Of a stretch of 64,000 nt of DNA, positions 1 to 64,000 are shown in pieces; within the stretch, counting starts at the first letter, position 1, and each line of letters begins with the position of its first letter. Both the position numbers and the translations under genes were made by a program. The DNA lies in IMG/VR virus record IMGVR_UViG_3300045988_074608, one strand, 5' to 3'. The notes beneath the pieces were generated by a model. It saw nothing but the letters and a program-made list of their open reading frames with translations, was not told where the DNA came from and searched no databases. The DNA comes from a virus.

Positions 1-196
1 ATTTTTTTTTTATTTTTTTTTATTATAAGTATATATAAACGCAAGACTAGGATTTTATATTATGAGTGTAAAAATGAGAGACAGCTAGATTCGACTCCCC
101 AGGTGGCTAAGCTAGGAAAGACTACCCCCCGGCATTCGAATTGACAGTTGGCTAAATTGAAATCTTCAAGATGTTTGCAATAAAACAGATTGTAAT

Positions 197-391
197 ATGA
201 CTAAGTATCAATTACGTCTGTCTACACGAAATCGTAATGGTTCGTGGACGCATCAGTACAGCAAGCTATATAATAGCGTTGCTGAAGCGTTCGCTAACCC
301 TGCATTCGCTGCATATGTACAGCAGCATCACGTTGGTGAATATCACACCATCAAAGTGTTGTCTGTCAACGTAGCTGATGCAAACGTGTAG
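197..391 (+). CDS. hypothetical small protein (64 aa)
   Basis: ATG ORF at the head of the co-directional + block. It ends on TAG (389-391), so TAG acts as a stop on this strand. Confidence 0.4.
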   Translation: MTKYQLRLSTRNRNGSWTHQYSKLYNSVAEAFANPAFAAYVQQHHVGEYHTIKVLSVNVADANV

Positions 392-469
392 ATAGTTGTT
401 GGGTTATGCCTCCCAACGTGTAGACAAAAGGCAACCCTTTTTTCCTAACAACCTTTAACAAATACGCTT

Positions 470-676
470 ATGTATTATAGATTTATCCAAGGTCTCCTGT
501 TAATGGTGGCAGGAGCATGCAGCACAGCTGTAGGTATCATGTTATTAGTCTTTATGAATAGTCTACCAACTAATCTTAGCGGTCTAGAGCTATTCATAAT
601 GGCAATACTGTTCATCATTGCTGGTATTGCAGCATTTATATCATTCTGTAAAGAATGGTATAAAATGTTCCATTAA
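470..676 (+). CDS. small two-helix membrane protein (68 aa)
   Basis: Two hydrophobic segments. The C-terminal FCKEWYKMFH resembles the end of ORF 2531-2731 (FYKECDDWFH), suggesting paralogs. Confidence 0.55.
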   Translation: MYYRFIQGLLLMVAGACSTAVGIMLLVFMNSLPTNLSGLELFIMAILFIIAGIAAFISFCKEWYKMFH

Positions 677-704
677 CCCTATTGCCCTTCGGGGCATAAG
701 GGTT
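675..704 (+). terminator. intrinsic-terminator-like hairpin
   Basis: AACCCTATTGCCC-TTCG-GGGCATAAGGGTT: a 13-position stem with a 2x2 mismatch and a UUCG loop, followed by a T-rich tract. It overlaps the stop of ORF 470-676. Confidence 0.55.
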
Positions 705-970
705 TATTGGGTATTCTAATGATACTAACTAATATCCTCTATCGCTCGCTTCGCTCGCTCTGCTGCGCTGTCAGGCGCTAATTTATATTCTACGAAAAGG
801 TTGCCTTCGGCAACGTCATTTAATGGTGATTTCAGATATGATCAGTTGTATGAGACTATTCTCAAATCCCATAATAATGACATTACGAAGACCGCATGAG
901 AGGCGTAACCTCTTAATATATAGCCTTTGGCTTATAAAAAACAAAGTTCAACCCTAAAAATACAAAAATC

Positions 971-1660
971 ATGATTTTAGATTATCGAATTAAAAGTATC
1001 ACGGTGTTTCATCCTTCAAAACCAAACAGTACAGAGAAGGATACGGAAAAGTATACTATGCGTTGCCTTGTAGCATGCATTAAATTCCGTAGACAGACAG
1101 CCGTAAAGGTGTATCAGAATGACGGTAAGAACAGCGATGAGTATTTACTCGAAGCTGTAAAAAAGACAGTTGAGAACCTGGATTCAAAAATATCGTCTGC
1201 AAAAAATAATAGATATACCCTAACAGACGAAGAGATGTCTAAGTTGAAAGAGTACGGTTCGGACAAAGAAGACTTGCTCTTCTTGCCATGCTGCGAGTTA
1301 GTAAACTACAAATTGCCTGTGCCTATGTGCATGAAGTACACAAATGATCTAAATGGTCACAAAAAAGGCGAATTTGTTTGCAAACCTAACACTGAGTATG
1401 CAAGAATTTGGACATCTATCCAAGTTCTTTGCGAAACATTAGGTAGCGACGGAGAGTATCGCAGCGGTTGTCGTCCCGAGGACGTGGCTGAGACGATAAC
1501 GCGCAACATGATTCCAATAACTGTTGTGATTGAGAAAAAGGAAGCGCAGTTAGACTACAACGAACTCAAGTTCTTAGGACTCACTGAAGAAATTGGAGGT
1601 AACATCCCAACACAAGATGCAGTAGCCGAAGAGATCCTTGACGCAGACCAAGCGTATTAA
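971..1660 (+). CDS. hypothetical protein (229 aa)
   Basis: Long ATG ORF with an A-rich leader. I recognise no motif. Confidence 0.6.
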   Translation: MILDYRIKSITVFHPSKPNSTEKDTEKYTMRCLVACIKFRRQTAVKVYQNDGKNSDEYLLEAVKKTVENLDSKISSAKNNRYTLTDEEMSKLKEYGSDKEDLLFLPCCELVNYKLPVPMCMKYTNDLNGHKKGEFVCKPNTEYARIWTSIQVLCETLGSDGEYRSGCRPEDVAETITRNMIPITVVIEKKEAQLDYNELKFLGLTEEIGGNIPTQDAVAEEILDADQAY

Positions 1661-1719
1661 AATTGGTACACCTGGACAAGTGTATAAACTGTCCTTCTTA
1701 AAAAAACAAAACTATAAAT

Positions 1720-1989
1720 ATGACATTTAAAAAGAACATTTTAGCATCTGATGAAGCACAGTATTTAGATGCTGACAATGTAAAGACTGAACTTACTTAT
1801 CTAAGTAAGGATGGAAAACATGTAATTCTTTGGAAGATTGGTACTAAGTATTATGTTGAAGTAAATACCTATTTTGATGAAAACTTTTGGAAGGGCGCAG
1901 ATAATGCCTTTGAAAGAAGTGAATATATCATTGAGGTAAAAGAACTCACAGATGAAGAAGTTGAAGAATATTTCAAAGAATATGTTTGA
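1720..1989 (+). CDS. hypothetical protein (89 aa)
   Basis: ATG ORF, tightly packed with its neighbours. Confidence 0.5.
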   Translation: MTFKKNILASDEAQYLDADNVKTELTYLSKDGKHVILWKIGTKYYVEVNTYFDENFWKGADNAFERSEYIIEVKELTDEEVEEYFKEYV

Positions 1990-2152
1990 AATAAGAAAAT
2001 GGTACGATGAGCGAAAAATAGTAACTCACGTACATAGCTTTGAAGAAGCATACAAAGCATATGTTAACGAGAACAGTTGTGACACAGTACAAGTGTATTT
2101 CTTAACGGGTCCTTTCGAAGCACCTGTTTTGTTAGCTCAAAAAGAACTATGA
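1952..2152 (+). CDS. hypothetical protein; probable start at ATG 1982
   Basis: The in-frame ATG at 1982 overlaps the upstream stop (ATGTTTGA), giving 56 aa. Confidence 0.4.
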   Translation: MKKLKNISKNMFEIRKWYDERKIVTHVHSFEEAYKAYVNENSCDTVQVYFLTGPFEAPVLLAQKEL

Positions 2153-2412
2153 AAATAAAAATCACAGAGGTAGAAAGCACAAAAGAAAAGCTTCTACTCT
2201 ATCACAAACCAGAATTCATTATACTTGAAGAAAAAGAACTGAATAATGAAATAAATAAAATTATTCATAAATTTGAAAACAAGTATAATACTAAAGTTGA
2301 TGAAAAAGAATATGGTAAATTTGAAACTGCAATATATTTCAAAAACACCGACAGATTCCTAATAATGTCCTCAATTGCCAAAAATGGCAGAGTATCGGGC
2401 ATTAAACTCTAA
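2149..2412 (+). CDS. hypothetical protein (87 aa)
   Basis: ATGA start/stop overlap with the upstream ORF. Confidence 0.5.
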   Translation: MKIKITEVESTKEKLLLYHKPEFIILEEKELNNEINKIIHKFENKYNTKVDEKEYGKFETAIYFKNTDRFLIMSSIAKNGRVSGIKL

Positions 2413-2428
2413 CACCTAAACACCTATA

Positions 2429-2731
2429 ATGCGTAGCACATGCTGCGCGTTACGGGTCGGAACTTTGGTAACACCATCAAAAATCCACTCAGAATTTTTA
2501 AATCAAAAACATTATCAAAATGGAATTAAAATGAGTAAATTAATGCTATCTTTCACAGCCACATTTTGTGCTACAATGTGTGCTATTCTACTATATGTGG
2601 AGCGTGAAAACTTAAGTACTAGCACAGAGGAGAATATTCTCCTAAGCATAGTTTTTGCGATAATCGCCATATTATCATTTCTTGTATTTTACAAAGAATG
2701 CGATGATTGGTTTCATTTAAATGAAGAATAA
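2429..2731 (+). CDS. small membrane protein; probable start at ATG 2531
   Basis: From MSKLML onward there are two hydrophobic helices and a FYKECDDWFH tail, paralogous to ORF 470-676. Confidence 0.5.
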   Translation: MRSTCCALRVGTLVTPSKIHSEFLNQKHYQNGIKMSKLMLSFTATFCATMCAILLYVERENLSTSTEENILLSIVFAIIAILSFLVFYKECDDWFHLNEE

Positions 2732-2733
2732 AT

Positions 2734-3030
2734 ATGAAAAATGAAACAAAATATCTTATAGTAGATATAATAGGACTTGTTCTTATTATCTGTCTTTTAG
2801 CAATTTCAGTAACTGCACAATGCTCAACTGATAGTGATAACAAGAGGTTAACTGAAATAATTGAGAGACAGAAGAAGCTTATTGAAAAATATAAGCAATT
2901 CGAAGACATATCTGTACAAATCTACATTAACCAAGTAGATAGTACAGGTGATACATTCGATTCTTCCGACGATGGAGTGTTATTTTGGAACACTCTGTCG
3001 GAAATAGATAGTTTGAAAAACTTAAAGTAG
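2734..3030 (+). CDS. small N-terminally anchored protein (98 aa)
   Basis: One N-terminal hydrophobic helix. The ORF ends on TAG (3028-3030). Confidence 0.5.
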   Translation: MKNETKYLIVDIIGLVLIICLLAISVTAQCSTDSDNKRLTEIIERQKKLIEKYKQFEDISVQIYINQVDSTGDTFDSSDDGVLFWNTLSEIDSLKNLK

Positions 3031-3060
3031 TCCCATTCATTTACATTTTAAGTTAGACAA

Positions 3061-3092
3061 AGACTCTACGGTTCGTGAGAATAGTAGAGTTT
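3061..3092 (+). other. GNRA-capped conserved hairpin, copy 1
   Basis: ACTCTAC / GG-TTC-GTGA-GAA-TA / GTAGAGT, followed by TTTT. Confidence 0.6.
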
Positions 3093-3201
3093 TAACCATT
3101 ACCGATGAGTCTTTGAAAATTAAGACGAAACACGAAAGTGTCTAATGGAGCCATATTTTTAGATTTTTACGAATGTGATTCCTTTGTGTAATATCAAAGG
3201 G

Positions 3202-3233
3202 AACAATACTAGTCTGTGAAGATAGGTATTGTT
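3202..3233 (+). other. GNRA-capped conserved hairpin, copy 2
   Basis: AACAATAC(T) / AG-TCT-GTGA-AGA-TA / (G)GTATTGTT. It ends 5 nt before the tRNA-Gln 5' end. Confidence 0.6.
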
Positions 3234-3238
3234 TTTAT

Positions 3239-3309
3239 TGGACTATGGTGTAACGGTAACACAACAGTTTTTGGCGCTGTTGTTCCAGGTTCGAATCCTG
3301 GTAGTCCAA
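3239..3309 (+). tRNA. tRNA-Gln (anticodon UUG)
   Basis: Hand-folded cloverleaf: acceptor TGGACTA/TAGTCCA, D stem GTGT/ACAC, anticodon stem ACAGT/GCTGT, loop TTTTGGC, T arm CCAGG-TTCGAAT-CCTGG, discriminator A. No encoded CCA. Confidence 0.8.
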
Positions 3310-3342
3310 CAACAACTATCACTCCATTCAGGTATATTCAAC

Positions 3343-3368
3343 CCACATGGTCTGTGAAGATAGTATGG
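3343..3368 (+). other. GNRA-capped conserved hairpin, copy 3 (weaker stem)
   Basis: CCACAT / GG-TCT-GTGA-AGA-TA / GTATGG. The stem has one mismatch and one G:U. Confidence 0.4.
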
Positions 3369-3444
3369 TATTATAGATAATTCTATAAGCTTTCATTCTT
3401 AGTTTAGGTAATTTGTTTTTAAATGTTTATATTTGTTTAATTTC

Positions 3445-3470
3445 CTACACGGTTCGTGAGAATAGTGTAG
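3445..3470 (+). other. GNRA-capped conserved hairpin, copy 4
   Basis: CTACAC / GG-TTC-GTGA-GAA-TA / GTGTAG, followed by TTTT. Confidence 0.6.
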
Positions 3471-3590
3471 TTTTCCTTAGGTCTCTATTGAATGTTGTGA
3501 ATAATAGTAGCAATTGGTTAAAATGAGAATATTGCCTGTAGAAACAGGAATTTTGGGCATTAAATTAAATCCTAGCCCAGGGTAAATAAA

Positions 3591-3872
3591 ATGAAAACAG
3601 AGCACAAATCAATTGTAGCAGTTTCAACAGATGGTAATTACGCTGTACGAGCATTGTTTGACAAGAACTATCAACTATGTGATATACAGCCAAGAGTACA
3701 AGGTAAATTTGTAGATGGTCGTTTTCGTAGTGTAACACAAGAGACGCTGAACATGTATCACGGTCAACCTTATGACATATGTCATGACGAGGTACTAATC
3801 AACTTAAAATGGATAGCTGATAATGAAAGAGAAGATTTTGCAGAACCAGGTGAATCCGCCGAAGAAGAGTAA
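3591..3872 (+). CDS. hypothetical protein (93 aa)
   Basis: ATG ORF downstream of the tRNA/hairpin cluster. Confidence 0.5.
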   Translation: MKTEHKSIVAVSTDGNYAVRALFDKNYQLCDIQPRVQGKFVDGRFRSVTQETLNMYHGQPYDICHDEVLINLKWIADNEREDFAEPGESAEEE

Positions 3873-4026
3873 GTGGAACGAAAAGTGCTGGAAAATATAT
3901 TTCAAGCACGATGGATGTTCAATGCTATTGTTTGATAACTTGACAGGTGTTAATGCCTTGATACGTGTAAAAACGTTATCAAGGTTATACAACAGCTGGA
4001 AAGGTAAATTCATTGTAACTAAATAA
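3823..4026 (+). CDS. possible small ORF (uncertain)
   Basis: Overlaps the previous ORF by 50 nt; the real start is unclear. Confidence 0.2.
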   Translation: MKEKILQNQVNPPKKSKWNEKCWKIYFKHDGCSMLLFDNLTGVNALIRVKTLSRLYNSWKGKFIVTK

Positions 4027-4033
4027 GTTAATT

Positions 4034-4267
4034 ATGGAAAAGACAATAATAATGCCTGGACAATTTGTGACATTCGAAAATGCAATATACAAAGCTAAAA
4101 AATGTAAATATCCAGAACAAGCATGTTCTAAATGTGATTTATATAAAAAATGTCCAAATGAACTTAATTTTAAGTGTGGTATGTTTGTATATTTCAAATA
4201 TGTGGAAACTAAGCATTTTCCAAAAACAAGAAGATGTAAAAGAGTTCAAAAAGAGGAGGATATGTGA
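4034..4267 (+). CDS. small Cys-rich protein (77 aa)
   Basis: PGQFVTF..KKCKYPEQACSKCDL pattern, shared with the next ORF. Confidence 0.5.
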   Translation: MEKTIIMPGQFVTFENAIYKAKKCKYPEQACSKCDLYKKCPNELNFKCGMFVYFKYVETKHFPKTRRCKRVQKEEDM

Positions 4268-4488
4268 TGATAAAAAAACTGAAAGCAGGACAAATATTCA
4301 CTATGTACGGTTTTGTATGGAGAGTAAACAGATGTCCAGTTCTTCCATGTTCATTTTGTATGATTAACAGTTTTTGGTGGAATAGTAGCGCTAATCCACT
4401 AGAAGAACCATGTAAAATATTATGTGGAGGCAAAGAAAAAATTCCACCAGATTGCAATGTTACATTAGTAAAACAGAAACGAAAATGA
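4264..4488 (+). CDS. small Cys-rich protein, paralog of 4034-4267
   Basis: AGQIFTM..NRCPVLPCSFCMI pattern. ATGA overlaps on both sides. Confidence 0.5.
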   Translation: MMIKKLKAGQIFTMYGFVWRVNRCPVLPCSFCMINSFWWNSSANPLEEPCKILCGGKEKIPPDCNVTLVKQKRK

Positions 4489-4907
4489 AAAATCAAGACG
4501 ACCAGTATTCAAATATGTGCGGTAAAACATTAGCAATATTATTGCTGATAGTAATAGCACTATTGATAAGTGCCAACAAATGTTCGGCACAGTCATATAA
4601 AACTGTAAAACCAACAGTACAATATGACACAATTCCAGTGATCAACAAAAATATATCTACAGTTTATCTTATGGAAAAGAGAAACTATATGATATATAAG
4701 TATAAAGGATGTAATGAAGCTATTCAGATTTCTAAATCCATTGTTGATTACATGTTATTATGCTGTGAACTTAAGTGTTCCTGTAATCTCGCTATCCTTA
4801 AACGTAAAAAGGACGGCGTACTCTCTCGTGTCATAAAATACAAACCAAATTATGACAGATCTCAATCAGAAAATGACATTCTAAATTTTAAAGTTTATCA
4901 AAAATGA
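4422..4907 (+). CDS. secreted/anchored protein; probable start at ATG 4485
   Basis: From MKNQDD.. there is a hydrophobic signal-like segment ending SANKCSAQ. ATG 4485 overlaps the upstream TGA. Confidence 0.5.
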   Translation: MWRQRKNSTRLQCYISKTETKMKNQDDQYSNMCGKTLAILLLIVIALLISANKCSAQSYKTVKPTVQYDTIPVINKNISTVYLMEKRNYMIYKYKGCNEAIQISKSIVDYMLLCCELKCSCNLAILKRKKDGVLSRVIKYKPNYDRSQSENDILNFKVYQK

Positions 4908-5272
4908 AAACAGAATTGAAAAAACAAGCAGAGTTGATAATCGATGTATGTAACGCCAAAGTATTTGCTCAGCAGATATTGGATCCGATACTATCCTTCG
5001 GGAATAACGGTATCGGACTAACAAAAATGTTCTTGAACAGAGCGGATAGCAAAATAAAGCTTGAAATATTCACAGTGACGGACAAAGAACGTTACTTTAA
5101 GTTCATGGGCGAAATCTACGACGCAGCCGCTAAGTGGAATACATCACATAACATGATTGCAGAAGTCGCAAAAATAATGGAGGATTCCGTTTATGGTGAG
5201 ACACAGAAACCGGCAACAAAGCGCAGAAGAAGTTGCAAGACGCAGATTCCACGCAGAGGTGAGGAAGCTTAA
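4904..5272 (+). CDS. hypothetical protein (122 aa)
   Basis: ATGA overlap with the upstream ORF. Confidence 0.5.
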   Translation: MKTELKKQAELIIDVCNAKVFAQQILDPILSFGNNGIGLTKMFLNRADSKIKLEIFTVTDKERYFKFMGEIYDAAAKWNTSHNMIAEVAKIMEDSVYGETQKPATKRRRSCKTQIPRRGEEA

Positions 5273-5456
5273 GGCTATATGCGAACAAGAAGGATGGGAA
5301 TTAAGTCATTACGACTTATCCCATTCTGATTGGATATGTATATTATCTGAAAGTGATTATGAATTAGAATCAGACATGTATGAGTGCTCTGAAAATAATG
5401 AAAATTACTTTCTAAGTCCTGAAAATTATAATCAATATAAAGAAAAATATGCGTAG
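5193..5456 (+). CDS. hypothetical acidic protein (87 aa)
   Basis: Overlaps the previous ORF by 80 nt. Ends on TAG (5454-5456). Confidence 0.35.
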   Translation: MVRHRNRQQSAEEVARRRFHAEVRKLKAICEQEGWELSHYDLSHSDWICILSESDYELESDMYECSENNENYFLSPENYNQYKEKYA

Positions 5457-5733
5457 TATTATAGAAAATATTAAAGAGATCGAAGAAGAGAATCTCAAAG
5501 AAGTCATCTCACTGACCAATGAGAACGATATATTGAAAAGAAGAATAGTCGGACTTGAAAAAGATATAGAAGGTACAGAAGCAGCTGTTGAAGATTCGTA
5601 TAATAGAGGATTTTTCGACGCAATAACAAAAATTAAAGATGTAATTGACCAGTTACGTCCTCAATGTGGACAAAATATCGCTCGTAAATGCGATCCTCAT
5701 AAAGATGTTGGTATAAAAATGTGTCGTAAATAA
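5449..5733 (+). CDS. hypothetical coiled-coil-like protein (94 aa)
   Basis: ATG ORF overlapping the upstream stop. Confidence 0.5.
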   Translation: MRSIIENIKEIEEENLKEVISLTNENDILKRRIVGLEKDIEGTEAAVEDSYNRGFFDAITKIKDVIDQLRPQCGQNIARKCDPHKDVGIKMCRK

Positions 5734-5741
5734 ACATTCCA

Positions 5742-5776
5742 ATACAGAGGTATAGTATCAAACTATACTTCTGTAT
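5742..5776 (+). terminator. terminator-like hairpin
   Basis: ATACAGAGGTATAG-TATCAAA-CTATACTTCTGTAT: a 14-bp stem with one G:U, followed by TTAT. Confidence 0.55.
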
Positions 5777-5889
5777 TTATATAGTAAAATAACTACGGTA
5801 TTCTTTCCGTAACGGTCCGAAGTCCGTGTAAATATTGACGGCTATAGAGTTAATTAACATATACTTAACGTTTTAAAATTTATCAAAAA

Positions 5890-6324
5890 ATGAAAAAACT
5901 AAAATTTATCTACACAATGCTAATTGTGGTGTTAGTAACTTTGTGTCTCGCATCATGTAGACACAAATCTGGACCTCAGAGTTCAGACAAACCAGGTGTA
6001 GCAATTACACAAGAAGACATTGCCTATGTACAAGCATGCATAGACGAAATCAACAACGAGAGATATAAGTCAGTAGATGACTTTGTCTCGTCGATGATGG
6101 TTAAGAACTATGACATGCATATCGACAGTGTGATCTGTTCTATTCCAACACGAAAGTTGGAACAAATCTCTACAGCTGTATATTCCAAATATGGATATAT
6201 AACTAAAGAGTTGATTGCAAAAGAATATGACGAATATTACCAGCAGGTATATAAATACATACCTGTCGACATGTCAGAATCTGAAAATGCTGTACCAGAC
6301 ACAACCGTAAACACTGATAAATAA
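5890..6324 (+). CDS. putative lipoprotein (144 aa)
   Basis: Signal peptide with the lipobox-like LASC. Shares the TTATCAAAA-ATG leader. Confidence 0.6.
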   Translation: MKKLKFIYTMLIVVLVTLCLASCRHKSGPQSSDKPGVAITQEDIAYVQACIDEINNERYKSVDDFVSSMMVKNYDMHIDSVICSIPTRKLEQISTAVYSKYGYITKELIAKEYDEYYQQVYKYIPVDMSESENAVPDTTVNTDK

Positions 6325-6863
6325 TGAACAGAGCTTTTGTAGTTTTATTCGATGGTAACGAAGTGCCAAAGAATGTAGTAGAGAGAATCGCTAACGAAAT
6401 CTCAACTTGGTGTAGAGCAGATATCGAAAGAATATCTATATCTACATTCGATGAAGATGATATTTCGAAGTCGTTAATTATGACGGCAATACCACCAAAG
6501 ATTGGAGATGACGTAACCGCCTACTTAAGCCATCTTAAGATAGAAGAAGCTAAAAGTAGAAAGTATGGAGATGCAGCTATTAGAGAATTGAATTCAGCGT
6601 TTCATTTACGCAAAGATACAGTTCCAGCAACATTTTGTCTAGACCTATCTTTAAAAATGTTAAAGCTTTTGGACAAAGACAAAATAAAAGCTTGTAATGA
6701 AGACGATATTCGTCTAATAAACGCGATAAGGAATCTTGGAAGAGACATTCCTTACACAACATCTGTAGCTAAAGCGTACTACTATACGTCAGAAATTGAT
6801 GGAGTGGTAAAAAGTATATACAGAAAAATCTTTACAGAATCAGATGGCATATTCAAAAAATGA
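6324..6863 (+). CDS. hypothetical protein (179 aa)
   Basis: TAATG junction with the upstream gene. Confidence 0.55.
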   Translation: MNRAFVVLFDGNEVPKNVVERIANEISTWCRADIERISISTFDEDDISKSLIMTAIPPKIGDDVTAYLSHLKIEEAKSRKYGDAAIRELNSAFHLRKDTVPATFCLDLSLKMLKLLDKDKIKACNEDDIRLINAIRNLGRDIPYTTSVAKAYYYTSEIDGVVKSIYRKIFTESDGIFKK

Positions 6864-6995
6864 TCGTATAAATTACGATCGTATTGAGAGACAAGAACAG
6901 CGTATGAAGAGGATAAAACCTTACAAACGCCAAAGTAAGCAACATATCTTTGACGACATCTATGATGACGACGAAGAAGAATATTATCCACAATA

Positions 6996-7217
6996 ATGTA
7001 TAGGATAGATTTGTATATGAGAGTAAAAGAGAACAAGAAAAAATTGTTCTCCTCTTGCTGGTATCCATCAGAAAAGCAAGCTGTAAATGCTAGAAATGCT
7101 CTGATGAGTATACCAAAAGGTGTGTATTGCCAATCATTTGGTGAAAACAGACCTGTAAAGAAAAAAATACTTGGCGGTTGGGTTTGTTCCAACCCCATAA
7201 AAGACGATCGTTTCTAA
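6996..7217 (+). CDS. possible small basic protein (73 aa)
   Basis: ORF only; no supporting motif. Confidence 0.3.
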   Translation: MYRIDLYMRVKENKKKLFSSCWYPSEKQAVNARNALMSIPKGVYCQSFGENRPVKKKILGGWVCSNPIKDDRF

Positions 7218-7272
7218 CCCGATCATATAGATAGGTTAGTAAGTTAATTAACAATTTAAAATCATTATCAAA

Positions 7273-7794
7273 ATGGCAAAAGAAAAGAATTCAGCAGCAA
7301 AGGCAGTAGAAACTCCAGTAAATGACAATCTCGATACAACGTTCGAGAATCTGAAGAAAGGTAACCTTGTATCACAGAACGTTAACGAAAAGGCTCTTGA
7401 AGCTATCGCAAAGTCGAAAGAAGAGGAGCAGATTCGTATGGCACAACGTGTAATCAAGGAAGCAGAGTACAACAACTTGAAAACGGTTCTCCGATTGCGT
7501 GACCAACGTCGTCGTGCAAGAATTGCAAAAGAGGCTGCAACAGAAACAAAAGAGTTGCTTGAGGGTCTTGTTGGAAAGAAGGGAGACGATGGTAAATTTA
7601 TACCAGGAACTCTGACTCCAACAGAGTATGAGAAGAAACGTAACGAGTTGAAGGAAAATATTTCTAAGAAAATCAAGGAGGCTTCGACAGCATTTAGTGA
7701 AGAAACTGAAGAGCTGCACACTAAGTTCCCAGATTATTGGTCGTATGACAATTGCTGGGATAACATGATATTCAGAAACATTAACCGTTACTAA
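7273..7794 (+). CDS. hypothetical Lys/Glu-rich protein (173 aa)
   Basis: Preceded by the conserved leader TTTAAAATCATTATCAAAATG. Begins MAKEKN like ORF 10782 (MAKKNK). Confidence 0.6.
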   Translation: MAKEKNSAAKAVETPVNDNLDTTFENLKKGNLVSQNVNEKALEAIAKSKEEEQIRMAQRVIKEAEYNNLKTVLRLRDQRRRARIAKEAATETKELLEGLVGKKGDDGKFIPGTLTPTEYEKKRNELKENISKKIKEASTAFSEETEELHTKFPDYWSYDNCWDNMIFRNINRY

Positions 7795-7809
7795 TATCAC
7801 TAATTTCCA

Positions 7810-7837
7810 AAGTGTAGAATCTTAGAATCAGACACTT
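7810..7837 (+). other. hairpin with conserved AGAATCTTAGAATCA loop, copy a
   Basis: AAGTGT / AGAATCTTAGAATCAG / ACACTT. Confidence 0.5.
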
Positions 7838-7907
7838 ATTTGCCAAATAGTTCGTATAAGTCGTGTAGGAGCATCGATGATGGCGTTTTTTAATGAATTG
7901 ACATTAG

Positions 7908-7931
7908 CACAAAGAATCTTAGAATCATGTG
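7908..7931 (+). other. hairpin with conserved AGAATCTTAGAATCA loop, copy b
   Basis: CACA / AAGAATCTTAGAATCA / TGTG. Confidence 0.5.
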
Positions 7932-8077
7932 GGAAAAAGACTCTCAACGTAGGGAGAATAAACTATATGTACACAGATCAAACAAATAACATTTGTGAAC
8001 CATTGAGTCGTTTATTCTAAGATCACGTTAGGTGTAAGGAATAACCAAATGTACTGTCAAAGTGTTAAGTTTATGAC

Positions 8078-8101
8078 GTTCAAGAATCTCAGAATCAGAA
8101 C
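8078..8101 (+). other. hairpin with conserved AGAATCTCAGAATCA loop, copy c
   Basis: GTTC / AAGAATCTCAGAATCA / GAAC. Confidence 0.5.
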
Positions 8102-8226
8102 ACCATCATAACAACATATTTAGTATATTAAACAGATATATCGAATCATATTACTACGAAGATTAAGAGTAGCTAACTTATGATTCAAAGTATATGCTGA
8201 GACAAACATTCTGTTTAATCTACCTA

Positions 8227-8257
8227 AGTATATAGAATCTGATCAATTCTATATACT
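8227..8257 (+). other. perfect 12-bp hairpin
   Basis: AGTATATAGAAT-CTGATCA-ATTCTATATACT, 7 nt upstream of the tmRNA-like module. Confidence 0.6.
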
Positions 8258-8263
8258 ACAAAA

Positions 8264-8387
8264 TGAAATCGTTTGAGTATGAGTTAATTATGTAGGACGA
8301 GGGTTCGAATCCCTCCACGTCCACTCTTATTTATATATAAGGGCGTGACCGGTTTTGACTGCATAAGGAAGTAAATACGAGATTTCA
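8264..8387 (+). ncRNA. circularly permuted tmRNA-like tRNA-like domain plus helix-2-like stem
   Basis: 3' half first: TTATGTA-GGAC-GAGGG-TTCGAAT-CCCTC-CACGTCC-A (8288-8323). A 17-nt linker follows, then the 5' half GGGCGTG-ACCGGTTTTGAC-TGCATAA (8341-8366). The acceptor pairs 7/7 with G8343:T8320 as G3:U70. Flanks pair 8288-8294/8360-8366, 8277-8280/8375-8378 and 8264-8270/8381-8387. Confidence 0.5.
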
Positions 8388-8481
8388 AAAATCGATAAAT
8401 CAGAACAATAACATTGTTGACTATACTCACGTAGCGTGAGTATAAGTCCCGACAATTCCTTGAGTCGGTTGGAAGAATAGG

Positions 8482-8979
8482 ATGGTTGGAGAAGTACTAA
8501 TAATTGGAGTTGTAGGGTTCGAATCCCTACTTCTCCTCAAAAAATTCATAGATATGAGAGGATATAAAGCTATGATTAAAGACAGACTTGTACCAACCTG
8601 GGAGTTAGCACTATTGTGGTGCAAAGCTAAAACTCGTTGGGTTGATACAGTATACAACTGTCATATAAAGAAATTAGGAAACAATAAACAGTTGAAAAAA
8701 GAAACTGTATTATTTGTAACAGGACATAGAAACAAAAATGGAGTTTATTGCAACTTCATGAATACTATTACAAATGATGATTGTTTCAAAGCTAACAATC
8801 CGGAAGAATGGGCATATTGGAATAGCGTATATAATTGGGTGAAATGGTTTTCATCCGAAATGCAGGTAATGAAAGATGATTTGATTACAAAATCTAAATC
8901 TGAATTCCAATCACTTTTTTATGTAAATGATGATTTATATAGATTTTTAAAACGAAATATTCATTTGTACGCATCATGA
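8482..8979 (+). CDS. hypothetical protein; probable start at ATG 8554
   Basis: The first 24 codons of the tracked ORF overlie the tRNA-like element, so MRGYKAM.. (8554) is the more likely start. Confidence 0.5.
   Translation: MVGEVLIIGVVGFESLLLLKKFIDMRGYKAMIKDRLVPTWELALLWCKAKTRWVDTVYNCHIKKLGNNKQLKKETVLFVTGHRNKNGVYCNFMNTITNDDCFKANNPEEWAYWNSVYNWVKWFSSEMQVMKDDLITKSKSEFQSLFYVNDDLYRFLKRNIHLYAS
8488..8536 (+). ncRNA. tRNA-like acceptor/T-arm minihelix (M1)
   Basis: GGAGAAG-[18 nt]-TAGGG-TTCGAAT-CCCTA-CTTCTCC: a perfect 7-bp acceptor-like stem and a canonical T loop. Too short for a cloverleaf. It ends 17 nt before ATG 8554. Confidence 0.5.
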
Positions 8980-9410
8980 AACAAAAAGGTTTTCCAGAAA
9001 CACCCGGGTTGTACATAGCTCAACGCGAGTACGATGTAGTCTTATTAAAGATTACCGGAATGTATCCAACTTTACAGGTTGGAAAATGTGTGTATCTATC
9101 AGCAATGATAGGTGGTAATACAATCAAAGAAGCTCCAAAAGAAATTGTTGAGAATATTATATTGTTCAGCAAAAACTGGGAGTTTTCAAAGATTGAAAGT
9201 ATTGATACGCGTGTATTTCCCAAAACAGCGTTTAAAGTCAATGGGAACTTGGATCTTGGTACAGACGAAAGGTTATCTTTACGTAATACGTATTATCGTT
9301 TTGTACAAAGTGGAGTTTCATCGAGCAAGATTATTCGTGCATTAATGTACGAATACCATGTAACTATGGAGCAAGTAATATCATTAATAAATGAATTTGA
9401 TGCATGTTAG
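8976..9410 (+). CDS. hypothetical protein (144 aa)
   Basis: ATGA overlap upstream. Ends on TAG (9408-9410). Confidence 0.55.
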   Translation: MKQKGFPETPGLYIAQREYDVVLLKITGMYPTLQVGKCVYLSAMIGGNTIKEAPKEIVENIILFSKNWEFSKIESIDTRVFPKTAFKVNGNLDLGTDERLSLRNTYYRFVQSGVSSSKIIRALMYEYHVTMEQVISLINEFDAC

Positions 9411-9781
9411 TTACAGGACCGTTCTCAAGTTATCTGAACCAAGATACACTAAAAAAGAAGTACGACGTATTGCGAAAGATAGAATGGGCTTATAAATATG
9501 ACATATACAATAGTTCTGCCATAATAAGTCCATTCCCAAAGCAAATATGTATAACCAATAAAGAACTTCGAATTTGGTTAAACTGGGTAAATAGAAATAT
9601 TGTACTCAGACTTGGTTTAGATTATGAAATGACAATCCGTATTAAAATGAGGATAGCATCGGGAATGTTATCTAAAATAAAATCTCTTACTAATATAAAC
9701 AAATTACAAATATTTGCAAATATGATAGAGAATGTTAATACGGAAATTCAAATAATGACAGTAGAAGATCTACCGTTTTAA
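9404..9781 (+). CDS. hypothetical protein (125 aa)
   Basis: ATG overlaps the upstream stop. Confidence 0.5.
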   Translation: MLVTGPFSSYLNQDTLKKKYDVLRKIEWAYKYDIYNSSAIISPFPKQICITNKELRIWLNWVNRNIVLRLGLDYEMTIRIKMRIASGMLSKIKSLTNINKLQIFANMIENVNTEIQIMTVEDLPF

Positions 9782-9789
9782 AATTATGT

Positions 9790-10350
9790 TTGATTATGAA
9801 TACACCCAAAATTACTCTAGAAGAAATTGGGATAATCAAAGATGCCAAAGCTGGTAAAGAATCAGCATTTAATTTGTTGTACCATAAATACAGAAGTTTT
9901 GTAATAGATTTATTAAATCAATACATAAAAGATATAGATGAGTCTAAAGACTTATCTAATCTTGTATTTCTAAAGGTACATCAAAAACTCTCGAAATTCA
10001 AAGACTATCATTCATTTGGAGGATGGTTGAGAATACTAACAAAAAACACTGCCATTGATTATCTAAGGACATTGAAAGATAAAACAATATCTATAGATGA
10101 TCAAGAAAACGGAATACAATTATCGGATATCGGAGATATTGTTGATGAAAATGTTTCTATGACATATGATATGTTAATAGGAATGCTTGGTAAACAAACA
10201 GAAACCAATAGAAAAATCATCAAATTGTATTACGAAGAAGGAATGACAGTATTACAAATCAGTAAAGCGATAAATGTGCCAGTGGGAACTATAAAGTCAT
10301 ATCTGCACAGAATTCGTAATAACCTCAAAAAACAATTAAAACTATGTTAA
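9790..10350 (+). CDS. ECF-type sigma-70 family RNA polymerase sigma factor
   Basis: Region-2-like FNLLYHKYRSFVIDLL...FGGWLRILTKNTAIDYLR and region-4 HTH-like YYEEGMTVLQISKAINVPVGTIKSYLHRIRNNLK. The likely ATG is at 9796. Confidence 0.75.
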   Translation: MIMNTPKITLEEIGIIKDAKAGKESAFNLLYHKYRSFVIDLLNQYIKDIDESKDLSNLVFLKVHQKLSKFKDYHSFGGWLRILTKNTAIDYLRTLKDKTISIDDQENGIQLSDIGDIVDENVSMTYDMLIGMLGKQTETNRKIIKLYYEEGMTVLQISKAINVPVGTIKSYLHRIRNNLKKQLKLC

Positions 10351-10712
10351 ATCTTCTAACATTTATCATTGGAATAATTGGTATATTTCTTATTGCTCGA
10401 TACAATAAGAGTAACAAATTGTTCTGGCTACTAGTCATCTCAATGATGTCTGGTTTCATTGGTGGCACAATTGCAGCCAATATGAAGAGTGATAAGAAGA
10501 GTAACGTAGAGTATGTTTCACAGAACATGACGCCTTGCAGTATGCCCGCTGCAACATTCTTACCAGTAAATGGTGAGTATAAGGTAGTTCCGACTGTAGA
10601 AACATCAGTTGTAGCTTATGTTACAACATCTACCAAAACTCTTCTTAAAAAACCAAATTTTACAACTATTTATCATGAAGGATTAAGTCCCTTCATCTTT
10701 GACTCATCTTGA
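10344..10712 (+). CDS. two-helix membrane protein, possible anti-sigma partner
   Basis: Overlaps the sigma gene stop (ATGTTAA). Two N-terminal hydrophobic helices. The anti-sigma role rests on position only. Confidence 0.35.
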   Translation: MLNLLTFIIGIIGIFLIARYNKSNKLFWLLVISMMSGFIGGTIAANMKSDKKSNVEYVSQNMTPCSMPAATFLPVNGEYKVVPTVETSVVAYVTTSTKTLLKKPNFTTIYHEGLSPFIFDSS

Positions 10713-10781
10713 ATATTTAATTCGATTCCAGGATAAGTTAATTTCTTTTAATAAAATAACCCTTTAATAATTATCAAAATT

Positions 10782-12218
10782 ATGGCAAAGAAGAATAAAA
10801 ACATAACAACAAAGAGTACAAAGAAAAGTGTAAAACCAGTAGAAGCTCCTGTAGAGCAGGTAGTTGTAGAAACAGTAGAGGATACTAAAACTCCAAAGGA
10901 GAAGCCGGAAGAGAAGATTAATCCTACAAACATCACAACGAAGAATATGGTCGGTAGAGTAAATTCATCGCTCGATGCTAATCATCGCGTTGATTTGCTT
11001 AATCTTGCAGACGATATCTTCCGCAAAGACCCAGATGCGGAGAGAAAGTTTACACTTGAAATTCGTGATAGTGTAAACGCAATTGTGGCAGCGGGAGTAG
11101 TTGCAGCACTTGCAGACGAGTCTGTATATGGCACATCAACATTCTCAGCAGTGTTGAATCACGCCATGTATCCGCAGCTTGTTATAGCAGCTAAGGAGAT
11201 GGGAGTTACACTTCCAAATGTGAAAGCTCTTCCTGTAAATGAAAAGGACGAGGTTATCGTTGAAAGTGACAAAATCAAGGTATCGAAAGATGCTAAGAAG
11301 AAGTTACAGGAGGAGCATGCGATAGAAGACAAGAAACCCGAACTCGATCCTGTAAAGGTGGCAGATATGGGTGAAGAAGCTTTGAAGGAGGCTCTTCAAT
11401 ATCTTCTGATTGTTGGTCCTAAGAAGACTAACATCAAGAATACGCTTGTAAGTGTTGTTGATTTCATGCGTACATATCGTATGACAATGGCAGACAAGGC
11501 TGAGAATGTAGCTGAAGCAAAGCTGAAGTATGACGGATATACAGTGGATAAGTGGTTGATGGACGCATTCAGCTACGTTAAGCCTACTTTTCTTCTTCAT
11601 GGGATTGGACGTGGTCTTATCACCATGGCGTCTCTCGCAAAGAGTCCTGTATCCTCATTCTGTATTCTCAGAAGGACTCTTACAGACCCTGAGACAAACA
11701 AGCCAGTATGGGATGATCAGTCTATTGCGGACGCAGTAAAGGCTATCATTTATCTTGTAGCAAATAACGCTATTACAGATGAGCAAAAGAATCTCGACGC
11801 TCTCGATAAGAAAGCTAAGGATTATAAAGAGGTGTCTGAGAAATATAAGAACTCAATAGACCATTATAAGAAGATTCTTGAGTATGTCTCAAATCCGGAT
11901 TTTGATGTGATAAACACCATGATCCAGAAGATGGATGACGAAAAGGATCCTACTGCGACGAAGCTCTTCAACTACGTAAAGGATCAGTATTATCCTAACG
12001 TGGCACGTGGCGGATATAAGAATCTTGATTACGATGTAGTTCAGCGTGCAGGTATTATTACCAACATGTTTATAACAGAGGCAGATCGCAACGAGGACTA
12101 TAACGAAGTAAACATTCAAGAGCTTGTAGCCTATACGACTGAAGAGATCAAAGAAATGTGTGAAGCTGAAGCAAAAGCCAAAGCAGAAGCTAAGAAAGAA
12201 GAGTCAAAAAACGCATAA
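10782..12218 (+). CDS. hypothetical protein (478 aa) with Lys-rich N terminus, probably abundant
   Basis: Has the conserved ATTATCAAAAT-ATG leader and a long clean ORF, followed by a 12-bp-stem structure. I recognise no catalytic motif. Confidence 0.65.
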   Translation: MAKKNKNITTKSTKKSVKPVEAPVEQVVVETVEDTKTPKEKPEEKINPTNITTKNMVGRVNSSLDANHRVDLLNLADDIFRKDPDAERKFTLEIRDSVNAIVAAGVVAALADESVYGTSTFSAVLNHAMYPQLVIAAKEMGVTLPNVKALPVNEKDEVIVESDKIKVSKDAKKKLQEEHAIEDKKPELDPVKVADMGEEALKEALQYLLIVGPKKTNIKNTLVSVVDFMRTYRMTMADKAENVAEAKLKYDGYTVDKWLMDAFSYVKPTFLLHGIGRGLITMASLAKSPVSSFCILRRTLTDPETNKPVWDDQSIADAVKAIIYLVANNAITDEQKNLDALDKKAKDYKEVSEKYKNSIDHYKKILEYVSNPDFDVINTMIQKMDDEKDPTATKLFNYVKDQYYPNVARGGYKNLDYDVVQRAGIITNMFITEADRNEDYNEVNIQELVAYTTEEIKEMCEAEAKAKAEAKKEESKNA

Positions 12219-12270
12219 AGGAGTTACGATTAATTCGTAAAAAACGACATATACAGTTGGTAATTGACGA

Positions 12271-12321
12271 TGTAAAAGATTCATGTAAGAGATTCGCGAG
12301 CTCTGTAAAGAATCTTTTACA
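12271..12321 (+). other. long-stem structure after ORF 10782-12218
   Basis: TGTAAAAGATTC ... GAATCTTTTACA (12 bp) encloses 27 nt. No T-run follows. Confidence 0.45.
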
Positions 12322-12395
12322 CGTTGAACTAACTCCTCAAGGAACTCCAAAGTTCGGTCGTAACTCCTAGTAAATAACTTCAAAACATTATCAAA

Positions 12396-12557
12396 ATGTC
12401 AGAAATTCATATAGGCAGCTATAAAAAGCTTAGAAAAGTAATTAATCGTTTAAACAGTGATGGGTATTCACATAACTTGCGTAAAAACATGCGAGTTCCT
12501 AGACACAACGGAATAACCGTTATTGTCGATCACGATAAAAAAGAAGCTGTCGCTTAA
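12396..12557 (+). CDS. small basic protein (53 aa, below the ORF-track cutoff)
   Basis: ATG preceded by AAAACATTATCAAAATG, the same leader as neighbouring genes. My translation is MSEIHIGSYKKLRKV..., ending on TAA. Confidence 0.45.
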   Translation: MSEIHIGSYKKLRKVINRLNSDGYSHNLRKNMRVPRHNGITVIVDHDKKEAVA

Positions 12558-12577
12558 ACTTTAAAAACATTATCAAA

Positions 12578-12979
12578 ATGAAAAAGTTAACAACTATCAT
12601 TTCGTGCTCAATGCTACTAATATATGGATTATTAGTGGGTATAAATAATAGAGCAGATCCTGGTGCAACAGCATATGCTGCGCCAGCGGCACCAGTAATA
12701 GGTGCATTGCCATATGATTTCCAACAGAGTCATATGAAACGTGATACTGTCTATATTACAAAAGACAGTGTGGTGTGCAACTATAAAGAGAGAATAAAAG
12801 AGGTAAAAGTACCATATGCAGTACATGACACGTTGTATGTGCCAGTATTGTATATAGCTTCACCCAAGGTTCGTGAGGAGCAAACCTGTGGTAACTCTCA
12901 ATCCGAGTATATCGTAAGGAAAGCTAGCCCTGAAGATATCGACCACAAAACGACATTCACTCCGGGAGAGAATAGCTAA
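12578..12979 (+). CDS. secreted/exported protein (133 aa)
   Basis: N-terminal signal-like hydrophobic segment and the same conserved leader. Confidence 0.55.
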   Translation: MKKLTTIISCSMLLIYGLLVGINNRADPGATAYAAPAAPVIGALPYDFQQSHMKRDTVYITKDSVVCNYKERIKEVKVPYAVHDTLYVPVLYIASPKVREEQTCGNSQSEYIVRKASPEDIDHKTTFTPGENS

Positions 12980-15034
12980 GGCTATTCAGTCGTAGACATC
13001 TCCGTCAGTACTTATAGTGGGTCTCATTAGCCCATGTACGAAAGAAACTTGATCCGAGAATATGTTAACCTTCTCAAAAGGCGAGATTACTCAAAAGGTA
13101 GGATGAAATGTATTATATGTGAAAAGTATAATATAAGTGGGGAGAGCGTTGTATTAACCCCAACAGCGTTATTGAGAACCGTCTGGCGAATAATGGCTTA
13201 GGAAGACGCGTAAGTCTCAAGAAGAGCAAAACAATCCAGTAGCTAATACTCCTTGTAGTTTTGATGTAGACTACATTGGTAACTGAATACAAGTGTTGAA
13301 ACATATGAAATTCCAAACTTCATATGATACATCATTGCTTAATCTAGTGTTCCACAGCTCCAAACTGTGTATGAAGGGATGAAAATTTTATTAGGGTGTA
13401 AGATAGGATAGAGAAGGACTTAGCAGGTAGTGTGTGAGTCAGATCATACTATTGTCAGTTAGGCTAAGCTACGCAGTAAACGTAGTGTCCAGGGATAAAT
13501 CTGTGCCGTTCGATTCGGCAGCCTTTTGAGCCAAAGAAGGGTCCAGGGATGCAGTAAAGAGTTGAGGCTGAGAAAACTATCTGCTTACAATGAGATAAGA
13601 CCGCCAGGCTTTGGTCGTTTATGCGGTATATAAAAGTAAAATGACTAGATACGTGAAGCAAACTGTATAGCTCCCAGAGTCAGCGTTCATAGGACTGAGG
13701 GCAGGATTATAGTATAAGACATTAGCAATCTTATATTATATGAAATGTGGAATAAAGGTGATTACTTGACAATCAAAAACCACCATTTCGTATTTTATGG
13801 TTTAACATTAAATGCACATTTATAATATAAGCATAACACTCCAGTTATAACCTGAAAATTATAAATGCCTATAAAACATTTACAAGATTAGTATATACAT
13901 ATTCAATATAACATATAATATCTATTATCCTCTATATAAAGAAAAAGAACCATTTGGAATAATGATAGTTATTATATATAATAATAGTGCATATGTTATG
14001 AGTATAAGTAAATATACAAAATCGAGTATTGTAAGGTGTAGGAAAGAAGCTACATATTAAGTTCTAAGATAACATTTATTAACAAAAATTGATGTCCTCC
14101 GTATGGGAACTATACTTCTGTTGTAAAGAAGACCCCTCACGGAAAGTTCGAGTGCCAACCGTTATGATAACCAGTGTAAAGTATACATCCGCAAGTGTAT
14201 ATGTATAGCTAAAGGTAGAATCAATACAGAAAACATAGTAGGCAGCATATTATTAAAATGAGAAATCATACTAGCAGTGCAAAAGCGTATGCCTGTGGGA
14301 CGAACCCACCACGGTCTACACTGTCTCTGTAGGGCGTGAAAATAATATGTGGGTGATAACATGTAAATATGTACAGGGTTGAAATCCCTAATATTCGCGC
14401 ACTATAAACAAACGAGGTTTTTAGCAAGGTTTTCCATCGAATAACCACCGTAGAGTCGTAGATACCCCCTGAAGGCTAGACTGTCCGATAATGAAACGTT
14501 ACTATTGATTATTCTACTCACGTTTAAAAGGAAGAATAGTGGTTGATGCGCCTAAACAGTATCGTAAGACTGTACAGCATCGGGAGAATGTGTTTGTTGT
14601 TATTGGGAAATACACGACCAAGACATTCTCTATTTTATTTTTTTTTGTTGGATAATACACATTATCTCAGCCAATGAACCCTCCGCGATTCCTGAAACAT
14701 CAGAGCGTTGGACGGATGGTGTGTATAAACTTTATTTCAAAAAATCTAGTTTTACTCTAAAAGATTTAGTATGTGATGTACAAAAGGTCATTCAAAGCTT
14801 TCCTATAGAGATATAGGGTTAGTTGTATATACTCATAAGAGGCTAAGCTGTTTCTACCGTTGAAACCCTCTTATGATGACTTACACGGAAAAGCGGTCAA
14901 AAAAAATAAATTGACACCTTTATTTATAAATCTTGAGTATAAAAACTTTAAAGCTTTCTCCGAGCTGAGAGGAGAATAAATATATAATTTATCGTGGGTG
15001 TAATCAAACACGATATCAAATAGGATAAATTATT
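12980..15034. other. 2-kb ORF-free region: two GC-richer hairpin-dense flanks around an AT-rich core
   Basis: No + strand ORF of 60 aa or more. The - strand ORFs are short and overlapping. T-arm-like hairpin TGCCG-TTCGATT-CGGCA at 13504-13520; AT-rich core at about 13740-14060. Confidence 0.6.
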
Positions 15035-15643
15035 ATGGACAATAACAATGTAAATATCAATGTAAGATTAGTGGAAGACAACCGAGTAAATATCAGCAGT
15101 TTTGGTTCGCTTTATGGTAAGCGAATCTTTAAAGCAGTCAAGCTCTCATGTGATCTTGACTTCCAAAAGCGTCTCCGTGATGCAAACGAGAATAACGGAC
15201 TTGTAACTAACCGTGCTCCACAGCGTTATAAGATTGTACCTATTGATATAGTAGGTCTCGATCTTGACAAGGACGTTGACGGAACTAATGTAGTTGTGAT
15301 CAATAAGGGTCGCAAAGACGAGGCTGGCGAGTCTATTGAGGTTCGTTGTCCGATTGACAACGAGAAGTTCACAAAGGATGTTACAACTGAGACTGTAACA
15401 GACGCGTTGAACAAGAAGGATTTTATGACTACATACTTCGCAAACGCAAAGAAGCTTGCTGAGGCATTGAATCCTGCAAATGCAACAGAGATGAACCGTA
15501 TCGATGCTCTCATTCGAGATCTTGAGAAGCAGCGTAAGATGATCCAGGATACATTCGATAAGAATATTTCTGGTGTAAATGATTACTATCGTCAACTCGA
15601 CCAGAAGAAGGGCGAGGTGCGTGTAAATGTAACAGTTGACTAA
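15035..15643 (+). CDS. hypothetical protein (202 aa)
   Basis: Long ATG ORF. The antisense ORFs over it look spurious. Confidence 0.6.
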   Translation: MDNNNVNINVRLVEDNRVNISSFGSLYGKRIFKAVKLSCDLDFQKRLRDANENNGLVTNRAPQRYKIVPIDIVGLDLDKDVDGTNVVVINKGRKDEAGESIEVRCPIDNEKFTKDVTTETVTDALNKKDFMTTYFANAKKLAEALNPANATEMNRIDALIRDLEKQRKMIQDTFDKNISGVNDYYRQLDQKKGEVRVNVTVD

Positions 15644-16170
15644 TGAAAAAGATTAGCCTTAAAAGCAAACTGCAAATACAGATTCTTTTTTTGGACCCAA
15701 CAATCAAACGGAACCTGATTGATGAGTCTAAAAAAGAATTATATAGTCGAATTACTATTAATGATGACGGATCTATCACTTTTGGAAAGACAGGGTGTCT
15801 TTGGTGGAATCGTCTTCTTGGTGATGAAATGACTATATCTTTTGCAGATTTTGCGATTAAAACTGTAGCAGCTCTTGCAGGACAAGAACGTAATATCAAC
15901 GATGTGATACTCAAAGGCTTGAGTGAGGAGGTAATACGTAATGCTGTAATGCAAGATAAATACGACATGGTAGTCGATCGTTTGTTTGATGCCGCAAGGT
16001 ATGGTGTTAAAGGTCCTCTAAATACTGAGGGCTTCTCTGTAAGTGATAAAATAGATAAACACATTAAAATTGAAACCAAGGATGGTATACGAGTAGCACG
16101 TTTGCCGGGATCAGGCGATCCCTTGTGTGAAATCAAAATTGGTGTAAAAGGTGTTGATTTTTACGAATAG
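15643..16170 (+). CDS. hypothetical protein (175 aa)
   Basis: TAATG junction upstream. Ends on TAG (16168-16170). Confidence 0.55.
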   Translation: MKKISLKSKLQIQILFLDPTIKRNLIDESKKELYSRITINDDGSITFGKTGCLWWNRLLGDEMTISFADFAIKTVAALAGQERNINDVILKGLSEEVIRNAVMQDKYDMVVDRLFDAARYGVKGPLNTEGFSVSDKIDKHIKIETKDGIRVARLPGSGDPLCEIKIGVKGVDFYE

Positions 16171-16269
16171 TTATATTTTGTAGGTTAAACAGGCGTTTGA
16201 TTACAAATCTTACATACTATTATATATATTCACTTTAGTGTTGGGGCACATAGTACCCCGACTCAATTA

Positions 16270-16353
16270 ACCTTCATGGCGGAATTGGTAGACGCTTTGG
16301 ACTTAAAATCCAATGACCATACGGTCGTGCGGGTTCGATCCCCGCTGGAGGTA
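16270..16353 (+). tRNA. tRNA-Leu (anticodon UAA), class II
   Basis: Acceptor ACCTTCA/TGGAGGT (one G:U), D arm GCG-GAATTGGTAGA-CGC, anticodon arm TTGGA-CTTAAAA-TCCAA, long variable arm, T arm GCGGG-TTCGATC-CCCGC. Confidence 0.85.
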
Positions 16354-16413
16354 CAATGTTTTTAGGATAACATTATTATTTATTGTTACTATTTATTATT
16401 TTGTTGAGTTTGT

Positions 16414-16443
16414 GACTCTTCGGTTTGTGAAAATAGAAGAGTC
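16414..16443 (+). other. GNRA-capped conserved hairpin, copy 5
   Basis: GACTCTTC / GG-TTT-GTGA-AAA-TA / GAAGAGTC, 60 nt after tRNA-Leu. Confidence 0.6.
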
Positions 16444-16447
16444 TTTA

Positions 16448-16531
16448 CGGTGTGTTACAACAACCAAATAATCATTTGTTTACTATTTCTCAATCTTGTA
16501 GGTAACATGAGGTGCAAGTCCTCACACACCG
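16448..16531 (+). ncRNA. aberrant tRNA-like element (M5)
   Basis: CGGTGTG ... TGAGG-TGCAAGT-CCTCA-CACACCG closes a 7-bp acceptor-like stem. Two internal hairpins have non-tRNA loop sizes. No readable anticodon. Confidence 0.35.
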
Positions 16532-16591
16532 ACTAGGTAAACGATTTTTTCAAATTCATATCAATATGTTTAATTTAAATCAAATCGAAAT

Positions 16592-17146
16592 ATGAATAAG
16601 AACAAATCAATGAAATTAAGCTCAAAGGATATCATTATTGCTCGTGATAACATTTGTAAGACAAAGACAAAGTATTGGCGTATTATACGTTCAGAGAACG
16701 TTATAAGTAAGAAGGCTAAGGCAGCCGGAATGGGTTCAGGTTTTGACCTAACACAATTGCATAATGAGATTCTTCAAATGTCTAATACACTCATTAAGAT
16801 TAAACTTATGTTGAATGCTATTAATAATGGCATTAAGGAGTTTAACTTTGAGGAGGCTAAGAAGACACATTATTATACAATTTACGCAGCTTGTGAGAAA
16901 AAAGAGCAACTTGCACATTGGGAAGAGATTCTCAAAAAGAGTACAATTAATCCGGCTACAAAAGCAAAAGCTGGAACAAAGGGTACTGGAAAAATAGAGA
17001 CGTTTACATCAGCTAAGATTACTGCGATAAAGAAGAAGTTGCAGCTTGAGATAAACAAGCTTGATGCTGATATTGCTAAGTTTAATAACAAGGCAAGTCT
17101 CGAAACATCAGATATTGATGATATTAAGCATTATTTTACAGCTTAA
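16592..17146 (+). CDS. hypothetical protein (184 aa)
   Basis: ATG ORF, Lys-rich and helical-looking. Confidence 0.55.
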   Translation: MNKNKSMKLSSKDIIIARDNICKTKTKYWRIIRSENVISKKAKAAGMGSGFDLTQLHNEILQMSNTLIKIKLMLNAINNGIKEFNFEEAKKTHYYTIYAACEKKEQLAHWEEILKKSTINPATKAKAGTKGTGKIETFTSAKITAIKKKLQLEINKLDADIAKFNNKASLETSDIDDIKHYFTA

Positions 17147-17347
17147 ATAACATATAAATGCCTTATGAATATGGTCAGCACATAGATGCACAGGGTCGGG
17201 TCCTGTTATGGCAACAATTAAAATAAGACTGTTTAAGCGTGTATAATATTATTCTGGATAGTTTTATCATTAGAATAATTAAAACGCGTTAGAACGCAAG
17301 CAAATACGCTTAAAATCAATTTTTTAACCATTAAAAGCATAATCAAT

Positions 17348-18166
17348 ATGAAAAAGAATAATATAAGTAAGAACCTCAAGAAAATAGATATAAATACACA
17401 AATAGTAAAACGTTTTGACAATTTTTGTACAACCAAAAGAGCAGAAAATCTCGTTATAGACGTAGATAGACTTGGAATACAAGATCTACTAAAGAAGTAT
17501 GGTCTTAAATATCTTACTAAATTAAGACCTTTTGGTTCAGAATACACAATACGACAATTTATAAGAATGCGTATGGAGAAGATTGGAATAAATCATAATT
17601 ATACGCATATTCACAATGGTGTATTTACCCCAAGAAGAGATATAAATACAAAACTTCCATGGAATCTAACCAAAGAAGAGATAGGTATGATATGGAAGAA
17701 GCGAGAAAATGCTTTCAAATTAGGATATGCAGAGCGTTTGCATATGCTTGAGGATCATAAAGTTGATAAGTGGGAGGAGAAACATCGTCCCACATTTGAG
17801 GAGTTGAAACAGGATTTATTCCCCAGAGCACTATTACAAGGTTTTTTCGACCTTCGAGACAAAAAACGAGAGACTATACGAGAGGATTTAGCTGGAAAAT
17901 ATCCTCCAAAAGATAGTTGTGTTGTTACTGTAAGATTTTATAGTGACGATGGAACTGTTATAAATGAGAAAGTATTCGGACATTTATATGATCCGACAAA
18001 CATAATAAACACACGTCCTAGTTATTATACTGTTCAGAAGAAAAGTAAACGAATTAAATCGGTTGCTACTAAACTTAAAAATAGAGCTATTGCTATATTT
18101 GGCGATGATTTAATTTGTTTGAAAGTATTCTGTCATAATAGTAATAATGTAGGAATGTGGGTTTAA
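17348..18166 (+). CDS. hypothetical protein (272 aa)
   Basis: Long ATG ORF; no recognised motif. Confidence 0.6.
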   Translation: MKKNNISKNLKKIDINTQIVKRFDNFCTTKRAENLVIDVDRLGIQDLLKKYGLKYLTKLRPFGSEYTIRQFIRMRMEKIGINHNYTHIHNGVFTPRRDINTKLPWNLTKEEIGMIWKKRENAFKLGYAERLHMLEDHKVDKWEEKHRPTFEELKQDLFPRALLQGFFDLRDKKRETIREDLAGKYPPKDSCVVTVRFYSDDGTVINEKVFGHLYDPTNIINTRPSYYTVQKKSKRIKSVATKLKNRAIAIFGDDLICLKVFCHNSNNVGMWV

Positions 18167-18192
18167 CAATCTAGACCGACCTTGCGGTTGGA

Positions 18193-18308
18193 ACCCTATT
18201 TTCACATCTCACATAACGTTGTTCTTACAAATCAGTGGATTCGTAGTTGCAAAGTTTTGAATTCAGTACCGAGAAGGGTGAACATCAGGTTCGAGTCCTG
18301 AATAGGGA
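18193..18308 (+). ncRNA. tRNA-like leader element upstream of the DNA polymerase gene (M6)
   Basis: (A)CCCTAT ... TCAGG-TTCGAGT-CCTGA-ATAGGG(A). It has a variable-arm-like hairpin TACC-GAGAAG-GGTG and a 7-bp stem (18236-18242/18259-18265) whose 16-nt loop contains TTGCAAAG. It ends 27 nt before ATG 18336. Confidence 0.5.
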
Positions 18309-18320
18309 ACAATATTAACT

Positions 18321-18338
18321 AAGAATCATAGAATCATG
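18321..18338 (+). promoter_or_regulatory. AAGAATCATAGAATC motif fused to the polymerase start codon
   Basis: AAGAATCATAGAATCATG. Same GAATC-N3-GAATC core as the 7810-8101 hairpin loops. Confidence 0.4.
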
Positions 18339-20246
18339 GTAATACATAACAAAACGGTCATGATTTACGATATCGAAGTTTTTCCTAACACATTTCATTG
18401 TGTGCTATTAAATACAGATAATGAGGAATTATATAAGTTTGAAATATCTGAAAGAAAAAATCAAATACGAGAACTTGTACAATTCTTTACAAATCCTAAA
18501 TACTTATTATGTGGATATAATAACAAACATTACGATGATGTTATTATTAATTACATTATAGATTACCTAGATATAATGCTTTGTAAAAGTATATATGATG
18601 TAACATTATCTTTATTTAATTTATCACAGACGATAATTAATTTGGAAGACGGAAATATTAGTAAAATCAAAAGATGGAAATATGCTAATTATTTCGAATC
18701 AATGGATCTGCTCACAATGATGTTTAGTTCAAAACTCCGTGTTGGATTAAAATCAATGCAGATAACAATGCAATATCAGAATGTACAAGAATATTCTGGA
18801 GATTTTGGTAGTTTTTTACCGAAAGATAAAATTGATGAGATGATTAGTTACAACATTAACGATGTAAAATCGACATATTCACTTTTTAATTACCTTGTTA
18901 AAAATGGAGATATCGATTTGAGATTGTTTATAGAACAAGAGTACGGTTTTAACGCCCTGTCAATGGACAGTGTTAAGTTTGGAGAAACATTGATAGCTAA
19001 AAAAGTTTGTGAAGAATTACACATAAACAAAAGACAACTAGAACAAATGCGATCTCCAATGGACAACATACCATTGAAGGACGTTATATTACCGTTTATA
19101 CGATATAAAAATCCAAAGTTTCAGGAAGCTTTAGAAGATATGAAAAAACAAATAGTATCTTCTAAAAACAAAAAACCTGGAGAAAAAAACTACGAGAACA
19201 AGTTTGTCGTCTCGGGTGTACGATATTCGATTGGCGTAGGCGGAATTCATTCATTGAATGAACCACGAATATACGTTCCTAAAGAAGATGAATATTTGGG
19301 TCACTTAGATGTGGCTTCAATGTATCCGTCATTCATCGTGCGCTATGGGTGGTTTCCTAGGCACTTAGGTAAAGCAGGTCTGGCTGTATATACTCAAATA
19401 TACCATGAGAGAATACAAGCTAAACATAGCGGACAGAAACAAAAGAATTTAGCACTAAAACTAACTTTAAATTCTGTCACAGGAAAAATGCAACAAGAGA
19501 CTAGTTGGATGTACGATCCATTTAGTGTGTTTAAGATCAGGATAAACGGGCAATTAATCCTACTAATGTTGGCAGATTTATTACTACAACATTCTTGTGA
19601 GATTGTGCAAGTAAACACTGATGGTGTAATGTTTATTGCTAAAAAAGCGTACAAAGATGCTATAATGGAATCGGTAGCTAAACTTGAGCAATTAACAAAA
19701 CTCTCTTTTGAAGCAGATAGCTATGAAGCGTTTTATCAGTTCGCTGTCAACGACTACTTTGGTGTGGTTGACGGATTTTCTCAATCTAGAAATCCAAAAC
19801 TGATAGAAAAAAAAGGTATGTTTATAACAGAACCTGTGTTGGGTAAAGGATTAGCACCAACCATTATCCCAGAGGCTGTTATAAACTACTTTGTATATAA
19901 CATTCCAGTAGAAGATACAATACGCAATTGTAATGATATACGTAAATTCTTAATGTCACAACGAGTAGATAAAAAGTTTAAAGTTGAATATGACGATAAA
20001 TATATACAAAGAATTAATCGCTGGTATGCTAGTACAAATGGATGTTATCTATATACAGTAGATGAATCTAAAACACCTGTAAAATACTCAAATCTATTAA
20101 AGAAGAGTGGTGTTACGATTTTAAATTACATAGATGACATATCCACAAAAAACAGAAAAATTAACTATCCTTACTATATAAGTGAGGCACGAAAAATAAT
20201 AGATCAGTTGGTATGTAGACAATTAGATCTATTCCAGTCTTGTTAA
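18336..20246 (+). CDS. family B DNA polymerase with 3'-5' exonuclease domain
   Basis: Exo I DIEVFPN, Exo II-like YNNKHYDD, Exo III YNINDVKS, motif A DVASMYPS, motif B KLTLNSVTGK, motif C VNTDGV. Confidence 0.9.
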   Translation: MVIHNKTVMIYDIEVFPNTFHCVLLNTDNEELYKFEISERKNQIRELVQFFTNPKYLLCGYNNKHYDDVIINYIIDYLDIMLCKSIYDVTLSLFNLSQTIINLEDGNISKIKRWKYANYFESMDLLTMMFSSKLRVGLKSMQITMQYQNVQEYSGDFGSFLPKDKIDEMISYNINDVKSTYSLFNYLVKNGDIDLRLFIEQEYGFNALSMDSVKFGETLIAKKVCEELHINKRQLEQMRSPMDNIPLKDVILPFIRYKNPKFQEALEDMKKQIVSSKNKKPGEKNYENKFVVSGVRYSIGVGGIHSLNEPRIYVPKEDEYLGHLDVASMYPSFIVRYGWFPRHLGKAGLAVYTQIYHERIQAKHSGQKQKNLALKLTLNSVTGKMQQETSWMYDPFSVFKIRINGQLILLMLADLLLQHSCEIVQVNTDGVMFIAKKAYKDAIMESVAKLEQLTKLSFEADSYEAFYQFAVNDYFGVVDGFSQSRNPKLIEKKGMFITEPVLGKGLAPTIIPEAVINYFVYNIPVEDTIRNCNDIRKFLMSQRVDKKFKVEYDDKYIQRINRWYASTNGCYLYTVDESKTPVKYSNLLKKSGVTILNYIDDISTKNRKINYPYYISEARKIIDQLVCRQLDLFQSC

Positions 20247-20262
20247 CCAAAGAGTATAAGAG

Positions 20263-20832
20263 ATGATAGTAGAATTAAATACTAAACTTCTGGAACTTCC
20301 AGAAAAAATCAATTTGAATCAGTTAGTATTCCTTAGTATGGTATTGAATAAGAATCAAAGTACATATGATCAAGACGTTCGCAAGTTAGTCAGCCTTATG
20401 CGTGACGACGAAATATCATACTTAATCGAGCAGGGTTTGGTTACTTCGATGGAGAGAAGTAAATCTATACTATACAAAGCAAGTCAAAAACTTGAAGACT
20501 TTATGGAACCTCCTAAAGATCTATTTGACTTGTTTTATGAAATGTATCCTATATATGTCTTACGTTCTGACGGAAGTAAATCTTTCTTAAGGACAAATAA
20601 AAACAAATGTCGTAACCTTTATAATATACTTACGGGAGGTAATAACGCAATGTGTGAACATATTAATAAATGTTTACAGTTCGAAATCGATAAAAAGATG
20701 AAAACTGGAAAGATGTGTTATATGAAAACAATGTTGCGGTGGTTACAAGATAGACAATGGGAAACCTCAGATGAAGAAATGAATAATACAGAACAAACAA
20801 AACAGAGCAGTTATGGAACAGAGTTGTTTTAA
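20263..20832 (+). CDS. hypothetical replication-module protein (189 aa)
   Basis: Lies between the polymerase and helicase genes. A loader or initiator role is guessed from position only. Confidence 0.5.
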   Translation: MIVELNTKLLELPEKINLNQLVFLSMVLNKNQSTYDQDVRKLVSLMRDDEISYLIEQGLVTSMERSKSILYKASQKLEDFMEPPKDLFDLFYEMYPIYVLRSDGSKSFLRTNKNKCRNLYNILTGGNNAMCEHINKCLQFEIDKKMKTGKMCYMKTMLRWLQDRQWETSDEEMNNTEQTKQSSYGTELF

Positions 20833-21763
20833 ATTAAAAATTAGACCAATATCTGTTGTAACTGATGAAGCGTTGAGTTATATAAAAGCTAGAAAAGATA
20901 ATGATATAACATCATTAGCTACTAGATGGAAGAAACTCAATATGTGTTGTATGGGAGGTATTGAACCAAATTGTGTATACACAATAGCAGGTATTTCTGG
21001 AAGTGGTAAGAGTTCGTTTGCAAATCTTATCGCTACTGATTTAATTGATTATAATCCAAAGGTTAACACTATTGTTTTGGTGTTTTCATTAGAAATGGTT
21101 GGATTTAGGCAAATCGGAAGAACGCTTTCTAATAAGTTACGGAAAACGACTTCTTATTTGTATAGTTCTCAACAGAACCTAGACGATTCTACATTTGAAC
21201 AAGTCGTCAATGTTTCCAATCAAATCAGGAATTATCCTATTTATTTTGTGGATGATCCTGGTACACCTGAACAAATAGATGAAACAATTCAAGCTTTTTA
21301 TTCTAAGTATGTAAAAGGGCAAAATAAGCATTTTGTAATTATGTATGATCACACTTTGCTTACTAAACGTATAGGAAGTGCTATTGAAACTTTGAGTGCA
21401 TTACAAGAAGTTTTCATTAGAACTAAAAAATTGCCTTTGACATCTATTATACAGTTGTCACAAATGAATAGAAGGATTGAAGAACCTGAAAGGATTAATA
21501 ACCCTGCTTCTCATTATCCTATGAGAAGTGATTTATCATCGTCTGATTCAATATTTCAAGCTAGTGATTATGTGCTTGTTATACATAGACCTGAGATATT
21601 AGGAATTCAAGAGTATGGTCCAAATCGTTTACCTACTACAGATAAGGTATATATCCACATCTTAAAGAATAGAGATGCTGGAAAACCTTGTATTTTGCAA
21701 TTTGAAAACGACCTTGCTTTTAATAACCTGATAGAATCAGAAATTGTTTCAGATAATAATTAA
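20813..21763 (+). CDS. DnaB-family (RecA-fold) replicative helicase
   Basis: Walker A GISGSGKSSF, Walker B-like VIMYDHTLL, and SQMNR resembling the DnaB SQLSR motif. Confidence 0.75.
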   Translation: MEQSCFKLKIRPISVVTDEALSYIKARKDNDITSLATRWKKLNMCCMGGIEPNCVYTIAGISGSGKSSFANLIATDLIDYNPKVNTIVLVFSLEMVGFRQIGRTLSNKLRKTTSYLYSSQQNLDDSTFEQVVNVSNQIRNYPIYFVDDPGTPEQIDETIQAFYSKYVKGQNKHFVIMYDHTLLTKRIGSAIETLSALQEVFIRTKKLPLTSIIQLSQMNRRIEEPERINNPASHYPMRSDLSSSDSIFQASDYVLVIHRPEILGIQEYGPNRLPTTDKVYIHILKNRDAGKPCILQFENDLAFNNLIESEIVSDNN

Positions 21764-21783
21764 CATTTTAAAGGCTGAAAATT

Positions 21784-22233
21784 ATGAAGAAGTATACTTT
21801 TAAACTCGATAATACCAAGAAGATTAACAATGAGTCAACTAACAATTATTCTAAGATTATTAATGATATTATATCTACTAATGTAATTAAGAATAACCCT
21901 TATTTCGATAGTATTCCAAGTACTACGAAGAATAAGACGATTAACATTGATATTCATCTCGGTAAGAAGTCTCCGAAGTATGATAAGAAGAGTTTTGATT
22001 ATGGTGACATTTTCGATGCTCTTAAGACTATTTACAATTTGAAGAATGAGAAACCTATGTATGACTTTAAGTTGTATGATGGTACTCCTGTGAAGATGTT
22101 CTCTGATGAGATTCAGATTGGTTATGATCTGATCCCACTTACTGGATTTACTCGTGAGTACTACAATTCTCTTTCTGAGAGTACGCGTAAGCACATTATC
22201 GATATCACTATTGATATTCAGCGAGCAGCGTAA
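21784..22233 (+). CDS. hypothetical protein (149 aa)
   Basis: ATG ORF; the antisense ORF 21835-22254 looks spurious. Confidence 0.5.
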   Translation: MKKYTFKLDNTKKINNESTNNYSKIINDIISTNVIKNNPYFDSIPSTTKNKTINIDIHLGKKSPKYDKKSFDYGDIFDALKTIYNLKNEKPMYDFKLYDGTPVKMFSDEIQIGYDLIPLTGFTREYYNSLSESTRKHIIDITIDIQRAA

Positions 22234-22274
22234 TTGTAAATAATGAACTAACAAATAAATAGATGCATTGACAC

Positions 22275-22596
22275 ATGAGCGGTTTTATATTACCTACACA
22301 ACCAATTCCAGCAGTTTCAACAAATCCTAAATTTTTAATTTGTTATGGTCGTCCAAAAGCAGGAAAGACTAGTGCATTAGCACAGCTTCCTAATAATCTA
22401 ATTATAGATTTAGAGGGAGGATCACAATTTATAGACGCAATGGCAGTACAAGCCAGAAGCGTTGGAGATTTAGGAGAAATTGCACAAGCAATCAGAGCTA
22501 AAAACTCTGAAACAAAGCATAATTTTTATAAGCATATAACAATAGATAATGCTACTCGATTAGAGGAGATGTGTCTACCGTATGCAAAGACACTCT
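22275..22596 (+). CDS. Sak4/AAA_24-type ssDNA-annealing ATPase, exon 1
   Basis: Walker A GRPKAGKTS, then IIDLEGG and ITIDNATRLEE. Family-like sequence ends near ..PYAKTL. The predicted 5' splice site follows T22596. Confidence 0.6.
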
Positions 22597-23419
22597 GTAA
22601 TAATGGAGCTTTAAATAGAAATATTTATAGAAAATTCCGTGAATTGCTGGAACCTCTTTCATTTGTCATAATATATAATAATATGAAAGAAAATCAGCAG
22701 CATTTATGAAACAAGAAACTTTAAAAAAGTATATTGGTAAAACATGGGGTGTTTTAACTTGTTTAGGAATCGATCATGAAGACTACGATAAAGAAAGATA
22801 GATAAAAAGAACATATTTTAAAGTAAAATGTTCTAGATGTGGATCTGAATCTATAGTAAGAGCTGATCGTTTCTTCGGAAAATATATTCCAAAATCATGT
22901 ACATATTGTGTAAATGATTTACAAGTTGAAACTGCAAATAAAAAGTATCCTAAAAATAGAAGATTATTAAATTCAAAAATATCGAGATATACACATATCA
23001 GTAATAGAAAGGGGAAAACTGTAAAATCTTATCTTTCAAAAATTGAAGCAGAAAAGTTACTTACTTCTAAGTGCTTTTATTGTGGAAAAGAAAATGCAAT
23101 GGGAATAGATAGAATAGATTCATCTAAAGATTATACTTTGGATAATTGTGTTCCATGTTGCGGAATGTGTAATATTATGAAGAATAAATTTGATATTAAC
23201 GAATGGTTTTCTAAAATAGGAGAAATTTATAGAAATCATGTTGATAGATGTTCAACGACTATCTCGAAAGAGAGTACATCACAAGTTAATGGTGATGGAA
23301 GTGCGGAACTTCTGACTGCCAAATAGGTAAAAGAAGATGATATAGTCTATTCTGCATAGTGATATGCAGCAGTTCATAAGAGAACGTATATAGTGTTACG
23401 AGCTATATAGAATGAAAAG
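22597..23419 (+). mobile_element. putative group I intron (823 nt) carrying an HNH ORF
   Basis: The exon end CTCT can pair with the intron GGAG (22604-22607), giving U:G at the splice site. The intron ends in G23419. Joining restores one frame (..AKTLYMQTPMGKNYKGDD..). The 3' part has hairpins CTGCAT/ATGCAG and TATATAG/CTATATA. Confidence 0.55.
22706..23326 (+). CDS. HNH/His-Me-finger homing-endonuclease-like ORF inside the intron
   Basis: One frame from ATG 22706 with CxxC...CxxC (KCSRCG, SCTYCV) and GIDRIDSSKDYTLDNCVPCCGMCNIMKNK. It has one internal TAG (22799-22801) and ends on TAG (23324-23326). Confidence 0.6.
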
Positions 23420-23847
23420 ATATGCAAACACCAATGGGAAAGAATTACAAAGGAGACGATGTACGTACTTTACCAAATGGTTCTGGATATATGTATCTAA
23501 GACAAGCTGTACGCAAAGTTTTAGATATGTTTAAGAGTCTTTGTGATGAGTTTATTTTAATTGGACATGTAAAAGATGTTCAAATAGAACAAAACGGAGA
23601 AGAGCTTAATCAGATGGCATTGGATCTTGTTGGAAAACTAGGATCTATTGTATGTGGTGAAGCAGATGCTGTGGGATATGTTTATAGAAAAGGTAACGAA
23701 ACTCACATAAGCTTTAAAGGCGGTGATGGTACCATTAAAGAAGCTAGAGCACCTCATCTTAGAGGTAACGATATTATTATCGCAACTGGTAATGAAGATG
23801 GAACTATTACTACTTATTGGGACAGAATTTTTAAATCAGAAAACTAA
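23420..23847 (+). CDS. Sak4/AAA_24-type ATPase, exon 2
   Basis: ..NGSGYMYLRQ..FILIGHVKD.. continues the family pattern. The spliced product is 249 aa. Confidence 0.6.
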
Positions 23848-23855
23848 TAGAAGAT

Positions 23856-24449
23856 ATGTTTAGTACTAAAACAGCTGTATTTGACAGTTCAAACAAATAT
23901 ATGAACGCCGGTATTAATGACAATGTAACTCTTAAAGAAGTAAATGTCTCAAAATCTCCAAACGGGCGTGATTACCTTGAAATAATATTTGAAGATGCTA
24001 ATGGAGCAATGGCCTCTCTTACAGAGTGGAAAAATGAGAAGAATATGTGGATTAAAACTGATGAAGAACTTCAGCGTCGTGATAATCAGCAATTCGGACG
24101 AATGCTTCAAATTCTCAAATGTTATTTTGAAACTATTGAAGATGTAGAGCTTAATACATTTGTCGATATGATAACATGGATTAAGAGTAAACTTGATACT
24201 GTAATAAGTGGAAAGAAACTTCTACGTCTTAAAACAACATATGACAATAAAGGTTTTATTCGTGTATCAACTTATGGTATATTTGTAGAACCAATGAATG
24301 TTGAAGAAACTCAGATAGTATTAACAGGACGTGATAAAACAACACGACCAGAAATAAAAGTAGATGATGAAAAGTCTACTGATCCGCTTGGCAATGCCAC
24401 TCCGGACAATACTATTGCAGAAGATAAAAAGGATGATCTACCCTTCTAA
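23856..24449 (+). CDS. single-stranded DNA-binding protein
   Basis: The C-terminal acidic tip ..KKDDLPF matches the bacterial/phage SSB tail (E. coli DDDIPF). Replication-module context. Confidence 0.6.
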   Translation: MFSTKTAVFDSSNKYMNAGINDNVTLKEVNVSKSPNGRDYLEIIFEDANGAMASLTEWKNEKNMWIKTDEELQRRDNQQFGRMLQILKCYFETIEDVELNTFVDMITWIKSKLDTVISGKKLLRLKTTYDNKGFIRVSTYGIFVEPMNVEETQIVLTGRDKTTRPEIKVDDEKSTDPLGNATPDNTIAEDKKDDLPF

Positions 24450-24485
24450 TGTAGATCTGGTGGAGCGTTGACTCCAGTCAACTAA

Positions 24486-24531
24486 GAATGGTAAATATGA
24501 ACTATGGGAGGATCGCAACCTCCTACCATTC
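24486..24531 (+). ncRNA. acceptor/hairpin minihelix in the primase leader (M3)
   Basis: GAATGGTA-[13 nt]-GGAGG-ATCGCAA-CCTCC-TACCATTC. The 8-bp closing stem abuts the hairpin. The loop is not T-loop-like. Confidence 0.35.
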
Positions 24532-24655
24532 CACAGGAAGCTCTATAAAGTCGACGTGAGGAGCAACGTAACACACAGGTTTTCTAATCGATGTAAATCT
24601 AGCCCTGTTTCCAAGCGTATCTTGGATGTGTTCTGACACATGTGTGTATGTCAGG

Positions 24656-24708
24656 GAGAATGGCACAATTGCAAAGGGTGCATAGAAAGTTCGATTCTTT
24701 CCATTCTA
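24656..24708 (+). ncRNA. D-armless tRNA-like leader element upstream of the primase gene (M4)
   Basis: (G)AGAATG-GCAC-AATTGCAAAGG-GTGC-ATA-GAAAG-TTCGATT-CTTTC-CATTCT(A). It has a canonical T loop and shares the loop octamer TTGCAAAG with M6. It ends 28 nt before ATG 24737. Confidence 0.5.
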
Positions 24709-24736
24709 CAAATATTTAGAGCTAAAAGCCAATAAT

Positions 24737-25720
24737 ATGTATAGTACAAAAAAAGCTACAATTGATACATCTTTACGAGATATCATAGAGATGTTAGATG
24801 ATTATGATATCTACTCATATTATATCGGATCTTTTAAAATAAATAAACTTATGAATAGTCCTTTGCGTAATGATGATAAAAATCCATCATTCGCAGTATT
24901 TGTAGGACGAGAAGGTCGTTTATTTTTTAAAGATCATGGTAACGGAGTAGGTGGAAACGCTATAACGTTTGTAAAAACTATTTGTAATATACAATCAAAA
25001 GAAGAATTAGAAAAAGAACTTCTAAGGATTTTGCGAAAACAGAATCCTAATAAAGTAAAAAGGGTTAATATAAAGAAGTACGAATCTGCTCACAATACTG
25101 TAATTGGTATTGCTAGACAACCGTTTACTAATACTGATTTACAGTATTGGGGGCAGTTTCATATTTCTAAATCTACTCTTAACAAATATCGCGTTTTTAG
25201 TATAAAATATTTTCTTTGTAATGGAACCGTCAGAGGAGTCTACAAAGAAACCTGTCCTATGTATGCGTATAAAGTGTATGATAGATTTAAAATCTATAGA
25301 CCTTTAGCTTCCAAGTATACTAAATGGCGTTCTAATCTGACAAATTATGACGTTCAGGGGCTTGCTGAAATACCTCAGGGAGGAGGTGATCTTCTCATCA
25401 TTACAAAATCTTTAAAAGATGTAATGACTCTATATGAGATGGGATATAATGCTATTGCTGCATCTAGTGAAACAACATTTATTCCGGATGAGATATTGAA
25501 TAAACTTCAAACAAAATGGAAGACAATTCTCATTTTATATGATAGAGATGTAACAGGAATGAAAAAAGCTAGAGATTATAGTAGAAAATATCATTTTGAT
25601 GCATTTTTTATTAATAAAAGATTTAAAGCAAAGGATATTTCAGATGCGGTAAAAAATAATTCTTATGATAATGTAAAACAATGGTTAGATAAAGAATTAC
25701 AACGTTATGACAACCTCTAA
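24737..25720 (+). CDS. DNA primase (TOPRIM type)
   Basis: NPSFAVF..FKDHGNGVGGNAITFV N-terminal region. TOPRIM-like LIITKSLKDVMTLYEMGYNAIAASSE and ILYDRDVTG. Confidence 0.7.
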   Translation: MYSTKKATIDTSLRDIIEMLDDYDIYSYYIGSFKINKLMNSPLRNDDKNPSFAVFVGREGRLFFKDHGNGVGGNAITFVKTICNIQSKEELEKELLRILRKQNPNKVKRVNIKKYESAHNTVIGIARQPFTNTDLQYWGQFHISKSTLNKYRVFSIKYFLCNGTVRGVYKETCPMYAYKVYDRFKIYRPLASKYTKWRSNLTNYDVQGLAEIPQGGGDLLIITKSLKDVMTLYEMGYNAIAASSETTFIPDEILNKLQTKWKTILILYDRDVTGMKKARDYSRKYHFDAFFINKRFKAKDISDAVKNNSYDNVKQWLDKELQRYDNL

Positions 25721-26111
25721 AGGAAGGGTAAGAAATGCGACAAAGGTCAGTAAGTATGGAATAAATTTTAGGTCTAAACTTGAATGTTATACTTACGAAG
25801 CTTTTATGAATGCAGGGATTCCTGTACAATATGAGCCAAAGCATTTCACATTATTACCTAAATTTGAGTACTTAAATGAAAAAATACGTCCTATAACATA
25901 TCTACCTGATTTTATAGGTAAAGATTTTATTGTAGAATGTAAAGGTCTTATGGGAGATTCATTCCCATTAAGATATAAATTGTTTAAGTATTATTTAAAA
26001 AAACATCGAAGTAAAAAACGATGTTATCTTGTGAGAAATCACAAACAAGTTGATGAAATGATAAAAGACATTAAATGCAATTATGAGTCAGTTTGTAAGA
26101 ATAGGAAATGA
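25707..26111 (+). CDS. small PD-(D/E)XK-type endonuclease
   Basis: YLPDFIGKDFIVECKG matches a D...E-x-K nuclease core. Confidence 0.5.
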   Translation: MTTSKGRVRNATKVSKYGINFRSKLECYTYEAFMNAGIPVQYEPKHFTLLPKFEYLNEKIRPITYLPDFIGKDFIVECKGLMGDSFPLRYKLFKYYLKKHRSKKRCYLVRNHKQVDEMIKDIKCNYESVCKNRK

Positions 26112-26874
26112 GATTGTTCCAAAACCTAAAGGAATAGATTATGATTTGGTTAATGGTAAGTGTTATTGCTTAATTAAAAAAGATGACTGGACTGGTACTC
26201 TATTTTTAAAAGAAGAAAATACTGTAAAATTAGCAACAGATCATATATATGAATCAAAACAAGATATCTTGTTTAAACAAAGAGTTATTAATAATTTTAA
26301 TTCTTCGGAAAAAACAACAGGTGTATTGCTTGCAGGATTGAAAGGTTCTGGAAAAACATTAGCAGCTAAATTGTTATGTAAACAAGCAAATCTACCTGTT
26401 ATTATCGTAGATCCGTCATTTAATTCTAGAGATCTAAATAGATTCTTTACGTCATTTAATACTCCTGTTGCGATTATCTTTGATGAAGTGGATAAAAACA
26501 CCGATAAAAGATGGGACACTGCTCAAATGCTGGGCTTTCTTGATGGAATGCAAGATACAGGTAAAAAGCTCGTAGTATTTACATGTAATGAAACAAGATC
26601 GTTAGATGAAAATCTATTAGATAGATGTAGTCGTATTCGTTATTATAAATACTATAAAGCATTGGATCGCGATACTGTAAAACTTATTATTGATGATATT
26701 ATTAAAGATAATAAAGATACAGTAATACTATTAGATTTTATAATGAATTATATAAAAACTGTAACTTATGATAATGTTATATCTTTTATAAAAGAGGTGA
26801 ATGAATATTGTGATGAGATTACAGAAGATTCATTAATGGATCTAATTAAAGATATGAACATTGAAATTATTTAA
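26083..26874 (+). CDS. AAA+ ATPase
   Basis: Walker A GLKGSGKTLAAK; Walker B IIFDEVDK. Confidence 0.7.
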   Translation: MSQFVRIGNEIVPKPKGIDYDLVNGKCYCLIKKDDWTGTLFLKEENTVKLATDHIYESKQDILFKQRVINNFNSSEKTTGVLLAGLKGSGKTLAAKLLCKQANLPVIIVDPSFNSRDLNRFFTSFNTPVAIIFDEVDKNTDKRWDTAQMLGFLDGMQDTGKKLVVFTCNETRSLDENLLDRCSRIRYYKYYKALDRDTVKLIIDDIIKDNKDTVILLDFIMNYIKTVTYDNVISFIKEVNEYCDEITEDSLMDLIKDMNIEII

Positions 26875-26876
26875 CA

Positions 26877-27041
26877 ATGGATATTATCGAAGAAGGAAAG
26901 ATACGAAGAGAAATAAATGATGTTAAAAATCAAGTATGTTCTGCAGTAGCGAATAATGACTCTGAAACAGTCATGAAACTTATTCGTAGAATACAAGAAT
27001 TAGATCATCAATTATACGATAACAGAAATGATGAATATTGA
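26877..27041 (+). CDS. possible small protein (54 aa, below the track cutoff)
   Basis: My own translation is MDIIEEGKIRREINDVKNQ... It fills the gap between two genes and overlaps the next start. Confidence 0.3.
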   Translation: MDIIEEGKIRREINDVKNQVCSAVANNDSETVMKLIRRIQELDHQLYDNRNDEY

Positions 27042-28002
27042 TATTCCTTATTATGAGGACAAATCTCGAATAAATAATACGGCAATAGGGTGGTTTCTTA
27101 ATCAGGGACCATCCTATTTTCGTAAAAAGATGTCTGGTGAAATACCAGATGAAGAATCACGAGCTATGAGTCGAGGTACCATGATTCATATGTATCTATT
27201 GCAACCAGATGAATTTAAGGAGCGTTATAAAGTTGCAACAATAGTCAGGCCAAAATCAACACAGCAAAGTTTCTTCTGTAGCATATTAGCTAATTCAGTT
27301 GAAATAGAGCCCGATTTAGCCCTTCTAGACGCTTATAAACAAGTGTATAGTATAGTTGGTAAATCTGAAGCTAAAATGCTCTCAGAAGCAAAGGAAATAG
27401 CCTCTACGTTGAGTTCTTATATTGAATCTATTAAAGACACAAAACATATATACATATCTCAAAATGATATGAAAATGTTGGAGTCTATAAGGTTTAATAT
27501 AGATCAACATATAGCTGCAAAACCTTTATTGGATGATCCTGATGCGCACCATGAGTTTCATATAAATTGGGATTTCCCAACGGATGACGGTCGTGCGCTA
27601 TGTAAATCTCTCTTAGACAGTGTTAAATTTGATACCGAAAAGAAAGAATGTACAATAATGGATCTTAAGACAACTATACATATACATAACTTTGAAAAGA
27701 GTGTAGAAGAATATGACTATTTTAGACAATTTATGTTTTATCGTTTGGCTGCAGAATGGTATATACGAAATGAACTACACCAAGATAGCAAAGGGTGGAC
27801 ATTTAGGGTCTACATAATTGCTATTGATACAGTGTCTGACAACGAAGTGAGGGTATTTGAGTTTACTCCGGAACAACTTGAATCTCGTTTCGCTGACATT
27901 AAATCCGTTATATGTGATATAATGTGGTGTGTTAAAACAGGTAACTGGGCACATACTCGTGATTATTATAGAAATAAAGGTATAGAATATTTGAATCTTT
28001 GA
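27028..28002 (+). CDS. PD-(D/E)XK family exonuclease (RecB/Cas4-like fold)
   Basis: ..ECTIMDLKTT.. D-x-K core with upstream acidic residues. Sits in the recombination/replication module. Confidence 0.55.
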   Translation: MMNIDIPYYEDKSRINNTAIGWFLNQGPSYFRKKMSGEIPDEESRAMSRGTMIHMYLLQPDEFKERYKVATIVRPKSTQQSFFCSILANSVEIEPDLALLDAYKQVYSIVGKSEAKMLSEAKEIASTLSSYIESIKDTKHIYISQNDMKMLESIRFNIDQHIAAKPLLDDPDAHHEFHINWDFPTDDGRALCKSLLDSVKFDTEKKECTIMDLKTTIHIHNFEKSVEEYDYFRQFMFYRLAAEWYIRNELHQDSKGWTFRVYIIAIDTVSDNEVRVFEFTPEQLESRFADIKSVICDIMWCVKTGNWAHTRDYYRNKGIEYLNL

Positions 28003-28006
28003 ATCC

Positions 28007-28507
28007 ATGTCTACACAAATTAAATGTATATTACCTTTAATAGATGAACGTTTAACAAAAAATGATATATCTAAAGAAAGTGGTTTTGTAAATGCATATT
28101 TATATGATCAAAACAGACCCTCTTTAGAACAATGTTGTTTTTTATTATATGATAATTCTGTAAGATCTAAACAGCAAATGTTAACGTGGACTAAATTACG
28201 TGAACTTAAATTGTTAAGATCTATAAAGGTAATTTATGTAAATAAAAAATCATATACAGTATATGCATTTCAATTCTTTGATACAGCTAGTAAATATCTT
28301 TTTAAAGGTAGGAATCCTAAAGGAAATCAGATTGCTCGTATTTTGTATTTTTGGGGCAATAATGATGACGACTTGAACAACCGTCTCTTTAATTCCAATC
28401 TAAAGGTATACGGTGTAGATACATCGTCTGTCCCTGAAGAAGATTACGCTATGGATGCCAAAGAGTTCAGAGAAATGTATAAAAAAAGGGTGGTGATTAA
28501 TAAATAA
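28007..28507 (+). CDS. hypothetical protein (166 aa), last + strand gene
   Basis: ATG ORF. Converges on the - strand module. Confidence 0.5.
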   Translation: MSTQIKCILPLIDERLTKNDISKESGFVNAYLYDQNRPSLEQCCFLLYDNSVRSKQQMLTWTKLRELKLLRSIKVIYVNKKSYTVYAFQFFDTASKYLFKGRNPKGNQIARILYFWGNNDDDLNNRLFNSNLKVYGVDTSSVPEEDYAMDAKEFREMYKKRVVINK

Positions 28508-28594
28508 TCACTACCCTTTACTGTTTTTTATGGTTTCCTGATTAGACTCAGTGAAATCCGCTCAAAAAAAATAATTTAAAATTAGTAAATATAA

Positions 28595-31500
28595 TTAATT
28601 AACTCCAATAGGACGAGATCTTTTCTTCTTCGGTTTATCAGCATCAACATTCTATTTTTTATATAATAAACGCCAAGGAGCTGTATTAGCATACCACTGT
28701 GTCGATTTATCAAGTGCATAAGAGCCTCCACCACCCATAGATTCTGGCATAGAAGAATACCAACCTGCGGTTCCGAAGTATGCAAATGCATTCATTAATG
28801 CTTTATATTGTCTCGTTCTATTTTTATATTGTGACGATGACTTGATAATTTCGTCAGGATTATGTCCTGTAATACCAGCATAATCACCAAGTAGATCTAA
28901 TATCTAACTAAGTTTATCAACACTAGATGTTAAAATTGTAATAGATGTAATTAAATCACTAACCGTTGAAGGATTGTACATAGTCATCATTTCAATTCCT
29001 TGTCGCATTAATACAGCGTTTATTAAGAATAACAACCAATGTTCGTCATCTGGCGGTAATGTAGATACGTAAGCATTCATCATCACTGATGCTGTTACAA
29101 ACATTGTAACTAATCCTAACTCTCTTAATATTTTACCAACAGCATAAACCTCCTATCTCGACAAGTCTATATTTTTCATATCTTGTTGAGAAACGTGTTT
29201 ATATTTGAACAAGAAGGAACTTAATACTGTTTGCATTCTTTTTGTGTTAGACAAAATATGACCGAGACCGCTGAAGAAACTACGATATGGACCATTTTCT
29301 ATAAAACCAGTCATAAAATTAAAACCGCCTCTATAATAATGTTTTTTACGAGCTTTTCTTATATCACTCTTATTAAGACGTTTATCTGTAACCTCACCTG
29401 TTTCAGTTTCTCCAACTATAAAATCATTAAAATTTCTAAAACGTTCAGATATACCTACAAGTAGGAATGTACGTAACATTGTTACAAATGCAGCCCATGT
29501 ATTAGTCTATAACCATGTTTTATCTTCCTCGAGAGTCATACGAGTCATAGTCTGTATAATCTTTTTAGTTCTATTACCAATACTCTAATATTGTTCTGGA
29601 GTCATTCTGTTATCTACTATCTTAAGTTGACCATTTACCATTTTAACACAGTTTCTAGCAGTTTTAGCATTATAATACGCTCTATTAGCTTCTTTGAAAG
29701 ACATTCCATTTTCTACACATTTGTCTATAAACGGTTCTTTTGATAAGAATTCTATATTACCATTACCATCGATATACATTCTTGTAGAATTGTAAATCAT
29801 ATTTACATTTAAAGCTTTTATAAAATAATCACCCAGTGAGAACGGTATCATTCCGTCAATCTTAGATACAACTCTACCTATCTATGTTCTATATAAATTC
29901 TAATATCTTTTTGTTAAACTTTCTCCAAGTTGTAAAGAATCTATAATACCCATTGTTCTACTATACGAACCGCTTTTACCAAGAGATAATATAGCAGCAG
30001 GTAATTCTTTTATAAGTAATGTCACACACTTTGTAAAATCACGTTTATTATAATATCTACCACATCCAACTTCAACAAGAGTACACATAAGAGGGTCTAA
30101 CATTGATATTATTTGAGATACAAGTCTACATGCCAACATTACTTTTTGAGATATTCCTCTTACAATACCTATACGCTTTAAGAATGTTGCAGAACCACCA
30201 AATATAAGTTTTCTAAACCAATTAAAATGTTCCCAATCTTCAGAAAACAAATCAGTATGTGCTCTACGTTCATACACATCTCTATTCAACATATCTTCGA
30301 ACTGTTTACTATGTGTAGATTGCGTATTTTCATTTTCTTGAATATTAGTGAGAATCGTTTCAAATTTATTAACGTTTTCTATTTTAACTTTATAATTGTT
30401 AGCCATTCTAATCATAGCTACAACACTTCCAACCAAATCAGAAGATATCATAGATGGGTCTTCTAATCGATCTACATATCTTATTGGGATATTCTTAATC
30501 TCACTACCATCTGGACGTTTTGTTTTTTCAGGTATATATAAATCAGTATCTTGTTCGTTTGCATTAACATCTCTATTCCATATAGTTCCAATGTTTGAAA
30601 ATATCTGTAATCCAGCTTTCTTAGTTAGGTTTCTTGTAAGAATAGACATTGAACGTGCTCCTATTTGAGGTAATCTACCATCATATTGTTGTAAGAATGG
30701 TAGTTGTTTATATACTCTTTTATCAAGTTTTTCTTGTAACAACTACATTAATTTAAACAACTCTGGCTTAGTATTCTTAACTTTGTCATATTGAGAATCG
30801 TGATAATATTCATCTTTTGGTTGTATAAAATCATTATCTGATTCATTATAATCTTTGTTTACGTATTTAGGATCACTATTGTCAATATCAAGTTTATTAA
30901 ATAATAAATTAGGTATTACTTTATAAGAATTTTCGGTGTGTTCAATACCGTTTTCTTTATATTTAAATTGACTGACATGTGGTATAGGTATTGTAAATAC
31001 TTTTAATACATTACCATCTCGTGTATAAAATAATTGATCGGCTTTAGACTAAGCATCGGTCACTGACATTCCTTCATCTTCAAGTTGCTATACATAAGAC
31101 TACATTAAATACTAAAAAACAGAACCTTCTTCTTTAAATGTAAAATCGTTATTACCAAGAGTACCATCTATACATTTAACACCTAAGAATACATCTGATA
31201 TTATTTGATTTTTTCTAGCACCTGGTTTAATGGTATTAAAATGACCTTTTAATCCTGGCTTAATTTGATATTTAATATTTTCTATTTCAGTTTGTAGTTC
31301 ATTAATTTTCTATAAAAACTTTATACCATTTTTTGTAAGTTTTTTTGTATGTATATCAAACATGAAACTCCAATCATAGCTAACATATGTATCGTTCAGT
31401 TTATGTAAATTTATAAGTTTACGTAAATATCTTCCTAACTCTTTAATATCCTATAATCCTTCGGCAACATCTGCATCAGAACCATCGTATTCAGACTATT

Positions 31501-34500
31501 CAATCATATCTAAATATTTAGGATTAATTCCGACATATGAAAACATAGCTTGAAATTGTCGTTTTTCTGTAGGTGATTGTATTGAATTAAGAACTTCATT
31601 AAACGATTCATAATCTGGATTATATTTAATTTTACCAGATATCTTATTTTGAAAATTATTTAAATCTTCTGCAATTTGATACTCGTCACTATCAATCTGT
31701 TTTTCATTACCAAATTCATCGTAATATGATGATAAATTTAAACGCTATTTTTGTAATTCTTGTAATTGTGCTTTTTGAGAACTTGTAAGCAAATTTGGTT
31801 TAAATTTACCATTAATCGTGCAAGACTTTTTAATAGCAGTTATTTGTGAATTTAAAGAATCTACTGCTTTTAATGTGATTGCAGATAATGTATCAATACG
31901 TTCAGCATAATATTCACGAGTGAATCGCCTATTTGCATATTTAGACATAAATTCATTCATGCCTCGCAAATAGTCTTTATATATAGAACGTAATCCAGGA
32001 GTGTTGATAGGTATATCTGGATTACCAAATTCGTCAACATCGAGTTTAAAATCTTTATCGTTTAACTCCTCTTTTATCAAGTCTTCTATATTCTTATAAG
32101 TATAGAAAATACGGTTATGTTTTTTATCATTATTTTTACGCTTTCCGTATAAAAGCCATGCTTTAAAATCTTCTAAATCAGTATAGAACTATCTCTTATT
32201 TATAGGTTGTATAAAATCTCCATTATATAAACCTCTCCTATCTTTCTACATGAGATATGTAAAAGGGTTTATCATAGAAGCTTTGCCTATTAAAGAATGT
32301 TCATGTAAAGCTTTATCATATTGTTCTTTTATACCGTCTATATCTTCCTCAGTTCTGCGATCAGTTTCTTGATTCATTTTATATATCTCGTCGATAACCA
32401 TTCTAACAACAGGACTTTTTGCATCAGAAAATAAACCACAAATACGTTCAAAAGAATTCGTATCTCCAAAATCATATTGTGCAGATACCCATTTTTTAAT
32501 ATTTACAGTTAATCGTTTTTTCATGTCATCCGTAAGCTCTGAAGATTCTTGAGATTCAATCTTCTCTTTAATCCAAAAATCAAGCATGTGTTCTTGTGCA
32601 ACACGTTTCATATTTTGAATATATGTAAGCTTTTTTCGTAAATCTAAATCTGAAATAAGACGGCTTATCTCGTCTATAACAGGATTAGAACCAGGTTGTA
32701 TTACAACCAGCATTCTTTCAATATTAGACAACAGATTATCATAGAAACCGCAAATATCTTTTGTTATATATTGAATCTCGTCAAAAGAAAAAGGCTGAGT
32801 TTGTTTAGTATTAGTAGCTGTAGCGGCAGTAATAGAATTACCATTTGTATCCTAATAAACTCTATTACCAAAATTATCAATATTATAATAAACCATATCA
32901 TAGTTATTATCTTTAGCATTGATAAGCATTGCTAATATATTATTGATATCTGTATCAGCACGCTCTACAAACTATAGTACACCTTCTGCAAAAGCAGTCA
33001 TAACTTCATCAGCACTCTTAGATTCAATTGCTTCAGCTATGGTCTAATGTTGCATCTAAACTTCACGAACAGCGTTCTGATTAAATGCAATCTGTTTTTC
33101 ATCACCATATATAGAAGATGTCTCTGAGAATTTAGATTTGTATGATTTATCTTTACTTAACGTTGAATTTTCTATACTTTCAAACAAATCCTATATTGTA
33201 CGTTCTTCTTTAGTTCTGATTTTATTTATTGAAAATCTCTAATCTTTTGCAGCTCGTATCTTTCTTCTAGCCTCTTTAAATCTATCTATATAAGATTGTT
33301 TATTAAACCATAACCTGTTAAATTGCCAATTATTGTCTATATTTTCTCCAAGTTCTAAACCAACTTGTTTACTATATGAAGCCTATACAAAAATATCTAC
33401 AAGTTCTTTATATGCTGTGTTGTCATATTGTATACCGATACTTTGTAAGTATCTACTTATGAGTCTAGATATAAAACTCTTAATCTTATCCAACCATGTT
33501 TGTTTAGTATCATACTGAACCTGTTTTAATTTGTTTATAAATTCATCGTTACTAAGTTCAGCAACCATTTCATAAACATTTTGTAAACCTTGTATAGATG
33601 GATCATTATTAAATTGTTCTTTGAGTTTAGATAGTAATTTTTCAGCTTTTGCGCGTAATATTTTAGATCTTTGCAACGCTTCAACAGTAATTACATGAAT
33701 CATTTCATGGGTTAATGTCTACACTAATGCATTTTTAAAATTATTCTCATTACCGAATGATTTTGCGACATTTATAATAATAGTTCTTGTATTAGAATCA
33801 TATTTAGCAGAATAATTACCAGTACGATCAGCAACTCGTCTAATATTGACACTATTGAACAAACCTGGACTTGTTTTATTAATGTCTTTTAATATTGAGA
33901 GGATAAATGAGAAATTATGATTATCCTCACCTCTTGTTTGTTTTATAATGTATTGTAGAAGATCTTGGGCAGTGTTTAAAGATTTCTTATTTAAAAACCG
34001 ATTTAAATTACCCATTGATTCATATTCTTTAGTTTTAATCTAAACTTCAAGTCTTGGATCTTTTTTACCAATACGTACTCCTGCATATTTAACTCTTAAT
34101 CCAGGATCCATATTTTCTATATACTATCTCCAAATATCTTCTTTAACTTTAGCCTTTAATGTAACTTCGAATCTTGTTTCATATGTATCATGTACGAGAT
34201 TATCTATTGCATATCCTTGGTCTTTAATGTACTTTACAGCACGTTCTCTACTATATAGATGACTATCTCTATCTTCACCATGTCTTTTGTATATATTATC
34301 GTTTATTCTAGAGAATGTTCCTACATTGTCTGTAGCAGATTTAATTTGATTAGGATTAATAGTCAATAATTCATAATACCCAAAAGTCTTATGATAAACC
34401 ATACCCCCATCATATTCTTTTGGAAGTTTATCATATTTATTTCCAGTTCCATAATCTGTTATATAAGCCCTTTCTTCTAAAGAAGGAGAATCTTTTCTAA

Positions 34501-34921
34501 ATAGATTTTTTATATTAAGAAATAACGATATTTTATCATTAGATGTACCAAAATATGGGTTTTCTAGATAATTCTATTCTTGAGTTTGTTTTTCAGATCT
34601 AAATAATATAGGTTCTCCATTTTCATCAAATACATCTTTATACTATTCTTGTATTTCAAATCCATCTTGAAACCATTTACCGTATGTATCTGTGAAATCA
34701 GATGTGAAAAGCTGAGCTTTTTTCTACTCAGCTTTATTTACATCTCCTTTATAATACTCTAATAAATCATTATAGAGTTTTGATGATTTTCCTTCTTTTG
34801 TTTTATCAAGAGTATAACCATTGTTACAACACAGAACAGCATAGGCTCTTTTATAAGAGCCTAATACTTCTGTTAAGTGATTTAATTCTTCTTCGTATTT
34901 ACTTTTTATTAAACATACCAT
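28595..34921 (-). CDS. giant late protein, 2,108 codons with TAG read as sense; contains an HExxH motif
   Basis: Twelve tracked fragments (28904..34921) share one frame and each ends on TAG. My hand scan of all gaps found no in-frame TAA/TGA. ATG at 34919-34921, TAA at 28595-28597. Confidence 0.7.
33695..33709 (-). other. HEMIH zinc-metallopeptidase-type motif
   Basis: ..TLTHEMIHVITVEAL.. spans the junction of fragments 33383-33703 and 33719-34015. Confidence 0.5.
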
Positions 34922-34930
34922 AATAATTTA

Positions 34931-37900
34931 TTATTTACATTGTTCATCTATTTCATCTGCTAATGTATCAAGAGCTTCGTTTGTAGGATAATCTTTTAAA
35001 GATTTCTCAATAAATTCCTATCTAGCTTCCAGATTCTATTTCAACTATTCAACAGTAATACCAACAGATTCTGCTAACTTAGTAAGTACAGACTAATCAT
35101 TAAATAATTTAAGCTAATTTTCATCTATAATGTGTTTTTCGCCATATAATGCTTTATTTATAGTACTTCCTATTTCAGCATTACCGTCCTCCGTGGTCAT
35201 CTTATACAAGAATTCCCCTAAATTATAACATTCGAATACGTTTGCAAAATCCTAGTTCTAACTATCTTTCTACATGATAGCTGGTATTTTTTTCAAAAGA
35301 TTAATTACGTTAAATACCGCTTTACTTTTAACAACCATTGATTTTTTAGACTTATCATAATATATTACATTTTTATCTATATCTTCATAAGACAAACCTT
35401 CATAATCATGAACAGCTTCTTTAAAATCATTTATTATTTCGGAAATAAACCCTTGCTTGAAATCAGAATACTTGATATATTGAGTGGTTTTGTCAGAATC
35501 TTCGCCTAATACATCCTCAGTCACAAATGAACTAATATTCTACATTATTATTTTTAGATCTTTTACAGAGACTCCTTTTATAGGTTTGCTATTATAGTAA
35601 TAATACTTTTTATTTACAGATTTCTATTCTGTTTTCTATAATCCAGAATCTGTAAACCTGTTTTTCTTCAGTGTTCCATCTTCATTATAATAATTTAACA
35701 TTTTATCACCATTATGGTGAGCATAACAATATACACAAGAAGATGCACAATTACTATTATATTTTAACAAATCGGTTTTTCCACCATAACAAGAACACAA
35801 CTATCTAAATCTATTATTCTCGGTTAGTTTATTAGGTATTTGTGTACCAAGCATTTTATTAATAGCATCTACACTTAAACAACCTTCTATACTTATACCA
35901 TCCATTCTACAAGGTTCTGCGCATGTTGACAAGTCTAAATTATATTTTTTAGCAATATTTAACATCTTTTCAGCTATACCTTTTATAACATCCATTCTGG
36001 CATGAGTAAAATAAAATCCGGAATCATTCTTATCGAAGTATTTAGAATAATCATATCCTAATTCTTCCATAAATTTAGAAGTGGTTTTATAATAATCTAA
36101 CACTGAAAATCTTACATGTTTTACACCTAATTCACTAGCTCGTTTCATCAATTTATCCACTTCAGATATTTTAGTAACGCCTGGTATAATAGGATCTATT
36201 CGTAATGTAACATATTCTGGATCTAATCCTTGTTTTATAAAGTCACCTATTCTCTCAATCATGTCTTGCCATTTCATAACACCAGGCTCCCATTTAGTAT
36301 TGCCTAAAGTAGTAACGCTGAAATGAATTATTTTAGGTTTGTTTATCTATAACAATTCTCTCATTGGTAAACCATCGTGTTTTGTTATCAAATATAATGC
36401 GTCTATATCCTCATATCGAATAGGGTTCTTACTATAATCTAAAAATGTATGATTTCCTTTAGCCCAATCTTGTATCATTTTTGAGAAGAATACTGGATCA
36501 GTGTGTTCTGACGCAACTGCAATTCTTGGTCTAGTATCATCTCCAGTAAACGGTTTTATAGCAAGTATTTCATCATTAGTTAATATTGTCTTATCGGAAT
36601 TCAACGTTTTAACTTGTTCCAAATAAGTTCCGAATCTATCCTCATCATTCGCATCTATACTATCCTGCGTATCTATACTGTTATCTGGTTCAATAACATA
36701 ACCTTCTTTTTCCTATAATCTAGTTCTTATTTTGGTTAATATATTTGCGAATCGTGATTCTCCTGTAGGTTCACCTTTTTCCATAATTTCATCAAGGATT
36801 TCTCCTTTTCGATTAATATGTGTGAATTTTACATTTCCTGTATTAATTAACAATTGTTTAGCTTCTTCATTTTCTACAAATGACTAATACATGAGAGCAG
36901 ACAATATACTGTTACTAACTTTTCTCCAGATATTTAACCCTTCGCCAAGATTAACACTAGCACCTTTAGCTTTTGCTATTTTAGGATCTTGTTCTGTTAT
37001 TATAGAATTAAATATTCTAATCTTATCATCAGTTGACAATGCAGTAGAATATAAAACCTTAATAGCCTAGAATGCATTTTCAACAGTATTCGCGGAATGT
37101 TTTACAATAGATTTAATCTTATCAATATCTTTAATATATGATAATTCCTCTCCAGACAATACATTAAATACATCTGTTATATGACGTGTTGCAAAGTTAG
37201 ACAACATTAGATTATCACCACGTTCATAATGTATATTTATAGAATCTTGTTTCTTATAAAGACCTTCGATGGCAGTTATAAATGCATTTGGAACTTTATT
37301 GTTATTAATCAGATCATCTTTTGTTATAAATCCAGACTGTCGTATTGCGTTTTCAATAGATCCTCTCTGTTTATTTACATAATCTATTACACTTTGTAAT
37401 TGTGTATCAAATGTCTATTGAGCAGATTGTACAGTTGGAACAATTTTATTACCCTGCTTATCAAATTTGTCAAAATACGTCTTATCGTAATCGTCATCTA
37501 TTTCACATGAATAGAATTGATATGTCTAAGAACCTATTTTCATACGTAAACCTTTTGGATTTACAATTTTATATATAGGGTATTCGAGACTAGTTCCATA
37601 TTGTGATATTGATCCGACTCCAACTAATTTATATAATAAAAATCTATCGTTATCTGCATATGTTGTACCATTTCTAAATGTTTTTATAAACGGTGGGAAT
37701 TGTCCATTTTTATTTTTAGATATAGGTGAAGAATATTTATTATTGTAATATGATAATCCTATTATTGTCCTAGGTTCTGTTCTTAATGTAACAGTACCAT
37801 CATATCCTACCTATTTATATGTAAAATTAGATGTTATAAATCTACTATAACCTTTTTCAGTCTTTGTATTAGTAGTCGGTATTATATTATTATCTGATGC

Positions 37901-40900
37901 AAAGTTTAATAACAACTCGTCTATGTTTATGCTATAATCTCTATTGGATTCAAGATTACCTTTATAATAATCAGAAGCTTCTTTTATATATTTACAATAT
38001 CCAAAATCTTTTCTCCACTGTAATGGTACATATTTAAAGAACTTAACAAATCCTTTACTGTCTGCAGAAGACATAAATGCATATATTGCCAAATCATTTG
38101 CAATACCTCGCATAGCTTCTTGTAGTTTAGGATTCTTATCGTTTGTATAATTAAGCATATCTTTCCAAGCTTCTATATAATCATTACTTACAGCTGAATC
38201 ATCTTCTGAAGTATATGTCATAGAAATTATATCATAATGAGGTTTACCTTCTTCTGCAAAATAATGTACAGAATGTAGTTTTTCGATAAGTGGATTTATT
38301 ATAGTTCCATTTTGAGTAAACTGTTTTAACTAACCAGACTCATCTGATCGTAACAATCTCTATAACATTGTTATACGTTTAGCTAACGTACGATTGCCAA
38401 CAATTAGTTGCTTCCAATACGAATATATCGTATGATTTGTACCGTGTTTTTTGTTATATTTATCAACATAATCCTAAAAAGCATAATTAAACGCTTTCTA
38501 TTTTATGTAACACATCATCGCATTATTAACTGCTGTTCTAGTAGCTTTAGATTTATTATTCAATATACTTAAAATCTCATCTCGTTGTTGTTCAAATGAT
38601 TTTTGCATATGAATCATCTAATCTCCCAAAACCATATGTATGAATTCTGTACCATAATAAGTTTTATCGTCAATATAAGAATCATTTAACATCTATTCAA
38701 TATTACTATTAAATAATGTACTCTATTTAAGATTATTATATTTCGCTAAATACTACTGCTAATCTTGATAATTTATACCTTGTTTCTTAGTATCAATTTT
38801 AGTATATTGTACAAGATCTGACAGACCCTGTGCATATTTCTCAAACTCTTTCGAAGCGATGTATATCATTTGTTGGATTTCAGATACTTTTATATTTTTA
38901 TCGCGAATCTTAATAGTTTTATCTAAATCTAAACTTGAAACAGAATTTCCAGCTTTCTTATAATAATTTCTATCCGTTGCGAGTATTTGTAAAATAGTCT
39001 TTTTTACTGTTTTACCATTTTCATTAACTTCTACTCTAAAACCATCATTGCGCATAGGGTCTCCAAATATATCTACAATAGTAGACATTACATCATGTGC
39101 AAGCTAATCTTTATCAGATAGAGAACCATTTGCATATATTGCAGCAATACTTTTTGTACCAAAAGTCTTATTTATATATTTTTTTTCAGCCTCTTCTTTT
39201 CTCTATTGTGGAGATAAACCTGGATTATCAACTATCTAACCATCGCATTCATTATAAATCTATGCTAAATCTCTAATCACAGGATTATTTAAGAAATAAA
39301 ATGCATGTCTACCAAAACCTAATCTTATTAACAATGAACTTATATTATAAGTAGCTTTATTGATATTCATTCTCAAAACATAAGGATCTTTAGCAACATC
39401 TACGTGACCATTGATAAGTGCTGATATCCAAGATAATATAAATGATCCATCACAGTCAACACTTCTTGCTAAAGATAAAGCTCCTAAATTACTTAATATT
39501 CCACCATCTGATATAAATCCAACATCATATAATTGTGTCAAGATATGGTTATTATTGTTCAAAGCGTAAGGTCCGATACCAGTTTTACCTGTTGCGAAAG
39601 AACCTCTTGTTTCTACCTAAGTACTAAGCATTTCAAATTGATATGGTTCGTATGGTTTTGCAACAACTCCACTCTCAAGTTCTTTCAATACATTTTTAAC
39701 AAGAGATGTATCCTAGTCAATAGATCTTCTTAAAAGATGTGCATATCTTCCACCTTGTAATTCACCATTTTTATCAAGTGTTCCACAATCCTTTAATAGT
39801 GATATATATGTACGTAAAAGATCATTAGTTAACTATTTCTTCTTATCGGAAAGATTTTCAGAAGTTGCTGTATAACGGGATTTTCTTCTAATCTGACCTT
39901 CTTTATCAATAAAATCAACATCGTGTTTTACAAGTTCGTAGAATAATGTAGACATGTATAATTTATCAATATCGAAGTCAGAACCTGTTTGAGCTGTAAA
40001 TTCTTTAGGTAAGACAATAGTATCTCTAACAATAGGTAATACATCTACAAATCGTAAAGCTCCAATTGAAGATGTAGCCTGTGTAGGAATACGATATGAC
40101 ATAGTATTGGCTTCAGCATTATGCCACTCAGTTTCTCCAGTTTTTACACCAGATATTATATCATTATCGATCAGCCATTGTTTAGCCTTTTTAAAGTTAT
40201 TCTACAATCCTTTTGGAATGATATCCATAAAATAGTCTATAGATACTACAGCATCCATTGAACCTTCTTCATTGATCATACGTAAAGGTTTTCCACCGTT
40301 CAGTTTACTTTCAATATTTTCAGAACTAATAACCTTATACGGACTATCCATTCCAAAAACAGTTCTCTGATAAAATGCATTACCTTTAGTACGAATATCG
40401 ATGACATCAGTTCCTACTTTAGATGACAATATACTTTCAACCCAAGCCATATTTGAAACGCTGTTCAAATCTACATTAAAACCATCTCCGGCTTCATTTA
40501 ATTCTAAAGCTTCTAATATATTTTCATCAGCATTTCTATCTCGTAACTACTGTACTAAAAATTGTTGTAGATTTTTAAAGTTTACAGTACCGTCCTAGTT
40601 TGTAAATTTATTTTTCAGTTCATCCCAACTAAGTTTAGCAATCTCACGCATCGTGGACATTATCTTATCACGAACCTCGTTTGCGGACATTTCTTTTACT
40701 GTACCATCTGATTGACGTATATTATAAGTATCACCATCACGTAATGTACCCATACAAACCTTTAAAACCTGTGTACCTGCAGCCATTATTTCATCTACAC
40801 GTGGATCTGTGTTCAACTGTCTACGAATCCATTTATATTTCTATGTATAAATATGACCTGCGAAAGAAAATTTATTTATATCTTCAGCAGACATGTCTGG

Positions 40901-43900
40901 GTCAAACCTCTAAGCTCCTTGAGAGCCTGCTTTTACAGCAGACTACATCATACACATATCAACTCCATTTTTAGGATCGTTCATCTTATCATAAAGATGT
41001 TTTAAGAATCCGTATGATATACCTTTGAATATTGGGAACAATGCAAACTTATTATAAAAATGGACAGGTGTTCCATTTTGCATTCTATAACCAAAAGCAG
41101 AATATTTCTAAGTAGATATAAGAGCATTGTGTACAATTTCATAAGCTTTTGCATCTGATAAATAACTATTATTTTTACCACGTAATATATCAAAAGCCTC
41201 TTTAACATTTTCTGTAAATGCACCGCGTTGTTTCAACAAGTTTTCAGCCATCTTGTCGGTTATGAAAGCAGTACCATCAGTAACATTAACACCTTCCAAA
41301 TGTTTAGAATCATCGTATACATAACTATTTGTTTCGGATTGAACTTTCTTATCGATGATTTCCAAAATACCAGCTTCTTTTAACAACTCTTTCTGTTTTT
41401 CAACATCCATGTTGTTTACAATCTTGTATATTTCAGCTTTTTCAGCTTTGGATATATCTCGACCTTCGTATTCTTGTTTACTTAATAGTATGTTAACACA
41501 AGCTTCTCTATATTCACCTCTTTGGAATACTGTTTTTAAAGAATTTACCATTTCACTGGTAATCTACCAGTCATTTATTTCCGCAATTCTATATTCACTA
41601 GGTATTCCAGGTATATCTTCTCTATTGTTAGATCCAGTAGAACCAACACCTCCATAACGTTTAGTTTCATCAACACCAAATGTTACAAGCTATCCTTTAT
41701 CATTGTAATTAGTCTTGAAGAATTGTGGCATTCCTGTTACAAATCTTCTACCCTCTTCCATAGACATTAACTGTTTGCACATTGTGTCAAATACATAAGC
41801 TACTATAGCCTAACCTTCTATTTCTGCTTCACTCTTTAATGAATTATAACGCCTCTCTGTATTACCTATTCTAGAATTTCTATATGCGTTGGCAATAAGT
41901 GCTATTTTATTAACATCTAAGTAGTTATTTTTGTAGTTGAAATATTTAGCATTTTCAGCAGCACTTGACGTATTTGTCTATACTTCTATAATACCAAGAT
42001 CTACAAGATGTTTTAACTCGTCGTCTAATCTATGTCTCAATATATCAGCCACTATTTTTCGTTTTTCCTCAATAGGTCGACTAAAATATTTTTCAACTGC
42101 TTTATTATAAGATTCGAGTATTCCGTTAGTTGGTGTACGATGTTTTTTTGCATCATCTGTAGATACATCATCTTGAAAATTGAATGATATGAAATTATCA
42201 CCTTCATAAATACCTGCCAATGATGTAAACCTTGCTCCGTTTTTACTACCTGTATGATAGTTTTTAATCATTTGTTCGGCAGGAAGTTTATCTTGCTCGC
42301 CATTTGGACCATAACCTAATTCACGAATAGTTTTCTCAACATTCCTACGTTCGCATTCGAAATACTCTATAAATTGATCTAATACATCGTTTTGTTGATA
42401 TCCTTTGCTTAAATCCTCTAAGTTAAAGAATATCTAACCTGTAAAATGATTAAACATAGGCAGTTTTCCAAATGCTGATATCTAATCATCAGTCATTTGA
42501 CTACTTACTTTAATATTATAGTCAAATCCTGGTAATTTAAATCCTCGTACAGACATGTATGTAGATTTATCAGACAATGTTGGCATTATTATAAGACCAT
42601 CAGATAGTTTCTACATTCTTGATATTTGATCTTCACGTTTTCCCATTTCTGAGAATTTAACGCTATCCGAACTATACTTAGATCCAGCATCGGTATCAAT
42701 AGATATTTCGTCTTTTACTTCTTTATTTAATAACTGCTTAGCTATAACAGATCCTCTTTTCTAACCGTCTTCATCTTCAAATACAACATACTCGACATCT
42801 TTCATATCATCCAAAATAGAACCTTTTCTAATCGAACCATCTGATTCAAAAGAAGTGTTCAAATCATCTACAACATCTGATACTGTATTGTTTTGAGCAT
42901 ACATATACATTTTAGTATTTCCAGCACCCAATGTCATCATTTCTGATGTTGCCATTTTATATTCAGATGTTGCTTCTGCAAGCATTGTTATAAATTGATT
43001 TTTAGCATATAAGAACGCTCCTGAATATTTACCGTCTTTATTAGAATCTCTTGTAAATACATTTAAATCACCTGATTTTACAGCATTATTTAATTTGTCA
43101 AGAACTCCGTCTTTTGATATAAGTGCATATATACTAACACCTCCACTTTTACTACTTGTCATCATTTCACGTAATGATTCTATATAATCAGTACTGTCTG
43201 GATTTAATTTGTGCAGTAAATGATAAAATGCAGGTTTTGTAATCATTACACCTATAGAATTAAATGCGTTAATTATATTACTAACAATGAAATCAAAATT
43301 AGCAACATCATTTATATCATATATTTTACCATTTATATCAATCTTAGTACTATCTCCAATTAAACCTTTTCTTATTTGATTCAATGTTGTAGCACAATCT
43401 GCAAATGTCGTATAATTTCTGTTTATATTGTCATCTTTATTATATAATCCGGTCAAACCAGACCTTACATAATCAAACCATGCGATTGGATATTGTCTAG
43501 AACTCTAATTAGTATTTGTCTATCTATATCTATATTCGTATCCTTTTTTATTACCTTCTGATTCATTTATAAACAAGAAGTTAAAGTTAAGTTTTTGTGA
43601 TTTAATACTCTAAAACAATAACGTAGTAAGTGTCTAATTGTTCTGATTCTATGCGTAAGTAGCACCTTGTAATATATCACCTGCTTTACATATAACTTTT
43701 CCGTTTTTACCAACAAGGTCTTTAACAAGACGTACTTCAGTAGGATACATAGCTTGTTCACTTCTATCTTCTGTATTACTTATATAATACTCTGGTTTTA
43801 CAATAGCTCCATGATAATATACTTTTGGAAAACCTGCATATTTTTCATATTGTTTTTCTGTAAAACGTAGATAAGATTGATAACGTAATCTATACAAAGA

Positions 43901-46900
43901 TTGGGCTATTCTTTCGAACATGTAATCGTTTTCTCCAAGTCTCCTTAATTGATTATATAAATCAGATACATTTTTAACATCGTGTAATTCTGATAACAAT
44001 CTCTGATGTACTGATTTGAAAGATAAAAATACAGGTCTACCCATAGAGTTTACTGTCTAAGGTATTGTTGCACGTTTTGGCTTACCATTTTCTTTGACAA
44101 CTTTTCCATCTTTATCTAAAACGTACATACTTTTAACTACACCAGATGCTACATCTTCTTGTGTTACATATCTAAGATTAGGTATAGTACTCAACATCCA
44201 TTGTATAGGAGCTGCAACATCATCAGACATAGAATGAGAATAGAATTCGTCTGCGTGTCCTTGAATATCATCAGAAACAGCACTTGTTATATCACTATCA
44301 AGATCTTCTTTTCTTTGCGCGTCTCTGTCTTTTCTTTTGCGAATACCCATCTATTGCAATTTAGATTCCAATAATGGTTGAGCTATCTACCAATTCTAGA
44401 ATAATTCACGTATAATTAATGCATTATCTCGTGTCAATGCAGGTAATTTACCATCTTGTACAAGTTTATCAAGTTGTTCTTTTGTAGCAGAACCTCCTGT
44501 AATCTAAACATACCATTTAGCAAATGGTGAATCTTTTGCTAAAAGTGTCTATCTATCAAATTTAAGCTTTTCTATATTATTACCGAGAATATCAATACCT
44601 TGTTTTTGAACAATTACTGGTAATAATGTTTCAACAACTTCATTTAATTGTTTCTAAGTATATATGTATTGTAATTGATGATCTTTACCTTCATTGTCCT
44701 ATATTGTCATGTTAAGACCTTTTGGGAACAATCTGTTAAAACGTTCCATATTTTCTTTCGAAGCTTTACGAGAAGAGAATTTACCGTGATCTATTGCTCT
44801 AAACGTACATGCCATCTTAAGATTACGTGTTCTTATAAAAGCGTTCAATGTATTATACAACCAAGCAAACATTCTTAATATTTTATTTTTAGGTTGCCAG
44901 TTGTATTTAGAATATGCATAGAACATATCAGCAAGACCTTCAGCAATCTACTCTTCTGATAAATCTTTATTTTTACGCTTTTTCTTATACCAATTATAAA
45001 GAACGTTTCTTTCTTCTTCACTCATTAACATTTCAACAACGTAGTGAAATGATTCATGATATTGTGCATTATTTTCAGCTTCGTACGATAATTTAATAGC
45101 GGCACTCATACAACGTCCAACAACATCACCATGCTATGTTTTTTCTATAATATCTTTTACTGGAAGTATTTTAACACTGTCTCCGCATATTCTACGCACA
45201 TCTTCTGTCGCTTTTTTCAGCCCTTCTTCATCTTTTATAGGATGTTTAGCTTTTTCACGTTGTACCATATTCCAACCGTCATCACCAAACATATCATCTT
45301 GAGCAGATAACATATCATCAATAGATACATCTTGACCATCTATGTCATCTAATACAGTTTCATCAGATTGAGGTGTTTCAGGTTGCGTGTTTATCCAATC
45401 ATCGATTGCAGTTTGCATTTGGGCAGATTGTTCTATAATTGCACTAGGTGTTGTATCATCTACAGAAATAGCTTCAAAATCAGATGTACTTACCAAAGCA
45501 TCGGTTATTCCAGAATATTCTGACTAGAACCAATTATTTTTAATCATCCACGCAATACCACTTATGTTATTTTCAACATCGTCTCTTGTTATTACGAATT
45601 CATCTGAATATCTGATAGATTGTACATTTGGGTTTTTATCAAACCATTCTTTAACACCATTAAACAATCTACTAACCTTTGAATTTTTAAAGTTATCACG
45701 TATTAATAATGTATTCTGCACATTCAAATATCCATTTGTTGACAATTCCTGACGAAGTTTTTGCAAATCCTGATCATTTTTAAGATTATATATTGTTTTA
45801 GTGTTACCTCCATCGTAACTCATATATACTTTATTACGATCAAGATTACCATCTTCATCTTTTACATAATCAAATTGGAATTTACTGTCTGTTGCGACAG
45901 CTCCACCTCCGAATCTTATAAGATAATGTAACAATTTAGAATTATCTATAGGACCTTGTATTTGATTGCCATCTTGGTCAATTACATTAGCTTTTGATTG
46001 TTTCTTTCCTGATATATTTGTTAGAATATCAACAATAAGATCTGCTGCAGATTGTGACATTTTACCAGGTGTCAATGCTATTAATGCTGTATGAGGTACA
46101 GCACCCTGTTCAGAATCTTCAGCGTAATCCAATGGTTTCTGAATATATACAATACCTGGTCTTGACAAATTCTCATCATTTACAGCTTCTCGTTGAGATG
46201 TTCCAGATCCAACCTTATAATCATCACTATCTAATCGTCTTAAAGTACCCTATGAATCCGATATCAATAACATTGGTTCCCCGTTTTTATAATCTAACAA
46301 ACCATTTATCTAATCGTCTGTTAAATCCAAACGTTCTTTTACATTGCCAGGTTTATTATTATACTGATATTTACCATTTGTCCTACTAAGTCCTTTTAAT
46401 ACAACTTTTATTTTTCCAGATTTTATATCATCTTTATTCTTTTGATAAAAATCTATAAGTTTATTTCTAAAATCTTGTTCAACTGCGTATATAAAAGATA
46501 TTTCTGCAGTAGCTTCTTTTGAAAGAATTTGTCCATTATATGATATTTCTTTAAATTTCAAATATGCACCACATGTAGCAGCAGTATCTGAAAATTTTGA
46601 AGCTTCAAAATCTATTACAAATTGTACATTTTTAATAAAATCTTTTTTAGTAGTCCAATCTTTAAATACTTGTAATGCTTTCCTTTGTGCAGGAGTTATT
46701 TGACTTCTATCTTTAGCAAGTCTGTTATAATGTTTTACATATTTATTATTATATACTCTAGGATTTGGATGAAATTTACCTTGACCAGGACCATTACCTT
46801 TGTTAGTTTTATCTGCTAAATGTTGTTCTACAATTGTTTTAAATCTTGTCAAAATATTTTTTTCTCCTTCTACCCATTCTAAAGCTTGTTTAAGAACAGA

Positions 46901-49900
46901 TAATGTATTATATCGATCGATATTTTGTTCGAATTTAGTTACAGCATCGATGTGTGCATTATATTGTTGACTAATTGTTGCATCTTTAACATTCTACATT
47001 AATGTATCAAGAGCATCTAATTGATGTTTTAATTGTGCAAAACTTAGTTTTACATTTTCTCTAGCTTCATCTATTTGCTGTTGTATATCATGTAATTGTT
47101 CAACATATGTAGTATGTACATATTTAGGGTCCTATATTGCCAAATCGACCATTTGTATAGGTTGTACGTCAGTTATAGCAAGCAATTCACTCCAGTTATC
47201 ACGTGGACTTTTAGTAGTTACGGTAATACCCATTAATTGTAAATTACAAACGCTACTACCAGTACATTCCTAAATCATTTGTGCATATGCATTTAACTAA
47301 TTTGTATATACTTCTCTAGCAGTGTGTTGTTGACGTCTTCCGAATGCTGAGGTTTTACCATAATCCTTATCAAGAGCCTCTCTTTTCTTTTCTGTCTAAA
47401 TATTTCCTCCAACAGTACCACTAACTATTACATCTTGTAATTCAAATGAGTATTTAGATGTTTTAAAATCTATAAGAGTTATATTACCATCTGGCGCTAT
47501 TGCTAAAAGGTCAGGTTCACCAGCTATTTTAACTTTAGTTCCATCTGGATTAGTTTTTTCATAATATAAACAAGTTGGTCTTGTATATAAAACATAACCC
47601 AAAGTCTCCATTTTATCCTTGAATTTCTTAAGATCATCTACGAGTTTATCAAAAACTTCTTCAGGAATTCTTTGATCCACATCTTCATAATTCAAGGTTT
47701 TACCTGCTAATATATCACGAGCTATTCCATCTATTATAGAACCAGATATTACAGAAGCACCAGGTAAGAATAAATTTGTATCCGTATGTGCAAATAATTT
47801 AGCGATAGAATTTATAGTTTCATCGCTCTTTAATATATCGTCAGTTTGAAAATAACCCTCAGGATTTATCTTACATCTCTCTGCTAATTCTGAATCAGTA
47901 CCATATAAACGAACAGCTGTATTATAATAATCATCAGCCATTTGATTTATGGCTTTTATGTATTCATTTTTGTAACCTTCTATAACATTTGTACTATCAT
48001 TCCTCTTAATAGAATCTAACCATGCATCTCTTAGTTTTTGTAATGTATTGGTATTTTTCTTTATAGCATCTTCCTATTCTTTTGTATTACGGAACTGAGG
48101 TTCCATCATACTATGAAGACGACTATACATTTCAATCCTACCATTTGTTTCAATGAAATAGTTATTTCCTGTACGCCATTCGTAATGATATTTACTATTA
48201 GACGCAGAATATTCATCTAATACTTTTATAGTTTTAGATTGATCTTGTGTTATTACAACATTACCATATTTTATATTAGTTTCTGGCGCAACATACGGAG
48301 TTTTAGGCTGTTGTGCAGGTTGCACAGGTTGTACTATAGGTTTTGCAGGAGTTGGATTTAATAACTTCTTATAATACCTTGCATAATTATACTCACTTAT
48401 TGTTATTTCCTAATCATTTAAGAAATATTTAAACTTACCATTTTTCTATTTTCTTTTTTCTAATTTTGCACCGTTATTTAACAAATTGACGATTCGCATT
48501 TCTTTAGTACGATAACCATCATCACTTATAGCTCCAAGATTAGTTACTAACTAATCAAATTTCTTTTGATTATATTTTCTGCTATTTGCATAATCCGCTA
48601 ATCTCTAAATAGAACCTTTATAATCAGATGTTAAACCAGGAGCCTTAGCTGCAGCACTTTCATAAGATTCTCTATCCATCCATTCTTTTTGAAAATCTTC
48701 GAAAAGCTTCATACTAGAACTTCTATAATTATCAAGTCTATTACGTTCTTCGTCAGTAAGTTTATCAAGTTCAGAATCGTTTAATGCTACATAATCATCG
48801 TATTGATCTTTTGTCTTTTTCAAACTTTTACCACGATCATCATATTCATTTCTAGAATCAAACCATTCTGCCTTATCAAACTATTTGTTAGTTTTGATTA
48901 ATTTATCATTTTCAGAATCATACTCATAAACTCTACGTATACCATCTATGTCATCACGTACAACATATGTCTTACCATTTCTAGTATACGTATTATTATC
49001 ATCGGTTATTACTGCAGAATCTAATTTCTGTCTATCTAACTCGTCGTTATAGAAATCATCTTCAACACTCTGACGTAACAATTCATCTTCTTTTTTATTT
49101 TTCAAATATGCTTCAACAGAACTCTTAGCAAATTTTGGATCTTTTACTAATTTGTTAAGCATTTCATTATTGAATTGTAACTGTATCGAAGCATCAGAAA
49201 GATCGCGTTCTGCTGCAACATAATCATCGTCTATATGGAATCCTTTGCTTTCTGCAAACTTTTTCACATCTTCTTCGGTGTCTAATGCAATGTTATCACC
49301 ATATACCTCGTGAATACGATCTTTGGTTTTTTGGACGTCATAATCAACTTTAGCTTTTACAGATTTTCCACCTTTCAACTCTTTGATTTTTTGCATATCA
49401 TTCAACAATTGTTGAGTCTACATTTTACCAATAAGTTGATGTATTGTTATAAGATTACTATTATTTGCTTCATAAGCACGCTGTAAATCATCAAACATGT
49501 TTACAAACTTAGCATCATCTTTATATTTATCTGCAAGTTTATATCTACCGTCTTCCCCTTTTTCTATTTTAAACTGTAACTAATTTATTCTAGGATCACT
49601 TGCTCTATTTGCATCTAAGTAATCTTCAAATGACTATGTTACATTTAAACCGATAAGATTATTTAATTTTTCTTTATAAAATTGATCAGCTTCTGCAATA
49701 GAATTTTGTCTACCTGCTAATACTGCAATGTATGTATCAAAGTTTTTCTACATCACAGAACGTTCATTTGTCTTCTTTATAGAAAGATTATCTTTTATTT
49801 TCTATTTCCATGATTTATTTTCATCTTTCTCTAAAAATCCAGCACTTGTTGCGGTTTTACGTACATCTTCATTTTGTTGTAATATTCCGACTGTATTTAC

Positions 49901-52765
49901 AAGTTTTCTAAGGTTAGCAACATGATCCGACGGTATTCCATAACTAATATTATCTTTATTACGCTCTTTCATATCAGATGTGATACCTTCGTACTAATCT
50001 AACATCGCTTTAATTTTAGAATAATTACCTTTACGTAATTCTTTAGCAAATATAGACGCTTTCGCAAGATAATCTTTATCTGAAATATCGTCAGCTAATA
50101 AATTATTTAATATAAGATGATCGAGTTTAAACTGTTGATATGTATTAGCTGCACCTCGTACAGCTATATTAGGACCACCTTGTATCAAAGCTCCTAAAAT
50201 ACCACCATGCATTTGTTCCCATATATCACGTTCTTGTGCTGTAGCTTGTTCAGGATCTTTAAATAGAAAACTAGACCATAATTTAGCACCATCCAATACG
50301 GTCATAGGAAGCTGATTTAAAACATTATAATAAGCATTAGACATCTCTTCTACACGCTCATATTGTTGTTGTTGCTGTAAACCTTCTTCAGCACCTTCGG
50401 AATACATACTTGCTCCAGCTCTCCATCCGAAATCTTTAGCAACCTTACCAGCAGTACCTAAATATCTTCTATATCGTAATACTCTTTCTGGTATAGCAGT
50501 AGCCATATCTATAACATTTGCAGAATGCTGCAATGATTTTTCTGCCATTTTTGCTAAAGCTTTGTCTATTTTACCTTGTGCAAAATTTCCTACTTTTTGC
50601 ATCAAGACAGGTATTCCAGATTCTTCTATAAGATCTTTTGTAATACCTCTTACAAAATTAGCAGGTGCATTTAAAGTTGTTCTAATACCATTTACAGCAT
50701 TTGTAACAGCTGCATCTCCACCTTCTGATAATAATTGTTGAACTGCCTTTCTAAGCGATGTTTTACTACCATCTGCATATTTGCGTAAAGCCATTTTAAA
50801 CGCTAACCTGTCTCCTTTTGCAGCTAATTTATCAGTTAGAAATCCAACCTTAGAATTTTTCGCAATACCTCCCATAGGCATACAAGACACAATAGCATCT
50901 GTTAAAGAATCAAGAGTATTAACACCCATTCCTTGATAATATTGTTTTGCAGAACCTGCGGTAGCATCTAATAAAGTCTGTCTTATTTTAAAATCATTTG
51001 GAACATATTTACCGATATAGAAAGCATGTAATATATCATCAACAGTAGCACCTTCTCCAAGCTCTTTTCTACCTTCGTTTACAAATTTATCAAATTGATC
51101 ATTTTCAATAAGAAGTTTTTTAGCTAATACATCTGTAGCATCTGATACGTTTGCAAAGTTCTCATCTGCTCCAGCAGCCATAGAAGATGCAAAAGAAACA
51201 GCTCCAGATGCAAGTGCTATAGAAGCACCTGCAGTTTCAGGTGCTAATATTGAACCGAGTAAAGCTGTAGCACCGGCTCCCATTGAAATTAAAGTTTTCT
51301 CTGGAGAAGACATTGATGAAGCGAGAAGACTTGGTGCCATCCACATTTTTGCAGGATTATACCATGCTAATGAATTAGCAGCAGCTTCTCGTTTTCTATA
51401 ATAATTCGAAACTTCATATCCTTTTTGATATTTCTCCAAATCTTTTTTATCAATCTCATAATCATTTCGCCACAAAGCTTTCATTTGTTCAGCTCTACTA
51501 TTGAATTGTTTATATATATTATCCAACTATGTACGAGCTTGTTTTGCTGCAGCAACATCTCCTTTCTCAAGAGCCGCTTTATACTTTGTGATATTTGCAC
51601 CAAATCCATGTAGTTTTGAACCAACGCCAGTTCCGAAATCCAAATATCCAATATCGTGTAACAAAGACTGTGCATCAGAAACTAAATCTCCAGCCCACGT
51701 ATGATTTTCAAAAGATATTAAATCTTTAAATACGTTTTCTTGTTTTTCTTTCTTTTGTTGGAGTTGATTTATTTTTTCTTTAAGATTGTCCCAATTAAGA
51801 CTCTCTTCCTTACTGATACCTTTTCCGCTAACATAACGATTTCTAATATCTTCAAACTATGCCTAAGTATTTTTAAGTTCAGTTACAGTTTTTTGATATT
51901 CATCTAATGCTTCTGGATTTACCATGTTTTGTTGCTACATTAATGTATTCATTTTACCAAGACTTGTAGCCATCTAGGTTTCGTTTTTAGAAATACCAAA
52001 AACATGATATGCATCTTGCAACAAAGAATTTTTTCTATTTTTATCGATATTATCTGCAATTTTTTTACCACTCCATAATAAAAAAGGAGCTGCTATCGGA
52101 TTCTAAATACTTTGTAATACAGCATTAGCTATAGGTAACATGCTATCATAATAACCTTTTGGAGCTGTATCACCATCGTCCTATTTAAAATCCTCTGGAT
52201 GCATTGTTTGATACCAACGTACTGTTTTATCAATTTCGTAATCCAATGCTTTTGCCTAACTTCTCAATTGAGCAGCTGCTTTAGGATTAGATTTTTCAAT
52301 ACTTGTAGCTGCGTCATTATAAGAATCTCTATCTTCCATAAGTCTTCGTACTCTACTTCTGGAAGCTCTTTTATCTAAATTTTTATTTTGTTCCCGTTGT
52401 CTATTTTCAGCATCTCTCTGTTCTTTTGTGAACACTTTTCTTCCAGGAAAAGACCATTTATATTTAGATAGATTCGGATTTTGTGGTATCAGAGAAGTAA
52501 AATCGGTATTATTATTTTGCTGATTGTTATTCTGCCGATTATTATCCTACTAATCATTTGTATCTGATGACAATTCTTTATTTTTACGATCAGCATCTCT
52601 TTTCAAACGTTCGTTTAATTGTCTCTCAGCTTCTTCATCTTCTCTCTGTTTTCTTAAAATATCCTATCTTTTTCGCTCTTCTGATTTTCTCAGACGCTCC
52701 ATATATTTCGCACGTTCGTCATCACGAACTCGGTACGAACCTCTTATTAAGCTATTTATATCCAT
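34931..52765 (-). CDS. giant multidomain virion-type protein with RNA polymerase motif, 5,944 codons with TAG read as sense
   Basis: About 30 tracked fragments from 35270 to 51526 share one frame and all end on TAG. A codon-by-codon hand scan of the gaps found about 96 in-frame TAG and no TAA/TGA. ATG at 52763-52765 lies 2 nt after the upstream stop. The ORF ends on TAA TAA (34928-34933). Confidence 0.7.
35726..35749 (-). other. CxxxCxxC cluster of a DUF1848-like (radical-SAM-like) module
   Basis: ..NCASSCVYCYAHH.. lies downstream of ..ASEHTDPVFF...TLRIDPIIPGV... (36622-35801). Confidence 0.45.
39965..39979 (-). other. DFDID metal-binding motif of crAss-type virion RNA polymerase
   Basis: ..AQTGSDFDIDKLYM.. 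I verified the codons GAC TTC GAT ATT GAT on the - strand. Confidence 0.65.
47462..47512 (-). other. PD-(D/E)XK nuclease core inside the giant ORF
   Basis: ..GEPDLLAIAPDGNITLIDFKTSK.. (D...D-x-K). Confidence 0.5.
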
Positions 52766-52767
52766 AA

Positions 52768-54531
52768 TTAATATATCATTGATGCCGACCCCTTGTCGGT
52801 TGTTTTAATATGATAACTATCTCTCAGATTAGCTTCTTGATAATCTATATTAGGTGCATAAGCTCCACTTGTAACATATGTATTACGGTCAGCCTTACCG
52901 TCTTTAGCTGCAATAGATGTATAATTAAACGGCATATAAACTGTACCAACGTTCACAGCTCTATTGTTTTCATCTCTTACATACAATGTTCCCACTGTAG
53001 CTTGTACAACTTGTCCATTTCGTTTAACAGTTGTTGCAACATTATTACCTGTTCTAGGTACAAATACAAGGTGTCTATTAGCTCCAAGAACTCTATCAGA
53101 CTTACCATGTTCATTCAATTTTCTACTTATATCTCTATGTAATGGAATATGTCTTTGCATTATATGATGTGAACCACTTGTTTCTGCTGCCCATCTATCA
53201 CCATCTATTAATCTAGACGCCTCTTGTTTACTAATAGTAAATCCATCTACTATTGAAGTTTTAATAACATCTTTATCACTACTTTTTCCTACTTTTGCCA
53301 CCACATTTAATTTATATTTTCCAGCATCTCCAGCTTTTCTTTGATGTCCAAATCGTTTATAAGTAACTTCAAACGGTTCACCGTGTGTGATTGTAGCACC
53401 TTGTACTTTTGCAGAATATATTTTCGATTGTTTACTATCTTTTATTGTTTTTCCAGTATATGGTATTTTACTAACGGTTTTCTCTAATACTTTTTTAGCT
53501 TCTGATGTAGCTTCTGCGAATGGTAATAATAAACCATTAGCTTTGTATTCATCGATATTTAATCCAATCAAAGCACCCAAACCTCTTAATAATTGCGTCT
53601 AATGATAATTGAGATTAATATCTTGTTTTTCTTTTGCAGCAGCTTTCTAACTTTCATATTGTTGTGCTTGCTTTTGTTTAGCCATATCATGCTGGAATCT
53701 TATATTTTCAAGAGCATATTCATTAACCTTCTTCTCTTCTCTAAGATAATCACTGTTTCTATTTACAATATCATCTGTAAGATACTGCATGGCTAATTTA
53801 TCAATATCTGCTTCAGAAGCTTGCGGGTTCACAGCTCTTACTTTATCTTTAGCTTGCGAATAATAATATTTACCGTAATCACTACTTAAGAAATCATTAA
53901 TATTACTTTTAAGCACGCCACGTATATCATTTTCGTCAACTGTGTAATAATCATAACCGTCTTTTTTCTAATTGGTTAATTTCTCATTGAACTTTTTATC
54001 AAGATGTTTAAACCAATCATCTGTTAGATCATGCAAATTTTTATATTCTATAGGCGATACTCTATCAAACAAACCATTTTTTAATGTATCCCAATCTTTA
54101 AATTTATGTTTCTGAAAGAAATCTTCCATCTACTAACTGTATAAACCCTTAGACTGTAACTGTGCCATTGCTTGAAGATAAGCTTGTCCTGTTTTCGATG
54201 ATTGTATAATTTGATTTATTTTATCTCTAGGTGTAGTTCTTATAACTTTAGCTATCATGGCACGACCCTCTGCTGTTCGCAGAGGATCTATACCCATTGC
54301 TTCCATGTTATCTATCGCATCATTTAATCTACCATATGTTAACTTATCATAATTTTCAACATCTTGTTGAAAAGGAGATGTAAAATCACTGTATTTAGAC
54401 AGATATTCATCCATTCTTTTTTCTCCAGATTCATACTGATCTTTTACAGCATTTAAATAAGCATTCATAATACCAGTATCATATAGCTCTGGGATAGGCA
54501 TATCTACTGGCTAATCATATCTATATATCAT
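52768..54531 (-). CDS. late structural/ejected protein, 587 codons with TAG as sense
   Basis: Fragments 52768-53580, 53647-53916 and 54133-54501 share a frame and join across TAGs, including TAG TAG at 54130-54135. ATG at 54529-54531, TAA at 52768-52770. Confidence 0.6.
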
Positions 54532-54536
54532 AATAA

Positions 54537-56639
54537 TTATTGTTTATACGGATTAATAAATGGAATTGGTTGAGGAATATTTACTAATGATTTAGCTAAA
54601 TCCATAAAGTTCGGCTAGAATGGTTTATACGGATTTATAAACGTTACGTTTTGAGGAACATGTACCAACTATTTAGCAAGATCCGTAAGATATTTTTCAT
54701 TTGGCATAGATACAGGTGGATTACTAAACAATCTATTAATTCGATTTTTACGTCCTGCTTTACTCATTAAATCTTTACGTTTTATATCTAAATCATCTTG
54801 ATATAATTTAACAGTATCACGCCATCTACTATCATCTACGCGTTTCTTATCCCATCTGTAGATATTCTCCATAAAGTCTTTTCTAGCTTGGTTAGCCATT
54901 GCCAATTTAGCAGCATGTGCTTTTTCAAACGCATCTTGATCGTATCTCATAGCATTTGTTCTATTCTCTCTATCAGCTTCACCTGCACGCATTAAAGCGT
55001 CGTAATATTGCTGCTTATATTTATTATTCTACTCGTCAGCTATTCCATAAAGCTTTGCAACATTATTTATATAACTATTATAAAGATCATTTCTAGCAAT
55101 ATATTTCTAACCTGCAGTAAGACCTCCTGTTTGGTCTATATTATATTTATTCTATCTAAGACTATCTCTATACTCTTTAAGTTGAGGATATATATTATAT
55201 CTAAGACCAGCTAAACCATTTAATGCTCTATTAGCGTATTGGTTTTGACTATATGTATTATACTTAGGAATACTTTGTTTATTGATATTTGACAATCTAG
55301 AAAGTGCTTCTGTAACTCCTAAAAGTGATGGAAGTCCAATCTGAAGTTCATTCTACCAATCTTTACCAATTGCATATTGTCTTCTGTAATTATTCATTTG
55401 TCCTTCTATATTATGTTGTTTTGCCTATTGTTGTGCGAGATCTTTGAGCTTATTAAAAGATTCTTGTTTTGACTGTTGTATATTTTTATTATACAAATCA
55501 CTTGTAGCTTTAGATAAAGAACTCAATTTACCATATCGTCCAACTTTGTTCTAAGCTTCATTCATACTTTGAATCTGCATAGTATACGGTGCAGCTTGCC
55601 TTGCGAACGTATCACCAGTTCTCCAATCAATATCATTACCAAGTATTACATTACTATCATCTTCTCTTACAGACGATGGTTGGTTATCAACACCAACTGT
55701 ACCTTTGTCAACAATAGTTGCACTACTATTATTAAAATCTATAATAGATTCTCCTTTACCAACATTACTTTCGTGTGGTCCATTTATAACACCGTATGGA
55801 GAATATACTTGTTTATAATTACCTTCGGATTTACCATTATTATAACACTTAGAATCTTTTCCTCTATTAGCTACTAATATTCCACCTTTAGTATTTCCAT
55901 AATCCTACAAATAATCCTATTGTAATCCTGTGGTTTGAGCACCTGCTTTATTAAACGTAGTGATAGCGTTTGCTTTCTGTTGTGCAACAGCCATTCTGTG
56001 TTTTAGAATTCTTTTCTTACGTCTAGCAGCAGCTCCTCCAAATATACCTCCTATAAGAGATCCTACAGCAGCTCCAATACCGGATCCAATTGGACCACCT
56101 ATCATACCTATCGCAGCACCTGCTCCAGCACCACTTCCAATAGATTTCATTGTATTTCCAGATGTTTGTGCTTTAAGGTTTGCAAGTTCTGCATCTTCAT
56201 CAATACCATTTTGAATATCATAACCAATTCCATTTATCATACCTTGTGAGGTACCTGCGTTCGATAACAGTTGTGACTAATTTGCAACAGGTTGTTTATA
56301 AGCATCTATAAGATTTCCTGCAAAAGCAATTCCTTGCTGAACCATTGCACCATAGTTAGCGTTTTTAAGATTTGTTTTAAAAGCACTAGGACCTTTTGGA
56401 CCTTTTTCTTGAGGACCTTGAGGACCTTGTGGAGTTTGTTGAACTGGTGTTTGTGAATAAGAATTGTTGTTATATGCATTTTTCCAATCCCAACCACTAT
56501 TTATTTCATCTCTAATATCTTTCAACTATCCCCACTGCGGTGGTTTAGGTGGTATATAACCTTGTGATGAATTATCATCTACACCGAATACAAAATTTGG
56601 TTTCTAATTACGTATATATTTAAAAGCTGTTAAATCCAT
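54537..56639 (-). CDS. late protein with glycine-zipper hydrophobic segment, 700 codons with TAG as sense
   Basis: Fragments 54669-54992, 55917-56240 and 56277-56525 share a frame. The gap scan found TAG only. ATG at 56637-56639, TAA at 54537-54539. Contains GSGAGAGAAIGMIGGPIGSGIGAAVGSLIGGIFGGAAA. Confidence 0.6.
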
Positions 56640-59600
56640 GATTTTCTAAATTTATTTATTATATAAGAAATCGAAGCGTTCTTTAAATTATCTATCTCAC
56701 AAATCATATATTTACCACGTTGTCTATTTCCATATTCAACGTTGCCATATCTTGGTATAGAATATCTAAAATTACCTTCTCTATTTGTAATACCAATTTC
56801 ACTTCCAGATTTCTATACTTCTGAATTTAAATTTGTAGACCATTTAAATATACAGTTGTTATAAGAATAATCTTTTGTTAATTGATCGTTTGTTATTATT
56901 TCTTGATTATCAAATACTTTTGTTTCAGTAGGTGATGCATTTACTACATATTTTATAATAGTATTTGGATATAATGTACCATTTTTAGTATTCCATTTGT
57001 TTACAACTAATTTACCATCTTCACAAGACATTAAGTATATATCGTTGTCAAATGTAATACTTTCTTCGAAATCAACTGTATATACAGATGTAAATGCTCG
57101 TAATAAGCTACTAAACGCTAGAGATTGTTCTTCTCCGTTTTTCAACAATACTTTTGAAACAAGTTCATCATAACGTTTATCATAGAATAATTTTGGATGT
57201 TTTATACCACATCTCTCATGCATTATATTTTGTGTACCAAACATCTTATTCATTGCAACGCTACCGTCTGATGTCAGCTATTTCAATTCATTATTATGTG
57301 AATCAAACCAGAATAGAGCTGTAGAAGATTGTGCATCACAGTATTGTTCTCTATGCATTCCTGTTTTTGTATCCAAATAATCATATCTTGATAAAACACC
57401 TCCAGTTCCTAATACAAGTGGTTTTCCAGAATCATCTGTTATCTGAGATCTTTCATTCACGCTAAATTGACCAAATGCGTGTTCCTACCAAAAGAACAAT
57501 TGATTATTAAATGTTCTAAGGTTTGTTATTTCACCATATCTGTCATCTACATCTAAGAAGTTTGCAGGTTTGAATACACACCACGAATCACTATTTTCAT
57601 TATTAGTCTTCTTATCTGAATAATAACATCTGTAATCTACGCTTGTGAGTGTATTTGAATCTTTTGATAAATCTGTAGATTCTATTGATTTAATCTGAGG
57701 TTGTATAGAATATGCAGAATTGTACTCATATTGTGGTTTTTCCTAAGCCCATATTGAATTAACCTGTGCAGGATCTTCTTGTATATTGGAAGCTTTACCA
57801 TCTGTCTATGCACTAAACTCTACTCCTGATGTATATGCGAGATTTATGCTTGTTTCAACAGGTATTGAATAAACAAGACATGCAGTTACAGACATTCCTA
57901 CATTCTTATCATAATATTTATGACATGATACATATTCAAATGGTTGTATGTAACAATCACCATCAAACACATTTGCTACTTTCTAATCTGCAGCAAATAC
58001 ATCTCCATAAGATACGTATGTATTCAAACATCTTGCTGAATAATCATATCCTCCATAAGGTGTAGTTCTTTGTCGTAAATTACACAAATATGTTCCAGAT
58101 ATACTACTTCTATATATATTTACAATATTTCCATCTGCACCCTTGATATAATCTATATACGAACTATTCTATCTATCCTCTACAGAAAGAGTTGATTTGA
58201 ATATTTTATTACTATCTTTGTTTGCACCAGGTATTACTTCAAAATCACCTGTTGTAAATTTATCTGGAACTTTATAATCATCATCTGTAAAACCTGTAGC
58301 TTGTACTGTAGTCGTATTCGTATGAGGTTTCTATATAACATTTGTGCAAATATTTTTATAAAATATATTATTTGCGTTTTCTAATTTCAACAAGATACAA
58401 GATCCTCCAGTACCCATTAATGCAGAACGTCCATCACAATCATCAAGTCTATTACGGTATTTATCATCAGATACAAATATACCAAAATCATTATCAGTAC
58501 TCAGTACTTTATTAGTATTATTAAACGTACCGCTATCTACAACATTACAGTATTGTAAATTACCAATTGTAACTGTATTATTTGTGTATTTTGCAGAATA
58601 TGTTGTAGTTTTATCTACAGTTTTAGAATCGAACAAACCATTCCATGGTATTTGTGAAACAACGTTACAAGCCTATATTTTATAAGAATATCTGTTCATT
58701 TTCAGATTGATAGTATCATAATACGTATCATCTCCGTATTTTGTTTTAACACCTGCCGACTCATATTTTCTGTTAAATACAGTATTACTCTATTCGTATA
58801 ACTTTGTATACCCAAACTGATTGTAATTATATATGTTATCAAGACCGCCAGCTTTTCCAAATCCACGTATATTGCATGTATTATCTGTATCACCTATTGT
58901 TTGATATGAAATAAATGATGGTGTTTTACCAACTGTCCTAAAAACATATTGTTCACCTCTATAGCTATCAAGTCTATGTTCATTTAAACAAGCAGGGTAT
59001 GCCTAATAATATGAAGGGTTTGTTCTACCGTATGGTTGACATATAAACATTGACTACAAACCACTTATCAGCTTCTCTTCATTACTGTTCTCATCATCAG
59101 ATTTATATACTCTATATGTAGATAATTTGTTTTCTGTACCATTGGATAATCGTCCATATAAATCTTTATATATTATTTTATTATTCTCGGTGACAGCTTT
59201 TGGAGGTAGTGCTAAATTATGACCACATACAGAAGATCCTATATAATCATACTTTAAAGACGTACTTAAATTCAAATTTGGATTAATAACATCTGCAGAA
59301 GCTTTCCACGGACAATCAAAATTACGCATTTTTTGTGGATATGTTAATTCATTCGTATTAGCATGATGTCCGAACAAATAACTAACACTATTTAAATATG
59401 TCTAAGTATTATTTACAACCTATTTAATGTAATCTGTATTATATACAGCTTCTGGACATATAAACTAATATAGATCATGATTATCAAAATTATCAGCTTC
59501 TGGTAAACCAACCAAATTATCATTTGTTGAATCGAACTAAGGACTTCTTGCAATCCATATAGAACCTGTCCAGAATTGTTGTGTAGTTAATGTACCTGTA

Positions 59601-61756
59601 GGAGTGTATACATTGTCAATATTTGTATCGTGATCATCTTTGTGTTTGTTTCTACAAATAGGTCTTGCTAACACACCTTGCGCTATATTTTGAATATCGT
59701 TTACAGATCTATGACATCTTACAATTTCATACGAAGTAATCTTATATTTTTCATACTCATTATCACCGTATATCTGTTTCAATTTCTAATTGAACGAATT
59801 GATATCTACTTCAAATTGTATTCCTAACGGATAAACTGTTAATTCTGTATTATCGTCTTCTAAAACACCTTCATCATTATAATGTTGTCCATTTGCACAA
59901 AATGTTTCAAAACCAGGATCATTTATAGAAGGAGTTCTAATATCATCTATCCATAAAGCAGAACTACTTTCTCCTTTACCATTATATAGTACAATTGCAA
60001 ATCTATATAATTCATCCCTTCTTAAAGATTTCAAACCGTATGAAATACAAGGGTTCGCGTATGTACCATTATTATTATTAGGTATATATTTATCTTTTAA
60101 GTTTATTCTACCCAAACTTTCAAGTTGTACTTCCCTATCATTTGTAACCAGATCATAGTGTTCTTTTACAACATTTACAATTGGTACATTAGTACATTTT
60201 GACCATTTTCTAGAATCATCGTTAAAACCATCTGGATATTCTATTCTAATACCTGATACTCTGGAACCAATCTATTTTGGATAAGATCTCGTATAATCAC
60301 CTATAACTGATGTTATAATAAACTACCAGGATATATATTTTCCGCTACCTCCGTATATATGATAATATTCATTAGGAGTTTTAAACTTTTTATACTTACA
60401 AAGATTTTCAGATATAATAAATGATCTTGTTACATCGTTATAATCATTAAAGAAATCACACTTATCATATTCAAGACGCTCTTCTGTAGACATAGCGTCT
60501 CGTTCTTTCATGAATTCAGAATATTCTTTATCTTCATATATACCATATGATTTTCTAAATTTTACGTGGTTTTTATTGTCAACTCTAAATGCACGAGCAT
60601 CAAATTCTTTAGCAATATCATCTAATTCTGACTAATTATCTTTTATATTAGCTGCGAATAATATATCATCTTTAGCTTCTATAGTCTTAGGTATTACATA
60701 TACACCTGATAAATTATTAAATTCACTTAATGGTATTATTTGTAAAGCTTCTTGACCACTGTCTGTATACTACATAAATTTAGTAACCTCACCAGCATCA
60801 TCCTCTTCTGAAGATTCTATTATTGATCTATCATATATAAGAGATATTTCAGGTTCTTGACCATTTTGTTTATAAAATATTCTATAAATATATACATGGT
60901 CAAATAAACTCTAATCACTTTCTAAAGGTATTCTAAGTGATACTCCACAATTTATAGTATCTTTCTCTAAACCACCTTTTGATTTTTTACTTATGATGTC
61001 ATCATCAGTATAACCATATCCTAAATATATAGGTTTTGTAGGTGCTGATAACGGAGATACGTTACCACGCTTTTTATAAAATCTATAAGCATATTGTACA
61101 GTACCTGCTTTCAAACTACCATATACCAAATCACAGAATATAAAAGGTTTTATAACTACATTTGGAAACTAATCATACAACTATACATTTCCAAAGTTAT
61201 TAGCATTAATTTTATCATCAGCTTCTGCAACATTTATAATTTTCATAAAATGTTCACCATCAGCTATGTAAAGTTTAATATTATCTTCAGTTTCCCATGT
61301 TAATACAGTACTTACTTTATCACCGGATAACTGATTTTTTAATTCTGTATTTTTGGTTAAGTTTAAGTCTTTTGAACAGAATATAAGTTTGCAATATTCT
61401 ATGTCATTTTCAGCACTATTTTGTTTTATTCTAATAACAGCCCAGTTTTTATGTTCATCTTCGGCTACGATTATTCCAATATTACGTGTACTACAAGCTG
61501 ATAATATTTTATTTACATTAAATGTAAATGTACTAGATAATACAAAGTTTACTTTAGCTATATTTTTAAATCCTTCTATAGCACGAATTTCACCATATGA
61601 ATTAGTTGCATCTGTTTTATTATCGCCATTATATGAACTTACACGTATATTTTCACCATAAAGATACTATCCTTCTTGTATATTACTGTACGAAACATCT
61701 GTATTCATTCCTTTATTAAAGGATGTTATAGATATATTGTTGTTATTAGTAGCCAT
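56630..61756 (-). CDS. large tail/muzzle-like structural protein, 1,708 codons with TAG as sense
   Basis: Eight fragments (56813..61129) share one frame and are joined by TAG only. ATG at 61754-61756, TAA at 56630-56632. The tail role comes from position upstream of the RNAP/cargo genes, as in crAss-like genomes. Confidence 0.55.
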
Positions 61757-62603
61757 AATAGTAATCGTTATAATTTAATTGTTTTCTACCAACATTTTTG
61801 AAGAATGTATCATCTCCATCCCATTCTGGGACAAGTTTATTCCATTCATTTTTAATACTACGCATATCTGTTTCTGTAGGCATCATAGCTTCTGCATAAG
61901 CTTGAGCTCTAAAGAAATTCCATTGTTGTTGTAGATAATAGTAAACATTTGCAGAATTTCTTACACTACCACCAAGAGAACCTTTCAGATATTTATTGAA
62001 CGACAACTTCCACATTACATACCAGTATATTGCTTCTTGGTATGATGCTGAGTCTGGTATCAAAGGGTATCCTCGTTCATCTGTAGCTATTGCTTTGTAT
62101 GCGAGTTTTATATAACCTTCTGGTTTATTAAATACAAACCAACCTGGTTTTGTAAAATATGTAACATCTTCATCTGAATTAAGCTTATCTTCTGCATATT
62201 TTACAAGGTTGTTACCATAAAACTAAGACTATGCTGTAGGTAATTTATATCTCATTGGTTGTTCTGGTTCATGATGTGTAAATTTATGTTTAACAGGTTC
62301 TTTAAAAGTAGCTATTTCAGATCTAACAGGGACCCATGGACCATTTGGATTATTTGAATAAGCTATACCATTTAAATCATGCATATCATCCGGTATAGGG
62401 ACTTGATTTTCATGTATTTTTAATATGGGACACCCTTCTTGTCCTGACTCTTTCTATATATACTACATCGGTGCCCCAATGTGTTCTATAGCTTCAAATA
62501 TCCATTCTCTTATGTCGGTTATTCTCATATTTTTCTCCGACATATCTGAATCTGCAAGTATTTTAGCTATAACAGATTCACATTTTGTATATTTGTATAT
62601 CAT
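61746..62603 (-). CDS. late structural protein, 285 codons with TAG as sense
   Basis: ATG at 62601-62603, four in-frame TAGs, TAA at 61746-61748. Overlaps the next gene by 11 nt. Confidence 0.55.
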
Positions 62604-63030
62604 CTATATTTATATAATCGTGTTTGTTAAATATAAGCTGTGCCAATGCTCGTTTATTCTACCTTACTAGATTTAAACTATATTTGTACATATCTGGGAA
62701 TGTTTTTTTCTGTTTTGACCAGAATAACCTGTATTTATAGCCGTCAGAATGTTCATTTAAATGATAAATACGTTTACCATATTCTGCAGAAGCTTTATAA
62801 TCTACAGATAGGCTCTTATCAGTAAACGTTTTAGGTTTGTATTTACATATACATATGATACCTAATCCAAAAGGCATTTTAAACACTTCTGAGCGGTTTA
62901 AAATTATATCTAGTATACTCTTATTACATTCGTCTAATATGCGCTTAAAACGAACGTAAGGCACGTCTTTGTTAATCTTATGATATGTTTTATACATATC
63001 ACGTATAGTGTATGAATTTTTATTTCTCAT
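62578..63030 (-). CDS. small late protein, 150 codons, possibly HU/IHF-like
   Basis: ATG at 63028-63030, one in-frame TAG (62659), and a TGA stop at 62578-62580. The HU/IHF guess rests on size, basic composition and crAss-like synteny only. Confidence 0.45.
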
Positions 63031-63703
63031 CTTGCTGTGGACCCTTAGGTTTCACACTTGCTAATGTGCTATTGTTATCATCATCGCTAGGCATATTTAA
63101 TATAAATGCTAATTCGTTCTTCATTATCATAGCTTTTATATCTGGTATCATCCATCCTGGAATCTTTATATCATCTTCATCACCGTCTTCATCAGAATCT
63201 GTAAAAGCACCAGTAACCCATATAAACCTAAGTCTATTCAAATCCGTAAGACCTTCAAGATATATATATTCGTTTTCATACCACCATCCTAACTCTCCGA
63301 ATGTGTATTTTCTAAAAAAGTGAAAATGTCTACGTTTCTCATTCATTTTCTGTATAGGACAACCTTCCTGATCCTGTACACTAGTTATACAGCTGTCACT
63401 AGAACCAGATAATTCTGGTAATTTATCCTTAGTTCTTTTTCTATATAGACATGTATCATCTAATGGTTGTTCATCAATTAACTCTATAGGACCTATTGTC
63501 TTAAGTATATCATCATCGTCCTCTTCATCTTCTTTACCATCTTCTTTATCTTTTTCTTGTTTCTTTTTCAAAATGGCAGCTTTATATGCGAGAATCCATA
63601 ATGCTATCTAAGCTCTTGAGAAATCTTCACTTTCACTTACATTATTGTTTCTAATCATGAGTAGAACATCGTCTATCACACTACGTAATGTAAATAATTT
63701 CAT
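63020..63703 (-). CDS. late acidic protein, 227 codons with TAG as sense
   Basis: ATG at 63701-63703, one in-frame TAG, TAA at 63020-63022. Contains long Asp/Glu runs. Confidence 0.5.
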
Positions 63704-63704
63704 A

Positions 63705-64000
63705 TTATTCAGATTCTATTATTCTAACATCTTCTCCTTTTAATAAATCGTTTGTATTTACAATTTTATATTTATATCGTACAACCTTTTTAAAATCTAA
63801 TGTAAACAAACGTTTAAAGAAGTTCTTTTTGTTTTTATACTCTTTTTTCTTGTATATGTATAAATACTAAGTATTACGTACATCTAATTTTATAGATATA
63901 CTATCTTTACCTATACTGTAATATACATTTGTAAGGTCATTGTATTTAATACTATCTGTAAATATAGTATCTTTAATAACTGTAACCTAACCCCCTACCC
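63705..64000 (-). CDS. C-terminal part of a late gene running off the window
   Basis: The frame is open to the window edge with two in-frame TAGs. TAA at 63705-63707 abuts the next ATG. Confidence 0.45.

What the first reader, a model, noticed from the sequence alone, without database searches (positions are those of the whole stretch)
28595..64000. The whole late (- strand) module reads with TAG as a sense codon, while the early (+ strand) module uses the standard code
In the standard code the - strand is about 55 fragments. Every fragment end I checked is cta on the + strand, meaning TAG. That is more than 40 ends, for example 28904, 29153, 29585, 29900, 31745, 35801, 39833, 44057, 49994, 53647, 56277, 59786 and 60911. 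Consecutive fragments stay in frame, and a codon-by-codon hand scan of the gaps found no in-frame TAA or TGA inside the nine merged genes. The true ends are TAA (eight genes) or TGA (62578-62580). I count more than 170 in-frame TAGs, including tandem TAG TAG at 52547-52552 and 54130-54135. The 52547 doublet sits in a Gln/Asn-rich run (TND**DNNRQNNNQQNNN), which fits TAG = Gln. Stop-codon recoding of late genes has been reported for crAss-like and other gut phages. The class is therefore known, but this instance decides how everything downstream is annotated.
Basis: partly seen in the sequence, partly recalled or inferred. Interest (0 to 1): 0.75.

Follow-up and report, generated by a model that had tools for sequence, protein, structure and literature searches.

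The report
TAG-as-glutamine late genes, intron-split suppressor
This gut crAss-like phage reads the stop codon TAG as glutamine in its structural genes (a known habit of its family), and the suppressor tRNA that should make this possible lies just outside the window, split in its anticodon by a self-splicing-type intron that hides it from ordinary tRNA finders.

Summary
On the - strand from 28595 to 64000 there are eight complete ORFs and one partial ORF. They hold 182 in-frame TAGs and no internal TAA or TGA, and they end in TAA (8) or TGA (1). Homology runs across the TAGs. In relatives the TAG positions align with TAG, CAG or CAA, so TAG = Gln. The + strand replication genes have no in-frame TAG in 6,180 codons.

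The phage belongs to the Suoliviridae (crAss delta group), where late-gene TAG-to-Gln recoding is published and supported by proteomics. The finding as written is therefore a new member of a known kind.

One thing goes beyond that. The window has no CUA tRNA. I recovered the source genome (ENA contig, identical over 11.66 kb). Its amber suppressor lies about 5 kb before window position 1, on the late-gene strand. A 987-nt insertion carrying an HNH endonuclease ORF splits it between U35 and A36.

The joined exons equal the intron-less tRNA of a sister genome. The insertion has a covariation-supported group-I-type core. At least 30 related genomes share it, and default ARAGORN misses the tRNA in all of them. 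This may explain reports of recoded crAss-like phages with no detectable suppressor tRNA.

The parts
28595..34921 (-). Last late gene, 2,108 aa, 31 in-frame TAG, TAA stop at 28595-28597. Homolog of the 2,281-aa gp22 of phage cr272_1.
   Evidence: It aligns at 47% identity over about 2,100 columns to L163 and L164, across 31 TAGs.
34931..52765 (-). Giant gene, 5,944 aa, 96 in-frame TAG, TAA stop. It carries a DFDID motif (the motif of the crAss-type virion RNA polymerase). Homolog of the 6,386-aa gp23 of cr272_1.
   Evidence: One HSP of 2,729 columns to cr272_1 spans 47 TAGs. One HSP of 4,617 columns at 95.9% identity to L157 spans 72 TAGs.
52768..54531 (-). Late gene, 587 aa, 6 TAG including the TAG TAG doublet at 54130-54135. 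TAA stop.
   Evidence: (30% identity to cr272_1 gp24).
54537..56639 (-). Late gene, 700 aa, 13 TAG after the ATG. TAA stop.
56630..61756 (-). Virion structural / tail stabilization protein homolog, 1,708 aa, 25 TAG. TAA stop.
   Evidence: phrog_28748, E 1.9e-105. (tblastn covers residues 13-1708 in cr272_1, cr273_1 and others).
61746..62603 (-). Late gene, 285 aa, 4 TAG. TAA stop.
   Evidence: phrog_33740, E 1.3e-66. (73 related loci).
62578..63030 (-). Late gene, 150 aa, 1 TAG. The only late gene here that ends in TGA (62578-62580).
   Evidence: phrog_12177.
63020..63703 (-). Virion structural protein, 227 aa, 1 TAG after the ATG. TAA stop.
   Evidence: phrog_9863.
63705..64000 (-). C-terminal part of a ninth late gene that runs off the window. 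2 in-frame TAG, TAA stop at 63705-63707.
197..28507 (+). Early/replication module. No in-frame TAG in its conserved genes. Among its ORFs, 30 end in TAA, 12 in TGA and 7 in TAG.
3239..3310 (+). tRNA-Gln(UUG). It is an ordinary Gln tRNA, not the suppressor. Its D and T arms resemble those of the suppressor.
16270..16354 (+). tRNA-Leu(UAA).

Best explanation
The window comes from a crAss-like phage of the family Suoliviridae. Its roughly 63-kb - strand block of structural, virion RNA polymerase and tail genes is written in a code where TAG means glutamine. Its + strand replication block avoids TAG inside genes, so the unmodified host ribosome can read it.

**Proposed mechanism**

- Decoding of TAG is provided by a phage amber suppressor tRNA (anticodon CUA, Gln-type).
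- This tRNA gene is not in the window. In the source genome it lies about 5-6 kb before window position 1, on the late-gene strand. It sits about 1.4 kb into the - strand unit and directly upstream of a dUTPase gene.
- In this genome the tRNA gene is interrupted between U35 and A36 by a 987-nt group-I-type intron that encodes an HNH homing endonuclease.
- The intron must be spliced out before a functional suppressor exists.
- Once the suppressor accumulates it competes with host release factor 1 at UAG, and the late proteins can be made full length.
- Late genes end in TAA or TGA, which stay stops.

**Shown here**

- The recoding itself, and the Gln assignment.
- The TAG-free early genes.
- The split tRNA gene, and the exact match of its joined exons to an intron-less allele.
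- The conserved, covarying RNA core of the intron.

**Inferred**

- Splicing.
- Charging with Gln.
- Timing of expression.
For: **Recoding**

- 180 in-frame TAG and 0 internal TAA/TGA in 11,760 codons, against 582 and 1,530 TAA+TGA in the other two frames.
- Coding density of ORFs of at least 200 aa rises from 0.03-0.59 to 0.70-1.0 when TAG is read as sense, in 72 of 73 related late-module loci.
- Homology crosses the TAGs.

**Gln assignment**

- In L157, the window TAGs face TAG 81 times, CAG 9, CAA 2 and other codons 2. In reverse, that locus's TAGs face window CAG 5, GAG 2, TGG 1 and GAA 1.
- Gln is the best residue by a wide likelihood margin.
- CAG is depleted in late genes: CAA 357, CAG 79, TAG 180. 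Early genes have CAA 123, CAG 69.

**Early genes**

- 0 TAG in 6,180 codons.
- Orthologs in 80 loci are likewise free of TAG.

**Suppressor tRNA**

- tRNA(CUA) lies at the head of the late strand, next to dUTPase, in sister contig 062669, in L189 and in RefSeq cr272_1, where it is annotated tRNA-Gln.
- The source genome L268 is identical to the window over 11,660 nt.
- Its tRNA exons (L268 4067-4033 and 3045-3008) flank a 987-nt insertion. Joined, they equal the 73-nt intron-less tRNA exactly.

**Intron**

- The ORF matches Pfam HNH at 22.0 bits, against a cut-off of 21.4.
- The 5' exon ends in U. The intron ends in G in 23 of 24 sequences.
- The P3, P5-like, P6, P7 and P8 helices, with a P3/P7 pseudoknot, are paired in 99.2% of cells. 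10 pairs have changes on both sides, giving 62 compensatory cells. 0 of 500 shuffles reach this. Slid controls give 31-45% paired.
- The P2 hairpin also shows compensating changes on inspection of nine sequences; they were not counted.
- The same intron in the same tRNA occurs in 28 IMG/VR contigs and in GenBank Bohxovirus PV686213.

**Published model**

The overall model is published for this family (PMC7886860; 10.1101/2021.08.26.457843). Proteomic proof that TAG is read as Gln exists for two crAss-like phages (PMC9523058).
Against: - There are no expression, splicing or proteomic data for this genome.
- For the 987-nt intron, the P1 helix and internal guide sequence were not identified. No 5-nt guide complementary to GCUCU exists in it.
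- Rfam gives no Intron_gpI match for the 987-nt intron.
- One homolog (L271) ends in A instead of G.
- About 23 kb of the source genome to the right of the window could not be fetched, so a second, intact CUA tRNA is not excluded. The complete relative cr272_1 has only one.
- Gln identity of the tRNA rests on three things: resemblance to the phage tRNA-Gln, the RefSeq label, and the TAG/CAG/CAA substitution pattern. It does not rest on charging data.
- No release factor or tRNA synthetase was found among the ORFs scanned, but the small early ORFs were not all scanned.
Confidence: 0.85

Rival explanations
1. The recoding is real, but the split tRNA gene is dead. On this reading a homing endonuclease gene landed in the tRNA gene and the insertion is not spliced. 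TAG would then be decoded by another source: a second phage suppressor in the unscanned part of the genome, a host suppressor, or near-cognate reading by tRNA-Gln.
For: No P1 or guide sequence was found, and Rfam gives no hit for the 987-nt insertion. About 23 kb of the genome was not scanned. The literature has proposed host-encoded suppressors for recoded phages that lack one (PMC7886860).
Against: - The exons are intact and identical to the functional-looking intron-less allele.
- The arrangement persists in at least 30 genomes whose HNH ORFs are only 55-93% identical, and the tRNA exons still give a CUA loop in those inspected.
- The non-coding core shows many compensatory changes. A dead insertion would not keep these.
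- The complete relative cr272_1 has only one CUA tRNA.
Confidence: 0.1
2. The whole genome, early genes included, is translated in a cell where TAG is already Gln, because the host itself uses code 15 or carries a suppressor. There is then no code switch during infection.
For: Early genes contain no sense TAG, so they are silent on this point. In the four window cases measured, their TAG ends are followed by another stop within 6-9 codons. In relatives the next stop is often the very next codon.
Against: - Early genes avoid TAG as a sense codon completely: 0 against about 95 expected. A host where TAG was always Gln would not explain this.
- 7 of 49 early ORFs in the window and 66 of 835 early orthologs in relatives end at TAG.
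- The phage carries its own suppressor.
- Published host assignments for recoded gut phages are standard-code bacteria (10.1101/2021.08.26.457843).
Confidence: 0.04
3. TAG encodes an amino acid other than Gln, or the late genes are broken pseudogenes or assembly artefacts.
For: ARAGORN labels any CUA tRNA 'Pyl'. At 25% identity the residues aligned to TAG are mixed.
Against: The likelihood margin for Gln is very large, and close relatives exchange TAG almost only with CAG or CAA. There is no TAA or TGA in 11,760 codons. The same pattern is seen in 72 of 73 related loci from many samples.
Confidence: 0.01

Closest known systems
TAG-to-Gln ('code 15') recoding of late genes in delta-group crAss-like phages, now Suoliviridae (Yutin et al. 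2021, PMC7886860; Borges et al., 10.1101/2021.08.26.457843; proteomics in Peters et al. 2022, PMC9523058)
   Same: - Same family: the nearest annotated relatives are Buhlduvirus cr272_1 and Bohxovirus.
- Same split: a recoded structural/late block and a TAG-free replication block.
- Same inferred residue.
- A phage suppressor tRNA.
- A giant gene of about 6,000 aa.
- Group I introns and inteins elsewhere in the genome.
   Different: In this genome, and in at least 30 relatives, the suppressor tRNA gene is interrupted in the anticodon by an intron that carries an HNH ORF. My literature searches found no description of this. No release factor or synthetase was seen.
Group I introns in bacterial tRNA anticodon loops, such as cyanobacterial tRNA-Leu(UAA) and Azoarcus tRNA-Ile (from my own knowledge, not tested against those sequences)
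   Same: The insertion lies in the anticodon loop. The 5' exon ends in U and the intron ends in G. The core order is P7, then the 3' strand of P3, then P8, then the 3' strand of P7, with a pseudoknot. The 189-nt variant in contig 083604 gives a sub-threshold full-length Rfam Intron_gpI match and a P1 helix with a U.G pair.
   Different: The host gene is a phage amber suppressor. The 987-nt form carries a 300-aa HNH ORF right after the 5' splice site, and its P1 was not found. Two unrelated introns occupy the same site in sister genomes.
'Code change module' of Jade phages: suppressor tRNA plus tRNA synthetase plus release factor upstream of the lysis cassette (10.1101/2021.08.26.457843)
   Same: A suppressor tRNA placed at the head of the recoded block, among ORFs that are almost all free of the recoded stop (five of six here).
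   Different: Here only the tRNA was found. No synthetase or release factor was found. The codon is TAG, not TGA.
E. coli supE, an amber suppressor derived from tRNA-Gln (own knowledge)
   Same: A Gln-type tRNA with anticodon CUA that reads UAG as Gln in competition with RF1.
   Different: This one is phage-encoded and essential for the phage's own late genes. Here it is intron-containing.

Membership tests
Stop-codon (TAG to Gln) recoded crAss-like phage, Suoliviridae type | Conserved late genes contain many in-frame TAG but no in-frame TAA or TGA | tested here: met
   180 TAG and 0 TAA/TGA in 11,760 codons. The same holds in 72 of 73 related loci.
Stop-codon (TAG to Gln) recoded crAss-like phage, Suoliviridae type | TAG columns correspond to Gln in homologs | tested here: met
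   TAG exchanges with CAG and CAA, and Gln is the best fit by likelihood.
Stop-codon (TAG to Gln) recoded crAss-like phage, Suoliviridae type | Replication/early genes readable in the standard code | tested here: met
   0 TAG in 6,180 codons of 29 ORFs. Orthologs in 80 loci are TAG-free.
Stop-codon (TAG to Gln) recoded crAss-like phage, Suoliviridae type | Phage-encoded suppressor tRNA with anticodon CUA | tested here: met
   Not in the window. It is present in the source genome as a split gene at L268 3008-4067. Intact copies exist in sister genomes and in cr272_1.
Stop-codon (TAG to Gln) recoded crAss-like phage, Suoliviridae type | crAss-like hallmark genes and synteny | tested here: met
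   Homologs of the tail stabilization/virion structural protein. A giant protein with a DFDID motif. The same gene order as cr272_1.
Stop-codon (TAG to Gln) recoded crAss-like phage, Suoliviridae type | Peptide evidence for Gln at TAG | not testable with these tools
   Available only for other crAss-like phages (PMC9523058).
Group I intron | 5' exon ends in U and the intron ends in G | tested here: met
   CUCU|U... at the 5' junction in all sequences. G before AAC at the 3' junction in 23 of 24 sequences. The boundaries are fixed by the intron-less allele.
Group I intron | Conserved core helices P3-P8 with a P3/P7 pseudoknot, supported by covariation | tested here: met
   99.2% of cells paired, 10 pairs changed on both sides, 0 of 500 shuffles as high, slid controls 31-45%.
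Group I intron | P1 helix formed by the 5' exon and an internal guide sequence, with a U.G pair at the splice site | tested here: inconclusive
   Not found for the 987-nt intron. Present in the unrelated 189-nt intron of contig 083604 (GCUCU pairing with GGAGC).
Group I intron | Match to Rfam RF00028 at the gathering score | tested here: not met
   No hit for the 987-nt intron. The 189-nt intron scores 26.6 bits against a gathering score of 50, with E 4.7e-5 in a 301-nt search.
Group I intron | Guanosine-dependent self-splicing | not testable with these tools
   Needs an in vitro assay or RNA data.
Group I intron | Optional homing endonuclease ORF | tested here: met
   Pfam HNH at 22.0 bits, cut-off 21.4. 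blastn hits to annotated HNH endonucleases.
Two-piece (permuted) tmRNA (side observation) | Rfam match above the gathering score, a tRNA-like domain and a tag reading frame | tested here: met
   RF04321 at 62 bits against a gathering score of 47, at 8264-8439. The acceptor GGGCGUG/CACGUCC has a G.U at the third pair. The tag NQNNNIVDYTHVA* resembles tags that ARAGORN calls in relatives.

The most novel reading that the evidence does not exclude
The switch from the standard code to TAG = Gln is gated by RNA splicing. No suppressor can exist until the group I intron that splits its anticodon has excised itself. Splicing efficiency (guanosine level, Mg2+, folding, or the intron's own endonuclease/maturase) would then help set the time at which late and lysis proteins can be made. 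The phage's own two-piece tmRNA and tRNA-Gln(UUG) would belong to the same translation-takeover kit. For example, the tmRNA could rescue ribosomes that run through host TAG stops.
Probability: 0.12. Interest if true: 0.75.

Novelty: new variant of a known kind. Interest (0 to 1): 0.5.

Why it matters
**Annotation.** Every gene to the right of 28595 must be called with TAG = Gln. Otherwise nine proteins, one of 5,944 aa, fall into 188 fragments.

**The field.** Several papers note that codon reassignment and detectable suppressor tRNAs do not match up in crAss-like phages:

- PMC7886860 makes this point directly.
- A 2026 preprint (10.64898/2026.08.21.746148) reports an amber-recoded Crassvirales phage with no CUA tRNA, and cites the same for a Suoliviridae phage.

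This genome looks 'suppressor-less' to ARAGORN, yet it has a suppressor hidden behind an intron in the anticodon loop. The same is true of at least 30 related contigs.

This gives a concrete, testable explanation for part of that discrepancy. It also points to a simple fix: search for tRNAs in a way that allows introns, or search for the two tRNA halves.

Tried and rejected
**Suppressor tRNA in the window**
- ARAGORN found none with default settings, with introns allowed, or at a lowered threshold. The low-threshold calls were noise.

**Finding the source genome**
- Megablast of the late region against GenBank phages gave no match.
- An exact-pattern search for the window's 5' end found nothing in IMG/VR or in JGI metagenomes.
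- The source contig was found instead through an exact protein look-up.
The 23 kb right of the window therefore stayed unscanned.

**Other searches**
- The dUTPase next to the suppressor was used to collect relatives, but it mostly pulled in unrelated phages.
- Rfam at a permissive E-value on the 987-nt intron gave only chance-level hits.
- The 189-nt and 987-nt introns at the same site share no detectable similarity.
- A guide sequence for P1 in the 987-nt intron was not found.
- Pfam on 20 early ORFs and 5 upstream ORFs found no release factor or tRNA synthetase.
- At 25% identity (cr272_1), the residues opposite TAG are uninformative. Closer relatives were needed.
- GC skew only follows the strand switch near 28.5 kb.
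- The ORF-poor stretch 13.2-15.0 kb shows no notable repeats.

Full report

Yes. If only TAA and TGA count as stops, the - strand between 28595 and 63718 resolves into eight ORFs of 2111, 5958, 592, 705, 1715, 288, 158 and 233 codons. A ninth ORF runs off the right end and stops at TAA 63705-63707.

In the reading frame of these ORFs there are 180 TAG and not one internal TAA or TGA in 11,760 codons. The two other frames hold 582 and 1,530 TAA+TGA. At the lower off-frame rate (4.9% per codon), the chance of zero is effectively nil.

- Both TAG TAG doublets are there.
- The stop-codon tally is 8 TAA and 1 TGA (at 62578-62580), as stated.
- 177 of the 180 TAGs lie after the first ATG of their ORF.
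- Under the standard code the same frames break into 188 pieces.

**2. Does homology cross the TAGs, and what does TAG encode?**

The proteins are recognisable crAss-like virion proteins.

- The 1,708-aa protein matches phrog_28748 (virion structural protein, E 1.9e-105).
- By tblastn it aligns over residues 13-1708 to the tail 'stabilization'/virion structural protein of cr272_1, cr273_1 and many other crAss-like phages.
- The 5,944-aa ORF carries a DFDID motif, the hallmark of the crAss virion RNA polymerase (abstract of 10.1101/2020.03.07.982082, listed).
- It aligns to the 6,386-aa gp23 of cr272_1 in one HSP of 2,729 columns that spans 47 TAGs.
- It aligns to a 96%-identical sister genome in one HSP of 4,617 columns that spans 72 TAGs.

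Close relatives decide the residue.

- In the sister genome, 94 window TAGs face TAG (81), CAG (9), CAA (2), TCG (1) and GAG (1). That genome's own TAGs face window CAG (5), GAG (2), TGG (1) and GAA (1).
- Across 73 loci around the tail genes, TAG faces TAG or Gln far more often than anything else.
- I ran a Codetta-style test using the substitution profiles of the 20 amino acids in the same alignments. Gln wins by 684 log units over His. With one weighted vote per position the margin is 36.6.
- TAG supplies 29% of the Gln codons in late genes (CAA 357, CAG 79, TAG 180). CAG is depleted compared with early genes (CAA 123, CAG 69). This fits C-to-T changes turning CAG into TAG.

**3. The early module**

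The + strand (1-28507) encodes the following:

- a sigma-70-like factor (9790-10350)
- the DNA polymerase (18336-20246)
- a DnaB-type helicase (20813-21763)
- a split AAA_24 ATPase
- a DnaG-type primase (24737-25720)
- an AAA ATPase
- a PD-(D/E)XK nuclease

Twenty-nine of its ORFs (6,180 codons) contain no TAG, where about 95 would be expected at the late-gene rate. Their orthologs in 80 related loci are also TAG-free.

Of 49 + strand ORFs, 30 end in TAA, 12 in TGA and 7 in TAG. In relatives, 66 of 835 early orthologs end in TAG. In half of those the next codon is TAA or TGA, but most of these are polymerase orthologs, so they are not independent events.

The early genes can therefore be read in the standard code, and suppression would hardly affect them. 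'Readable under both codes' is the more exact wording.

**4. Where it belongs**

The nearest annotated genomes are:

- cr272_1 (Crassvirales; Suoliviridae; Oafivirinae; Buhlduvirus)
- Bohxovirus

cr272_1 has the same gene order. It also has TAGs inside its annotated giant gene: 37 in gp23 and 18 in gp22.

In 72 of 73 IMG/VR loci that hold the homologous tail genes, coding density jumps only when TAG is read as sense.

The literature describes exactly this for the delta group:

- TAG reassigned to Gln, mostly in late genes, with suppressor tRNAs (PMC7886860).
- A regulatory model in which late and lysis genes cannot be translated until the code has changed (10.1101/2021.08.26.457843).
- Metaproteomic proof in two crAss-like phages (PMC9523058).

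The finding as written is thus a further instance of a known kind.

**5. The suppressor tRNA**

The window holds only tRNA-Gln(UUG) at 3239-3310 and tRNA-Leu(UAA) at 16270-16354.

In the sister contig IMGVR_UViG_3300045988_062669, a tRNA with anticodon CUA lies on the late-gene strand, directly upstream of a dUTPase gene. It is about 5.8 kb before the equivalent of window position 1. The same tRNA in the same place is found in a third contig and in cr272_1. RefSeq labels it tRNA-Gln there, and ARAGORN reads the anticodon as CUA. Its D and T arms resemble the phage tRNA-Gln(UUG).

I then recovered the window's own genome through an exact protein look-up. It is ENA ERZ27229359, contig k115_191848, 96,440 bp. 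The fetched locus L268 is identical to the window over all 11,660 shared bases.

Default ARAGORN finds no CUA tRNA in L268. But the two halves of the tRNA are there, at L268 4067-4033 and 3045-3008 on the - strand. That is roughly window coordinates -4963 to -6022. They are separated by 987 nt, inserted between U35 and A36 of the anticodon. Joined, the halves reproduce base for base the 73-nt intron-less tRNA of the sister contig. This fixes the boundaries.

**6. What the insertion is**

- It encodes a 300-aa ORF without TAG (L268 3100-4002). The ORF matches Pfam HNH at 22.0 bits, cut-off 21.4, and resembles annotated phage HNH homing endonucleases.
- The 5' exon ends in U and the insertion ends in G.
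- The same insertion in the same tRNA occurs in 28 IMG/VR contigs (ORF identity 55-93%) and in GenBank Bohxovirus PV686213.

I aligned the last 110-140 nt of the insertion, plus the start of the 3' exon, from 24 distinct sequences (A2). These show the helix order typical of a group I core: P3, P5-like, P6, the 5' strand of P7, the 3' strand of P3, the P8 hairpin, then the 3' strand of P7.

- 99.2% of cells are paired.
- 10 of 26 pairs changed on both sides, giving 62 compensatory cells.
- No shuffle out of 500 reaches the observed values.
- Only 31-45% of cells pair when the partners are slid.
- A P2 hairpin upstream also shows compensating changes by eye in nine sequences; these were not counted.
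- The junction sequences (AGACUGAACG..., GAUGCAACAGUC) resemble the Rfam group I consensus shown.

Points still open or against:

- I could not find P1 or its guide sequence.
- Rfam does not score the intron.
- One homolog ends in A rather than G.

A second sister contig (083604) carries a different, ORF-less 189-nt insertion at exactly the same site. That one has a clear P1 (GCUCU pairing with GGAGC, with a U.G pair) and a full-length but sub-threshold Rfam Intron_gpI match (26.6 bits, E 4.7e-5 in a 301-nt search).

I conclude that the suppressor gene of this genome is interrupted by a group-I-type intron. That it splices is an inference. It rests on three things: the intact exons, the conserved covarying core, and the persistence of the arrangement in many genomes that depend on TAG decoding.

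**7. How it most likely works**

*Shown:*
- The late genes need TAG = Gln.
- The early genes do not.
- The genome carries one recognisable CUA tRNA gene, split by an intron, about 1.4 kb into the - strand unit.
- Five of the six called ORFs around it are TAG-free: three small ORFs, the HNH ORF and dUTPase. The 76-aa call at L268 4524-4754 has three in-frame TAGs and may be spurious. TAG-rich genes follow downstream.

*Inferred:*
- The tRNA is transcribed, spliced and charged with Gln by the host enzyme.
- It then outcompetes RF1 at UAG.
- TAA and TGA remain stops.

No release factor or synthetase was found among the ORFs scanned. Whether splicing adds a timing step is open.

**8. Novelty and value**

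The recoding itself is known. The intron-split suppressor was not found in the literature I could search.

The same literature records a mismatch between recoding and detectable suppressors:

- PMC7886860.
- 10.1101/2021.08.26.457843.
- 10.64898/2026.08.21.746148, which reports no CUA tRNA in an amber-recoded Crassvirales phage and cites the same for a Suoliviridae phage.

All 31 intron-bearing loci tested here look suppressor-less to default ARAGORN. This is a concrete explanation for part of that gap, and it can be tested.

**Limits**

- The tRNA lies outside the 64-kb window.
- About 23 kb of the source genome was not scanned.
- No RNA or protein data were available.

Noticed in passing
window 8264-8439 (+): A two-piece (permuted) tmRNA gene: Rfam RF04321 at 62 bits against a gathering score of 47. 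The acceptor stem GGGCGUG/CACGUCC has a G.U at the third pair. The likely tag is NQNNNIVDYTHVA, ending in TGA. ARAGORN calls similar permuted tmRNAs in relatives (tags GTKNVIDYSCVA, DNTNNIVNYTHVA, GNINVVDYTGLQEAA), and RefSeq annotates one in cr272_1. No paper found discusses tmRNA in crAss-like phages. A link to stop-codon read-through is only a guess.
   Followed up: partly
window 22275-23847 (+): The AAA_24 (Sak4-like) ATPase gene is split. 22275-22709 matches profile positions 5-86 and 23422-23847 matches positions 96-187. The roughly 715-nt insert holds a small ORF at 23099-23326 with an HNH-like motif by eye (no Pfam match); its DNA matches an HNH endonuclease gene of cr53_1. It is probably a group I intron, as reported for delta-group crAss-like phages.
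   Followed up: partly
window about 13200-15035: About 1.8 kb has no ORF of 60 aa or more on the + strand under the standard code, and none of 150 aa or more on either strand with TAG read as sense. It is conserved only in the closest relatives. cr272_1 has an unannotated gap of about 2.2 kb at the equivalent place. No Rfam hit at the gathering score and no notable repeats.
   Followed up: partly
window 3239-3310 and 16270-16354 (+): tRNA-Gln(UUG) and tRNA-Leu(UAA) lie in the early module. Both recur in the early regions of many relatives. They read the A-ending codons CAA and UUA, which this 32% GC genome favours.
   Followed up: partly
L188 579-840 (contig IMGVR_UViG_3300045988_083604): In this close relative the same suppressor tRNA is split at the same site (U35|A36) by a different, ORF-less 189-nt group I intron. 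So three alleles exist among sister genomes: no intron, a 189-nt intron, and a 987-nt intron with HNH.
   Followed up: yes
L268 2932-3005 (-) and L268 about 4141-4200 (-): In the source genome a 74-nt insert directly after the suppressor's 3' exon is called tRNA-Ile(AAU) by ARAGORN, but Rfam does not support it. Upstream of the suppressor there is a tRNA-like T arm (CUCGGGUUCGAUUCCCGA) with a weak tmRNA 3'-end match (E 0.0022).
   Followed up: no
early-gene orthologs in L076-L155: Of 835 early orthologs, 66 end in TAG. In 33 of these the very next codon is TAA or TGA, mostly in the DNA polymerase gene. This could be a safeguard against suppression, or a C-terminal Gln followed by the real stop.
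   Followed up: partly
L163 and L164, against window 34931-52765: In two relatives (about 50% identity) the giant gene is in two ORFs. They break at the equivalent of residue 4265/4266, with about 900 nt between them. This could be an intron or an inserted gene.
   Followed up: no
L268 1-1578 (-); L267 6853-6925 (-): The first TAG-rich late gene upstream of the window carries intein and LAGLIDADG domains (precomputed Pfam hits). cr272_1 has a RAGATH-1 hammerhead ribozyme in its early region (73 bits, gathering score 56).
   Followed up: no
window 9790-10350 (+): A sigma-70-family factor (regions 2 and 4) is encoded in the early module. cr272_1 annotates the homolog as an RNA polymerase sigma factor.
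   Followed up: no

Follow-up and report, generated by a model that had tools for sequence, protein, structure and literature searches.

A giant late gene in a Suoliviridae crAss-like phage fuses a virion RNA polymerase homologue with cargo-like and accessory regions

The window, which is the whole 64-kb stretch of viral DNA analysed here, carries on its minus strand a single gene of 5,944 sense codons plus stop, whose product would join a homologue of the phi14:2 gp66 RNA polymerase (RNAP) to an N-terminal region that other families encode separately and to a C-terminal cassette of accessory domains. The best explanation, to which we assign a probability of about 0.8, is a late-expressed virion RNAP gene of the Suoliviridae (delta-group, Oafivirinae-like) in which TAG is read as glutamine, as in other late genes. 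The features on which the argument draws are as follows, with residues numbered in the giant protein.

34931..52765, minus strand: the giant gene, with no internal TAA or TGA, collinear homologues, and 96 in-frame TAG probably read as Gln
51506..52765, minus strand: charged low-complexity N-terminal region, aa 1–420 (K/D/E/R fraction 0.37 in aa 1–250)
51146..51466, minus strand: Ala/Gly-rich, moderately hydrophobic segment, aa 434–540, within a 510-codon TAG-free block
47216..48160, minus strand: PD-(D/E)XK-like nuclease domain, aa 1536–1850, with D1752, D1766-x-K1768 and QLNAY
44666..45268, minus strand: putative zincin-like segment, aa 2500–2700, with YHESFH at aa 2569–2574 (45044–45061) and an invariant E2609
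37496..44272, minus strand: gp66-like virion RNA polymerase body, aa 2832–5090, from blastp to phi14:2 gp66 and PDB 6VR4_A
39965..39979, minus strand: catalytic DFDID motif, aa 4263–4267, aligned to gp66 1361-DFDID-1365
36698..37213, minus strand: NADAR-like domain, aa 5185–5356, from Pfam NADAR (PF08719) and phrog_1017
35720..36433, minus strand: DUF1848 domain (PF08902), aa 5445–5682 (Pfam E 1e-23, 85 bits, cut-off 30.5)
34934..35047, minus strand: conserved, Cys-containing C-terminal tail, aa 5907–5944, ending …DEIDEQCK
28595..34921, minus strand: cargo gene lying downstream (2,108 aa with 31 TAG), homologous to phi14:2 gp65 and cr130_1 gp80
52768..61774, minus strand: three late genes upstream, coding for about 592, 705 and 1,715 aa and in synteny with cr130_1 gp78, gp77 and gp76

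The polymerase body is defined by two blastp alignments to phi14:2 gp66, one pairing gp66 aa 956–1669 with giant aa 3824–4512 (E 6e-18) and the other gp66 aa 175–335 with aa 2832–2973 (E 2e-4). The region of homology takes in both DPBB domains, the connector (1095–1238), the bridge helix (1529–1559) and the trigger loop (1598–1636). The first-pass annotation had matched DFDID to the catalytic motif of the crAss-like virion RNAP and had proposed a comparison with the gp66 structure; the motif does align with the gp66 catalytic residues, within a TGSDFDIDK that is identical in the two proteins, and has the DFDxD pattern (Ile or Val at position 4), while a PDB search with the polymerase body returned 6VR4_A as its sole match (E 4e-15). 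Identity to the counterparts in 50 Crassvirales records is 25–32%. The phi14:2 gp66 protein is an experimentally characterised two-barrel RNAP with demonstrated virion presence and Mg-dependent RNA synthesis (Drobysheva preprint), and its activity is lost on mutation of each catalytic Asp (preprint 10.1101/2020.03.07.982082). Sequence similarity identifies the middle ~2,300 aa of the giant as homologous to this enzyme, and a two-barrel fold would be expected from that homology.

The same kind of comparison identifies aa 1–~2700 as homologous to the 'RNAP-associated' cargo protein of ~2,500 aa that Steigviridae encode as a separate gene (cr85_1 gp056). Pfam and PHROG profile searches gave no family match for the charged region. 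Ala plus Gly account for a fraction of 0.24 in aa 501–750, compared with about 0.10 in other parts, and the Ala/Gly-rich segment, which is 29% identical to cr130_1 aa 387–495, might conceivably have a membrane or channel role. The first-pass annotation had drawn attention to the charged N terminus and the TAG-free block (codons 414–923); their location and composition are as it described, but the block stands out only marginally (P≈2e-4 for 24 Gln-type codons, the block having been picked post hoc), and its cr130_1 counterpart contains TAG. The nuclease core, D1752…D1766-F-K1768, maps to 47462–47512, where a PD-(D/E)XK core had been proposed. Its E-x-D, D-x-K and Q-x3-Y columns are invariant in the window, the homologue P0046 and cr85_1 gp056 (aa 1604–1857, blastp 1e-13), and PDDEXK_1 is the top Pfam match in the window domain and two homologues, scoring E 2.3e-4 and 21.6 bits in the former, 0.4 bits short of the cut-off of 22. 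A PDB profile search with the domain yielded nothing significant, only NucS at E 0.64.

Towards the end of this N-terminal half lies the zincin-like segment, in which Y-H-E-x-x-H and a Glu ~39 residues downstream are invariant across 76 homologous segments. It is present in 112 of 119 giants and also in the stand-alone cr85_1 gp056, and a predicted model has the HExxH motif within a single helix and the Glu in another that follows it. Neither PDB profiles (best peptidase FtsH, E 2.6) nor Foldseek against PDB (best E 0.7, PprI 3.1) gave a significant match, no Pfam peptidase matched the giant, and the structural matches in BFVD were to crAss-like giants only. Conservation of the motif, HExxH plus a downstream Glu, makes this a putative zincin or gluzincin-like segment.

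Beyond the polymerase, aa 5155–5906 form a variable cassette of a NADAR-like domain and DUF1848. The former is named 'NADAR-like' only, because its Pfam NADAR score (E 2.5e-5, 25 bits) is below the cut-off of 35.1; phrog_1017 matches it at E 4.6e-12, and related fragments reach 51–61 bits against NADAR. The DUF1848-like module that had been noticed near the C terminus is borne out by its Pfam score and conserved cysteines, which include a CASSCVYC cluster of the CX3CX2C form and four invariant Cys beyond it; across 26 homologues seven Cys columns do not vary, and the window has every one of them. These cysteines are probably of Fe–S type. The predicted DUF1848 model is a β/α barrel (mean pLDDT 66); Foldseek matches it weakly to spore photoproduct lyase (TM 0.25–0.39) and ranks amidohydrolase-type barrels higher, which hints only weakly at a link to radical-SAM enzymes. 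Relatives are without the ~750-aa cassette or have a different one in its place, and by this comparison it is swappable. The tail that follows is 63% identical to that of P0052, a homologue without the cassette, and 100 of 113 giants have a Cys within their last 8 residues, against 2.3% expected.

On the precedent of phi14:2 and crAss001, the giant would be made late; with its first in-frame TAG at codon 34, it could not be finished before TAG is suppressed. It would then be packaged in the capsid and ejected before the DNA or together with it, and the polymerase part would transcribe the early, standard-code genes. On entry, the accessory enzyme domains may work on nucleic acids of the host or the phage, like 'polyvalent' injected proteins. 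MS of crAss001 virions detected the cargo proteins gp47, gp49 and gp50 (PMC10172136), and virion packaging of the phi14:2 homologues is annotated in the phi14:2 record from MS/MS. In the most speculative step, the giant might undergo cleavage into functional pieces, for which its own zincin-like domain and that of the gp65-like neighbour, which has a THEMIH motif at aa 405–409, are candidate proteases. There is a real, if minority, chance that the ~680-kDa polypeptide instead stays unprocessed, as an ejection protein with tethered RNAP and accessory enzymes that resembles the 3,500-aa three-domain N4 virion RNAP. Neither a cleavage site nor a protease fold is demonstrable, more than 100 sequence clusters maintain the fusion, and the conserved Cys tail keeps its place at the very end whatever precedes it, a constant position that fits a single packaged unit. 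Processing, on the other hand, is favoured by the invariant HExxH…E just upstream of the junction between halves that other families encode separately, and by the self-inhibited crystal structure of gp66, whose authors judge both proteolytic activation and cleavage of fused forms to be likely (Drobysheva preprint). Moreover, the cargo of crAss001 has to unfold in part on its way through a tail channel of <50 Å (PMC10172136), which also counts against an intact giant.

The late genes of the window phage appear to read TAG as glutamine, in a code-15 pattern with TAGs restricted to late genes. The Gln reading applies throughout the late-gene block (28.6–64 kb), where TAG density is even across all eight late ORFs (1.0–2.0%). 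The plus-strand replication block is consistent with the standard code: its ORFs have no internal TAG, and five end in TAG, each with a back-up stop 5–11 codons on. At 9 of 21 sites, TAG in the window stands opposite CAA/CAG in the L011 gene (52% identical), and Gln is 3.6-fold enriched opposite TAG in standard-code relatives (P = 4.5e-4). The standard-code relatives cr118_1 and cr50_1 have giant ORFs that run uninterrupted for 4,946 and 4,774 aa and contain 0 TAG, and PMC10136315 cites a Suoliviridae phage for which there is MS evidence of TAG = Q. It is improbable that the internal TAGs act at least partly as stops and give several shorter products, such as one from the 511-aa TAG-free block. 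The standard code does split the region into ORFs of up to 511 aa, and a CUA-anticodon suppressor tRNA was not found in the 64-kb window (whose only tRNAs are tRNA-Gln(TTG) and tRNA-Leu(TAA)) or in partial relatives; suppressor tRNAs and recoding are on record as not always congruent (PMC10136315). Yet homology to the standard-code giants continues straight over the TAG positions, Gln codons of relatives stand opposite them, the even spread of TAGs is without associated start contexts, cr130_1 does not keep the TAG-free block, and TAGs every ~40–120 codons interrupt the catalytic core itself. The earlier reading of the giant as one translational unit with TAG as sense is upheld.

The frame from 52765 to 34931 is one continuous real gene of a gut crAss-like phage. 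Its reverse complement of 17,835 nt begins with ATG and ends with TAA, as the first-pass annotation had described, and holds in frame 96 TAG, 0 TGA and the one terminal TAA; the split by an in-frame TAA or TGA against which it had cautioned is absent. Its remark that a non-coding frame would soon meet stops also stands, since base composition predicts ~401 TAA/TGA in 5,943 codons (log10 P(none) ≈ −180), and the two other minus-strand frames of 34931-52765 hold 303 and 763. The ATG at 52765 lies 2 nt past the TAA of the upstream gene, and the nearest preceding in-frame TAA is at 52807, the ATG coming 14 codons further on. The protein aligns with P0052 in a single collinear HSP (50% identity, aa 1–5155). 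An assembly chimera or decaying pseudogene, for which the sole grounds are the extreme length and uncultured source, can be dismissed given zero stops where ~400 are expected, collinear homologues in RefSeq and independent assemblies, and catalytic and conserved motifs that are all intact.

By sequence, the window belongs to a Suoliviridae ("delta") crAss-like phage near Oafivirinae: its PolB is 61–68% identical to those of Oafivirinae-type genomes, and the upstream late genes match cr130_1 gp78, gp77 and gp76 (blastp 2e-37, 4e-60 and 2e-42). Like the window, cr130_1 (Chuhaivirus simiae, Suoliviridae/Oafivirinae), cr113_1, cr115_1, cr118_1 and cr50_1 each have one giant CDS, in the same order of three late genes, giant and gp65-like gene converging on the replication module, with YHExxH then DFDxD and a Cys near the C terminus. 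Their DNA polymerase is 65% identical to the window's, and three of the five genomes show TAG recoding. The window giant is slightly longer (5,944 aa), is just 25–32% identical across the polymerase body and is barely alignable over the N-terminal 2,000 aa. The cassettes also differ, with an SF1 helicase in cr118_1 and cr50_1 and, in cr130_1, NADAR-like plus DUF7831, annotated DprA-like, where the window has NADAR-like plus DUF1848.

More distant phages keep these parts separate, as the first-pass annotation had stated for characterised systems. The Cellulophaga phage phi14:2 (gp66, PDB 6VR4) shares with the window a Cys-Lys end (…ECK and …EQCK), a gp65 homologue directly downstream and a polymerase in the late or structural block, but its gp66 is encoded apart from the neighbours gp67 and gp65, in a set of three standard-code genes (1,797, 2,180 and 1,421 aa), its gp66 has no accessory cassette, and its gp67 does not detectably resemble the N-terminal half of the window giant. 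The crAss001-type (Steigviridae) cargo gp47, gp49 and gp50 is represented here by cr85_1 gp053, gp054 and gp056, which are separate genes on opposite strands; gp053 has the polymerase core in common with the window, and gp056 the PD-(D/E)XK-like and YHEAFH segments. The ART-PolyVal domain in which gp056 ends resembles the N terminus of the window's downstream cargo protein. That gp65-like cargo lies outside the fusion in its own 2,108-aa gene; the initial suggestion that neighbouring cargo had been joined into one unit holds for the gp056-like region and not for this protein.

Polyvalent proteins of phages and conjugative elements, as described by Iyer et al. 2017 (PMC5512222), likewise combine many enzymatic domains in one very long polypeptide and are thought to enter the cell with DNA; homologues suggest that such delivery, and autoproteolytic release, may apply to the window protein too. 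They share with the window family the shuffling of domains between close relatives and ART-PolyVal, helicase, nuclease and metallopeptidase-type modules. With several unrelated enzymatic domains shuffled among relatives, the giant resembles this class; it differs in having a polymerase as core and the accessory domains as appendages. PMC5512222 does not mention NADAR or DUF1848, and among its passages listed for RNA polymerase none concerns a two-barrel RNAP core. The virion RNAP of phage N4 (Schitoviridae) is also giant (~3,500 aa), capsid-packaged and ejected, and transcribes early genes (PMC13434306), but it has a T7-like single-subunit fold, not a two-barrel one (PMC5512222, reference 36), and is an analogue, not a homologue.

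The giant fused RNAP gene is an already known, family-wide hallmark of the Suoliviridae, and the fusion itself is not new. Its size, initially thought unusual for a phage gene, is not so for this clade: RefSeq Suoliviridae giant CDSs run from 4,328 to 5,801 aa (the latter cr130_1 gp79, YP_010113266.1, with 74 TAGs), RNAP genes "up to ~6000 aa" have been published, and 113 of the best 150 representative homologues have at least 4,000 aa, the longest 6,939. The fusion is abundant in metagenomes, and a "single huge polyprotein, likely cleaved" has already been proposed for the fused RNAP (Drobysheva preprint). Three features have received less description so far: a C-terminal cassette that can be swapped, a cysteine at the terminus and a zincin motif embedded in the chain.

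The minus-strand gene proposed by the first-pass annotation as one uninterrupted, fused polymerase frame is indeed a single frame. Reverse-complemented, 34931–52765 gives 17,835 nt with ATG as its first codon and TAA as its last, and a search for in-frame TAA and TGA found 96 TAG codons, no TGA, and TAA only at the terminus. Strand base composition predicts about 401 TAA or TGA codons by chance in so long a frame (log10 P ≈ −180), and the two other frames of the same strand contain 303 and 763. The gap between the stop of the upstream gene and the ATG is 2 nt. This gene, referred to here as the giant, is continuous; all motif coordinates given for it earlier were correct, and the fusion and its named modules (RNA polymerase, nuclease-like, DUF1848) hold up by homology and Pfam matches. 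Its parts, in residues of the encoded protein, are:

aa 1–420, charged, low-complexity region
aa 434–540, Ala/Gly-rich, moderately hydrophobic segment, weakly conserved in the Suoliviridae relative cr130_1 and the homologous protein P0046
aa 1536–1850, PD-(D/E)XK-like domain
aa 2500–2700, zincin-like segment with YHESFH and E2609
aa 2832–5090, gp66-like polymerase, by blastp to gp66, the virion RNA polymerase of phage phi14:2
aa 5155–5906, cassette of ~750 aa, NADAR-like plus DUF1848
aa 5907–5944, conserved tail ending …DEIDEQCK (QCK being aa 5942–5944, at 34934–34942, minus strand)

The idea that the TAG-free block of this frame is a separate standard-code gene was rejected, given its marginal statistics, its lack of conservation in cr130_1, and homology that continues through it. 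Internal repeats were looked for within the giant, and a shared domain was sought between it and the downstream protein; neither was found.

The coding convention of the giant extends to its whole module. Reading TAG as sense resolves the minus-strand half (28.6–64 kb) into eight long ORFs back to back, with an even TAG density of 1.0–2.0% of codons, and the standard code fits the plus-strand half (1–28.5 kb), which has no internal TAGs. The two modules converge at ~28 kb, where GC skew changes sign. Five plus-strand genes terminate in TAG, each with a back-up TAA or TGA 5–11 codons downstream, an arrangement that would keep read-through short when TAG suppression sets in at the late stage of infection. 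TAG is decoded as glutamine. In L011, the contig of a relative whose gene is 52% identical, CAA or CAG stands opposite 9 of the 21 window TAGs that do not face another TAG. Glutamine is also the most enriched residue facing window TAGs in two standard-code relatives (3.6-fold, P = 4.5e-4), where it occupies 11.5% of these positions versus 15.7% of those opposite the window's own CAA/CAG codons. The same assignment has been published for Suoliviridae with mass-spectrometric support (PMC7886860; PMC10136315). Standard-code gene callers would break the giant into ~97 pieces, which makes it another demonstration that code 15 is needed for such genomes. No suppressor tRNA(CUA) was seen in the 64-kb window, in cr130_1 or in five partial relatives; two tRNA genes are present in the early module, and cr130_1 carries the same pair, adjacent to each other:

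3239–3310, plus strand, tRNA-Gln(TTG)
16270–16354, plus strand, tRNA-Leu(TAA)

Two other features of the plus-strand, standard-code module were recorded. A match to Rfam RF04321 ('permuted tmRNA') at 8264–8439 (+) lies between two plus-strand ORFs and scores 62 bits, above the gathering score of 47; its T-arm-like part aligns well and its mRNA-like part poorly, and ARAGORN makes no call there. Within the replication module, the ~2 kb of 12980–15028 (+) have no plus-strand ORF of at least 90 aa under the standard code, no ORF of at least 150 aa whichever strand or code is read, and no Rfam family at the gathering threshold.

The polymerase identity of the giant is carried by a blastp alignment of gp66 956–1669 with giant residues 3824–4512 (E 6e-18), in which TGSDFDIDK is identical in both proteins and YRIP.Q..SS and VD.AKDPY are conserved. 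A second segment aligns gp66 175–335 with giant residues 2832–2973 and spans the cleft-blocking region. The earlier proposal that DFDID is the gp66-type catalytic motif was borne out by this alignment and by a PDB search with a 393-aa core query, which returned the gp66 structure 6VR4_A (E 4e-15) as its sole match. Judged by sequence, the giant shares homology with a virion RNA polymerase that experiments have proven and with proteins detected in phi14:2 and crAss001 virions. Local phmmer searches were run with --max, and the homologous proteins P0045, P0012 and P0052 served in some searches as proxies for the window protein. As a separate observation, the giant gene of the L011 relative (ENA ERZ27279261 k141_83425, 1–13345; 52% identity over window aa 4266–5356) is interrupted at DFDID by a LAGLIDADG_2 ORF, giving pieces of 4,284, 262 and 1,114 aa, the last of which begins opposite residue 4266 of the window protein, as if a homing endonuclease or intron had inserted into the catalytic site.

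The window belongs among the Suoliviridae. Its DNA polymerase shares 61–68% identity with the enzymes of Dulem virus 42, cr131_1, cr130_1, cr272_1 and cr273_1, and all five genes at the giant's locus are syntenic and homologous with gp76–gp80 of cr130_1 (Suoliviridae; Oafivirinae). No near-identical DNA turned up among phage records when the ORF was searched by megablast; there is one ~90%-identical metagenomic fragment of 2.8 kb.

That RNA polymerase and cargo are separate genes in characterised crAss-like phages is true of phi14:2, in which gp67 (1,797 aa), gp66 (2,180 aa) and gp65 (1,421 aa) follow one another in that order, and of cr85_1, a crAss001-like Steigviridae phage, in which gp056 (nuclease/zincin, 2,518 aa), gp053 (polymerase, 2,401 aa) and the gp65-like gp054 are separate and even occupy opposite strands. 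By this comparison the giant equates to a gp056-like protein plus polymerase plus cassette. The fusion had also been regarded as unusually large for a phage gene; within this clade it is not unusual, and a claim of rarity is wrong. RefSeq holds comparable giants as single CDSs across four Suoliviridae subfamilies (cr130_1, 5,801 aa with 74 TAG; cr113_1, 4,328 aa; cr115_1, 4,493 aa; and, free of TAG, cr118_1, 4,946 aa, and cr50_1, 4,774 aa). An exhaustive HMMER search with a 47%-identical proxy for the core returned 1,153 cluster representatives, and among the best 150 of these 113 have at least 4,000 aa, 57 at least 5,000 and 11 at least 5,900, the largest having 6,939. Among the hallmarks named in the Crassvirales review is a polymerase gene of 'up to ~6000 aa'. 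The giant fused gene defines the delta-group crAss-like phages, and the window adds one more, fairly divergent example, whose polymerase body reaches only 25–32% identity with its RefSeq relatives.

The N-terminal half contains two enzyme-like segments. In the PD-(D/E)XK-like domain, E-x-D, D-x-K and Q-x3-Y are invariant among the window, P0046 and the separate gp056 of cr85_1, and Pfam PDDEXK_1 ranks first in all three, with a window score 0.4 bits below the cut-off; a profile search of the PDB gave no significant match. Yutin et al. had earlier noted a PDDEXK domain among the large proteins of the transcription block. Of 119 giants, 112 have a detectable zincin-like segment, as does cr85_1 gp056, and its Y-H-E-x-x-H…E pattern is invariant across 76 homologous segments. 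The predicted structure places a small sheet before consecutive helices that bear HExxH and the glutamate. Assignment of a zincin fold was tried, and comparisons with known peptidases by PDB profile search and Foldseek stayed below significance; BFVD matches were to crAss-like giants only. PHROGs gave no match for the N-terminal half or the polymerase, and a word-indexed protein search gave a single match each for the polymerase core and the nuclease/zincin region.

At the C-terminal end, the DUF1848-like module claimed earlier was confirmed at 85 bits by Pfam, with all seven invariant cysteines present (CASSCVYC among them). The NADAR-like domain scores under the Pfam cut-off and matches phrog_1017 at 4.6e-12. 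The DUF1848 structure, predicted on a 60%-identical proxy sequence, is a β/α barrel whose many TIM-barrel matches include a weak one with spore photoproduct lyase, and with structural support this weak a clear radical-SAM identity was not upheld. No mention of NADAR or DUF1848 in crAss-like polymerases was found in the literature searched. P0052 aligns with giant residues 1–5155 in one HSP (50% identity) and then passes from the polymerase body directly to the tail (its 5141–5176 with window 5907–5944, 63% identity), so the NADAR/DUF1848 block is an insertion there. The same position holds an SF1 helicase in cr118_1 and cr50_1 and NADAR plus DUF7831 in cr130_1, and metagenomic fragments carry varied sets of DUF1848, NADAR, DUF7831, UvrD/SF1 helicase, DprA, cpYpsA, HD and ART-PolyVal. 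Such shuffling fits the logic of 'polyvalent proteins' as set out in PMC5512222. The tail ends near a cysteine, as do most of its relatives: 100 of 113 related giants have Cys within the last 8 residues, versus 2.3% expected (Cys being 0.29% of residues). Cysteine is likewise found near the C terminus of phi14:2 gp66 (…ECK) and gp67 (…TIC) and of cr85_1 gp053 (…TIC) and gp056 (…KCIAF), and is absent there from gp65-like proteins. One such protein is encoded beside the giant:

28595–34921, minus strand, gp65-like cargo gene, 2,108 aa, directly downstream of the giant and separate from it

Residues ~54–215 of this protein share 29% identity (E 1.8e-11) with the bona fide ART-PolyVal domain that closes cr85_1 gp056 at its C terminus, so that an ADP-ribosyltransferase-like domain would neighbour the NADAR-like one in the cargo set; the direct Pfam match to ART-PolyVal is weak (E 0.018). 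THEMIH occurs at aa 405–409, with a weak SprT-like match.

The giant would be synthesised late. Since its first TAG comes as early as codon 34, the full-length product would require suppression of TAG. It would probably be packaged in the capsid and then ejected, after which the polymerase part would transcribe early genes. Its own putative HExxH…E domain might cleave it into parts, or the putative zincin of the gp65-like neighbour (THEMIH) might do so. That the giant stays unprocessed is less likely than not, though a sizeable possibility. The cassette enzymes may act at entry on nucleic acids or ADP-ribosylation. We give a probability of roughly 0.3 to a joint reading in which the cassette, with its putative Fe–S module (DUF1848), occupies a swappable payload slot, through which Suoliviridae may inject counter-defence or DNA-repair enzymes alongside the genome. 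On this joint reading the cassette of the present phage could cooperate with an ADP-ribosyltransferase-like domain of the gp65-like neighbour, the pieces would be freed after ejection by the embedded, invariant HExxH…E domain, and the terminal cysteine would belong to a packaging or anchoring signal common to crAss-like polymerases and gp67/gp50-type cargo.

Three features deserve attention: a cassette slot behind the polymerase that varies among close relatives, an HExxH…E motif strongly conserved at the junction between the two halves, which elsewhere exist as separate proteins, and a near-universal C-terminal cysteine. They leave the identity of the gene unaltered, and they bear on the packing, ejection, activation and possible cleavage of crAss-like cargo.
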